The notes under the pieces: generated by a model
The model's database searches: none
Seen by the model: the letters and a program-made list of their open reading frames with translations, nothing else
What the model was told of the DNA's origin: nothing
In this document: piece by piece, positions 1 through 64,000 of the stretch
How positions within the stretch are numbered: the first letter of the stretch is position 1
Layout of the letters: the number at the start of each line of letters is the position of its first letter
Made by a program: the position numbers and the translations under genes
Origin: Octopus vulgaris
Lineage: Eukaryota
Length of the DNA stretch: 64,000 nt
Reading direction: 5' to 3'
Assembly (NCBI GenBank): GCA_951406725.2
Contig: OX597828.1
Span: 25,048,001 to 25,112,000, forward strand

Positions 1-1231
1 AATTAAGATAAACAAAGTTCTTTTTTAATCTAAAATATACTCTCCTTCATTTTCTTCAATACGCTTTCATCTATCTAGTAGACTTGCAGGACCCCTCTTC
101 CAAAATTCACTTGTCCGTGACGAAAAATACTCCTCCAGTAATGTTCTGACATCGTCGACAGAATTCATATTTTTTCCGTCCAAATTATAATTTGAAGACT
201 GCCGAATAAATGATAATCAGATGGGGCAATGCCCGGCGAATATGGTGGGTGGGGCATCGTTTCCCATTCAAACTACTCCAGCTTTTGGAATGTCATTCTC
301 GCTGTATGTGGGCGAGCATTATCCTGATGGAAGAACGCCTTTCATCTTGAAACCAAAGACGGTCGTTTTTCTTCTATCGCTGACTTAAGCCGCTCAAGCT
401 GCTCGCAGTAGATCTCCTTTGTCATCGTTTAGTTTGGGTTTAAAACCTCAAAGTGGACTAAACCTTTCATATCCCACCAACCAGATAACAACACCTTACG
501 TGAGTAAAAGCCTTCTTTAACCTGGGGTTCTGGTGTTTCTCTTTTCCCTACCCACTGTCCTCGGCGCTTGACATTTTTATAGAGAACCCATTTCTTGTCA
601 CCAGTCACTATTCGGTGGAAAAAAGGGTCATTCGTGAGACGTGGCAGCAACGAAGAGCATGCATTCATTCTCTGCGTGCGATTAGATTTGGAAAGTTTGT
701 GAGGAACCCATTGACTCAATTTGCTGACTTTCTCGATGGCACACAGGTGTCGGTGAATGGTTGAATGACCAAATCCAAGCTTTTCTGCTAGTTCCTCAAC
801 AGTTACGATGGGATTTTGTTCCACCAGGCTTTTCATGATGCCCTCGTTGAGCTCTACAGATCTTCCAGGACGAGGCTCGTCTTCTAGGCTGTAGTTTCCG
901 GTTCGGAATTTCTGGAACCACCAATGACCCTGACTTGCGCTTCTTGTCCGATCCCCATGTACTGCATTAATATTCCTCGCACTTTCCGTTGTGTTGTTGC
1001 CTTTATTGAACTCATAAAGCAAAATATGTCGAATATGCTCCTCTGTCACTTCCATTGAAAAAATAACTGTTAAAATCGAACTGCACTCTTCAAAAACTTG
1101 CACTAAGAATAAGCACAAGGTAAAATTACTACCTGCTTTTATAGTAAATTAATGCAGGTAGTTTATCCCGTCCCCCATCGACATTTAGTTCATGCAATTG
1201 AAAAAACCGCATTATTTATGAGATGACCCAA
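1..1231 (-). mobile_element. Mariner (DD34D-type) DNA transposon, decayed transposase; 3' end runs off the window
   Basis: Minus-strand translation from ATG ~1055 gives WVPHKL and VTGDKKW, a stop at 429, then FHQDNARPH and HPPYSPGIAPSDY. TIR-like TTGGGTCATCTCATAAATAATGCGG after TA at ~1232. Confidence 0.92.
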
Positions 1232-1510
1232 TAGACAGATACCATGGAGAAATAGATGTCAAACAACAGTATGCATTTATATGTATGTAGTTATATGCTT
1301 CAAGCGTTTGTTTTCGTTTTTGTTCTCTGCTTTGTTTTGATTTGGTTTGATTTTTTTGTTTTTTATTCTTTCAATGAAAATCCTTTCGTCCGGGATCATG
1401 GCATGCGCAGGATGAGATACCCGTATCTCCCTGGATAGGATGGCTGTAAATAAAGTTCTTTGTATATAGATATACAATCCGCAGAGGAATAAACCAAAAA
1501 AACAATAGAT

Positions 1511-1569
<59 letters not shown>

Positions 1570-1589
1570 GAAATAATTACTATGAAGCA

Positions 1590-1992
1590 CTGTAGAATAT
1601 ATTGTACGAGCAAAACGTCCCCCGTCCAATGAACAGTGCTGAGTTTTCAAACATTTAAACCAAATTTTCTCAAAACAACTTGTCCGGCTGTCCCATTTTG
1701 TGGCATTATTTCAAGCCAGCCGGCTTTCTTGCGCAAACTGCACGTGCATTTTTCTCGCGTACGCGTAGAATCGATCACAACAGCAGATGTACTTGCGCGT
1801 ACCAAATGCACGTTCACACGGCTTTATCGATCGCATTCTCACCTGGAATCGATTTTTGTAATTTTTTCAAGACTTATACACGCCCTGATATTGTCGGTAT
1901 CTACATATCAAATTTGAGCGCAATCAGATGGAGGATGCCCGAGATCCTAGACGACACACACACACACAGACAGAGCGGATTTCATATAACAG
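1590..1992 (-). mobile_element. Non-autonomous Helitron-like element, family H1
   Basis: Both ends match 36014-36460 in reverse complement: 5' TC start, (GTCT)/(GT) microsatellite, AAATTTG core, GC-rich subterminal segment. Confidence 0.6.
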
Positions 1993-2275
1993 ATAAAGGA
2001 TCGTAGGTAAGGCCAAATAATGGGAAGTAGATGCAAGATAAATCACAAGAAAACAAATATGTGAATTAATATAGACTTACCTTGTATTCAATCTTTCGGG
2101 GTTATGACCCCATTTTCAAGAAATTGACGAATGCTGCCGATGTTTCTTGAAAATGGTGTCATAGCCCCGAAATATTGAAAACAAGGTGAGTCTACATTAA
2201 TTCACATATTTGTTTTCTTGTGACTTACCTTGCATTTACTTCACGTTGTTTTGGCCTTACCCACCATCCTTTATA
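1993..2275. mobile_element. Fold-back element (~130-bp inverted arms) with an HHR-like motif on each arm; putative non-autonomous PLE
   Basis: 1993-2125 is the reverse complement of ~2143-2275; abuts (TA)n. Confidence 0.75.
2142..2182 (+). ncRNA. Minimal hammerhead ribozyme-like motif, U3-A8 variant
   Basis: tttc-TTGAAAA-tggtgtcatagcccc-GAAA-TA-TT-gaaa; mirror copy on the minus strand at 2084-2123 with stem II gggg/cccc. Confidence 0.6.
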
Positions 2276-2298
2276 TAATATACATATATATATATATA

Positions 2299-2561
2299 TT
2301 GAAGAGTGCAGTTCGATTTTAACAGTTATTTTTTCAATGGAAGTGACAGAGGAGCATATTCGACATATTTTGCTTTATGAGTTCAATAAAGGCAACAACG
2401 CAACGGAAAGTGCGAGGAATATTAATGCAGTACATGGGGATCGGACAAGAAGCGCAACTAGCAGAAAAGCTTGGATTTGGTCATTCAACCATTCACCGTC
2501 ACCTGTGTGCCATCGAGAAAGTCAGCAAATTGAGTCAATGGGTTCCTCACAAACTTTCCGA
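2299..2561 (+). mobile_element. Internally deleted, TIR-less fragment of the same mariner family as 1-1231
   Basis: Encodes MEVTEEHIRHILLYEFNKG...DRTRSA joined directly to LAEKLGFGHSTIHRHL...WVPHKLS; (TA)n on both sides. Confidence 0.9.
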
Positions 2562-2593
<32 letters not shown>

Positions 2594-2942
2594 TCACACA
2601 TGGCGGACACTCCCGTCGAAGATGATGGATTACTGTTAAACGAGAAGCAAGAAAAAGAATCCAGCCAAATAGACAATTAACAAACACCCTCATTATTACT
2701 ATCATTCACGAACGTTTGCGATTTATTCACTTCACCAGGTGACTCCTCGGGTCTCCAAAAGCAATATGGATATAAACATGAGTATGACGTATTAAACTAG
2801 CATGCGATCTAGCTGAGAAATCACGATGTGGACAATGGTGTTCTGCGTGCAGACTGTTCTGTCCGTTCCTTTCTCTGTGATTCCGTAGTTGCTCTTGATA
2901 TTGTACACTTTAGGTTTTAAGATTGTGAAGCCGGAAAATGCA

Positions 2943-2989
<47 letters not shown>

Positions 2990-3150
2990 GAAAAATAAAG
3001 ATTCAGATAGAATTAGGTCATTGAAAAGATATACACCAGGTAGAGTTGGATAACACTGTGGTTCCGGTCTATGTATCAAATAGGATATTCCGGTTGTGTA
3101 CACAGAGAAATCCAACCCTATGAGTATTTAAATCCATAAATCTTGAAATA

Positions 3151-4441
3151 TCAGGTCATCCCATAAGTTCTGTCCGATTTTACCTTTACCTTTTTTTAAA
3201 ATTGAATGGAATTTAATAGTGTTTTAGAATGTCTAATGGAATTAAAAATTATTTTTATGCATTTGTGTACATTTAAACTAATTAAATATTGTTTTACAGA
3301 ATACTAGAATTTAAATTTCTTTGATTAAAATCCTTCTAACATGGAAGTATCCAAAGGCACATAATGCTTTATGAGTACAAAAAAATAAACTCTGCAGCCG
3401 AAGCGACTCGAAATATACACTCAGTTTATGGGAAAGAATGCTTGAATGCAAGAACTAGCAGATGATGGTTTGCAAAATTAGGAATTGGAGATTTTAGCCT
3501 TGAAGATGAAGATCGAACAGGACATTCAGTTGAGTTTGATGATAAGCTCCTTGAGACTTTACTTGAAGAAAATCTCGCATTATCAGTTGAAGAATTGGCA
3601 ATAAAGCTTAGTTCAAACCATATAACTATTAATCATCCTCTTCAACAACTTGGAAAGGTTCCTAAACTTGGAAAATGAGTGCCTCATGAATTGTCCGAAA
3701 GCAACCGCAAATCCCTAGTTGACATCTGCTCTTCTCTCCATTCCGCGAACTCATTTCACCCTTTTTGGATAGACTTGTGACTGGTGACGAAAAATGGATC
3801 TTCTATCGAAATGTTAAACGTCGTAAACAGTGGCTGGTATAAGGGAAAACGCTCAACCACAACCGAGAAGGGAGCTTCATGGGAAAAAGGTTCTTCTCTC
3901 TATCTGGTGGGATTGCAAAGGAGTAATTCACTTTGAATTGTTACCACCTAATGCAACAATCAATGCTCAAGTCTACTGTCAGCAATTAAAGCGTTTAAAC
4001 CAAGCTTTGAAGCGTTTAAACCAAGCGTTTAAACCAAGCGTTTTAGTGAATCGACTGATGTTCCATCAGGACAATGCACGACCCCACACTGCAAAGATCA
4101 CATCACAGAAGATCGAAGAGCTTGGTTTGGTAAAAATTCCTCATCCACCTGATCCTCCCGACCTTGCTCCTTCAGGCTACCATTTGTTTCGTAGTTTACG
4201 GAATCATTTGGAGGATATAACTTTCGCAAGCCAGGAGGAGATCGAAACTGACATTTCAGAGTTCTTCACTTTGAAACCAAAAGAGTTTTACATTGATGCG
4301 ATTAAAAAGCTTGTAAATAGATGGAAGGAAGTCATAGATAATCAGAGACAGTACATTGATGATCAAATTTCAATTAAAAGTAACATTTGATCACTTGTTT
4401 TCTTTATTCGAAATTCGGACAAAACTTATGGGATAACCTGA
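3151..4441 (+). mobile_element. Full-length (~1.29 kb) mariner with frameshifted transposase pseudogene
   Basis: TIRs TCAGGTCATCCCATAAGTTCTGTCCGA / TCGGACAAAACTTATGGGATAACCTGA; motifs VPHEL, VTGDEKW, FHQDNARPH, PDLAPSGYHLF; stops and frameshifts in the 5' half. Confidence 0.95.
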
Positions 4442-4459
4442 TCAAACTAAATAAGGATA

Positions 4460-4655
4460 TACATACATATTTGTGTGTGTGTATATACATAAATATTTAA
4501 GTATATACATATATACATGTTTATATGTATGTGTGTGTACAATATGTATGTTATATATTTTTATATACTTTATATATACATGTGTATATGCATATGCGCA
4601 CATGATGCATGTAATAAATATATAATGATGCCCGTTATTTTTAGTGAGTGCACAA

Positions 4656-4689
<34 letters not shown>

Positions 4690-4895
4690 GTACGTGTGTA
4701 TATACACATATGTGTGTGTAATATATGCATGTAAATATATATATATTTACATATATAAAAGTATATATAAATATTTGTATATATAAGTATATATATATAA
4801 GTATATGTATATATATATAATAGAAATATTAAAATTACTAAGTCTCTCTATATGTATGTATATACGCACACACATACATACATACACAGATACTG

Positions 4896-4944
<49 letters not shown>

Positions 4945-4996
4945 AACATACAAACATACATACAAACATACATACATACATACATACATACATACA

Positions 4997-5029
<33 letters not shown>

Positions 5030-6680
5030 CTTCTATTGGGAGGGAAAGATAGAGTGAGAGTGAGAGTGAATAACGATGGCGAGATTGATAGCGTGGCGAA
5101 TCGTAACATGGAAACATGGAAAGGATAAAAAAAAATAAAATCTACCAAACTTGAGGGAAAGAAATAGAGAGAAAGAGAGTATGAAAGAGAGAATAAAGGG
5201 AGGATGGAATAGAGAATAAAGGGAGGATGGAATAGAGAATAAAGGGAGGATGGAATAGAGAAAGAAAATGGTTTGATAAAAGAATAGACATGAGTGAAAG
5301 AGATTATGTTTAAACAAAAAAACGAAGAAGGATAGGAGCAGAGATAGTTAATGGTGCATTACAAGTGAATTTGTTTAAGCACCAAGGGTCTTATTGTGTA
5401 TGAACGCCAGAATAAAAAATATGGCCGCCATTTTTATTGGTCTTTGCTTTTTAAGTCTTCTACTTCGATGCTGTTGTTGTTGTTATTGTTGTTAGCATTT
5501 GTTTGTTTCTTGATGTTGGTTTTATGTTGTTTGTTTTCGTTGTTTGTTTTTTGTTGTTGTTTGTGTGTGTGTGTGTGAGCGTGTATGTGTTTATGAGCGT
5601 GTATGCGTGTGTACGTGTGCGTATGTGTGTGCATCAGTGTGTATATGTATGTGTGTATGAGTGTGTATGTGCGTGTGTATGAGTGTGTATGTGTGTATGT
5701 CTGTGTGTATGAGTGTGTATGTGTGTGCGCGTGTGTGTCTGTGTGTGAATGAATGTGTGAATGAGTATGTGTATGTATGCGTGTTTTGTAGTTCTGTAAG
5801 TAACTGTGTGGGTATATGTGAAAGAGATTGTGTGTTTATGTGTGTGTATGTGTGTGTCTTTGTGTGTGCATTTGTGTGTGTGCACGTGTGTGTAACAATG
5901 AGGTTATATGTGAGAGTGTGTGCATTTGTAAGTATGTATATGTGTGATTTAGAGACTTTGTGGATGTGTGTGTGAGTGTTTGTGTGATAGAGAAAATGTG
6001 TGTGTGTGTCTGTGTTTGTGTGTTTGTATGTGTATGAGAGAGAGGAAGAGAGAGTGTGTGTAAATGTATATGTGTAAGAGTATGTTAATGTGTATGCTTG
6101 TGTATGTATGTGTAGTAGTATTGATGATGGTGATAGTGACGATGGAGGTGGCGAAAGTAGTGGTGGTGGTGGTGGTGGTGTTGGCGGTGGTGGTGGTGGT
6201 GGTGGTGGTGGTGGTAGTGGTGGTAGTGGTGGTGGTGGTGGTGGTGGTAGTGGTGGTGGTAGTGGTGGTGGTGGTAGTGGTGGTGGTGGTGGTGGTGGTG
6301 GTGGTGGTGGTGGTGGTGGTGGTGGTGGTGGTGGTGGTGGTGGTGGTAGTGGTGGTGGTGGTGGTGGTAGTGGTGGTGGTTGTGGTGGTGGTAGTGGTGG
6401 TGGTGGTGGTGGTAGTGGTGGTGGTGGTAGTAGTAGTGGTAGTGGTGGTGGTGTTAGCGGTGATGGTTGTTGCAGTGGTGAAGATGACCAAAGTTGTGAT
6501 GGTGATGATGGTAGTGATGGTGATAGAGAAGAGTTGTGACAGAACATAGAACAACAGCACAGTTTTCAGTTTATGTGCACCACCAGCACACCAGCATCCC
6601 CCACCACCCTCATCATCACCACCACCACTATCACCACCATCTACAGCCTCATCGTCATCATCATCATCATCATCGTTATT
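4460..6680. repeat. Compound microsatellite / low-complexity block: (TA)n, (TACA)n, (GT)n-like, (GGT)n ~6160-6450, (CAT)n
   Basis: Directly visible; explains the poly-P/T/V/G ORFs. Confidence 0.95.
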
Positions 6681-6689
6681 TTTATTATT

Positions 6690-6990
6690 ATTGATTTACA
6701 TCTCAGAGCGATCGGTCTCGTCTGCTCTGGTTGATTGTGTGAGGGCGGACAGCAGCTTGTTGTCTTGTTGTCAGCTGTCTCACAGGGTCGCTTTCCGCAC
6801 ATTATAAGCTTTGATAATTGGTTGTTAATTATTGTGGAAGTCATTCAACATCTTAAGTACCAATCTCAAAATCGCAGCCTCCCCAACAGAGCAGCTTTTG
6901 GGGGCCTCCTCTGTTCTCATGTCAATTCCGATTTCTCTAACATATTTCTCGAACTTAGTTGTTAGTGATCCGAGTGACTACTAGTTAGTG
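6690..6990 (-). mobile_element. 3' end of an RLE-type (R4/Dong-like) LINE
   Basis: Minus strand reads KFEKYVREIGIDMRTEEA and, after frameshift, ...ILRLVLK, like the C-terminal Q(K)AALLGTARILR motif; followed by a UTR and a (TAA/TGA)n tail. Confidence 0.55.
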
Positions 6991-7102
6991 ATTCAGTTCC
7001 ACAGCGTGGCCGCTTAGGCAAGTGTCTTTCTTCTACTATAGCCACGGGCCGACCAAAGCCTTGTGAATGGATTTAGTAGGCGGAAACTGAAAGGTGCCCG
7101 TC

Positions 7103-7158
<56 letters not shown>

Positions 7159-8580
7159 AACCGATGGTGGTGTGTTGACGTCCCCGTAACTTTGCGGTTC
7201 GGCAAAAGTCACCGATGGAATAAGTACTAGGCTTACAAAGAATAAATCCTGGGGTCGATTTCTTCGACTAAAAAAAACCCTTTAGGGTCTGCTCCAACAT
7301 GATCGCAGTCAAATAACTGAAACAAGGAAAACAATAAAAGAATTAAAAAATAAACTCTATCAATTCGAATTTTTTTTTAAGCCATTTAATTGTATATTTG
7401 TCAGATTTTCATAATAGCTGTCTTACATGAATCGCAATTTCATAAGTGTTCCACATTTCAAAATACTTACGAGTGGACTTTCTTTAACCCCCATGACAAC
7501 GGGTTTTAATCAGGCAACTAGGTTGCACTGACGGTAATCATCTTAGCTGAGGTCAGCAATTAGCGCACGACAACGGTTTGGCGTATATTTGCGTCAACCG
7601 CTTTGAAGCATCCACTGTTTATTTATTTCAACTGCCATCACTGCGAGGACCGTAAACCCAGCGAAAATGGCATAGCTGGATGTGATTGGAAATTCCGTGA
7701 AGGACCAGAAGAATTTGCTGAGCGTGTACGAATTTGATGGAAATGGTGGTGTAACTGCTGCTTTTATACTATTATGGTGAGGAAGTCTTGAACTGAGTTG
7801 TAAATATTTACATGGAAAGTCTTACAAACCTATAAGATTCCTTGAATTTTACACAGTGGCCTCTATTATGGATTCTGCGAATGACAGCAGATATTTATAT
7901 CAACCGGAACACAAACAGCTACAAAACCGCAGCAGATAGGGTTGCGTATATTTTCGTCACCTGATTCAAAGCAAGTACACAGTGCACATAAATTTACGTC
8001 AACCGATGTTATTTACGGGTTAAAACAAAACCTTTTAATCCATATCTTCCCAAACGTCTACCCACGCACTCATCATACCTTTGAAACACAAGTCACCACA
8101 ATTTTTTTTTCCTTTTTGTTATTTTTCGTCATGTAGTGCTCCACATTTTGAAACACTTGTAATTTGTATTTTTACCGAAAAATATTTGGAAAGGCTGTCA
8201 TTATTCCAAATGTCTGTGTGTTTAGAGCATTTCTTCTAAGCTTTCTTTCTCTCTTGTTCTAATTTATAGAAAGTGGTTTGCTTAATAGCTGTGCTGTAAT
8301 TATTATAATTACTACTCGAGTGTTAACGATCTTATAATAGGAAAATTTGGATGCATACTTTTGCTATTATGGGTAATATCAGGAAATATGGCGTACGTAT
8401 AATGATTATAATTTAAATTAGCTATGAGCAACAAAAGCAGGTCGTTACAAAATCTGCTTCTGTTGCTATAGTTAATTTATACACAGCCCACCAGCTTTCC
8501 GGGATGCCACTGGTTGTTCGGTCAGTATTATTCTTTATCGGTTTGACTGATTTTTTTGTCTGGCATTCGGCTTAGCTAGC

Positions 8581-8624
8581 TGCCACTGATGATCCGCAAC
8601 ACGGTGAAATTACGTGATATGGTA
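8581..8624 (+). ncRNA. Type-I hammerhead ribozyme motif, canonical core
   Basis: tgcca-CTGATGA-t-ccg-caaca-cgg-t-GAAA-ttacgtga-TA-tggta: stem I 5 bp, near-palindromic stem III (ATTACGTGAT), predicted cleavage after AUA at 8619. Confidence 0.7.
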
Positions 8625-9071
8625 GCGCTACCATCCGCCGGTGTGCTGTCAGTATTTAGTCAACCGATAACAGAATTTCGATGCATTTTAGTATTTGTTG
8701 TCTGCACGAAATGATTTTCCGGTATGATTACAATAATCTAAATTAGGTCTGATGTGCTAATTAATAATTATAATTTAACTTTTATCAAATTTCTTGGTAG
8801 TTTTACAATGTGATGAAAAGAATCCTAATTTTTGCAATAAAAATATTTATTACTTTAAAATAAAATTAAATAAAGTGTTACACTCTAATGTAATGTATAC
8901 AGTGTATATATTACACTATGGGGATACAGTGTAGCATTGTACGATGTTGCTGCTGGTGTTGTTGCTGTCATTGTCATCTTTTATTATTTTTTACTTTTTT
9001 CAGTCACTGGACGGTGGCCATGCTGGGACACAACCTTAAAGGGATTTTAGTCCAACGAATCGCCCCCAGTA

Positions 9072-9124
<53 letters not shown>

Positions 9125-9130
<6 letters not shown>

Positions 9131-9645
9131 AATAATAATTAAGAGCATCTAAGAGATACCACCATGCTAGATATAGCAGCCAAAACTTGACTCTAAAGCC
9201 ACATTAAATATTCATACAGCACCAGGAGAGAAGACAAAGAGACAAAATAAACCAGTAAAAAAATTACTGGATAATTCCAGATCCCAGATTTCTGACTCTG
9301 CATACGTGCATTTATATGTATGTATACGTTCGTATATGTAAGTATTCGTATGTTGTATATTTGTATTTATATGCTATCTGAGTATATTCCACTGATGAAG
9401 GCAAAGCATTTCTTATGCAGAGTCAGAAATCCGGGATCTAGAATTATCCAGTAATTTTTTGCTAGTTTATTTTGTCTCTTTGTCTTCTCGCCTGGTGCTG
9501 TATGAACATTTAATGTGGTTTTAGAGTCAAGTTTTGACTGCTATATCTAGCATGGTGGTATATCTTTGATACCCTTAATTATAATTTTAATAATAATCAT
9601 TACCTTTGAGGTTTTTATTCCCATGCTGGCCACATGCATACATAT
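9125..9645 (+). mobile_element. Fold-back putative non-autonomous PLE (~180-bp arms, ~110-bp spacer, 3' tail) nested in a SINE
   Basis: 9125-9304 is inverted versus 9415-9592; lies between (TA)n and (GATA)n and splits a family-A SINE (~8990-9073 / ~9730-10090). Confidence 0.75.
9386..9444 (+). ncRNA. Type-I hammerhead ribozyme motif, canonical C3-G8 core
   Basis: attcca-CTGATGA-a-ggc..gcat-ttctt-atgc..gtc-a-GAAA-tccggga-TC-tagaat; the inverted arm preserves tggaat, the perfect stem-I partner. Confidence 0.7.
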
Positions 9646-9646
9646 T

Positions 9647-9726
<80 letters not shown>

Positions 9727-11456
9727 TACTTATATATATATTATTTTTAAACGGGGTACTTATTCTATTAGTCTCTTTTGCCGAGTCGCTAAGTTACTGC
9801 TGATGCTGCGGCTGTTATCCCATTCATGTTGGTTCTGCAGCTGTTTGATGTTAAGCTGTAGAGAAGGACAAAAACACACAGAAACATACATACATACACC
9901 TACGCATGCGCACACACATATGCACACACGCATATATACGACGGGTTTCTTTCAGTTTCCCTCTACCAAATCCACTGATATGGCTTTGTTCGACCCAAGG
10001 CTATAGCAGAAGTTACTTGCTATAAGGTTCCACACAGCAGGATTGAACTCGGAACCATGCGGTTGGGAAGCTAACGTCTTACCACATGGCCATGTATTCG
10101 CCTCATGATTATATTCGTTCTACATCTGTTGTTGATCTCTTCTTCATCGTCATAGTGATCACTGTTGTTGCCGCTGCTGCTGCGGTTGTCCCATTCATGT
10201 TGGCTCTGCAGCTGTTGGTGATTTCTCCACTGTTATTGTTGTTGCTGTTGTTGTCGTCGCCCTTGCTGCATTTGTTGCTGCTGCTGTGGCCGCCTTTGCA
10301 ATTTTCTGACGCCATCTTAATCCCACCTTGTACCGCCATCATAACAGGTGTTCCCATAATTCACGTACAACAGAAACAATAAAAAAGCATTCAATATTCT
10401 TCTCGTCCCTTAGCATATCATTGGCTGCGTATTCCGCAGATACTGACTTCGTACTTCGATTATCCTCTATATATTTTTTTCCCTCTGACCAATTCCACGC
10501 ATACATTTCGAATCGCTCCGTGGAGACCGAGGTATGAGATACTTGCCCAAGCTGCAGCATAAAAGGACCGAAACATACACCTCATGATTGCGAGACGATT
10601 TTCTTAAGCAATAGAACATACGAACGGTTATACATAAGGCGCTGGAGTGGCTGTGTGGTAAGTAGCTTGCTTACCAACCACATGGTCCGGGTTCAGTCCC
10701 ACTGCGTGGCACCCTCGGCAAGTGTCTTCTACTTATATGTATGTATGTAATAGCTGATGTACCCGGTAATTCCAAGGAAAGCAGGGCTTATCCTTTGGCT
10801 CCATTCTCATAATTCTTTCGCTAATCAAATAACAACAATACAATGTATGTAGCCCTTAAAACGGTTTTTGTGCATTTACAGAGAATACCGAACCGTCTTA
10901 CACAGGATCTTATTTTTAGGAATCCCCTATAAGTTATGAATACCCAAATTGTGAAGTTAGTTATGTGATAACATGAAATTAATTACCTGATAGTAAGAAT
11001 TCAAATAAAGTGGGCCCGAAAAGGGCTTTAATGCGTTCCCCGAGTATATAGAACTTAGGAGGAAATACTAATAAGGTATGTATACTAAAATTGTGAAGCA
11101 TGTTACGTAATAACAGTCTTATCAGATACGAGATAACAATTCATAGTAAATAATTCTGAAAAGGGATTTTGTGCGTTCCCAGAGAATATTACCGTCAGGG
11201 ATGCTAGCGTTGGTATGTTCGTGAATAAGTCACTAACCGAAATAAGTGGATCTATTGTTTAGGAAAATACTGTTTACTTGTTTAAAGGTTTTACTGGAAA
11301 AATTGCGAAAATAACTCTAACAGTTCAAACACTAAGAAATAAGCATACTCAATTTCGTTTTTACTAAATAATTTAGGAAAATTAATGGGTTATTTCCCTT
11401 GGCAATACATAAAAATCCCTTCCAGGGGCAAATGGGTTATTTTCCTTGGTTTTTAA

Positions 11457-11519
<63 letters not shown>

Positions 11520-11520
<1 letters not shown>

Positions 11521-11667
11521 CTTTTTCTGTGTATCTTTCTGTTGAAGAGCGTAGGCTCGAAACGTAAAAGACTTGTTTTATTTATATTCCTGAGCGCCAT
11601 ACTAATACAATTGTTTGTTTGTACTCCACCTGCCTTCGTCTTTTGTTTATTTTCATAAAGCTTCCCG

Positions 11668-11670
<3 letters not shown>
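11520..11670 (+). mobile_element. (TA)n-embedded short repeat with HHR-like motif (11534-11571); second copy at 60488-60680
   Basis: tcttt(ctg)-TTGAAGA-gcgtaggctc-GAAA-CG-TA-aaaga; homologous sequence on the minus strand at 60576-60614. Confidence 0.55.
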
Positions 11671-11719
<49 letters not shown>

Positions 11720-11896
11720 ATCCCTTCCAGGTGCCCTATTATTGATTTTTTTTCAACAATCTGAGCACGCTATGAGGTTTCCAGATATGAGTTCTACTCA
11801 CGTGTCACGTGTCAAAATCGATAAAACGATGTAGGAGGAGTTAGCTAACAACTCCACAAGCACGCCCACAGACAGAATTTCCCACATAGATAGTAG

Positions 11897-11927
<31 letters not shown>

Positions 11928-12529
11928 TGTATGTATGCATGCTTATATGCAAGTATGTGTATGTATGTATGCATGCATATATGTATGTATGTACATAACA
12001 TACACCAATAAAGAACTCTCAGCAAAAGACATTTTATCTTTCTTTTCGTTTCTCTTTGTGGCTCTTTTTCTTGTTTTGTTTCTTTTTTTCTCGTTATTTT
12101 TCTTTATTTTTCTTCTCGTTTATTTATTCATTCATTAAACAAACAAACAAACAAAAAAACCAAGTAATTAGAAAGACAGAGAATTTCGGTAACTGTTCCA
12201 CCAACTTCACAGTTAACCAAGATTCTTGTAGACAACTTGTAAGGGAGAATAATCAACGTAATTCGATTGCTCTTTACAATCTATCAGTTTACCTAGAATT
12301 CTTACCATTCCGATGTTATTTTTGTTATTGCCATTGTTGTTGGTATTCTTCTTTGTGTTACTGTCTTCATTGGTGGTGATGATGATGATGATGATGATGA
12401 TGTCTGTTGCCTAATATATTGACAGGAAAATGATGAGAAATCTTGTAATGAAATCAACGTAAAACAGGTGTGTTTTTGAAATTCTATTAATAGTTTTCAA
12501 GTTTTACAGTGAAAAGCATTTTTAAAAGG

Positions 12530-12560
<31 letters not shown>

Positions 12561-13291
12561 AAGGAGAGAGAGAGAGAGTAGAAAGGAGAGAAATAGAGTA
12601 GAATGGAGCGAGAGAGAGAGGAAGGGAGAAGGGAGAGAGAGTAAAGGAAAATAAACAAAATATGCTGGGACAACGGAAAAAAATTTCTTGGCGAAAACAA
12701 AATGAATTTTAACCAAACGAAAAGTAATCAAGTAAAAAGTTAAGCCACAACAAAATATTTCCTAGCTCCAGCATGGCCGCAGTCAACTGATTGAAGCAAG
12801 TCGAAGAAAAATCATCTTCTAATTTTTACTTGCTTCATGTCATTGGACTCCTGCCTTAAAGGGGCACCGCGTTGAAGGGTTTATCCTAACAAATTGACCC
12901 CAGCACATTTGTAATTTTTTTTCTTAAGTCTAGTACTTATTCAATCGGCCCCCTTTTGGCGAACTACTATGTTACAGGGACGTAAACAAACCAACAGCGG
13001 TTGTAAAGTGGTAGGGGGGACAAACACGACGTGCACACAGACACACGGACACGCACACATATACTTACGTATACGAAGAGCTTCCTCAAAGTTTCCGTCA
13101 ACCAAAGTCGCTCACAAGGCATTGGTCAGCCGGAGACTATTGTAGAATTACTAGAAGACCTAAGCTGCCGCGCAGTGGGATTGAACCCAAGACCATGTGA
13201 CAGCAGAGCGTGCCTTTTAACCACACAACCATGCAGCAAATTTACTAAAATCTACCAGATTGAATACTGATGAAATCTTTCACATATTCTT

Positions 13292-13475
13292 TTACTTGTT
13301 TTAGTCATTTGACTGCGGCCATGCTGGAGCATCGCCTTTAGTCGAGCAAATTGCACCCCCCCTCTCGGGACTAGTACTTATTCTATCGTTCTCTTTTGCC
13401 GAACTGCTAAGTTACGGAGACGTAAACAGACCAGCATCGGTTGTCAAGCGATGTTGGGGATGGGGACAAACACAG

Positions 13476-13508
<33 letters not shown>

Positions 13509-13625
13509 CAACAGGCTTCTTTCAGTTTCTGTCTATTAAATCCACTCACAATGCGTTGGTTGGCCCGAGGCTATAATAGAAGACACTTGCCCAAGGTACC
13601 GCGCAAGGGTTCTGAGCCCGGGATC
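13292..13625 (-). mobile_element. tRNA-derived SINE family A (CORE-like CCTTGGGCAAGT), partial
   Basis: Homologous to the full copy at 51173-51617. Confidence 0.8.
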
Positions 13626-13645
13626 ACTCCTGGACAAAGTCAAGA

Positions 13646-13682
13646 CTATTGAAAAGGTTGCAAGACGCAACGAAAATTTTAG
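13646..13682 (+). ncRNA. Minimal hammerhead-like motif, U3-A8 variant
   Basis: cta-TTGAAAA-g-gttgc-aagac-gcaac-GAAA-AT-TT-tag, followed by AATAAA; perfect 5-bp stem II. Confidence 0.6.
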
Positions 13683-14047
13683 GAAAATAAAAATAAGGAA
13701 TAAGTGGAAATTTTACCGGTGAGTGTGTTAAATTATAAGGCACAAAAAGAAAATGACTCTCCCCAGACACAACAGAATATACTTCAACACACGAACTCAT
13801 ATAAAGAATCTTGCAAACCAAATCCAAAAACGAAATATTTCATAGTAAAATTTTCCTAAATTGAAAGCCTTTCTCTTATGCAGTTTTAATTATATTATTA
13901 TTTGCTGCTGAATGTAACTCTCTCTCTCTCTCCCTATATATATATATATAGAGAGAGAGAGAGACAGACAGACAAAGAGATAGACAGACGAAAAGAGCTA
14001 ATAACTGCCGGTATTTTTGTTTCTTAAAGTTTCAGAGTCGCACATGA

Positions 14048-14120
<73 letters not shown>

Positions 14121-17100
14121 CGCGCGCGTATTATGGCTTTATGTATGAGAAGATTAATTAACCTCACATTTGTTGGTTGATCAACCTTTCAATTTTATAT
14201 GAAAAAGCATCGTGAGACTAGAATCTAAAACACGCCGGATAAAATGCTTAGCTGCATTTTGTCCGTCTTGTCTTTATGTTCTGAGTTCAAATTCCGCCGA
14301 TATCGATTTTGCTTTTCATCCTTTCTAGATCGATAAAATAAGCACCCGGTTCCGCACTGGGGTCGATCTAATCGTATAGCCCCATACCCCCGAACTGCAA
14401 AAATTCGAAGCCATTATGTCGTTTCACAGCACTGATAAGAAAACCAATTCATCTGGTAGATTCTTTTGTTCTTCCTCCTCCGTTTAAGTATCAGCAGTTA
14501 ATTTTATCTTTGTCATAGATAAACAGACGTGGTGTATCTGTTGTTTTTTTATCAGAATGTTTATGATGCCCAAATTTTTTCCATTTTATCGCGAGAAGTT
14601 TTTTTTTTTTATACTTTTGTGAATGTTGCTCTTTAGTATAGGAGCTATTTTCTAGATCTTTCATAAATGCCTCATGTCTTCCAAGGTATCTCTTGCGATG
14701 AATACACCACCACACACCTATTGTATACCGTACGTTTATGTTTTGTTTCCACTTCGCTCTGTATTTGCGTATGGCGCTGTGAATTTGGCCCCATTGCTGC
14801 CCCATCGTTTTGCTTGTACAGCTTGATTTTTGAACAGTAAAAAGGACAATTTCTTCAATCTACTATTGGTATATTATGGTGTGTTTGATTACTTAATCCA
14901 ACTGCATTAAAGTTTAATCCCTCCACTGATCATTCAATTATTCTTTCATTTTTTTTCTAATTACAGGTCGTCTGCACTCATGCTGTAGTACTGTCCCAAT
15001 TGACCGCAGTACTTTTTACATCTGCTTGTTGTCTTATCCTATTTGTCGAACCACTCTGGCACCGAGGATAAACAAAGAGCTCTGTTTTTCAAGGGGAACC
15101 AAAATGTATATATCTTTCATTGGTGTCATTTAACCCCCAGATTAACTTTGATACAGCAGAAATATTATTCGGGGCATCCTAGCCGTGATCATCCCGTCTG
15201 CATTTTATCCATGGCTTATCGAGGATTACCGCAATATGGCCTGATTTGATTTAGACTTGTGCAGCAGCTGTCTCTGCAATATCTTACAATAGAATGCGAA
15301 AGTATCGCGCGCACACAAACTGAAACTTATTCACACACACACACACACACACACACATTAGTGAAGCATTGAAAAATGATTTACTTGGCTGTGTGCTGTT
15401 TTCTGACCGTTTTTGTTTGTTTTTAATTATTTAGCCCTTGGCCCAAAGGCATTGAAGCTGGTTTTCTTGAAATTATCTTCGCTTCCATATATGGAGCGCA
15501 TCAATTTTTGTTCTTTGATCTGAGTGCAAAAAAAAAAAATTAAAAAAAATAATTTAAAAAAAACAACCTCAAAATGTCTCGGATACAGTCATTCTCCGCC
15601 ACAGTATCCTTGACAGAATACGAATTTTTACCTCCTCCGATAAAGTCTACGATATTTTCTGTGGTTCCCTTTGTAGCGATTCCGTGTTCCAATTCTGAAG
15701 ATTGAAACTGACAATTTTCTTTCCCAACAAAACACCCTCGTGTTTCTACATACAGAAGCGAAGGCTCCCCACACCACCTTTTTTCTCTGTAGTCAATCAA
15801 TCCATATGTCATTTAGAAGCGATTTTTGCCCCATATTTGTCCCGTAGTTAATCACAGCACATTTCAAGACCAACAAAACAGGGTTCAGATCTTATGCAAA
15901 GGCAGACCGACGTAGAAAGTCCTTGTAATCCACAATGGATTTTAAGAATTTGGTACCTAACTTTGCCTCCTTGGTTTGAAGAACAGAATATGATGAAGAG
16001 GTTTAAGAAGCGAGCTGGAAGAATTGATGGCGTGTCGGACAAAAATTCTCAGCGACATTTCTTCTGGCTAAGTTCTAAATTCAAGAACTGCCGAGGTAGT
16101 TAGTAGTACAAAAAAAGAATAAGCACCAGTTTAGTACGGGGAACGATGTGTACCGACTTGCAACTTCCTCTTATAAACCAAAATTATCAGTCAACCAATT
16201 AATCGATTGGGAAAGCGAATGGGCTAGTGGCTAGAATGGTGCGACCATGATCACCATTCCTGCATTGGGCAGTGCGTTGTTCTTGAAAACCAACTGAAAT
16301 TCACATTACTCCAGTCTTCTCAGCTGTGAGTAACTTTCCGACAGATTAACGTCCCGTTCAGGTGGAGTGCGACAGGAGTGCTGTGATTTGTCGCTGACAC
16401 ACCATGAAATCCTGGGTAACTGGCCCCATGAGAACCTTGGACTCGGGACTAATGTCCACGAGTTGAATCAATCGAGCGCTTTATGCATTTGACCAATCGA
16501 ATCAATCAGCAAGTTTATCTGGGTCCTTTCGTCAATATTCGTAACAGATTTGCTGTAGGGATGCCTTGTCCTTAAAATTATGAATAGTGACCAACGAATT
16601 GTGACAAACCAGCTGACTGAATGATTAAGAAATGGATTACATAACTAATCAACTAAATGACTAAGTGAAATCAAAACATCCCTTGGTCGTCCACAAAATT
16701 ACCCTCTTGAAACAAGATTTGCGTAGCTTCATAGGATAAAAGTGAAAATACCTTCAAACGACAGAAATAAGAAACGTTTGAATAACCGATACCTTAAGTG
16801 TAACGTTAAACTGTCACAAAAAGGGATCAATTAAGGTCGCATTCTATTTTATTTTATGTCATTTAGCTGCGGCTACGCTAGAGCACAGCCTTCAAGTGTT
16901 TTAGTCGACCAAATCGAGACGTAAACACACCAACACTTGTTATCAAGCGGTGATGGTGGGGCAGGGATAAAGACAAAGACATCTATGTATACGAGGGCCT
17001 TCTTTCAGTTTCCGTCTGCCAAATCCACTCAGAAGTTTTGGTCGGCCCGAGGTTACAGGAGAACACACACGCCCAAGTTCGTACGTAGTGGGACTGAACC

Positions 17101-17754
17101 CCGAACTGTGTGGCTTGGTAGCAAACTTACCACACAGCCACACCTGCGCCTATGTGGACATCACTTCTGTATAGAAGCCATTTTTGTAATATACCATCCA
17201 CTCGTGATGCCAGTAGTTAGAAGCCATTTTTTTAATATACCATCCACTCGTGATGCCAGTGGTACCACGTCAAAGTATTTAAACAGATGGAGTTATGTGA
17301 AGTTGTATATTTGACAGTCGTAGAAGAAGACGTTTTATGATTCGAAGAATCAACCTCTGTCTGGACTTTGTGAAACGTCTGAAACTTCATCACATACCTG
17401 CTTGATAAAGTTCTACCTAGAACTAAACTACAATCACATGAAATTCCGCCATGAACTAGATTTAAAAGATTTTTTAAAGGGATTGTACTCTAAACGAGTT
17501 CTGAACGATTACTAAATCTTTATTAGACAATAAGGTAATTTATGAAGAAAAAACAAGGTTTATAAAGAGTGAAGATAAAATGCTCATTAACAATTAAAAA
17601 CAAAAGAAAAGGCTTGTGTTGGCTAATAATAATAATATTTGATCATCGTTACGAATAAAGGCAATAGTGTCTAGCTTAACGGTCTTTCCTTCAAATAACT
17701 GGACCGACATTACTGTTTTATTTTTGTTTTGCATTTCAGAGCCCGTTATAATTC

Positions 17755-18396
17755 TTAGTCAACCTCCTCCGATACTGGAGCAGTCTTTATACCAGTGTTT
17801 TGTAGAGTAACCTCTTTCCCCTGACTATCAGATTCACAAATACTGCTTGCTTGAATACCATTCTCACACATCTCATTCTCCACACTTTCATTCATCTCAT
17901 TCTCCACACTTTCATTCATCTCATTCTCCGCACCTTCATTCATCTCATTCTCCACACCTTCATTCATCTCATTCTCCACACTTTCATTCATCTCATTCTC
18001 CACACTTTCATTCATCTCATTCTCCACACCCTCATTCATATCATTCTTCACACCCTCATTCATCTCATTCTTCACACCCTCATTCATCTCATTCTTCACA
18101 CCCTCATTCATCTCATTCTTCACACCCTCATTCATCACACCTTCATTCATTTTATTCTCCCCATCCTGTGCATCATTCATCTTATTCTCAATATCCTTAA
18201 CATCGTTTAATTTATTCTCGCTATCGAAATATTTAACACCGTTATTCGAGTCTTTAGCATGCATAACATCAGCTGTTTGGGTTCCAGCTCCGTGGGTATC
18301 TTGAGGAACTTCGCAATCTTCAATTTCAGTATCTTCACTAGAAAAATCCTCTTCTGAAAGACTTTCAGACTCCAAATCCGAATATGGTATTTCAGG
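17755..18396 (-). CDS. Uncharacterised gene G2, terminal exon (acidic tail with NEGVENEM repeats)
   Basis: Acceptor ttttctctctttag, phase 0, PEIPYSDLESESLSEED...SEEVD*; AATAAA ~35 nt downstream (plus-strand tttatt at 17717). Confidence 0.8.
   Translation of the reverse strand, partial: PEIPYSDLESESLSEEDFSSEDTEIEDCEVPQDTHGAGTQTADVMHAKDSNNGVKYFDSENKLNDVKDIENKMNDAQDGENKMNEGVMNEGVKNEMNEGVKNEMNEGVKNEMNEGVKNDMNEGVENEMNESVENEMNESVENEMNEGVENEMNEGAENEMNESVENEMNESVENEMCENGIQASSICESDSQGKEVTLQNTGIKTAPVSEEVD
17869..18132 (-). repeat. Coding 24-bp minisatellite, 11 units of NE(G/S)V(K/E)NEM
   Basis: Visible tandem repeat of (ca)ttcatctcattctccacac-type units, in frame in the G2 last exon. Confidence 0.9.
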
Positions 18397-19299
18397 CTAA
18401 AGAGAGAAAAGATTTTTCCATTTCTCAGAAACATTAGTGAAATGCACAAAACATTGGCAGATACAAACACTAATTTGTAAAACAGATAGATTAGAGCGAG
18501 GAAAATGAAACTAATTTGAAAGAAAAAGCTGAATTAGAACGAGGAAAAGGCACCGATCTGTGCTGGAAGGTTAGACTCCCACCGTCACACCGATTTGCAA
18601 AAATGTATATGCACGAATGTGTGTGCGCGCGCACAAACCAGAGAAAAAGCAATGTACTCAACGCATTTAGTTTTTTTCTTTTTTTTTCATTTAAGCCGAG
18701 ACTTCATTCCATCTCACCATTTTTCTCTTAATAGTAAACGAAGTAAGCTGGAAGAAGTGACTCACACGAAATAAAGGTGCTAAACAGATTTGAATGCTTT
18801 CTGATTTAAGCTGACACCAATGTGTTTGGAAAAAAAGATTGGCATTAGCATTTGACTGGCACTTTATTCTATCGACCCCAAGTTATATGACTGGTAAAGC
18901 TTATCTCGTAGAGATTTGTATACAGAATGTAAAGAGCAAAAATATCCCAAGAAATTTTAACAGAAAACGAGAGTTCTAACACTCTACATTTTTGTTTTTC
19001 TTTCTTTACACAAGGACTGAATTTTGGGTGAGGGGAATATAATCGATGACTTCGACCCCAATGCTTGAACTGGTTCCTATTTTATCGACCATGAAAGTAT
19101 GAAAGGCAAAGTCGGCCTTCGGCAGCATATGAAGTCAAAATGTTTAGAACCGGAAGAAATGGCTCGGTAACGATTCTGCCAGCTCGCCGTTTTATGTAAA
19201 TGGTTTCAAATTTTGGTACAGAGCCAACAGTTTTTTGAAGGGAAAGGTAAATTGATTATATCGACCAGTAGTGAACTGGTATTTTATCGACCTATTTTA

Positions 19300-19527
19300 G
19301 GGCGGCGAGCTGGCAGAAACGTTAGCACGCTGGACGAAATGCATAGCGGTATTTCGTCTACCGTTACGTTTTGAGTTCAAATTCCGCCGAGGTCGACTTT
19401 GCCTTTCATCCTTTCGGGGTCGATTAAATAAGTACCAGTTACGCACTGGGGTCGATGTAATCGACTTAATCCGTTTGTCTTTGTTTGTCCTCTCTGTGTT
19501 TAGCCCCTTGTGGGTAGTAAAGAAATA
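19300..19527 (+). mobile_element. tRNA-derived SINE family B (Deu/Nin-like central domain) with 16-bp TSD
   Basis: GGCGGCGAGCTGGCAGAAACGTTAG...GAGTTCAAATTCC...GCCTTTCATCCTTTCGGGGTCGA; GGTATTTTATCGACCT at 19278 and 19528. Confidence 0.85.
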
Positions 19528-19656
19528 GGTATTTTATCGACCTCGGAAGGATGAAATGCAAAGTCAGCCTTTGAACTCGGAACGTAAAGATGCGCTCAGC
19601 ACATTGTCTGGCGCGATAACAATTCTACCAGCTTACCACAATAATAATATACCCAC

Positions 19657-19763
19657 CACGTAATCTGGATCACTACTGCTGCTCCTACTACAAGCGTCCA
19701 ACTCATCCAGTGAAATCTTCCTTTTTCGTGAAGTTGATTGGTTGGGGTTAATTATCAAGTCAC
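19657..19763 (-). CDS. G2 exon (DLIINPNQSTSRKRKISLDELDACSRSSSSDPDYV)
   Basis: cag acceptor, gtgggt donor; phase 1->0 fits both neighbours. Confidence 0.75.
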
Positions 19764-21753
19764 CTGTGAAATATAGGAGAAAGAGACGATTTCAACAAGG
19801 ATCTCAACTTTTTAAAAATATATAGCGACTGCTTAACAAGTTATTGGTTCGCTTCATCTTGTTGGCGTTAGAAGTGACAAGATGTCTAACGTGGTTCAGG
19901 AATTTTTAAAAGGGACATCGTTCGAATAGCACCGGCATTTTTCCTATAGATGTTTACATCCTACACCGGTGTAGACAGTTTATTGATTGCAATTAACGCC
20001 GAATTGCCGAAGATGGGACAACTCCCACACTGCATTCAGTTATATTACGGAAGTTATCTCCCATTATTTTCTTCCGATTTCTTATCGAAAATTAAACAGA
20101 TTAACAAATGTAAATTAAAATTTAGAAATATTCATACACTAAAAGTCGAATGAGGATAGTGTGTGCGCAGACTATGAAGTTAGCATAGTTTATGAAACAA
20201 AATTTTTTTAAATGGCTATTAGAAATTCTGCACCTTATTTCATTGAAAATTTATGTAGCTAAATGTTTTGTGGTAAAAGAGATTCATGTAGTCGCGTAAC
20301 CAACGAAGACCAGCCAAGTTTCCCTCATGTTACACCCTAACGTCTTAAACTTTTAGCATTCAAATTACTTTCAAATGTTTTATTTATCCATTGTTTTTAA
20401 TTGAACATACAATTAACTAATAGTCCCGTGATGTCGATGTGATTATTTTTTTGGATGACATTGTCAGGTGGATGTGAGAGGCCGCATTTAACAGGTTTGA
20501 ACATAAAACGAGTAGAATGTTTGAGCCATATATGGCCGCTTTAAATGCAAAAAAGGTAAAATGTTTTTTTAAAACGAGCGCATTGAATATACAAGAACAG
20601 GATGGTCACAGCTGCAACCCCTATGATCATTTTCTGCTAACTCCAGGTTAACTTAAACTAACAGTTATGTTCAAAAGTACATGTATGAGAAACTGCTGAA
20701 AAATATGAAAATATTTCTCTTTTAATTTGGGTACAAAACTAAAGGGGATTATGCAATGGGCCCATCGAACAGGTAAGATTAGGGACCGAGTTACATTTTT
20801 TTTCCTTTTATGCGGTTCTCGTATTAAAAGAGGTAAAAAAATATCATGAAAATTGGATTCGCTAATATTTTTTTCTATAAGGTTTGTATTAAATCACGTT
20901 TATAAATCTTGTTTTTAAGCTGATCATTTGTGCAGATATGCAGGGTACTAGGACAAGGTTTGAGTTCTTTCACATCTAATCGCATTTAAAAGGTGGTTAG
21001 TTTTGGAAATGATTTATGAAACATCCGATGAAGTTCGCCGTGGTAAAGAATTGTAAACCTTGTTGCCAAGTTTAAATTTTTAGAATTAGAACCATTTTTA
21101 GTTTGTTGCAGAATTTTTCCAATATTTAGTTTTAGATAGGAATCTTGGGAATCCTGGTATTTTCTATGAAGAAAGAAAAATTAGCTCCGGAGCGAGGAAT
21201 GTGACTATCATTCCAGACTGGTGAAACCAGACTAGATACCCTCCAGTCTAAAAGTCAGGCAACCAGGGAAACACCGAGACGAGGCCTGGGGTGTAGACAA
21301 AGTTTGCAACAGAATTGAGTGAGCAAGATTTCAAGTTACAAGTGGTGTTAGGCCTACGAATAATAAGCATGGCGATACATTCGAAAACTGATTGAGGCAC
21401 ATATATATATATATAGTAAAGAAAAACACGTCCGAAAAAAAATTAGTTTCAATTTTCGGAACAAGGCTAGTTATTTCCAGAGAGGAGATAAGTCGATTAC
21501 ATCAACCGCAGGTTTATTTTGACCTTAAAATAGATGAAAGGCAAAGACAACCTCGGTGGAATTTGAACTCAGAACGTAAAGACGGACGAAATGCCGCTAA
21601 GCATTTTTTGCTCGGTGTACGAGCGATTCTGTCGGCTCGCAGACAAAAAAAAAAAAAAAAAAAAAAAAACCTTGAAAAATATCGAGACCATTTTCCTAAA
21701 GCTAAATCAATTCAGACCACCACACCAGTTGATAAGCTTAAAAATGGATTTAC

Positions 21754-21871
21754 CAGTTTCAGCGAGAATCAGTTTAAAGCGATAGTCTGCGGCAGCCAAA
21801 TTTACAACTTCATTCGTCATTTTCTTGACTTGTAAGAGAAATCTATTTCGGATCATGCGACGAGGAGATAC
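21754..21871 (-). CDS. G2 exon (VSPRRMIRNRFLLQVKKMTNEVVNLAAADYRFKLILAET)
   Basis: tttcttag acceptor, gtaaat donor; phase 0->1. Confidence 0.72.
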
Positions 21872-22197
21872 CTAAGAAACAAAAGATCAATATCGTTTAG
21901 TGAAATTTAGTTGAACAAAATTGAGAAAGCTCATCGTGTCTGTGTTTATGCTTATAGATATAAACCAATACATAAAAAAGTGTTTTCTTTTTGTCAAATG
22001 GTATTTTAGACTTTCGATCTAATAAAATTTTAAAACACGTACTGGTCGATGCGATCAACCAAATCTATTTAAAAAGTGCCCCAGTATGGGCACAGACATA
22101 ACTGAAACCAGTAAAATAGACATAGCTCTACCAATCACTAACACCCACACCATTCACCAGAAATCTCATTCTCTTTTAAATACCTTGTGATACTTAC

Positions 22198-22290
22198 AAT
22201 TTTGCGACCCGAGGATGATATAGGACCCAATTTTTGACAGTAGTCGTTGACATCAAAGGTTACATTTCGGATGAAATGCAACATTGCTAC
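22198..22290 (-). CDS. G2 exon (VAMLHFIRNVTFDVNDYCQKLGPISSSGRKI)
   Basis: ttttcttgtag acceptor, gtaagt donor; phase 0->0. Confidence 0.75.
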
Positions 22291-23626
22291 CTACAAGAAA
22301 AGTCAATGAAGGAATCGAATTAAGGAATAATAGAAGACACCAACTTCGACTAAAAGCGTACGAGTACTCCTCACGTCTGGTAAGTGAGATCTTGTGAAAG
22401 GAAATAATGGAAGCAAGTGTTTGTAAACAGTTTAATAAAAACAATCTAGATATTAATTCTAAAGATGTTTGTTGGATCATATTTAGGCTATCTTCTAGAA
22501 TTCCATTGTCATCTTATAGACAAAAGAATGGTAAAACTCACTTCACAATCACGTGGCTTTATGTAAAGCTCTTTTCGTATCTTGTTACCGTCCGGGTGAC
22601 TAATAATACTTGAGTGGAATCTAAGAGACGAAAACCTCATGGAAGACGTTGTGTGCATGCATATATATATATATATTATATGTGTGTATAAAAAATCGGC
22701 AGAATCTGTATTGGTTCACAACAGCATTCTGTCTGTGGATAGACTATAGAAAAATCACAAAACTACGGTTTTCGTCTTGAGAAAGCTAAAAGTCACATGT
22801 ATCAATATCTGATTAAAAGCAGCTGAAGTGTAATTGCTAAAAATCTAGATTTCTGCTTCTTTGAGCGTAATCACTAACAGGTATCCATCAGCAAACGCAT
22901 GCTTAGACAAATATAGCTTCTGATATAGAAAAACCGATTAACAAATCAATGTCGCAAACAGCGAGATACCACATAGGTCATCTAAGGCAAGAACCCTCAA
23001 ATAATGGTAAAAATTAAAGGGAAGTGTGCTGTGGCTTGAAGGACCGAGTGAAGAATTTCTATCACTAATCAAGGCTTTAAAGCGTCTTAGGAGCATGATA
23101 CATTCAGGAAGAATAAGTCCAGCTGTATCTACCACTCGATAAGTATTTAATACAGAATTATTTTAGATTTAGCTCGGAGTATTAATTTCAACTCGGTAAG
23201 AATCTTATTAACGGTGTCATCATCAGTACGCATTCAAGTGAGAATCGATAAGGGAGACATGGTCGTTCGAGCTGCTAAAATCTTAGTCAAGTTTCCATCA
23301 CATCACGCCTGCCTCAGGAATATTGGATTATGTGGTATATTGTATAGAGGATGATGCATTCTGAAAAGTCATAGATTTTCTCAAGGTTGGCCTTGGGCTA
23401 TACACAATCAGCATACAAGAATCCAGATGTATAGAGAATTTAATTTATCCCTATTGCAAATGGGGAATACAAGGTCGTTCGATTTACTGAAAATAATCCT
23501 CACTAAAATCACGTCCTACTATCTTCTATAGGAATCAACGGAGAGGTCGTGTTTGTAAGGCTGTTTACTATACATCTGATCGATCAGAGATACATTCGAA
23601 AGTAAGAGAAAAAGTGTCACACTTAC

Positions 23627-23698
23627 GTAAGCGTTAAACGGATGCAAAACGAAGGTCTTGTAGAATAAGACAAAGAATTTTTCGATGCCTTCGACTTC
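23627..23698 (-). CDS. G2 exon (EVEGIEKFFVLFYKTFVLHPFNAY)
   Basis: tttctttaattccag acceptor, gtaagt donor; phase 0->0. Confidence 0.72.
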
Positions 23699-24283
23699 CT
23701 GGAATTAAAGAAAAATGGTAAATTATTTAACCGAATTGAAGTATATTCACATCTTTCAGATTACACTAAACTAGTTTTACTCGATTATTCGTCAGTCTAT
23801 TACACTTTTGGTCATCGGATGGAGACATGCTGTGTTATCTCCTTGAATGATTTTAGTCAAACAAAGAAACCTCAGTACGTATTTAAATTTGGTACTTAGA
23901 CGACTCCGTCGGTCACGAATGACCATGGGTACACCTAAGAGGTGTCCCCTCCGGGGTACAAATCTGGGTGGAAAGTCACCTCACCGGCGAACGCACAACC
24001 TATGGTTTTTATGGAAGATCAGCAGTCGCTCATGCATACCAGCCTCCCCGATGTTATCCAAGGGAAAAGCAAAGGCCGATTCAGCTTTTGCCTGTAACGT
24101 CGCTACTCATTTCTACAGCTGGGTGAACTGAAGCAACGTGAAATAAAGTGCCTTGCTCAAGAACACAACATGCAGCCCGGTTCAGGAATCGAACTCACAA
24201 CCTCCTAATCGTAAGTTTGACCCTCTAACCACTGAACCATGCGCCTTCACTCTTTGAGGTAAAATATATATGCCCACCGTAAG

Positions 24284-24490
24284 GCGGCGAGCTGGCAGAA
24301 ACGTTAGCACGCCGGGCGTAATGCTTAGCGGCATTTCATGTGCCGCTACGTTCTGAGTTCAAATTCCGCCGAGGTCGACTTTGCCTTTCATCCTTTCAGG
24401 GTCAATAAATTTAGTACCAGTTGCGTACTGGGTTCGATCTAATCGACTGCCCCCCGCCCCTCCCGGGCCTTTGTGCCTAGTGCAGAACAG
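24284..24490 (+). mobile_element. SINE family B
   Basis: Family consensus match; near-perfect TSD aatat(a/t)tatgcccac. Confidence 0.85.
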
Positions 24491-26871
24491 AATATTTATG
24501 CCCACTTAAACATGGGTGCTCTATTAGAACAGAATATACTGCGGTAGTTACAATGAGAGAAACCATTAGCTTTTTGGTGCAAAATGCACTCATGTTTATC
24601 ACTAGCGGGAAGAAAAATCCAATATGAGGGTTTCTTTCAGGGTAACAACCACAGTATAATTTGCTTTGACAGAACATCCACGTTTAAATGTGTGGATAAA
24701 TTTTACTTGTCGGTATTAATACCGCCTCTGTCCCCTAAAATTGGTTTCTCTCTTGCTAAACGTAAACATTATCAAGTGGTTAACAGTATAAATACTGGTG
24801 CAAAGATATACATATACGCATAATGGGTTTCCAATTTCCATCAACCAAATTCACTCGGGTGGCGTTGGTCGATCCGGGGTTACAAGTAGAAGACACTTGC
24901 CCAAGGTACCACGCAGGGGCACTGAACTCGAAGACATGGTGACAAGACGAACCCCGTAACCACAGCAATGCCTTCGCTTGTCTGAATAGTGAATTAAATC
25001 GTAGATACGATAGACAACACTATATGAAGTTATTTTACCCTCGTCCGAATATCATTGAAAAGTGAAGTATGTTTTTAATTAAGCTAATTAAATTAAGAGT
25101 AAAAAAAAATGAATACTTTTCCTGATGTTAACTTGGTAATTAAATTCTAGAGAACAGTTTGAAATTACAGTACATTTCGCCATATCTATGCTAGTCGTTC
25201 ACAAACAGAGCGCCCGCTGTATTACTGCATCGCATGGGAGATTTAAGTACATCGCAAATTGCATAAGTTATTTAAATTAGAAAAATCTATACGTGAGCGT
25301 CTTAAAAATATATTCATAATTTTATAATAAATGGTAAGCAATCATTTTCTATTTTTAAAATGGATTTCGAACTTTTTAATTCCCCCCCCCCCCGAATTAC
25401 GCTAGAAATTTTTGCGTGCTATCCAGCTTTTTGATATCCAAAGTCGAAAATATTGAGAACCACGGAGTATGTGGGTGGCGTGGGGTATAGCTCAGAACGT
25501 TACATTTGATGGATTAACAATTAAATGTAAACAAAATCCCTATGGTCTTTCAAAAAAAAACTTTGAACTTCTAAAACTAAGTACTACATGTGACATTGTG
25601 TAAGTATCGTCAGGGCGCTGTTGCCAAGTTCAATTAAGTAAAAGAAAAGCCAGCTAACACTTTACATATATAAAGAAAACATCTGGAAATTTGTACTGAT
25701 AAATCGGCTTCGCTTCATAACTACATGGTTTCCAGTTCGATCCTACCGCGTGGAACCTTGACAATCGTTTTCTACCTTAGCTTTAAGTTGATCAAAGTTT
25801 TGCAAATAGGTTTTTTTGTGGACTGAAATTCATGCAGAAGTCCGATGACAGGTTGGTCACTAATGGAATGCTTTGGATCAATGGGGCAATGGCGATGTGT
25901 TGTATTTAAAGACTACATTGAATTAAATAACAGGAGATTTATGAATATTACGTATACAGAAAAGTCACAACTTAAGGTTGCTTAGTCAAAACTTTCGCTT
26001 CACTATCACGAAACCCGGGTTCAGTCCCACCACGTGGTGTCTCGGTCAAATGTCTCATAGGATCTGGCTAACCAATGCCTTTTAAGAGAATTTGGTAAAG
26101 GAAAATTGCATGGAAGCTCGTCGAGTGTGTATGCACTTGTCCGCCACAGTTGGACAATCGATATTAGTTTGTTTACGTCCTGCTAACTTAGTTTAGCAAG
26201 AGAAAGGGTTCCAGACTTTGAAAGTAGTAAGGTCAATTTGTTCGAATGAAATGTTCAAGGCGGTGCCCCAGCATGACCGCAATCCAGTGACTGAAGCAAG
26301 ATTAGTTCAATAGTTTTAAAATTTAAGAACTTTAGAATGTTCTATAATTTTTTAAAGCAAAATTTGATTTCTTCCAGAAGATTGCACTGAAGGGCCTCAA
26401 AGGTCAGCTCACGCAGAACTGACTCGGGGTTAAATATTCTTGATATCAGGACTGCTAGATCAATTTCATAAAGTTTGAAATTACCGGTTGCATTAGCAAG
26501 TACACAAACACGTTTAGTGTTGACTGTTAGACGGAAGTACTCAATACCACAGGAGCTATTAATTTCATTTTGATCGATTTAGTCTCTTGCTCCTTTGGAG
26601 GTTCACTTATGTGCAAGCAGGCGAAACTCCGCAATTAACAATAATGGAGGCGATGGATCGGTGTTATACATAGATTCAAATTCATTCAGCTGATTTACGC
26701 ATCTCAATCTGGAAACCCGAGAGTACACACACCCACAGTAACAGCGCCAATCAGTAATTAGGAATAAACGAATTTTATGTTAAGATATTTGACAGCTTTT
26801 AACTTATAATGGCAAATTCACTACTGTTACCGTAGAGAAAAAAAATTCCCTTACAGCAAAATGTGTAAACC

Positions 26872-27117
26872 TATTTATTACCCACAAGGGGCTAAACATA
26901 GAAGGGACAAACAAGGACAGACATAGGTATTAAGTCGATTACATCGACCCCAGTGCGTAACTGGTACTTAATTTATCGACCCCGAAAGGATGAAAGGTAA
27001 AGTCGACCTCGGCGGAATTTGAACTCACAACGTAACGGCAGACGAAATACCGCCAAGCATTACGCCCGATGTGCTAACGTTTCTACCAGCTCTCAGCCTT
27101 AACCAGCTCTCCGCCTT
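26872..27117 (-). mobile_element. SINE family B with 12-bp TSD
   Basis: AATGTGTAAACC on both sides (~26860 and 27118). Confidence 0.85.
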
Positions 27118-27189
27118 AATGTGTAAACCGGAGTCCATATGGCCCCTGATGGTCCATATAAAATTTGAGGGGGCCCACTTAAAATTAAA

Positions 27190-27563
27190 ACAGTTCTATA
27201 TTTAAGAGATGAGGAATTATGTACATTATTTACATTTGACGGATATTTGTCCGCATCTTGTCTGTTGTTAGCACAACATTTTGGCTGATATACCCTCCAG
27301 CCTTCATCAGGTGTCTCGGGAAAATTTCGAACCCGGGTTCTCATTCCTAAGGTATTTTTCGATGTTATTCAGGTCACTGCTTGGAATAGAACTCGGAATC
27401 TTCGGGTTAGTAGCCCGCGCTCTTAACCAAGATTCCAAATTCGATTCCAAGCAGTGACCTGAATAATAACGAAAAATACCTTAGGAATGAGAACCCAGGT
27501 TCGAAATTTCCAAGACATCGGATGAAGTCAGCCGAAATGTGTTAAGATGAGGACAAATATCTA
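27190..27563 (-). mobile_element. tRNA-head + hammerhead fold-back element, copy 2 (degenerate), inside a hAT-like MITE remnant
   Basis: Same sequence and same 3' terminus (ACAGTTCTATATTTAAGAGATGAGG on plus) as 40776-41476; HHR on minus strand 27270-27315; inverted second arm ~27428-27563. Confidence 0.8.
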
Positions 27564-27890
27564 TGAGGGTCCACCAGAAAAGTAATTAAAGGGGTCCATA
27601 GATAAAAAGTAATGGTTGAGAATCCCTGCTCAAGCGGATTCCTAGAGGCGCATTTCTGGCTCTTTAACATTCCTCAATGGGAAATACCGAAGAGATAAAT
27701 TCAGAGCAGATTCAAAGCCGTAGATTTAACTAAAACAATCAACATCAGAGTAAGCAACAAGTTGTCTTCACACCTTTTACCACGATAACTTTTTCTTCAC
27801 AGTAATTGCAGTGAATTTGCCTTTAGAAGTTAAAATGTGAAAAAGGTTTGAACTAACTTAAAGTTAGTATTCTATTCTATTATATATATA

Positions 27891-28170
27891 TCTTTATATA
27901 TAAAAGAGAAGTTGTGTGTGTCTCCTACGATTTAGATTCCTAACTACTCCCACATTTTTCGGTGCAGTTTAACCAAAACCGGGTATCTTATAGTCGCGAT
28001 TCATATCTAGCCCTTCTGGGTATTAGCGCGCGTCTACGATGAGTCTACGATTTAGAAATAAAATTTACCATAATTTTTTCCATTTTAATGCATTTTTTGC
28101 TATAACTCTAAAAAATGCTTATATAGTTATTTCCCTTACAAACCCGAGCAACGCCGGGCGATACTGCTAA
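27891..28170 (+). mobile_element. Non-autonomous Helitron, family H2
   Basis: Starts a|TC, ends with hairpin CCCGAGCAACGCCGGG plus CTAA; second copy at 63022-63410 ends in CTAG. Confidence 0.75.
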
Positions 28171-28292
28171 CACACCCACACCCACACACACACACTCTAT
28201 TGGCTTATTAGTTTGTACAAGATGATCTAGGGAAACAAAACAAGGTTCAGAGTCGAGTTATAAACTGTTGACCACTTGTAACGATAACTTAC

Positions 28293-28859
28293 TGTATGAG
28301 CATTGATAAGACCGTTGTGGATTGTGTCAGTGTTTCCGCCTTCAGTGTCAGAAGCTTTCGTGGTTTCGATGTTATTGCTGGCACTATCAGCGGTTTTTGC
28401 TCTCTTGCCGGCAACATCTGTTGTTTCGTTATCCTTGCCAGCACCAACGGTTTTAGTTCTGTCAGCAGCATTTTTGGTTTCAGTAGATACTTTTTCGGCA
28501 GCTTTTTCTAGAGAAGTCGATAGGTTTTCCCTCTGCGGACCAGACAAGCCGTTTTCTGTAATATGGTCAGCATCGGTCAAAACAAAATCTCTCTGTGTTC
28601 TGATTTGGACTGTCTCATCTTCACTCGATGCATCATCATAGTGAGCAGAGACCGAAGTCAAGAACCGACATCTGTGACATCTGTACACAACACTATTATC
28701 GCCGTCGATTACTCTCAGCAATCTTTTCAAGATGACTTCTGATGTTTTGATGACGTTTTCTAGACGATATAATGCCAGCTTAGCAACTACACTGTCGAAA
28801 AGATAACGACCGAAATTCTTGAACATTTGTTCGACAGAACGGAGGGATTCACACAAGCC
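28293..28859 (-). CDS. G2 large exon (GLCESLRSVEQMFKNFGRYLFDSVVAKLALYRLENVIKTSEVILKRLL...NAHT)
   Basis: 189 open codons, taacag acceptor, gtaagt donor, phase 0->0; upstream exon(s) uncertain. Confidence 0.8.
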
Positions 28860-29209
28860 CTGTTAAATATAAATTAGTAAATATAGAATCAGTTTAACGG
28901 TTTTGCAGGAATTTCAATTTCAGAATATTTGTAAACACTAAAATCAGTGAAAAAAAAAAAAAAAAAACAATCCTTACGTTTATTTTGGATCGCATAGATG
29001 GATAACGGTCTAAATAATACTTAACGATATTTGAACCTGAAAAAAAAAAAAGAAAAATCTTTAATGGCTTATTGTAAATACAAATGGAATTTTATTTTAT
29101 ACTTAAATTTCCTGAAATTACGACTTTATTGCTTAACTCGAACGCTAATCCTCCGTACTGAAACTAACTCAGTTATGGAATTTTTTTTCTACGCACAAAG
29201 GTAATGTGC

Positions 29210-29244
<35 letters not shown>

Positions 29245-29563
29245 GGGGGTAGATATCAGATTCCGAAATATCGGCCAAATCTGAAAGTATGTGAAAGTAT
29301 TGTGCATTTCTAAATATGGGGATTGTCACATTTGGAAAGGTTCTGGTCATACGTTGTTAAACCTTAGGTCTATCAGGTTCTAGATATGCTTTAACAATAG
29401 TGTAAAGCATTTGAAAATTTCTTTGTTCCATTATAAATCCTGAAATACTCTGAGCTATCAGCCCGATACCGGTTCTTAACTGATGCCTTGTCGATCCATA
29501 TAAGAACGAAATGCAAAATCCGCTTCGATGCAATTTGAATCGAGAACTTTAGCCAACCGTATT

Positions 29564-29958
29564 CTTTTCTACTCTAGGCACAAGACCAGAAATTGAGGGA
29601 TGGGGCTAGTTGATTACATCGACCTCAGTGTTTCACGGGTACTTAATTTATCGACCCCGAAAGGATGAAAGGCAAAGTCGACCTCGGCGGAATTTGAACT
29701 CAGAACGTAGCGACAGACGAAATACTTATTTCTTTACTACCCACAAGGGGCTAAACACAGAGGGAACAAACAAGGACAGACAAACGGATTAAGTCGATTA
29801 TATCGGCCCCAGTGCGTAACTGGTACTTAATTTATCGACCCCGAAAGGATGAAAGGCAAAGTCGACCTCGGCGCAATTTGAACTCAGAACGTAGCGGCAG
29901 ACGAAATACGGCTACGCATTTCGCCCGGCGTGCTAACGTTTCTGCCAGCTCGCCGCCT
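29564..29958 (-). mobile_element. SINE family B tandem/nested dimer
   Basis: Two central domains in tandem; flanked by ttag(c/t)caacc(g/a)tatt. Confidence 0.8.
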
Positions 29959-31637
29959 TTTTTTTTAGTCAACCATATTGATAACATATGTAACAAATGA
30001 AAGAAGCAAAACACCACCACTAACACCTAACAACTCTTGAAGGTCTTCACAGCGAAGTTCTGCGTTTCAAATCTCTGGATTGAACACCCAGTCTGGAGCT
30101 AACTTCCATATTCCTCAAAATGTTTGAAAAGGAATTTGTTCCGCCTTCCTAGTTACGTCATTGACAAAGAAAAAGGAAAATTAAAAGACATGTGGTCTTG
30201 TAATGTGGTCAAGGTATGAAACTCGAAGAAATATTCCCCGGACATGCTTCACTCAGGTTTAGTGATCAGTGGACATACTTCGATGTCATTTGAACCAAAA
30301 TCCCTATCTCAGGATAATATAGGCTCTATATGAAGTATCATCCCAGATAAGGTTTTATTATTGTTACCGAGGGTTAAGAAATTAAAGTTTCATTCAAATA
30401 TTGCGAATAATTTAATCAACGGATACGCAGGTTTCTCTAAGCAAGAGGCAAGCCTCTGGAGAGGCTTGTAAAAGGAAACAAAATTTAGCAAAAGGGTCAC
30501 GCATTAGTGCCTAAGTAATACATAAAATTTACTAAAAAATTCTTTCACAAACGGCAATTCTACCCAATTCCTTAACCCCTACACCATAAAGTATTAATAG
30601 TTATTCTGAACGTTTGCCAATCAGAGTTTACAGCATATTGTAAGACGGGTGTAAAATAGTAACAATTTACTTAGAGGAGCGGGAGATTGGCAGCAGAAGA
30701 AATTAAACTGCTATATCTTCGTACCACCCAACAACAAAAAAAATCAGAAATCTTTTCGGATTTTGGTATGGAGGACATTTAGTAATGATTCTTGTAGGAA
30801 TAAAATATGAAGAAAGGATAAAAAAGAAAAAGTGATAAATATAAAGCAAAAATAAAGGCAAATAAAAATTGATAATTACAGATAAACAGCGGGAAGTCGA
30901 TAAAGATACAGTAAATTATTCGGATAAACTCTTGCAAAGCGATTAAAAAATGATGAAATAGTTGGTAGCCGTGTAGTAAAATCTGCCTTAAACGAGGTGA
31001 AACCTTTTCGCCATCGACATCCAGGAACAGTTCTAAAGGCGCCATATTGCTTTAGCAGGCACCCGACTTCTCGATTTCTTATCTGCAAGATATCCACACA
31101 CCGTCAAAAATATTAGTCCTCTGAATAATCTTTGGTTACATTTAATAACGATTCCAATATCCAGTGGAATTATAGCGAAATTTCGTGCTTTCTTCAGAGG
31201 AAAAATCTACTTTCATGAGACAGGGGTGTAAAGGTCGTTTCCACTCTCTTTTCCTTTGGAATACCCGGGCACGCAAGTATGTGTGTGTGTGGGGGGGTGT
31301 AAGACTAAATGGAAGTAAAATATTACATTTAATGCAGTCAAAAGTTCGAAATCCGATTAATTCAAAGTCAAATGTAATTGCATACACGCGCAACGTGTGT
31401 GTGTGTGTATGTGTGTGCATGTGCGTGTGTGTCCGCGAGCGAGCGATTTTTCTTTCATTTCTTTCAGTTTCGGACTATGGCCAGACTGGAGCACCGCTTT
31501 AAAGGATTTACACGATCAAACCGATCCCAGAAATGATTTTATATATATATATTATGACAGCATTAAATATAATATTTTACTTCCATTTAGTCTTACACAC
31601 ACACGCACACACACACACACATACCACACACACATAC

Positions 31638-31726
<89 letters not shown>

Positions 31727-31729
<3 letters not shown>

Positions 31730-32150
31730 AAAATAGTAAAGAGTGAAAAAACGACAGAAGGCTTAAATGTTAAAAAATATATATATTTGCGTCAAAATGT
31801 CTGGAGAATATTGGAAAAAATTTTTTCCCTCCTTAAAATGACATAATTTTATAATTTTTAAAGAAATACCGGTTTCGCAGTTAGCTCTTCAAATTTCTTG
31901 TGACTTAATGTTTATTTTTAATAACGTAATCCTTGTATTTTTGCTACGGAGAGTTCTAAGTAAGGGAAATTTCTTTAAAAATTATAAAATTATGTCATTT
32001 TAAGGAGGGAAAAAAATTTTTCCAATATTCTCCAGACATTTTGACGCAAATATATATATATTTTTTAACATTTAAGCCTTCTGTCGTTTTTTCACTCTTT
32101 ACTATTTTCTTATATATTCACCCACGTGCTTTACCAAACAAACTTTCTTA
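31727..32150. mobile_element. Fold-back putative PLE element in (TA)n; HHR-like motif on minus strand 31861-31899
   Basis: Arms 31727-31868 / 31969-32113; minus strand aagaaat-TTGAAGA-gctaactgc-GAAA-CCGG-TA-tttctt. Confidence 0.7.
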
Positions 32151-32189
<39 letters not shown>

Positions 32190-32861
32190 AATATCTGGTA
32201 TTTGTGTTATCCGTCTCTTTTTCTGGACTGCTAAGCTACGAAGACGTAAACAAACCAACACAGGTTGTCCAGCAGTGAGGGGAACAAACACAAAGACAAT
32301 GTGAGCCCTCTTCTCCGAATAATATTCCCTATATTCTTTCTCTTTTCAAAACTCTGCAATGCCCCTCACGCCACTACTGGTCCATTACTGTGCTTTCCCT
32401 TCTTCCAAATCAATTAAGTGCGCCCTCTTTTCGTAATCTTACAATATTCGACCCCTTTTCTGAGCTCTACAATGTGCACTCCTTTCTCTCAGTTCTATAT
32501 AGTACTTTCCAGTTTTTCCAACCCTATAATTTGTGCTCCAGGCCCACCCTTTCCTCATGTGCCTCATTTCTTTCTCAATGTTACAATGTACGCCCTATAA
32601 TTTACACACTTTTCAGCCAGCCCTATAGTGTACGCCCCTTTAACAATTCCTTTAACAAATTCTTCCAGACATCGCTCTCTTTTCATCAACTGAAAAAAAA
32701 AATACCACTGGGAAGTTCAGTTCAAATTCCGATGAGGTTGACTTTTGCCTTTCATATTTTCGGGGTCGATAAATTAAGTACCAATGAAGCACTGGGGTCG
32801 ATCTAATCGACTAGTCCTCTCCCACCAAATTTCAAGCCTTGTGCCTATAGTAGAAAGGATA

Positions 32862-32903
<42 letters not shown>

Positions 32904-32904
32904 G

Positions 32905-33400
32905 TTATTATTTTTTTTCTTCTTTTTTCAAATTTGCTTCCATTTCTTGCCGAGTGTCTTCCCGACTCCTAGGGCAAAGAAACTCATAGTATACATTGGT
33001 AGGCCATTAAACTAAACTCAATAGTTCGTTCATTTTTTTTTTTTTAAGTTAAATTAAAATACATGGGTAGTAATAGTTCTCACAGCGACAATGCTCTTCT
33101 CAATACGTGTGATGTACCAGTTAAGACAATCTTTTGCACTTCTTGCAGGGATGGTAAGCCTGGGATCATTCTCATATAATTTTCGGTTCCCTTCTTGATC
33201 ATTCCTAGTGCTCCTACGATCACTGGTATTGTAACCGCCTTGAGATGCCACATTTTCTCAATTTCAATGAGCAGATCTTTATATTTTCTGAGCTTGTCAA
33301 ACTCTTTCGCCGAGGTATTATGATCACAGGGGATGCTCATGTCGATCAATAAGCAAACTTTATTGTTTTTGTCTTTCACAATTATTGTTTTTGTCTTTCA
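32905..33400 (-). mobile_element. 5'-truncated R4/Dong-like RLE LINE in (TAA)n
   Basis: CLLIDMSIP..KEFDKLRKYKDLLIEIEKMW..IPVIVGALG..QKIVLTGTSHVLRRAL, an RLE C-terminus; (TAA)n on both sides. Confidence 0.85.
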
Positions 33401-33424
33401 CAATTATTATTATTATTATTATTA

Positions 33425-33494
<70 letters not shown>

Positions 33495-33495
<1 letters not shown>

Positions 33496-33765
33496 TTCTT
33501 TTGTTTTTTCCTTCTTTCTTCAAATTTTCTTCCGTTTCTCGCCGAGTGTTTTCCGTACACCTAGGGCAGAGAAGCTCATTGTATGCATTCCCAGATTACA
33601 CACGCAATTTCACAGGTAAAATATGTATTTAAAAAATTAATAAATAAATAAATTCATGAATGGATGTTGTTTTCACAGCGATAATGCCCTTTGCAGTACA
33701 TGAGCCGTTCCAGTTAACACGATTTTTTGCACTTTCACAGTACATGAGCCGTTCCATTTAACACT
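33495..33765 (-). mobile_element. Second R4/Dong-like 3' end in the same (TAA)n tract
   Basis: Minus strand KVQKIVLTGTAHVLQRALSL* plus a related 3' UTR. Confidence 0.75.
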
Positions 33766-33791
33766 TATTATTAGTGTTAAATTAGTGGTTA

Positions 33792-33825
<34 letters not shown>

Positions 33826-34315
33826 GCATATCATAAGGCAACAAGCAGACGGAATCGTTAGCAGACCGGAGACAATTCTTAGCGATATTTCGTCTGCCTC
33901 TACATTCTCAGTCCAAATTCCACCGAGGTCAGTTTATCCTTTTATATCCTTTCGGGGCAGGCGGGAGTCGATAAAATAAGTACCAGTTGAGCAGTGGGGG
34001 TCGATATGATCGACTAGCCCCTTCCCCAATAAATTTTAGGCCTTGTGCCTATAATAGAAAGGATTATTATGCATATCAGTACTCAGCAAGCTGGTAGAAA
34101 TTGTTACCTCCTGGATAAAACGCTAAGCAACATTTCTTTGGGCTTTACGTTCTGAGTTCAGAACCCTTTACTCAAGAACAAAACGCGTCGCCGGGTCTAG
34201 GAATCAAAACCACAATCTTACGATCATGACTGCAATACCCTGACCCCCTAAGCCATGCTTCGAGTTATATTGATTCCAAAAACAAAAAGGCTAAGTTAGA
34301 TGTATGTTCTTCCAA

Positions 34316-34751
34316 AGGCAGTAAGCTGGCAGAAACGTTAGCAACGCCGGGCGAAATGCTTAGCGGTATTTCGTCTGTCGTTACGTTCTGAGTTCAAATT
34401 CCGCCGTGGTCAACTTTGCCTGTCATCCTTTCGGGGTCGATAAATTAAGTACCAGTGAAACATTGAGGTCGATATAATCAACTTAATCCCTTTGCCTGTC
34501 CTTGTTTGTCTCCTCTGTGTTTAGCCCCTTGTCGGCAATAAAGAAATAAGAAACGTAAGCACGTCGGGCGAAATGTTAGCAGTATTTCATCTGTATTTAG
34601 GTGGTTCTGAGTTCAAATTCCGCCGAGATCGACTTTGCTTTTTATCCTTTCGGGGTCGATAAATTAATTACCAGTGGTGTACTGGGGTCCATCTAATCGA
34701 CTGGATCCCTTCCCCAAAATTTCAGGCCTTGTTCCTAGAGTAGAAAAGATC
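34316..34751 (+). mobile_element. SINE family B dimer with 13-bp TSD
   Basis: TATGTTCTTCCAA at 34303 and 34752. Confidence 0.85.
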
Positions 34752-36013
34752 TATGTTCTTCCAATTATTTCTAGCCCCAATTCTAAGCCTGTTTCATCCA
34801 CTTCTGTCATCTTCATTCATATAAACAGTTCAGAGTAAACTGCCTTTGAGTGAACTTTTCAGGTAATCAACATTTAGGTTGACTTAAAATGAGGTCGCAT
34901 TTTCCCATGCCCTTGTCTTTAGTTATCTAATAAGTAATACTGAAATATTCTTTTCTTTTCTACTATAGGCACAAGGGCCGGAATTTTTGAGGAGGGGGTC
35001 AGTCGATTAGATCGACCCCAGTACGCAACTGGTACTTAATTTAACGACCACGAAAGGATGAAAGGCAAAATCGACCTCGGTGGAATTTGAATTCAGCATT
35101 TCGCTCGGCGTGCTAACGTTTCTGCCAGTGGATTGAATTGAAAAGACAGTTAAGATTTCCAAGACGTTTTACACCTTAAATATTTTAACTGAAATCGATG
35201 CATAAACGGATATCCTTCTTTTTTCTTTTTGTTTGTTCATACGTAGAATGTTACGAAATGGATTACGCCGATATGTATTATATAAAACGTGTTCGGTCTA
35301 AATTCGACGATGTCTTCTCTTTTTCTCTAGGAGCAGCTTGATGTATTAGTGAACAGTCAACGGCGTTGAATAGCATAAAATTAAAGTTGTAATATAAAAA
35401 AAGTTAGCTGACGCGGAGGACTGGTGGCCATCTAAATATTAGAAAAGAGGATTTGCTTCGGGTATCAAACTGCCGACATCAGGACTGCTGTTCAATGCTC
35501 TATGGACTTTGTAAAATTTGTAAGAGATGACGTGGACAGCTGCAACGGAGACTACCAACCTGTAGCCAGCAGAGAGGGACATAGCGGGAGTTCTGGCCGC
35601 ACCCGGACGTCAGGATTCATCAGAGAACTGATGAACAGAGCCTTGGGTTCAATTCAGACAGCTACGTGAAGCTACTGGAAACTGTGGTCAAGCTCTGACT
35701 GGAGAGGGTTGCTGTTGGAGACCGAATATTGAATTTGACTCCTCACAGAAAGATATGAATTCTAACAGCTATTAATGTAACGACGATAATGGGACAGAAA
35801 AAAGCGGAGAGCTGGCAGAATCGTTAGCACGCCGGGCAAAATGCTTAGCTGCATTTCGTGTCTTTATGTTCTGAGTTCAAATCCCACCGCAGTTGAATTT
35901 GCCTTTCATCCTTTAGGGGTCAATAAAATACGTATCAATTGAGCACTGAGATCGATATCATCGACTTACCCACTCCCTTAAAATTGCTGGCCTTGCGCCA
36001 AAATTTGAAATCA

Positions 36014-36460
36014 TCTATTATATAAAACCCGTTCTGTCTGTCTGTGTGTGTGTGTCTTCTAGGATCTCGGGCATCCTCCATCCGATTGCGCTCAAATTTG
36101 ATATGTAGATACTGACGGTATCAGGGCATGTATAAGTCTTGAAAAAATAACAAAAATCGATTCCAGGTGAGAATGCAATCGATAAAGCCGTTCTCCCAGT
36201 CAACAGCCTTATCATTACAGGTACTTTAAACTCTTCGGTTGCATATTTGTGTGAATAAAATCGTTTTTCTTTGGAATAGAAAAAAGTCTATCTTTATTTC
36301 TCCTTTTGCTGGTGTCTCAAATTTAGGTTAAATCAGTGTTTCTCAAAGGGGAGACCTATGGGACGGTCGGACAAGTTGTTTTGAGAAAATTTGGTTTAAA
36401 TGTTTGACAACTCAGCGCCGTCCATTGGACGGGGGTGGGGCGTTTTTCTCGTTAATAATA
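36014..36460 (+). mobile_element. Non-autonomous Helitron-like element, family H1
   Basis: Starts a|TCTATTATATAAAA; homologous to 1590-1992. Confidence 0.6.
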
Positions 36461-36933
36461 TAGAAAAGTAATCTTTTGTATGCTCCACTCTCTTATTTGT
36501 GAGGATTGAATAGTCATTCCTAGGATTTTTAGCTATTTTTCCAGGTTGAGCTAATACAAAAGACTAACCAAATTCTCTTCTCTCACTCTCTCTCTCATCA
36601 GTAACTTTACAGTTCGAACTTTCAGGATTTATACCATTCTATGAAGAACCAATATGAAATTTCCACCTCCTGGTTCTCGTTTTTCTACGAAAAGTATGAA
36701 AATTTTAAACTTATTTTTTTATTACTACATCATAAATGCTTTGGTGCCATTGTGACTATCAGTTCATCTTTTATTTTATTATGCTTTCATTAGCTCGAAC
36801 CGTACATTGCCTGTAGCCAATTATTACTTGTACCAATTCCGTATCCCTTTATTCAACTTTGGAATTAGATACTTGGCCGAACCTGAGCTCTTATGGCCCG
36901 TATGTTATATACCACTTTCTGACATCTTCTTAC

Positions 36934-36974
<41 letters not shown>

Positions 36975-37208
36975 GTGTGTTTTGGATTTTTATTCGTATT
37001 TTTAGAATACCGTGAGATAAATGGCAACTGTCAGCTTATCGAAATTTCCTTTGTAATCAATATAGGACGAAGTGTGTAACTTACGATGTTAATGAACTCG
37101 TTTTATCGTATATTGTCCGTCTTTTGTTATCTATTCTAGCTGTATGCATGCTCCAAGCTTACTAACTTGGATCCTTATCTATTACTATTACTGTATAATA
37201 TATATGTA

Positions 37209-37560
37209 GAGGCGCAATGGCCCAGTGGTTAGGGCAGCGGACTCGCGGTCATAGGATCGCGGTTTCGATTCCCAGATCGGGCGTTGTGAGTGTTTATTGA
37301 GCGAAAACACCTAAAGCTTCACGAGGCTCCGGCAGGGATGGTGGTGATCCCTGCTGTACTCTTTCACCACAACTTTCTCTCACTCTTACTTCTTGTTTCT
37401 GTTGTATCTGTATTTCAAGGGGCCGGCCTTGTCACTCTCTGTGTCGCGCTGAATATCCCCGAGAACTACGTTAAGGGTACACGTTAATTTCACGAGCAGG
37501 CTGTTCCGTTGATTCGGATCAACCGGAACCCTCATCGTCGTAACCGACGGAGTACTTCCA
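37209..37560 (+). mobile_element. tRNA-derived SINE family C
   Basis: A box TGGCCCAGTGG, B-box-like GGTTTCGATTCC; relatives at 54911-55222, 47065-47352(-), 48788-49035. Confidence 0.8.
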
Positions 37561-37861
37561 CATTATATATATATATATACATATGCATACATATATATAT
37601 ATATATATACACAATTATTGTTGTTATTATTATTATCATTATTATTACTCTGTGTGTGTGTGCTCGTTTACTATTTTCAACCAGTGGACTTTCCCTATGC
37701 TGGTCAGTCAAACAAATCTACTCCAGTACTTGTTTTAAATCTAGCACATTTTGTTTAATTCTTGTGTCGAACCGCTAAGTCATGAGGGTATAAACAAACC
37801 AGCATCGGTTGTCAAGTGTTGGGAGGACACACACAAACACACACACACTGATACACATATA

Positions 37862-38756
37862 CGAGGTCTGATCAATAAGTATCCGGGCTGTTGCCATAGT
37901 AACGAAGCTAAAGCACGCAGAGTAAAGCTGCTAGGCAAAAGTTGACTTTAGAGTCTATTGTGCATGCGCACTAAGTTTTAACGTTCTAGTTCACTTCCGC
38001 TGTTTACAGCAGTGCTTGGAAGGGAGGTGTGTAGCATGTGGTCGTCGCATTGACCATGGCAGAGAAAGTTGCTATGGTGATAACTGCTCAGAAGCGTACG
38101 CAAAGTTGCTGAAAGTGTATGGAGAGGAGTGTATGACCCGCACACAAGTGTACGAGTGGTTCAGACGTCTCCAAGATGGCTGAAAAAAGGTCGATATTGA
38201 CGAACGTTTCAGGAGACCCGAAACCAGCAGAACTGAGAAAAACGTCGCAGATGTGCGTGCAGCTGTGAGAGGAAATCGTCGGATCACCATCCGTTAGTTA
38301 TCAGAGGATGTGCAAGTTGGTTACGGTTCAATTCAGTCCATTATCACTGAAGATTTGGGTATGAGACCCATGTCTGCCAAGTTTGTGCCAAAACTGCTTT
38401 CAGCTGACCAAAAAGACACTCGGGTTTCAGTTGCACAAGATCTCCTTGATTCTGTCGAGAACGATGAAAACTTTTTGAAAATATTGCGTAGACCGCTGAG
38501 CAGGAATCGCCAAGCTTTTAGCAAAATTTGATGCATATTCTCTGCTCAACTGTCTCTGTCATGGTCAATGCGACGATCATACGCTACACACGTTCTTTCC
38601 AAGCACTGCTGTAGATAGGGAAAGTGAGTTAGAACGTTAAATCTCAATACGCATGCACAGCAGAGTTTAAGGTCAATCTGTGCCAAGCGGCTTCACTTTG
38701 CGTGTTTCATCTTCGTTACTATGGCAACAGTCCGGATACTTATTGATCAGACCACG
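37862..38756 (+). mobile_element. Mariner-derived non-autonomous element with ~200-bp inverted ends
   Basis: TA-CGAGGTCTGATCAATAAGTATCCGG ... CCGGATACTTATTGATCAGACCACG-TA; interior encodes decayed transposase N-terminus (VYEWFRR, R(F)GRP-like, SAKFVPKLL). Confidence 0.9.
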
Positions 38757-39474
38757 TATAATCATATATATTAAGCATTAATTGAACATGATTGACAGTA
38801 ACATTTTTCCTCTGTCCCCATACTCATGAATAAACATGTTCAACCTCATAAACATAGGGTGAAAGAGAGACTAAAGAGATGGAGAAAGAACGAGAGAAAC
38901 GTGAAAACATCTCGTGTCAAGTAAGTCAGCGTTGAATCCTCGACGCCATATCTGGGGCATCACTCTGTCTCACATCCCTCACATCTCAAAGTTATCACCC
39001 AACACTGCATTCTGTCATTTTCAAATGTTCCAGCGTTCTCAATGCTTATCTCCCTTTACTGACTATTACCCGCTTCCATAACTTATCCAGTTTTCAAATG
39101 GTTTAGGTTTCTCGTTGATCATCTCCCCTCCTTGACTGCTGCCCAGCGCACGTTTCGCCCAGTAGATTCCCCTCTCTTATTTCTCCATTCTTTTTCTCTC
39201 CTTCTCCCTCTCCATCTCTCTATATCTATCTATCTCTTTCTAATATTGATGATGTAATCTAAGCCGAAACGTTTATATCTTCTTCGTTCTCGTGGCAAAC
39301 CAGTCTTCAATACGTATTTACACTCAAATTATTTTTTTCGTTTTTACGTTGCTAGTATAATAACTTCCAAAAGTCAAAATTCTCAGCTATTAAAAAGAGA
39401 ACTCTGCATTAATGCCATTTATTTCTAAGTTTATCTCTACAGATTTTTTTATAGATTTCAGTGCTGGCTCATTG

Positions 39475-39808
39475 CAGTTCAGATCTCACTGCATATGAAT
39501 TTGACCTGTGGGGTTACACAATAGATAAAGTGTACAAGACAAAACCACGCACCCTGGAGGACTTGGAGACACGGATTCAGGAAGTTCTCAATGATGTCCC
39601 AGACGACGCCCTTCAGAAGGTTGCTCATTCTACCCTTGGCCGTTTGAGGAAACTAGTTGACGCCACCGTTGCTTACGGTAAGATATGAAAATTTACTTTC
39701 CTTTTCCCATGTAATAAAGAACGTGTATTATTTGTTTCAATAAATTTGTAAAAAGAATATAGCTTTTATTACCAATTTTTAATGCCTACTTACTTTTCGC
39801 CCACCCCG
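39475..39808 (+). mobile_element. 3' fragment of a Tc1/mariner (rosa/DD41D-like) element
   Basis: DLT..FDLWG..KVYKTKPRTLEDLETRI; same 3' end and TIR as 44564-45391. Confidence 0.75.
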
Positions 39809-40775
39809 TATATTATGGTTGCAAAACGAAATATGTTGTTCCCACTACGAATTAATGGCGTTTAATACGTTTACATATTCGTTTCGTTTACTCGGAAGAC
39901 CCATGTTTATTTTTAGTAATTTCCCTTAGTATTTTGGGGCATTTTTTATCAATCCAGTTGATATACCTACCTATAATAAAAGATCGCCCAATGAAACTGT
40001 CCAAGATTAGATATCCGTTTTTTTTTGTTGTTTTTTTTACATCTTGTTGAGATGTTGTTGAGAATTTCGCTTCGCAATTACATGGTATCGGGTTCGGTCC
40101 CACTGCGCGGCAACTTAAGATAATGGCGTTTCTTTGTGATAGTCTCGGGACTAGCAGAGACCTGTGATTGGATTTGGTTGGCGGAAACTGAAAAAAAAGA
40201 CGTGTGTGTGTGTGTCTGTGTGGTCATATTTGTGTATGTGCTTATTTATATCTGATATCGCTTGTACGAAACAACGGTGGTTGGTGTTCGTCCTGTCGAC
40301 AAAATTTCCGATCAGTTCATACAGTCGAAGCTATGCAGAGTAAATAATCCTTCACTTGGAAAACAAATAAGCGTTAGCATCAGAGAGAGCATCCGTCCGT
40401 AAAACAATACCTCAAACAACATAATTGTCCAATCATGGAATAAAAATAGACGTTTAACGAACAAATGATTACTAAATATTGGATGAGACATTCACACAAG
40501 AGAAATCGGTGGTAAAAACCATCATTATTTAGGAAGTATGCTCAAGCAAAAAGGATTCGTGAACCTCTCGAATGAGTTTTGGGGGACTGTAAATTATACA
40601 TTTAGGTTAGAAATGGATCAGAATGGAATCCTAAGATTGTGATAGTATTACCAAGTTGTGATTTGAATGCTCGGGGGAGAAAAGTTCCATTCTCTGTGTA
40701 GTCTTTCACCCACCTCATCCCCACCACCACCGCCGCCTCCACAATCCATCAGAAAATAAAAATGAAAAAAATATT

Positions 40776-40961
40776 ACAGTTCTATATTTAAGAGATGAGG
40801 AATTACGTACATTATTTACATTTGACGGATATTTCTCCTCATCTTATTTGCTGTTAACACAACGTTTCGGCTGGTAAACCCTCCAGGCTTCATCAGGTGT
40901 CTTGGGAAATTTCGAACCTTGGTTCTCATTCCTAAGGTATTTTTCGATGTTGCTATTATCA

Positions 40962-41003
<42 letters not shown>

Positions 41004-41476
41004 TCACTGCCAGTAATCGAACTCGGAATCTTTAGGTTCCTCTTAACCACTACGCCATATGCCCGTGGGCAATTATGGAGTGAATTTTTAGGGTTTATAA
41101 ATCTAATATTTTCTTATCTTGGCATTTGTGCTGCTTCACAACAACCTCCTAAGCAGACTGAGTGCATATGGGAACTGGTTATAAGGAAGGATAGGAAAAT
41201 ATTGGATTTATAAGCCCTAAAAATTCACTCCATAATTGCCCACGGGCGTGTGGCGTAGTGGCTAAGAGCACGGGCTACTAACCCCAAGATTCCGAGTTCG
41301 ATTCCAATAATAATAATAATAATAATAATAACATCGAAAATACCTTAGAAATGAGAACCCAGGTTCGAAATTTCCCCAAGGCACTTGATGAAGGCTGGAG
41401 GGCATATCAACCGAAACGTTGTGTTAACAACAAACAAGATGAGGGCAAATATCCGTCAAATGTAAATAATGTAAAT
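40776..41476. mobile_element. Head-to-head inverted element: tRNA-derived Pol III head + (AAT)n + hammerhead ribozyme on each arm, with TSD
   Basis: Arms ~40805-41120 / ~41188-41476; A box TGGCGTAGTGG 41251, B box GAGTTCGATTCC 41294; TSD AATGAAAAAA(A)TATT at 40761 and 41477. Confidence 0.85.
40856..40901 (-). ncRNA. Minimal type-I hammerhead ribozyme, canonical core
   Basis: gacac-CTGATGA-agcctgg-agggttta-ccagcc-GAAA-CG-TT-gtgtt; mirror copy at 41380-41425 on the plus strand (C3U). Confidence 0.75.
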
Positions 41477-41631
41477 AATGAAAAAATATTGACATACGTG
41501 GAGTAAAAGAGAAGGAAAGTATTGATATATTTGTTTGATCTTTTAACACTTTATTTATCTGTTTTTATTGATAATGAAACATCAAGAACAGACAAGAAAG
41601 AAAGTATCTAGTGTATGTATAAACTAAAAAC

Positions 41632-41665
<34 letters not shown>

Positions 41666-41666
<1 letters not shown>

Positions 41667-41900
41667 CCTTTCTGTTGGAAGCACAAGGCCTCAGATTTGG
41701 GGAAAGGATTAAGTCGGTTAGATTGACTCCAGTGCGTAACTGGTCCTAATTTTATTGACCCCCGAAAGGATGAAAGGCAGAGCTGACTTCGGCGGAATTT
41801 GAACTCAGTAACGTAACGGCAGACGAAATACCACTAAGTATTTCGCCCGGTGTGCCACGATTCTGCCAGCTCACCGCCTTAAATAATAATAATGATGATG

Positions 41901-41957
<57 letters not shown>

Positions 41958-43535
41958 GCCGTTCCAGTACTCAACTGGTACTTATTTTATTCGACCCTGA
42001 AAAGATGAAAAATAATATTAACCATAGCGGGATTTGAACTCAGAATTTAATGAAGAAATACCACAAGGTAGTTTTGTCTGGTGTGTTAACGATTCTGCCA
42101 CTAAGCTGTCTTAATGATAATCCTTTCTGCTATGAGCATAAGGCCTGAAATTTTGAGGTAGTGGATAGTCGATTACATCGATCCCAGTGCCTAACTGGTA
42201 CTTATTTTATCGACCCCCAAAGGATGAAAGGCAAAGTCGACCTCGGCGGAATTTGAACTCAGAACGTAAAGACGGACAAAATTACCGCTTAGTATTTTGC
42301 CCGGCGTACTAACGATTCTACCAGCTCACCGTTTTTGCTGCCTTAATAGTAACAATAATTCTTCCTAATTTTGGCATAAAGCCAACAGTCTGAGGGTTGG
42401 GGGTAAGTCAATAACACGGACCCCAGGATTTTACTGGTACTTATTTTATCGACCCTTCAAAGATGAAAGACGAAGTCGACCTTCACAAGAATTTTACTCA
42501 GAATATAAAGGACCAGAACAAATACCACAAGGCATGTTTCCTGAAGCTTTAACGATTCTGTCAGTTCATGGCCCTTTATGATTCCAGATTTTAGCGAAGG
42601 GCCAGCAATTCTGAAAGCAGGAGTTAATCAATTACATCAACCCCAGTACTCGGCTGGTACATTATGTTATCAAGCCTGCCTGGAGGGATAAATGATAAAT
42701 GTAAAGTTAAATTTGGAGCGATTTGAACTCAGAACGTACAGGGTCAGAGGAAAATACTGAATTCAAATGTTGGCACAAGGCCAGCAATTTCGGGGTTGGG
42801 GGCTAAGTCGATTACATCGACCCCAGTGCTCAACTGGTACTTATTTCATCGACCACCGAAAGGATGAAAGGCAAAGTCGACCTCGGCAGAATTTGAACAC
42901 GGAATGTAAAGACGGAAGAAATGCCGCTAAGCTTACTAACGATTCTGCCAGCTCGCCGTCTTGGTCAGAAGACATGTTGCAAGGCCCTTTACAAATTTTA
43001 GTTATCCAATTCCCTAAAAGACAGAAATTCAAATGACGCGGTGGGATTTCAGCTCAAAATGCCAAACACTGGATCAATTACCACAAGGTAGTTGTCCAAC
43101 AGTTTACTGACTCTGCCAACCCATTGTGTTCATAATAATGATAATAATATCATACATGGGCATACACAAAGCCTAAAATCTGGCAGGGGCAGGGATCAGT
43201 CAATGAAAATGATCCCCAGTTCATCACGGGTATTTACCAGAAGGAGAAAAAGGCAGATATGAAATTGGTGTGAATACAGAATAATAATAATAATTATTAT
43301 TATTATTATTATTATTATTATTGTTATTTCTATTCTAGGCACAAGGCCTTGAGAACTTTTAGGGAAAGGGGTAGTCGATTATATCAACTGCGTAACTGGT
43401 ACTTAATTCAACGACCCCCAAAAGGATGAAGGGCAAAGTTGACCTCGGCGGAATTTGAACTCAGAACGTAGCGACGGACAAAATGCCGCTAAGCATTTCC
43501 TCCGTGTGTTAACGATTCTGCCAGCTCGCCACCTT
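41666..43535 (-). mobile_element. Cluster of ~8 co-oriented family-B SINE copies and fragments, several separated by (TAA)n
   Basis: Repeated ...CTGGTACTTA..TTTATCGACCCC..AAAGGATGAAAGGCAAAGTCGACCTCGGCGGAATTTGAACTCAG blocks of differing divergence. Confidence 0.85.
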
Positions 43536-43578
43536 AATAATAATGATAATAATAATGATAATAATAATAATAATAATG

Positions 43579-43616
<38 letters not shown>

Positions 43617-43725
43617 CCGAAGTCTATATGTGCTGGAAAATATCTTTTGATGGGACAGGTAGATGAAAGTGGCAAATAAACGCCAAAAGAAGATTATGTA
43701 TATGTACAAATACATACGTACGTAC

Positions 43726-43777
<52 letters not shown>

Positions 43778-43932
43778 GGTGAGATTTGGTGTACAGAGAG
43801 GCTGTGGAAAATTAGGTGCCTATTGGTGTTAGTGGATTATCATATTCAAACACAGTGCCTTAGTTAATGAAACAGTTCTTGTTCTGTGTACTTAATTAGT
43901 AAATTTCAGTATATTATATGCAAAATATAAGA

Positions 43933-44024
<92 letters not shown>

Positions 44025-44203
44025 TGTATGTATGTATGTATGTATGTATGTATGTATATGTATGTATGTATGTATGCATACATATATGTATGCATGCATA
44101 TATGTATGTATATTTATAAATATATATATATATATATTATAGATATGTATATCATTTTAATATAATATATTATGTAAATTGATATATAAATTGGTATATA
44201 TAT

Positions 44204-44259
<56 letters not shown>

Positions 44260-44359
44260 CATGCATATATGTATGTATATTTGTAAATATAAATATATAC
44301 ATACTATAGATATGTATATCATTTTAATACAATATAATATGTAAATTGATATATAAATT

Positions 44360-44404
<45 letters not shown>

Positions 44405-44563
44405 AATATGATATGTATGCATAAATGTATGATATATGTATGTATGTATGTGTGTACGTATGTATATGTGTGTGTGCATAATATATAACATTGTATGTAT
44501 GTATTCATCGTGTAACTGTAATATATAATGTTATATATGTAACAAAGTGTAATGCGTAATATA

Positions 44564-45391
44564 CAGGGTGGGTGGAAAGTAACTAGACATTAGAAATTGC
44601 TTATATAATTTTTAGAATCACCGAAGTCATAAAGGAAACATTCTTTAAACAGATAACACTAATGGAGATTTCTTATTTTCATATTGTCTTATTTCTTAGT
44701 TTCCAGATGGTCCGTCGTATGGAATTCTATTGTTTTGGTTCAGAGATGGTGGCGTGCATGGAAATGTAAGCCTGCAACACTATGTCCAGAGACAATGAGA
44801 AGTCATGCAAAGCTGATGACCACAGGCTCTGTGAACGATGCAAGAAGTGGCCGTCCGACAATATCCCGATTAGTGAAGAACGTGGCGGCAACAGTGCAGG
44901 AAATGCTTAATCGTAGCCCGCTCGTGAAGGTGGACTAACAAGACACACAATACGTACGGTGTTGCATAAAGAATTGAATCTTCGTCCGTGGAAATCCCAT
45001 TACGTGCAGGAGCTAAAACCTGAAGACTGCGACCGCAGAAGTCCAGAACTTCAAGAAGTCCAGATCTCACTCCATGTGATTTTTACCTGATGGGGGTCAC
45101 ACAAAAGAGGAGGGGTACAAGACAAAACCTCGCACGCTTGAGGACTTGGAGACACGGATTCAGGAGGTCCTCAATGATATCCGAGACGACGCCCTTCAGA
45201 AGGTTGCTCATTCCATCCCTGGCCGTTTGAGGAAACTAGTTGATGCCACCGTTGCGTACGTTAAAATATGAAGATTTACTTTTATTTTTCCATGTAATAA
45301 AGAACGTGTATTATTTGTTTCAATAAATTTGTAAAAGGAATATAGATTTTATTACCAATTTTTAATGCCTACTTACTTTTCACCCACCATG
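44564..45391 (+). mobile_element. Internally deleted Tc1/mariner (rosa/DD41D-like) element
   Basis: TA-CAGGGTGGGTGGAAAGTAACTAGACATT TIR with matching right end; RSGRP and RSPDLTPCDF..G motifs. Confidence 0.8.
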
Positions 45392-45478
45392 TGTATATAA
45401 CATAATATTATATGTCATATGTATGATATATATGATATATATACTATATAAAACATATATAATATTCTCCTTAATAAT

Positions 45479-45527
<49 letters not shown>

Positions 45528-45818
45528 TATATGGAGTGGACTATTAGTTAAATTTAATACCAATATATTTGAAAGTACTAATTATGTTGTTACAACCATT
45601 GAACCACACATATATGAATGCGTATACGTGAATATTTATAGAATATGTGTATATATTTAATTCAAAATATACATACATGAAAACAAATACTGTCGAAGGA
45701 GAAGGAGAAAAGAAGAGGAGGACCTATGCAAATTAAAAATATGATTTATAAAAATAAATAGAATTTTATCAATAATTATATCGGTGGAATATCGGATACG
45801 GATCATACATATGCATAT

Positions 45819-45859
<41 letters not shown>

Positions 45860-46314
45860 TCACACGCACATGTTTGTGTGTGTGTGTGCGCGAGTGTGTG
45901 TGTAGTTGAGCTTTGGTAGAATCGTGCAAGTAAATTTTTATTGGCTGTACTAGGATAACTATTCTATTACCCCACCTACTATCAATTAAAAGTATCTAAG
46001 TCTGTTCCTAATATATTTCATTTATATATCAACACCTTTGATCACTGGTGTGTGTGTGTGTGTGTGTGTGTTAGTGTGTATACACTATGTTAGAATGTGT
46101 GTTTATCATATGGCCAATATATGTTTGTGATTGTGACAAGTGTGTGTTTATGAGGTTACGTTTCGTTTATGCATGTCTACTGTTTAAATGTATATTTATA
46201 CGTGTCTGTGTGTGTATATATATGTATATATTAATATTAATATTTCACTTAGACATAGCGAAACTAATAACCTGGTGTAGAACTCAATATATACATACAT
46301 ACATATACATATGT

Positions 46315-46386
<72 letters not shown>

Positions 46387-46533
46387 GCAAATTTCCTGCG
46401 TGGAAATACACCTCCTCTTTTGTTTTATATATATATATATATATAACTATATATATGTGTGTATGTATGTATGTATATTTCATTTGCATGCGTATGTGTT
46501 TGTGTTTGCTGGTACGGGTGAGTCCGCATGTTG

Positions 46534-46581
<48 letters not shown>

Positions 46582-46786
46582 TATGCATTGGAAAAGATAA
46601 TTTTTTTTTTATTTATTTATTTATTATATTGTTTCCCCATCACCGCCATAATTACTTCCCCTTCTCTCACCTGATAAGGTACAGGTAGAGATCAGAACTA
46701 TAATTAACTTCTAATTAATAGTAATCTAAATAGTAACTAAATTCAACCAATGATGAATTAACCCCAAAATAAAAATGGCGTCATCA

Positions 46787-46894
46787 TTAATACTGGAGTT
46801 TGAAGAGTGGGTTGTCTTCGTTGAGGATGTCCGTGACGTAGACCGCACGTCCGTTCGGTGCAACAGCAATGTCGTGGGGCATAGCTTTGTTGTT
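46787..46894 (-). CDS. PAL: PAL terminal exon (NNKAMPHDIAVAPNGRAVYVTDILNEDNPLFKLQY*)
   Basis: ttcttttccag acceptor, phase 0; MPHD metal-ligand motif; TAA followed by TGA TGA. Confidence 0.9.
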   Translation of the reverse strand, partial: NNKAMPHDIAVAPNGRAVYVTDILNEDNPLFKLQY

Positions 46895-47801
46895 CTGGAA
46901 AAGAAGAATAGCAGGAGACAAAAATTAAAGAATATCTTGGTTTTATTTTTCGTTTTGGGGTTTGCGGGTGTATGGGATAGGCAAGTATTCTGAGAAATTG
47001 TTGGTGGAGGGGGCAACAATATACGAGTTTGTGTATGAAGTGTGTTTGTTTGTTCCTTCTCGAGCCATGCTTGGCTCATAAGGGCCGGTTTCCCGGTTTC
47101 CTTGGCGTATTGGTTCCCCACCTGGACGGGACGCCGGTCCGTCGCAGGTGAGCTGCAAGATGCAGGAGGGGAGAGTAAGAGAAAGTTGTAGTGAAAGAGT
47201 CAGCAGAAGTTCGCCATTACCTTATGCCGGAGCCGCGTGAAGCTTAGGTGTTTCGCTCATAAACACACACACATCGCCCTGTCTGAGATTCGAACCCGAG
47301 ATCCCTCGACCGCGAGTCTGCTGCTCTAACCACTAGGCCTTGTGCCTCCACTCAAGTTTGTGTATATGTATGTATAAGTATATACATGTTTGTGTGTGTC
47401 TGTGTGTATCTGTGTGTGTCTATGTGTACATATATGTTTAATTAAGTGATCAATTAATTATAGTTGCAGAAATGGCTGTGTGGTAAGAAATTTGCTTCCC
47501 AACCACATGGTTCCGGGTTCAGTCCCACTGCGTAGCACCTTGAGCAGATGTCTTCTACTATAGCCCTGACTGCAGTCCTGTAACCCTTTGGTCAGCCTTC
47601 GACTGACGAAAAGTTTTGTCTCGTGACAGGATTTGGTAGTCGGGAACTGAAAGAAGTGTGTGTGCGTGTGTGCATTAATGCTTTGTGATGACACTGAAGA
47701 ATCCTTATAGACTGTATAATTATTAGTATTGTTGTTGTGACTACAATTTAATTAATTAATGAATTGATTATTTAATTAATTAATCTCGTGATTAAACTCA
47801 C

Positions 47802-47908
47802 CATGTTTCTTCCGGTGTGCCAGGTAGCAATAACTTCACCGTTCAGTAAGCCGATGGTACTGCCAAAACCTCGTCCAGACAACATACTGGCCACGTAAAG
47901 GACATTCA
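47802..47908 (-). CDS. PAL: PAL exon (MNVLYVASMLSGRGFGSTIGLLNGEVIATWHTGRNM)
   Basis: ttccacag acceptor, gtgagt donor; phase 1->0. Confidence 0.85.
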
Positions 47909-48042
47909 CTGTGGAATAATATAGAAAGAGAAAGACAGAGCGTGATTGTTTGGAAGTAAGAGAAAGTGTATAAGAATCAGACAGATGGGGCAGAGAAGTC
48001 TGTGTTTCTAATAGTCTTTTTCTAATATTACATATTAAGCAT

Positions 48043-48381
48043 TGCAGCGTGGAAGGTGTTTATAAGCCATTTAAGAAACACACAAAAGCCGTTCGATTCA
48101 CTTCAACATTTAAGTTTAATTTGTCAAAATATTTTCGTCGCTAAAATCCGCGACCTATTCACTGACAAAAATCCGTGCTGCATCACGGATTTTTGTCAGT
48201 GAACAGGTCGCGGATTTTAGCGACGAAAATATTTTGACAAATTAAACTTAAATGTTGAAGTGAATCGAATGGCTTTTGTGTGTTTCTTAAATGGCTTACA
48301 AACACCTTCCACGCTGCAATTGTTTTCGTTTCAGCACACGATCTCAGATCAAATTACTTGCTATGCGAGTACATCTCCGTA
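48043..48381 (+). mobile_element. Young fold-back putative PLE element with 11-bp TSD and ~60-nt 3' tail
   Basis: Near-perfect palindrome 48043-48319 centred ~48180; ATATTAAGCAT at 48032 and 48382. Confidence 0.85.
48192..48241 (+). ncRNA. Hammerhead-like motif, G3-C8 swapped core
   Basis: tttgtca-GTGAACA-g-gtcgc-ggatttta-gcgac-GAAA-ATAT-TT-tgacaaa: 7-bp stem I, 5-bp stem II, palindromic stem III. Confidence 0.72.
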
Positions 48382-49779
48382 ATATTAAGCATAGTCATCA
48401 AAATACATTCATTATGAAATAGAAAGAGAAACAGAGAGGGGGAAAAGGAGGGAGAGAAACAGAGAAATATATAGAGAGAGAGCTTTTGCCAGACAGAGAG
48501 AGACAGAGAGAGACAGGTAGCGAGAAAGACAATGGGTTTGTGTGATATCCATTGGTATCATAATTTAAATATGAATTTATAAAATGCTGTTGAAGAAAGT
48601 GGGGTTATATAGAACTTCTAGTGGTCTTATTTTAAATTTGGGTTTATGAAATATGTTCCGGGTTCTTTGTTTGAATCAATGTTTTCAACCGTTTTTTTTA
48701 CATATGGACCCCTTTGGTTATTATTTTATTGGGGTGGGTCTTCATAAAAATTCGATGTTTAATGAATCCTATTATATTTATATAGTAGAGGCGCGTGGCT
48801 TAGTAGTTAGGGTGTCGGCATCATGATTGTAAGATTGTGGCTCCGATTCCTGGACCGGGCGACGCGTTGTGTTCTTGAGCAAAACACTTCATTTCACGTT
48901 GCTCCAGTCCACTCAGCTGGCAAAAATGAGTAACGCTGCGATGGACTGGCGTCTCGTCCAGCTGGGGAACACATACACCATAGAAACCGGGAAACCGGGC
49001 CCATAAGCCTGGCTAGGCTTTAAAAGGGCGCATTTATTTATTTATTATTATTATTATATTTACATAATTAAATATTATTAAGATTTGTATAAAAGAATTG
49101 TTTAAATCTTTTGTGTATTTTAGGAGTTATACCAATTTATTTTATATTAAATTTTAACAACACAACAAAATCTTATACGGAACCCCACAAGGGCCATATG
49201 AACCCTGGTTGACAACCACTGTTTTAAATTATGAAGCACTGTTAAGGCCATAGTCTGAATAGACTGGTGCAGGCCTCATGATCCTAATGCTGCCGGTTAA
49301 ATTCCTGGACTGAGCGAGTGATATGTCCTTACGCAAGTCACTTCATTTCACACTACTCCAGTTTACTCAGCTGAAACGAGTATCAGCTGAGTGACGGTGC
49401 ATCTCTTACCCTTTCCCTCTTGTAGTTACATCCTTGATATTCTCTTACATCAAAGAGCGAGTGAAAGCTTGTTTATACCCCCTTCTTGACTACATACGTT
49501 TCTAAAACAATTAGCAGAAGTACTTATGGTACTTGCTGCCAACTTACATTCACTTGCAAGTGACAGCTATACATTAGAGGACATGCTTTAAATATAGGTT
49601 TATGAAGTACCTGGGTGGGTTGAATGTAAGGTACACCAAGCTATAACACTTTTTTCTCTATTTTATGGAGTTGAAACCGGAACACTCTCTAAAGCTTGAG
49701 CTGAGAAGAGTTATGCATATATGATGATACAGCTGTGAAAGATTACGAATATCGCTCTGTTTGAGAAGATCAGGAACGA

Positions 49780-50000
49780 AGCGATCTCCCGGCATGCTGG
49801 TCTGCTTCCTACGATGGAAATCCTCATTGATAGAAATTTACATTGGTTGGGACCCCTTCATAGGATGGACTACAACAGACTCCCCCAGACAACTCTTTTA
49901 CTCCCAACGAAGCAAGGAGGAAAAGAAACCATGGAAGATTTCGTCGGAGACATAAAGACAGTGCAAAAGGGAATATCGGAATATGAAATGGAAAAGAATT
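49780..50000 (+). mobile_element. Decayed RTE-like LINE C-terminal fragment
   Basis: LHWLGPLHRMDYNRLP, then RQLFYSQ in another frame, resembling RTE LRWLGHVxRM..RLPKQLLY. Confidence 0.5.
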
Positions 50001-50105
50001 GATCACAATAAATGGCAAACTCAAAAGAAAAACCGAACAGCATGAATAAAGATTATCCAGTCATGCTAAGGCCTTGCCTAGTCATAGTCACGACAACTGA
50101 CTGCA

Positions 50106-50133
<28 letters not shown>

Positions 50134-50136
<3 letters not shown>

Positions 50137-50624
50137 TGTACATTGTTTTGTCTTGGTATAAAAGATGGGCTACAGCAACTATTCTGCTCAATACCACAGA
50201 TTTGCTTGTCAGTTGTTTGACCTTAACCAGTTGAGCATGTCCCTTAGTGGCTGACGATATGTGCATCTCTGATCACGAGCAGAAGTAGTGGGGGAGCATC
50301 ATAGCCATGTGTTGAGAGGGATTCTTTGGGGTTTGAATAGTTCACCTCTGGAAACATGGGTGGTTCTTTCAACATCATTAAGCAACCCTTATTCAGGGAC
50401 CGTTTGAGCGGGATGGGCTACTCAACCTGAAGAAAATTCTAACTGGGCCCCACCTGCAAGGTCATGCGCTGTTTATCTTGATATGAGATCGCCATGTCGC
50501 GCACATATGGTTGTGATGCATGTGCCTGGTGTACCCTTATCAGACGGGTAGTCATGATGGGTATATTGGGCTTCGTATATTTTACCCCAGTGTCACTTTG
50601 ATGGCATGAACTGCTCTCTCACTC

Positions 50625-50626
<2 letters not shown>
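50134..50626 (+). mobile_element. ~490-bp insertion in (TAA)n, probably a non-coding LINE 3' region
   Basis: Complex sequence bounded by (TAA)n on both sides; family not identified. Confidence 0.45.
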
Positions 50627-50673
<47 letters not shown>

Positions 50674-51172
50674 GGTCTCTATGAAGTATTGTTAGGAGCC
50701 ACATTCTAAATGTGGGTTAATAGAGGACAGGTAAGGATCAAAGATTAAATGTGATTCTATAAAGTACTGTTATTGATCAGACAGAAAGATCATTGTGGAG
50801 GCCGACATGAAGAGTATTCTCGAGGAAAACTCCCTTTCATAGACATCATTGGGCACGACTCTCCAGAACTGCCATCAATGAGCCTGGAGTTGCGATGGAA
50901 GTTGATCGTACAGTGGATCCCGACTGGTTTAAAATTTGTTGTTCAACCACGTCGAAAGATGGTGGTTGTCGTCGTCATCGTCATGGTGTAGGTCGTCGTC
51001 GTGGCGGCGGCGGCGACGACGATGATGGTCATGATGATGATGATGATAATGATAAAGTACTGACAGAGGCCATAGTTTAAATTAAGGTCCATAAAATATT
51101 GTTAACGATCATAATTTTTAACTGTATCAGTATAAAGTACAGACAGGAATCATAGAATAAATGTAGATTTAT

Positions 51173-51338
51173 AGGCGCAGGAGTGGCTGTGTGGTAAGTA
51201 GCTTGCTTACCAACCACATGGTTCCGGGTTCAGTCCCACTGCGTGGCACCTTGGGCAAGTGTCTTCTACTATAGCCTCGGGCCGACCAAAGCCTTGTGAG
51301 TGGATTTGGTAGATGGAAACTGAAAGAAGCCCGTCGTA

Positions 51339-51396
<58 letters not shown>

Positions 51397-51617
51397 TGTG
51401 TGTGTTTGTGTGTCTGTGTTTTTCCCCAAGCATTGCTTGACAACCGATGCTGGTGTGTTTATGCCCCTGTTACTTAGCGGTTCGGCAAAAGAGACCAATA
51501 GAATAAGTACTGGGCTTACTAAAGAATAAGTCCCGGGGTCGAGTTGCTCGATTAAAGGCGGTGCTCCAGCATGGCCGCAGTCAAATGACTGAAACAAGTA
51601 AAAGAGTAAAAGAGAGT
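51173..51617 (+). mobile_element. Full-length tRNA-derived SINE family A with internal (TA)n/(GT)n
   Basis: A box TGGCTGTGTGG, B-box-like GGTTCAGTCCC, CORE-like CCTTGGGCAAGT, tail AAGTAAAAGAG; many relatives (e.g. ~7000, 10637, 16930, 24820, 47470, 56725, 62080). Confidence 0.9.
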
Positions 51618-51755
51618 ACTGTCAGGGGTCATACTTGAAATGTAGATTTGCAAAGTTATGCTACGGCTTATCGCTCCAGTGTAGTTTTATAAAATACTAT
51701 AAGTCGCTGAGGGGAGGGGGTCCATAGACTAATTGTGTAAATATGAAGTACTTAC

Positions 51756-51868
51756 TGTTAGGATCGTACTTTACAGCATAGATACGTCCCAGCTGCTTTC
51801 TCACCAGAGACGACACGAATTTACCAGTTTCCTTTTCATCCTTCAGACCAGCCTTAAAGCACAGAATC
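51756..51868 (-). CDS. PAL: PAL exon (ILCFKAGLKDEKETGKFVSSLVRKQLGRIYAVKYDPN)
   Basis: tttccactag acceptor, gtaagt donor; phase 2->1. Confidence 0.9.
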
Positions 51869-51934
51869 CTAGTGGAAAGATGTATATATATATATATATT
51901 TAAAAAAGGAGATGTGGAACACGAGTTGTGATAT

Positions 51935-52207
51935 ATAAAAAAGGAAATGAAGAAAATGTTGACAAAATAATTTAAGTAATTTAAGTAATTTAATTAGGTG
52001 AAAGTTCTTTTTACCGGTTGCGCATTTGTTATGCTTATCAAAAGATTAGAGTTCCTTTCTGATAGATTTTTTTTCTCTTATAAAAAATCTATCAGAAAGG
52101 AACTCTAATCTTTTGATAAGCATAACAAATGCGCAACCGGTAAAAAGAACTTTCACCTAATTAAATTACTTAAATTATTTTGTCAGCATTTTCTTCATTT
52201 CCTTTTA
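51935..52207. mobile_element. Fold-back element in (TA)n with degenerate HHR-like motif (52109-52148)
   Basis: Near-perfect palindrome centred ~52075; TTGATAA-gcat-aacaa-atgc-GCAA-CCGG-TA. Confidence 0.65.
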
Positions 52208-52415
52208 TATATATATATATATAATACAAAATGAGGGAGAAGAACGCAAAACATCCGGGCAGTTAGGAGATACAAAGATGAGACAACAAAACATCCAGAT
52301 AGACGATACACAGAAACCAAGGAGAGAGGTCATTCGAAGTTTTCGTGACAGATAATACACCTTTTGTGGCAGTTATAACGAAATTGCTTTCTTATATTAC
52401 CGGGTACACCAGATA

Positions 52416-52466
<51 letters not shown>

Positions 52467-52783
52467 ATCCAAACAAGAAAACAAAAACAAAAAAACAACA
52501 ACGCCAGGACGTGGAACAAATAAAGTATTATTGGACGCTCAGGAAAGAAGGGAAGAAGGAGGGTTCGACGTTTTGAGCGGAGCTCTTCGTCGGAAACATA
52601 GGAGAAGGAAAGATCCCGAGAAGGGAAGACAGGGGAAAAAAATCGCTAGTGATACAGACAAGGTCACATACTAAGTCGATGATACATAGATATAATTGAA
52701 TATTTTAAAAGTATACACACATAGTGATATACATATATATATATATGTATGTTTGTGAACTAAGCCCCTATATTCTGTGTGTC

Positions 52784-52827
<44 letters not shown>

Positions 52828-52896
52828 TATATTATATTATATAATGTTATATTACAATGTATGTACACACATATACGAACACACAAGTGTTCTTAC

Positions 52897-52975
52897 CGTT
52901 TGTTCTCTCGGTCGGCCACATATATGCGGTCCAACTGCTCCACCAATGTTATACTGTGAACCACATTCATTTGAT
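52897..52975 (-). CDS. PAL: PAL exon (QMNVVHSITLVEQLDRIYVADRENKR)
   Basis: tttcttcacag acceptor, gtaaga donor; HS Zn ligand and VADREN catalytic Arg motif. Confidence 0.92.
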
Positions 52976-53132
52976 CTGTGAAGAAACACGAAATGCAATT
53001 ATAATGGTATATAGAACACATACATACATACATACATACATACATACATACATACATACATACATACATACATACATCCTCTATTGGCAAGAAATCTTGA
53101 AATGAACTGAATAATGAGATACATACACACAT

Positions 53133-53180
<48 letters not shown>

Positions 53181-53932
53181 CGTGTCCTTGGTGTAAGGCA
53201 TACTGTGTACATGGTTTGTAGGATAGAAATGAAGCTTAGAAATTGTTTTTGTAATATCAGACTTAATTCGTCGTGTGGGTTAACACCACGACCCGGCACA
53301 TGCAGTACCCTTAGTGGAGTCCACTCTATTACAAGCATTCGCGCTACGTCTCTTCTTTGAGTTAGTTATATTCCCTCATTCCTATCAGATTCTGGTTTTT
53401 CTCTACAGCAACGTTTTGAAAAAATTAATGAAATGATATCTGAATTACTTCCCTTAGATTACTGCAGATAGAGTTTCCTCCCTTAACTGAGTTTTTTTTT
53501 TTTTTGTTTCTTTTTGTGATTTAATGACTTTTTTTTTGAAAGCGACATGCTTTCATTATTTATTTTTGTTAATTTATTTCTCTTCAGTTATCGTTTAATC
53601 TCCTGCTTATTTCTGTCATTAGACTGTGGCCATGCTGTGGCATTGCCTTGAAGAATTATTAGTGGAATGAATTTACATTTTAAGCCTTTTACTTTCTCTG
53701 TTTGTTATGGGGATGTACACACACCAACACCGGTTGTCAAGCGGTGGTGGTGAACAAACACAGACACAAAGACACACGCACATACATATATAAATGCATA
53801 TATAAATATACATATATGCGTTTGTGTGTGTGTGAGTGTGTATGTATATGTATATTTGTATATATATATGTGTGTGTGTATATATATTTGTGTGTGTGTA
53901 TGTATATGTATATTTGTGTGTGTATGTATATG

Positions 53933-54002
<70 letters not shown>

Positions 54003-54559
54003 TGTGTGTGTGTCATTCATTCAGTTTCCGCGCGACATGTTTCATTCAGTTTCCGTCTACCCAATCCACTCACAAGGCTTTGGATACACACGCTCGCACA
54101 CACACACACACATACACAGACTCGCACGCACACACACACACGCACACACACACACACATACACAGACACACACACACACACACACACACAAAGATTCACA
54201 CTCTCCCACGCACACATACACATGCGCGCACGCGCACACACACACACACTCACAAAGATACGCACCGTCATACACACACATGCACACAAACTCACAAACA
54301 CACACACACACACTCACACGCCCACATATACATGCACGCACACACACGCGCACAGAAACACGCACACACACGCACACACACGCACACACACGCACACACG
54401 TACACACACATACAATCATACATTCACAAAGATACACACACACACATCCATACACACACACTCACACACATACACACGCATACACATATTCACACACACA
54501 CATTCTTGGCGTGCTCTTGTATAACAAATGAAGGAATAGTTTCGAAGCGAACCACTTAC

Positions 54560-54627
54560 AGTTTCTTCCAATGTAAGACAGGAAAGTTCCATTCTTTGAG
54601 AATTTCATCACCCTGCTGTTACAATAA
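54560..54627 (-). CDS. PAL: PAL exon (YCNSRVMKFSKNGTFLSYIGRN)
   Basis: tttgcag acceptor, gtaagt donor; completes the DGYCNSR motif. Confidence 0.92.
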
Positions 54628-54821
54628 CTGCAAAGAGAAATGGGATCGTCGGCTTTTAAATAACTTTCTCGCCATCTCGCCATCATCATCATCATCATCT
54701 TCAGCAACTGCTAAAGCAACAACAACAACAACATCATCATACTTGACCACATCATACTCACACACACCGACACACACACATAAGCAAATAATATATATAT
54801 ATATGTTTATATATGTGTCTG

Positions 54822-54912
<91 letters not shown>

Positions 54913-55476
54913 AGACGCAATGGCCCAGTGGTTAGGGCAGCAGTCTCGGTGTTGTAGGATCGCGGTTTCGATTCCCAGACCGCTCGTTGTGAGTGTTTAT
55001 TGAGCGAAAACACCTAAAAGCTCCACGAGGCTCCGGCAGGGTGGTGGTGGCGATCCCTGCTGTACTCTTTCGCCACAACTTTCTCTCACTCTTTCGTCTG
55101 TTGGCCTGCTCGCTTAGCCAGCGGGGTGGCGTCACTTGAAGGCTAAGACAATGCAAAGCGCATTGTGACCAGCGATGTGTAGCAACATCTGATAGCCTGG
55201 TCGGTCACGGTGATCACGGTGATATATATATATATATATATACAAATTGAGATAGGGGTTGTAAATACAACACACCATGGGATACCAAATATCCAATATA
55301 CTGCTAGTGAGGTACCCAACAAAGTTAATACATAAATGTTAAGAATTGCGATACAATTAATTCATTTATTATGTTTAACCCTATAGTTTCTTATGTGGTG
55401 GTTTAATAAAGTATGTGATTGAGTATTATCTGGTAATTGATATTTGATTTCGATGTATTTCTCCATTTTCTTATTT

Positions 55477-55556
<80 letters not shown>

Positions 55557-55807
55557 GCAGGGTAATAAAAATTTTAGACATTTTTATTACCCAGTGGCCT
55601 AGCGTGTAGAAAAATTAGTCAATAGACTATATATTATTCATATAAAAACAGGTATCCATCTGGCACGCTAGAAAGAACAGCCAAAATCCAAACCACTATT
55701 AGGGATAAACGCACACACATGTATGTATGTATGTATGTATGTATGTATGCAAGCCCAAATTTCGTGAAAATATCGGAAATCGGAAAAATGGAATCAGCAT
55801 TTCTTAC

Positions 55808-55947
55808 CCGTCGGCCACAAAGAATTGTCCATTGGAAGCAACAGCTACATCTGCCGGTTGACAGAAGTGACTCTCGTCAGTTCCTGGAGTCAACCTGATG
55901 CCAAGAATCATGGAGGGTTGATTTGATCCAGCTGAGAACTTCATCAC
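55808..55947 (-). CDS. PAL: PAL exon (VMKFSAGSNQPSMILGIRLTPGTDESHFCQPADVAVASNGQFFVADG)
   Basis: tcttcgtag acceptor, gtaaga donor; HFCQPxDVAV motif. Confidence 0.92.
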
Positions 55948-56042
55948 CTACGAAGATAATCCACCAAAGAAAGTCACAAATTTTGTAGTGGGTGGGGGGT
56001 GAAGAGTGAAGAATTTGGGGAAAAAGATATATTGTCTCTTTC

Positions 56043-56073
<31 letters not shown>

Positions 56074-57035
56074 TTCTCATTCTTTCTCACTCCCTTTTTC
56101 TCACTCACTTTCCCTCTCACTCACTCTCTTTCTATCACTCACTCTATCTCTCTTTTGTCTCTCTCACTCTCTCTTTTTCTCTCTCTCTTTCTCTCTCTCT
56201 CTTTCTCTCTCTCTCACTCTTTCTCACTCCCTTTTTCTCACTCACTTTCCCTCTCACTCACTTTCCCTCTCACTCACTCTCTTTCTCTCACTCACTTTGT
56301 CTCTCTTTTGTCTCTCTCTCACTCTCTCTTTTTCCTCTCTCTTTTTCTCTCTCTCTCTCTCTCTTTCTATAACTATACATGCTTCCTCTTTCTCTTATTC
56401 TCTACATCACTATATTTCTTTCGGTCTATCTCCCTTTCTTTCTCCCTGTTTTCATCTTGCTCTCTCTTTCTCCTTTTTTCTCCTTACTCTTTCTCCCTCC
56501 CCTCTCCCTCTCTCTCTCTCTCTCACCAATTCCAGAGTGATGTTGTTACTAATCACAGTATTGCACTGTTGGTCGTCATTTAAGGATCTTGTCTCTAAGC
56601 ACAATGGTACCTATTTACGGCTAGGTGAACTGGGCTGTCCATATTTAAAGAGTCCCTGTTGTGAATAAAGTACAGTTAATTATACCATATCAGGATATAT
56701 GCATACAGTTAGGTAGATAGGAGCCGCAGGCGTGGCTGTGTGGTAAGATACCAGCTTCTCAACTACATGGTTCCGAGTTCAGTCGTACAGCGTGGCACCT
56801 TGGGCAAGTGCTTTCTGCTAAAGCCTCGGGGTGACCAAAGCCTTGTTAGGGGATTTTGGCAGACGGAAACTGAAAAGAAGTTTGTTGTGTATGTATATAT
56901 GTGTGTGTGAGAGAGAGAGAGAGAGACAGACACAGACAGACAGACAGACAAAGAGAGAGAGATTGTGTGGAGTGTGTGTGTGTGTCTGTGCGTATACGTG
57001 TGCGTGTGTGTGTGTGTGTGTATCTCTGTGTGTGT

Positions 57036-57113
<78 letters not shown>

Positions 57114-58174
57114 GCGTGCGTCTGTGTGTGTTTGTCCACCATCACCGCCTGGTGTGGTTTCGTCTCCGTAACTTAGCGGTTCAGTAAAAGATTCCGATAG
57201 AAGAAGTACCAGGCTTTAAGGCAAAGAAAAAAAAGGTACTGGGATCGATTCGTTCGTCAAAAAACATCGTTCAAAGCAATGCCAGGGGCGTAACCAGGTT
57301 CCAAAGTTAGGGGAAGCGAGCACATTTGAAAAAGGCGCCGTGACTTATACCAAACAATGTTTAACTCCTTGATTATACATTCTCTAAAAGGCACTAATTT
57401 TGAAAAATTTGCTCGGTAGGGAGCGGTCGCTCCTCATGCTCCCCTATTAGCTATGATACAAGGCAGTGCCCCAGCATGGCCCCAATCTAATGGTTGAAAT
57501 AAATAAAAGATAAAAAGGTGAAAGATAAAGGGACATTGATAGTTCAGTGACAAAGTCATAGACACAGTAAGGTTCTACTGACTGGCACTCACTCCGTCGG
57601 TTGCGACGAGGGTTCCAGTTGATCCGATCAACGGAACAGCCTGCTTGCGAAATTAACGTGCAAGTGGCTGAGCACTCCACAGACACGTTTACCCTTAATG
57701 CAGTTTTAAAGGAGAGATTCAGCGTGACACAGAGTGTGACAAGGCTGGGTCCCTTTGAAATACTGGTACGACTGGGGGGGGGTGGTTATTATTTTTATTA
57801 TTTCCTAACTGAGTGGACTGGAGCAATATGACATAAAGTGCCCTAGCAGAAGAGCACAACACGCCGCCTGGAATCGAACTTGCGACGTTACGAAGGCGAG
57901 TTGAATACCCTAACCAGTAAGCCACATACGTTCACAGATCTTATGACACAGAACAGAACACGGACCCCAATCAGCTGTTTCTCCAATTATTTATCAACTT
58001 CCCCGTTTTGGCTAGTCGGCAGTCAACAACAGCAACAATAGCAACAACAACAACAACAATAGCGACAACAACAACAAAATACACGCTGTCCTTTCCTATT
58101 AAAAATCTCACAACACAATGTACTTCGAGGTGGGTTCCCCCACGCACCCACCCCAACCCAACCCCACTGCTTAC

Positions 58175-58247
58175 CTGATGCAGTCCAACATCTGTTGTCC
58201 AAATATTATCTTCTTGGTCAACTGTTATACCATGAGGCAAATAAAAC
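58175..58247 (-). CDS. PAL: PAL exon (FYLPHGITVDQEDNIWTTDVGLHQ)
   Basis: tttttcacag acceptor, gtaagc donor; PHG Zn-ligand motif. Confidence 0.92.
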
Positions 58248-58476
58248 CTGTGAAAAAAAATACATATATATATATATATAAATATTTGAGTAATTGAATG
58301 AATTATCTTATTAAGGATAATTCGAAAGATAACCGATACCTGGGTAGCAAATTCACATCAGAAAGCACATAATGTACTCCTTATTCCTTCGGAATTAGGA
58401 ATATGCAGTCTTTGAAACATATCTCGAGAATAAAGGATATTTGTTAACTAGTCGTTCAACTCCATTCTTTCATATA

Positions 58477-58538
<62 letters not shown>

Positions 58539-58777
58539 ATTTATGAAATAGATACATCACGCATACATATGTATACATAGATATGTGTATGTGTGTGCAT
58601 GCGTATGTGTGCGCATGCGTGTATAGTTTGGCTCGAAGCGAACTGAATTCAGTTAGTTGTTTATTGGTTGGGGTTCAGGACCAATCAGAGACGTTAAATA
58701 CCAATCGATGCGGTAGGCCGTAACCTGGGACATAACCGAGAGCTACCACAGTATCCGCACGGATAATATATCCTTCT

Positions 58778-58847
<70 letters not shown>

Positions 58848-59227
58848 ACATACACACATACACACACGCACGCACACACACACACACACACAAACAGATA
58901 GCTAGGTAGGTAGGTAGGTTGGTAGATAAATATGTTTCTTTATTAGCCACACAGGGCTGCACATAGACGGGACAAATTACAAGGTAGAGCTTTTCTTTTG
59001 GGGGATATAAAAAAGGGGGTTTGGTTTTCGATCAAAAGGGATCGTAAAAGGAAAGAAAGAGGAAAGCAAAAAAAGTGGGGGGGATAAAAGGAAAAAGAAA
59101 AAATCGATCAATAGGGATCGTTATCACAGAAATGTCAATATAAAGTGTAAAGGGGAAGACAGGTGAGGTTTACCCATGGAAAGAAAAGCCTACGGAAAAG
59201 ACCACGGTAACCTCGGTCAATGAAGTC

Positions 59228-59261
<34 letters not shown>

Positions 59262-59329
59262 GTAGGTAGGTAGGTAGGTAGATAGGTAGGTAGGTAGGTA
59301 GGTAGGTAGGTAGATGGATGGATGGATAG

Positions 59330-59379
<50 letters not shown>

Positions 59380-59420
59380 GTAGGTAGGTAGGTAGGTAGG
59401 TAGGTAAGTAGGTAGGTAGG

Positions 59421-59458
<38 letters not shown>

Positions 59459-59790
59459 TATAGATAGATAGATAGATGTGCATGCATTTGTAAACATGAG
59501 TGAGAGAGTGAAAAAGTTGTGAGTTGTTTAAAATACTTAACGTTGGTTTCGAATTTTAGCACAGGGCCTGCAATTTCGGGGAGGGGACTTGTCGTTTGCA
59601 TCGTTCCCAGTGTTTAACAGGTTCCCAGTGTTTATCGACCCAGAGAGGATGAAAACCAAAGTCAACCCCAGCAGCATTTGAACTCTAAGCCTATTTTTGC
59701 GGCGCAGTAACAATTCTGGAAGCTCACCGCTTTATTGAAATGGAAATTATTAAAATAATGTGTAAACTAAAAAAAATTCTACCAACTTAC

Positions 59791-59901
59791 AAATTGGCGC
59801 CAAACGATGACACTTCCGTTCCGGTACTGTTTGATAAAGTTACAATCGTGTTCTGCTTGATTGCACCGTGGCCTCGGAAGTTATTCAAGCGATCAAAAGA
59901 C
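59791..59901 (-). CDS. PAL: PAL exon (SFDRLNNFRGHGAIKQNTIVTLSNSTGTEVSSFGAN); most 5' exon found
   Basis: ctttcacag acceptor, gtaagt donor; resembles the PAL SF...GPI.ENTI...G.NLFY segment; phase fits the next exon. Confidence 0.85.
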
Positions 59902-60276
59902 CTGTGAAAGAAAAAAAAGAATACATGAATTAATAAATAAAAGAATTTCAGAGACACACGTACAGTGCGCTGGTTCGTGATGATGTCGGGATGTATTTAA
60001 CGGGCAAAGGAATGTGTGTATGTACGTGTGCGTGTGTCTGCATGTGTGTGGGGGTGGTGTGTGTGGAGGAGTGTGTGTGCCTGTGTGTCGGGTATAGTTG
60101 TTGCTGTTGTAGGCCTTATGTACATGTCTATGTATCTTTCATCACATACGTGTGCGTATGCGCGTCTGTGTATATATGTGTGTGTGTATGTGTGCGTGTG
60201 TGTGTAATAACCGACATTATAAATGTTGGTTGGTTGTTTGATTTCTCCAGTCGTATTTTACATTGTATAGAGAAAG

Positions 60277-60319
<43 letters not shown>

Positions 60320-60449
60320 AACAGAAGAGTACAAGATGGGTACCTTGTACTCTAAAACTTCCTGAAAAGTACATATTTCTAAAAGTAAATTTCCCAGTAA
60401 TAGGTTTCCAGCGGAGTTGATTGCGATTATTTTGACATCATATCTATTT

Positions 60450-60487
<38 letters not shown>

Positions 60488-60490
<3 letters not shown>

Positions 60491-60676
60491 GAATTTACAA
60501 AAAGAAACTAAAGACGAAGACGGGTGTGTAAACAACAAACAGATGTATTAGTTTAATGCTCAGGAAGTGAGAAAGTCTTTTACGTTTCGAGCCTACGTTC
60601 TTCAACAGAAAGGAACACAGAAATAAACAGGGAAAGGAAAGAGAAAAAGGTTTAGTGGCTAGCGATCTATCATGGC

Positions 60677-60680
<4 letters not shown>
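60488..60680 (-). mobile_element. (TA)n-embedded HHR-like repeat, same family as 11520-11670
   Basis: Reverse-complement homology; (TA)n on both sides. Confidence 0.6.
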
Positions 60681-60717
<37 letters not shown>

Positions 60718-60888
60718 GGCGATGTCAAAAGGATTTAGAAACTTCGAGAGAACGTGAAATAATTCTTTTGGGAGACGATGAAACTTGAAGCAGATAAAGC
60801 TATAACATTAACATGAGTATTGGATTAAAAAATCTGTTCGATAGAAGAAGTCAATGGCAGTTGTAGAAATATATGTTTACATAGATAC

Positions 60889-60963
<75 letters not shown>

Positions 60964-61391
60964 GGGGTGGGTGTGACACCAGAGAGGAAGCAGTGTCACA
61001 TTGTTGTTTCTGGTCGGCGTGCCGCTGCCTTTCATTGCTTTTTTGTGAGCATGTATCGCCTTTGTGTTTTCTATTATAGGCATGACGCCACAAATTGCAG
61101 AAGACAGGGTCTTGTCCAGCGTTTTTCATGCTGTGGGTCTTGACCCTTCGGTGGGTCGCGAGATAAATAAAATGGGTCGTGACAAAAAAGTTTGTAAAAC
61201 GCTGGTCAAGTCGATTACATCGACCTTTTTGCTTGACTTATTCTCTTTATTTTATCGATTCCAAAAAGATGATAGGTGAGGTCAACTACGGTGGAAATTG
61301 AACTCAGAACGAAAAGACGAGTGAAACGCCGCTAAGCGTGCTGTCCGGTGTGCTAACGATTCTGCCAGTTTGCCTCCTTTGCGAGCTTATA

Positions 61392-61631
61392 CAGGGTGGC
61401 CCAAAAGTAAGTTTACAGTTATTCAACTATCTCTTTCACTTTCATATATTAAGAGTTTAGATCTTGATTATAAAAAAAAAAACTATGAAACCATTATTCT
61501 ATGCTAATTTAGTTAATTTTGTCAAGCTTCCTTTTCAGTTTGTAAGATAGAAATTTAAATGTAATATAATGTTTTAAAAGAAATTTAAAGTGCCTACGTG
61601 ATAACTGTAAACCTACTTTTGGGCCACCCTG
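61392..61631. mobile_element. 240-bp Tc1/mariner-type MITE
   Basis: TA-CAGGGTGGCCCAAAAGTAAGTTTACAGTTAT ... ATAACTGTAAACCTACTTTTGGGCCACCCTG-TA. Confidence 0.9.
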
Positions 61632-62079
61632 TATATATGAAACAGAAGGGGACGCACTCATTTGATTCCGATTTAATTAAATCTAATTTGGGGGCTAATG
61701 CAGTTTCGCACCTCTCCATGAAAAATGCATTCTTTTAAAAAAATTTTTTCGGATTCCTACGGGGTTTATTTTTAAATTTACCCCCACCCCCACCATCCAA
61801 TTTAAATTTTTGATTTTGTTTACTTTAACGAAATTGTAGCGAATTGACGAACATATGCAAATCAAAATTAAATCCAGACAAAAACATTAAAGTTAAAAGA
61901 ATTTGCGTTTTACTTGTGTAAATAAGAATTTAATGGAAATTAAACATACACCACTTTATGAGAAACAAACATTAATGTTTAATGATTAATGTTTAATGAT
62001 TAATGTTATAAAGTTTAAATACGGGGCTCAAATTTCACCCCCTCCCCCAATTTTAAATATTGAATTTTTTCATCCATTT

Positions 62080-62492
62080 ACTCTTTACTCTTTTACTTGT
62101 TTCAGTCATTTGACTGCGGTCATGCTGGAACACCGCCTTTAATCGAGCAACTTGACCCCGGGACTTATTCTTTTGTAAGCCCAGTACTTACTCTATCGGT
62201 CTCTCCCGCCGAACCGCCAAGTAACGGGGACACAAACACACCAGCATCGGCCGTCAAACAATGCTAGGGGAACAAACACAGACACACAAACACACACACG
62301 CATATATATATATATATATATATATATACGACGGGCTTCTTTCAGTTTCCGTCTACCAAATCCACTCACAAGGCTTTGGTCGGCCCGAGGCTATAGTAGA
62401 AGACACTTGCCCAAGGTGCCACGCAGTGGGACTGAACCCGGAACCATGTGGTTGGTAAACAAGCTACTTACCACACAGCCACTGCTGCGCCT
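62080..62492 (-). mobile_element. Full-length SINE family A
   Basis: Reverse complement of the 51173-51617 family. Confidence 0.9.
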
Positions 62493-63021
62493 ATTTATTT
62501 ATTTATCTGTCTGTCTATTTATCCCCTTCCGTTTATTCATAAAATATATTTGTCAACTCAATGTGGCGGTCCAATAGAAGACGGTGTTACTGTTGTTTTT
62601 AGCCCCAGGGAGACATTCCTATCTATCTATCTCTTTATACACCTATCTATGTGCTTATTGAATTTAAAATTTTGAAAACTTGATTTCTTGCATATTCGGA
62701 ATCTCCGTCATCTAAAACATAAGTGAAAAAAATTTCGAAATGGTTCAAAATTTTAAGGGTAGAAGGGAGGGAGTAAAAAAATTATTTTTTTTTTTTTGCA
62801 CATTCGCAATCTCCCACAACTAAAATGCAAGAGAGGTACAAAACTACATTTGCCCCTAATTTGAATCTAGAGTTGTCTCCCTTAGATCTCTTTAACGTGT
62901 CATTAAGATGATTGTGTTTTTCGTTTTTCATTATGAGTGTTATTTCCATCAATTTAAATTGCCTCGCCTTACTTGCATTTTAGTATGTGAGCCCTCACTT
63001 TATTACTAGAAATATAAAGAA

Positions 63022-63410
63022 CTAGCAGTATCGCCCGGCGTTGCTCGGGTTTGTAAGGGAAATAACTATATAAGCATTTTTAGAGAGTTATAGCCAAAAA
63101 ATAGCAAAAAAATGCATTAAAAATGGAAAAAAATGATGGTAAATTTTTTTTTTAAATCGTTGACTCATCGTAGACATTTTTAGAGAGTTACTTCCCTTAT
63201 ATAATAGCGAAAAAATGCATTAAAATGGGAAAAAATGATGGTAAATTTATTTTTTTTAATCGTAGACGCGCGCTAATACCCGGAAGGGCTCGATATGAAT
63301 CACAACTATAAGATACCCGGTTCTGGTTAAACTGCACTGCAAAATGTGGGAGTAGTTAGGAATCTAAATCGTAGGAGACAGACACACAACTTCTCTTTTA
63401 TATATAAAGA
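63022..63410 (-). mobile_element. Non-autonomous Helitron family H2 with internal ~100-bp duplication
   Basis: Minus strand: TC start, hairpin plus CTAG|T end; homologous to 27891-28170. Confidence 0.78.
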
Positions 63411-64000
63411 ATTTCAAGGTCGTAATATAGAAAGGCACCCAGTTAACAAACAAAAACAGGATGAGCAGAGCCGAAACCACGTTCATAAATGTCTGCTCGG
63501 TGAGGGTTAACCGGGTCTAAACATCATCATCATTAACAATAGCAATCAAGTGATCAAACCGAACCTCACTGTTCAGCACTGTAAACACCAGGAAATTTTG
63601 TATATAAATTCATCATTTCGTTACCCTGCTCTACTGAGTTTAGAGGGCGGGTTCTTTTTTAATTATTATTTTTTTCATTCTGATATTCTTTTACTTGTTT
63701 CCGGCCATGCTGGAACACCGCTTGAGGATGTTTAATCGAGCAAGTTGATAGCGGTGTCTTTTTAATGTCTGATATATATTTTATTTGTATCTCGCCGAAT
63801 CGCAATATAGCCGATGTCGAAAGGATTTAGAAACTTCGAGAGAACGTGAAATAATTCTTTAGGTGGGGGGGGACGGTGAAACTTGAAGCAGATAAAGCGA
63901 TAACATTAGCGTAAGTATTGGATTTTAAAATCCGTTCGATAGAAGGAGTCAATGGCGGCGAGCTGGTAGAAACGTTAGCACGCCGGGCGAAATGCTTAGC

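Follow-up and report, generated by a model that had tools for sequence, protein, structure and literature searches.

The analyzed window, a 64,000-nucleotide stretch of the Octopus vulgaris genome (contig OX597828.1, positions 25,048,001 to 25,112,000, forward strand), contains a series of short motifs with the layout of hammerhead ribozymes. Several of these belong to repeat families of Penelope-like elements (PLEs). An earlier note on this DNA had described nine such sites; these are listed below with the additional motifs that we detected (positions within the window, nucleotides in hammerhead numbering).

2142..2180, plus strand: minimal type I hammerhead motif with U3-A8, core at 2147, located in one of the two head-to-head arms of an inverted repeat (1985-2282).
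8579..8626, plus strand: type I hammerhead motif with C3-G8, core at 8586, stem I of 7 bp, stem III self-complementary.
9386..9444, plus strand: decayed hammerhead motif with C3-G8, core at 9392, in an arm of an inverted repeat (9122-9595).
11534..11571, plus strand: minimal hammerhead motif with C3-G8 and a U6 fixed in the family, core CTGTTGA at 11539, in the 3' end of a PLE family.
13646..13682, plus strand: minimal hammerhead motif with U3-A8, core at 13649, stem I of 3 bp.
31861..31899, minus strand: deviant hammerhead motif with U3·G8 fixed in the family, core at 31892, in an arm of an inverted repeat (31636-32205).
40856..40901, minus strand: classical PLE-type minimal hammerhead with C3-G8, core at 40896.
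48041..48320, no single strand: head-to-head inverted pair of PLE 3' ends, 97% identical, with the minus-strand copy (core at 48162) decayed to G3·U8.
48192..48241, plus strand: minimal hammerhead motif with swapped G3-C8, core at 48199, in the 3' end of a young PLE family.
52107..52148, plus strand: deviant hammerhead motif with U3-A8 and a GCAA (C13) fixed in the family, core at 52113, stem I of 2 bp in register.
52560..52601 (ends approximate), minus strand: decayed motif absent from the earlier note, core CCGACGA (C4) at 52593, from a sister family of the U6 family.
60576..60613, minus strand: second copy of the U6 family, core at 60608, outside the coordinate range of the earlier note.

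All nine heptamers reported previously are found where they had been placed, and the motifs are indeed unrelated in DNA sequence, the matches listed for each query sharing that query's own flanks. The common layout ascribed to all nine holds for six (2147, 8586, 9392, 13649, 40896 and 48199), which combine a Watson-Crick 3-8 pair with GAAA and satisfy the consensus of the PLE minimal type I core (N3-U-G-A-N7-N8-A, 3-8 pair, GAAA, U-H). It fails at the other three. The core given at 11542 was three bases out of register: stem I (TCTTT/AAAGA) sets it at 11539, where CTGTTGA contains C3-G8 together with U6. The site at 31892 has U3·G8 instead of a Watson-Crick pair, and its stem I leaves nucleotide 17 missing in register. 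At 52113 the U3-A8 pair is present, but GCAA replaces GAAA and stem I is restricted to the 2 bp noted above. These three motifs are hammerhead-derived variants rather than members of the consensus.

In the 8586 motif, stem II starts with a U·U, and in the 9392 copy stem I is mismatched close to the core. The 40896 motif has an opposite-strand partner at 41385 (plus strand) that has decayed to U3·G8, and another decayed copy lies at 27310 (minus strand); the 52113 motif is an arm of an inverted repeat (51931-52214) with its partner at 52041 (minus strand). In total, an inverted, 5'-truncated partner copy is present at six of the nine sites. Stem III is short and self-complementary at all nine, with G·U pairs allowed, and would permit dimerization; in the predicted dimer folds, 8586 gives a clean double hammerhead, 52113 comes close to one, and the remaining sites fold differently.

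The motif was compared with chance expectation using a descriptor that ignores positions 3 and 8, applied to 1.464 Mb of sequence, the window included, with shuffled sequences as the control. The excess over shuffled sequence anticipated in the earlier note is clear at this scale (19 matches against 1.9), and decoy cores yielded 1-4 matches. Positions 3 and 8 formed a Watson-Crick pair in 16 of the 19 matches, compared to 8 of 23 in the shuffles and 1 of 19 for a 3-7 control; these matches are not independent, being members of common families from homologous parent elements, and when grouped by eye into families, 13 of 14 are complementary. Within the window, a looser descriptor recovers five of the nine named sites and returns 9 matches against a mean of 1.12 (maximum 3) in 60 shuffles; the strict version returns 3 against 0.28 (maximum 3), so that with strict criteria the window by itself gives a borderline result, a shuffle having also reached 3. 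That shuffle, and the background of about 15 loose-descriptor matches per 1.46 Mb, are what could be said for coincidental matches, the genome being rich in both AT and repeats. Such an origin appears extremely improbable in view of the tenfold excess at the strict setting and of the copy numbers: of six families searched, five have hundreds to thousands of exact genomic copies and the sixth has 7, against none for reversed-pattern controls. For the tested families, it is refuted by the blind scan together with the fixed position of the motif behind PLE ORFs (see below).

The proposed covariation of positions 3 and 8 stands insofar as the families show complementary letters far more often than chance would give, but two of the nine sites do not illustrate it, and at a third the GAAA is changed. 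In the 2147 family, all 5 copies of the sample and all 7 exact matches in the genome have U3-A8; in the 13649 family, with 1,516 exact genomic matches, it is found by our count in 92 of the 100 among the matches listed. A relaxed family-level pipeline, too noisy to be relied on, yielded a Watson-Crick 3-8 pair in 14 of 21 structured consensuses, compared to 5 of 19 in four decoy sets. A descriptor scan anchored on 20 loci with GIY-YIG ORFs, which sampled few families, identified the motif in four (two with U3-A8, one with C3-G8 and one with U6, the latter possibly a separate insertion). Inspection of the same 20 loci by eye revealed further deviant or decayed motifs, and none in loci L281 and L290. 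A single copy hints at a C-G/U-A switch between the near relatives L024 and L255. Selection on the 3-8 pair is supported.

Family remnants, searched with seeds of which nine came from the window itself, number 16 in the window (1 per 4 kb), while the remaining 1.4 Mb contains 110 (about one every 13 kb), so that the genome-wide density is about half of the previously suggested one motif per 5-6 kb. The accompanying idea of a large working ribozyme complement is not borne out either: the dispersed copies are truncated remnants, many of them decayed, and single genomic copies are likely to be inert. The prediction that searches limited to CUGANGA miss many motifs fared better, given that 61 of the 126 remnants, about half, would escape. 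Hammerhead families are also absent among the 150 listed of 177 Rfam matches in the window, which are solely microsatellite-driven miRNA, and at the gathering score Rfam gave 0 matches in seven ORF-linked loci.

The motifs are what 5' truncation has left of the 3' ends of repeat families. Three of the families (48199, 11539 and 52113) trace to PLE ORFs, the motif being located in the terminal repeat of an element encoding a reverse transcriptase (RT) and GIY-YIG; the six other families (2147, 8586, 9392, 13649, 31892 and 40896) are likely to be PLEs too. The 64-kb window itself contains no PLE ORF remnant. The traced ORFs are homologous, with 22-47% identity, despite the unrelated DNA motifs, and by eye the G3-C8, U6 and C13 ORFs contain a CX2-5CxxC linker ahead of the C-terminal GIY-YIG domain, the arrangement described for Neptune/Nematis-type PLEs (PMC8557442). 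The inverted pairs (at the six sites mentioned above) and the (TA)n ends of copies agree with the PLE insertions described in the same work.

Much of this picture is not new. PLE hammerheads, U3-A8 pairs, opposite-strand pairs and large hidden numbers were already published by Cervera and de la Peña in 2014 (PMC4209133), who described minimal type I hammerheads in metazoan PLEs. As in the window, these have the type I layout, an extra nucleotide between 9 and 10.1, and a palindromic stem III, and occur as numerous families per genome, mostly as solo copies, along with opposite-strand pairs. They cut weakly, as dimers. The same source reports U3-A8 covariation with about 1,300 extra matches in Schistosoma mansoni and, in its Fig. 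S3, a U3·G8 core in Saccoglossus kowalevskii 1; in contrast, natural G3-C8, U6, C13 and C4 families do not appear in the portion of the paper covered, nor do cephalopods among the molluscs given there. Perreault et al. 2011 (PMC3088659) likewise documented natural U3-A8 and a U10.1·U11.1 start of stem II as at 8586, and found activity low but detectable for a natural change of A6 (A6C). Their variants are rare single examples, unlike the families of thousands found here, and the variant section mentions neither A6U nor A13C. Non-LTR retrozymes (bioRxiv 10.64898/2026.07.22.740005) also contain type I hammerheads derived from PLE pLTRs but form tandem arrays, whereas the copies in the window are solo or inverted pairs, and none of the nine sites lies within a tandem array.

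The variant families are the addition made here. A natural family with G3-C8 (48199) is real, being represented by 1,850 exact 35-mer copies and by long open ORFs; the swap is retained in 98 of the 100 among the matches listed and across subfamilies that differ in loop II, and the fold of the motif has z = -3.86. The motif lies 933-1246 nt downstream of the end of a GIY-YIG ORF, on the same strand, at 26 of 30 loci. In this ORF, the Pfam GIY-YIG domain is scored and RVT_1 is without score, the RT assignment being backed by a YVDD motif and weak BLASTP matches to other ORFs. All of 30 copies inspected extend at least 51 nt beyond the predicted cut site, and the tails have two end points, at about 83-91 and 146-181 nt. 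A close analogue is the PAc (Poseidon) element of Anolis carolinensis, whose PLE pLTR hammerhead is protein-assisted, with insertions made from unprocessed RNA and two tail end points as well (PMC11167929). In PAc, the C3G/G8C change was engineered and partly rescues cleavage; here G3-C8 is the natural family state.

The U6 family comprises 14,944 exact 30-mers with U6, compared to 543 without. Within its conserved block, variation is limited to positions 7 (14 T, 10 A, 5 C, 2 G) and 17 (23 A, 5 T, 3 C, never G), the two left free by a hammerhead; however, the block may be held for a non-catalytic reason since loop II is invariant as well. In L203 and L218, RT/GIY-YIG ORFs precede the motif. 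A tree of the flanks, weakly supported, does not give the order of A6 and U6. Coding constraint (GTN, Val) was rejected as the cause of U6: in 23 of 31 copies, position 17 would create a stop codon in this frame, and other synonymous sites are invariant. The C13 family (52113) has 1,798 exact matches, with GAAA in none of the 100 among the matches listed, and lies downstream of PLE ORFs in L208, L209 and L220. The U3·G8 family (31892) has 109 matches, with U3·G8 in 99 of the 100 among those listed and no ORF traced, and C4 cores occur in three families. By its title, the 2017 study of Lünse reportedly concerns numerous small variants, PLE-associated and cleaving as dimers, and may already include these cores; in the literature that we covered apart from this most relevant study, no paper on natural G3-C8, U6 or C13 PLE cores was found.

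These families bear directly on the claim of selection for catalysis. In its strict form, which holds that all parent elements are selected for efficient self-cleavage and that U6, C13 and the like work fully in their own context, the claim could invoke the complementarity of the 3-8 pair at the family level, the two free positions (7 and 17) of the U6 family, and the identity of G3-C8 with the rescuing swap of engineered ribozymes (PMC9901934, PMC11167929). Nevertheless, we find it improbable and the strict claim unsupported, because young, ORF-bearing families have spread with fixed U6, C13 or C4, cores predicted to be impaired, and a family of 109 copies carries U3·G8, with nucleotide 17 missing in register; the combination of GCAA with a 2-bp stem I, the recurrence of C4 and the unimpaired insertion of PLE catalytic mutants in vitro (PMC11167929) argue in the same direction.

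The same spread of predicted-impairing cores would be expected if the ribozymes of the variant families were dead, the fold being inherited or kept for protein binding, initiation of reverse transcription, promoter function or splicing. In an AT-rich genome, U3-A8 would then have arisen by drift via U3·G8, and G3-C8 would have become fixed under relaxed selection. Predicted monomer folds in which the U6 core strand pairs with an AACG segment and stem I of the C13 family shifts onto U3-U4 are compatible with this possibility, as are the two transversions via mismatched states required to reach G3-C8. In the CUGA region of one hammerhead, a G:C swap was the sole rescue observed (PMC9901934); since other single changes there resulted in low activity, U6 and C4 cores may be dead rather than slow. 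Drift alone, however, predicts neither complementarity across families nor variation limited to positions 7 and 17, the latter never taking G. In addition, G3-C8 persists across subfamilies, and runs carrying four organism labels list these letters and no others at the two positions, which is weak evidence from contigs only. The contigs seem to break at position 7 but give no view of RNA ends. Altogether, we regard dead ribozymes as unlikely, though deserving of serious consideration.

The reading that we tentatively prefer, and consider somewhat probable, is that the motifs are truncated PLE-type 3' ends with predicted slow-cutting hammerheads under lenient selection, in which variant cores can become fixed. 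The parent RNA would be cut only slowly, probably in dimeric form or assisted by the protein of the element; selection would maintain the fold and, usually, the 3-8 pair (C-G, U-A and, once, G-C), but leniently; and insertion would use RNA that is uncut or re-joined at the hammerhead site. With insertion from such RNA, weak cutting would be cheap, perhaps even favoured, and hence U6, C13, C4 and U3·G8 cores could become fixed in successful families. A bolder extension, which we put forward as a speculation with the balance against it, is that PLE hammerheads use a wider working core, with natural G3-C8 in a young autonomous family, and U6 (the most abundant family in the sample) and C13 cutting through dimer or protein compensation; the result would be tuned-down ribozymes with hundreds of thousands of remnants missed by Rfam and CUGANGA searches.

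Standard searches overlook about half of the motifs counted here. This one genome contains young families with G3-C8, U6, C13, C4 and U3·G8, and those with U6, U3·G8 and C4 occur beside near relatives that retain the standard letter, so that cleavage rate can be compared directly with transposition success. The octopus families thus provide natural experiments on whether PLE hammerheads need to cut at all.

The hammerhead pattern in the window is real and exceeds chance; the earlier note partly mis-read it, and its kind is mostly already published. All nine heptamers named in that note are present (9/9), each within repeat-rich non-coding DNA, and five of the nine sites pass a descriptor that leaves positions 3 and 8 free and consists of stem I, N3-TGA-N7-N8-A, stem II, GAAA, a self-complementary stem III, U-H and stem I'. 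In the window, which is microsatellite-rich, the looser setting yielded 9 matches (5 Watson-Crick at 3-8) against 1.12 (0.33) expected from 60 dinucleotide shuffles, and the strict setting 3 against 0.28 (shuffle maximum 3). We then used a 1.464 Mb sample of the 2.8 Gb genome, made up of the window with 400 kb of adjoining sequence and 1.0 Mb chosen blindly elsewhere. Here the strict setting, which demanded a pure Watson-Crick palindrome, gave 19 matches, where 12 shuffles averaged 1.9. Complementary 3-8 pairs are likewise in excess: 16 of the 19 are paired (11 C-G, 4 U-A, 1 G-C) compared with 8/23 in shuffles (Fisher p = 0.002, with non-independent matches), against 1/19 for a 3-7 pairing control. 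Five decoy cores produced 1-4 matches each, and the looser setting 53 matches versus 14.8 in shuffles, 32 of them paired at 3-8. Sorted by eye, the strict matches fall into 14 families or singletons, 13 paired at 3-8; two of the three unpaired matches are decayed copies of paired families. The pattern is considered real because it exceeds shuffles and the pairing recurs across families.

Strictly intact motifs occur about once per 85 kb of the sample. A count with 23 seeds, an incomplete set, detected 126 remnants, 16 of them within the window, 35 in the 400 kb next to it and 75 across the distant 1.0 Mb; from these we extrapolate roughly 200,000 genome-wide. Families other than CUGANGA...GAAA hold 61 of the 126, C4 subfamilies not counted. 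Rfam gave no hammerhead among the matches listed for the window, nor at the ORF-linked loci searched.

The core letters are largely fixed within families, as judged by searching the whole genome for exact patterns in which the test positions were N, letters being tallied by eye among the 100 matches listed; reversed patterns gave 0 matches. The 48199 family (1,850 matches) has G3-C8 in 98/100 of those listed and in 35/35 copies at ORF-linked loci, and its older subfamilies, with altered loop II, keep it in 9/11 sample copies. U3-A8 characterizes the families of 13649 (1,516 matches; 92/100 listed), 2147 (7/7 matches) and 52113 (1,798 matches; 97/100 listed), the last with GCAA in 96, GTAA in 4 and GAAA in none of the 100 listed at the GAAA position. 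C3-G8 is found in 8/11 sample copies of the 40896 family and in 2/2 each for 8586 and 9392. The 31892 family (109 matches) has U3·G8 in 99/100 listed, the sole exception being a U3-A8 relative with nucleotide 17 intact.

At 11542, the TTGAAGA core had been read in the wrong register; the true core is CTGTTGA at 11539. This U6 family has 14,944 genome-wide matches with T at position 6 versus 543 with another base, and C3-G8 in 96/100 among those listed. Of 31 sample copies differing from the pattern at no more than 7 places, 29 have T at position 6; position 7 can be any of the four bases, position 17 A, T or C, and the remaining positions show no more than scattered decay. A sister family carries A6.

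A separate young family of Penelope-like retrotransposons (PLEs) has a fixed C4 core, with 1,151 exact genome-wide matches, unchanged in 97/100 among those listed; two other families also contain C4 subfamilies.

Copies of the C4 family, core CCGAAGA (L-numbers denote individual loci)
L280, L282 and L205
G000:C1:27841095, 27845366 and 27849637, in tandem at 4,271-bp spacing

Several families are linked to PLE ORFs. Of 30 GIY-YIG loci found from protein alone (open frames up to 700-1,025 aa), 26 carry the G3-C8 motif on the same strand, 933-1246 nt past the ORF end; two lack the motif and two an ORF-end anchor. At loci chosen for holding two motif copies, the U6 motif lies downstream of one and the same RT/GIY-YIG ORF in L203 and L218, and the C13 motif, that of the 52113 family, downstream of an RT/GIY-YIG ORF in L208, the ORF ends in L209 and L220 being a match. 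These ORFs are homologs with 22-47% identity, and those traced share a CX2-5CxxC linker, assigned to Neptune-type PLEs in the part of PMC8557442 available. The 64-kb window itself yielded no PLE ORF remnant. Inspection of L289 by eye showed, ~800 nt past a divergent GIY-YIG ORF, a type I hammerhead with C3-G8 whose stem II carries an unusually long insert; in the GIY-YIG family at L281 and L290, neither the descriptor nor inspection by eye revealed a recognisable hammerhead in the 3' region.

Head-to-head inverted repeats contain 6/9 window sites, and copies typically terminate in (TA)n. All 30 G3-C8 copies, selected with a pattern that ends short of the predicted cut site, span that site and extend at least 51 nt beyond, mostly ending ~83-91 or 146-181 nt past it. 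Since insertions carry the cut site intact, their template would be RNA uncut or re-joined at the hammerhead site. Twenty of the 30 copies start 6-26 nt upstream of the core (L061-L090; 48170-48198 in the window), many at AG|ATG, which in longer copies follows a branch-point-like and pyrimidine-rich stretch; this start is possibly a 3' splice site or a reverse-transcription stop. In L063 (G000:C1:6251377-6254411), an uninterrupted 182-aa frame, presumably resembling dCMP deaminase, stands head-to-head with a G3-C8 PLE end, possibly a retrocopy of a host mRNA via template switching. Immediately past stem I' in the 2147 motif stands a consensus-like splice donor, AAG|GTGAGT (2180-2190); introns adjoining the hammerhead occur in PLEs. 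The 2147 inverted pair sits among Mariner-type remnants.

Other features of the window
432-1148 (minus), 2190-2639 (plus), 3827-4387 (plus): Mariner-type transposase remnants
17869-18136: 24-bp tandem array, 11 copies, 96%, within a minus-strand open frame of 213 aa
33083-33397 (minus): open frame, presumably similar to the restriction-like endonuclease at the C-terminus of a non-LTR retroelement; no match in a Pfam search
52896-53279 and 57974-58357 (minus): two NHL-repeat exon candidates, presumably resembling peptidylglycine alpha-amidating enzyme; neither overlaps a named motif

This kind of motif is already known. The PLE motifs described in the accessible text of PMC4209133 share the layout and the opposite-strand pairs; there, U3-A8 adds ~1,300 matches and one U3·G8 case is listed. 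Excerpts of PMC3088659 report natural U3-A8 and A6C hammerheads. For natural G3-C8, U6 and C13, no paper was found in a search that left outside most subscription literature and Lünse 2017, the likeliest source; the hammerhead literature searched has G3-C8 only as an engineered variant.

According to the portion of PMC6155905 available, the RNA is cleaved after position 17 through catalysis by G12 and the 2'-OH of G8, with residue 8 positioned by the 3-8 pair. In the sections seen of Cervera and de la Peña (PMC4209133), PLE monomers are inactive and dimers weak; in those of PMC11167929, one PLE hammerhead is assisted by protein, C3G/G8C gives partial rescue, catalytic mutations leave in vitro insertion unaffected, and the RNA-seq data showed no reads that stop at the cut site. 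Our sequence data fit such weak, protein-assisted cleavage, dispensable for insertion in vitro. Predicted folding of the U6 and C13 monomers pulls core bases into alternative pairs, which would further slow cutting. Against this reading count the low activity of every single CUGA-region change in one type III hammerhead (PMC9901934, as excerpted), the likewise invariant loop II of the U6 family, and the coverage of the ORF link, tested and found for 3/9 families. To judge by the fixed U6, C13, U3·G8 and C4 cores, selection on cleavage rate appears lenient, while the 3-8 pair together with free positions 7 and 17 points to selection on the hammerhead fold in the parent elements, as far as sequence can tell. 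What merits experimental testing here are the variant cores fixed within families.
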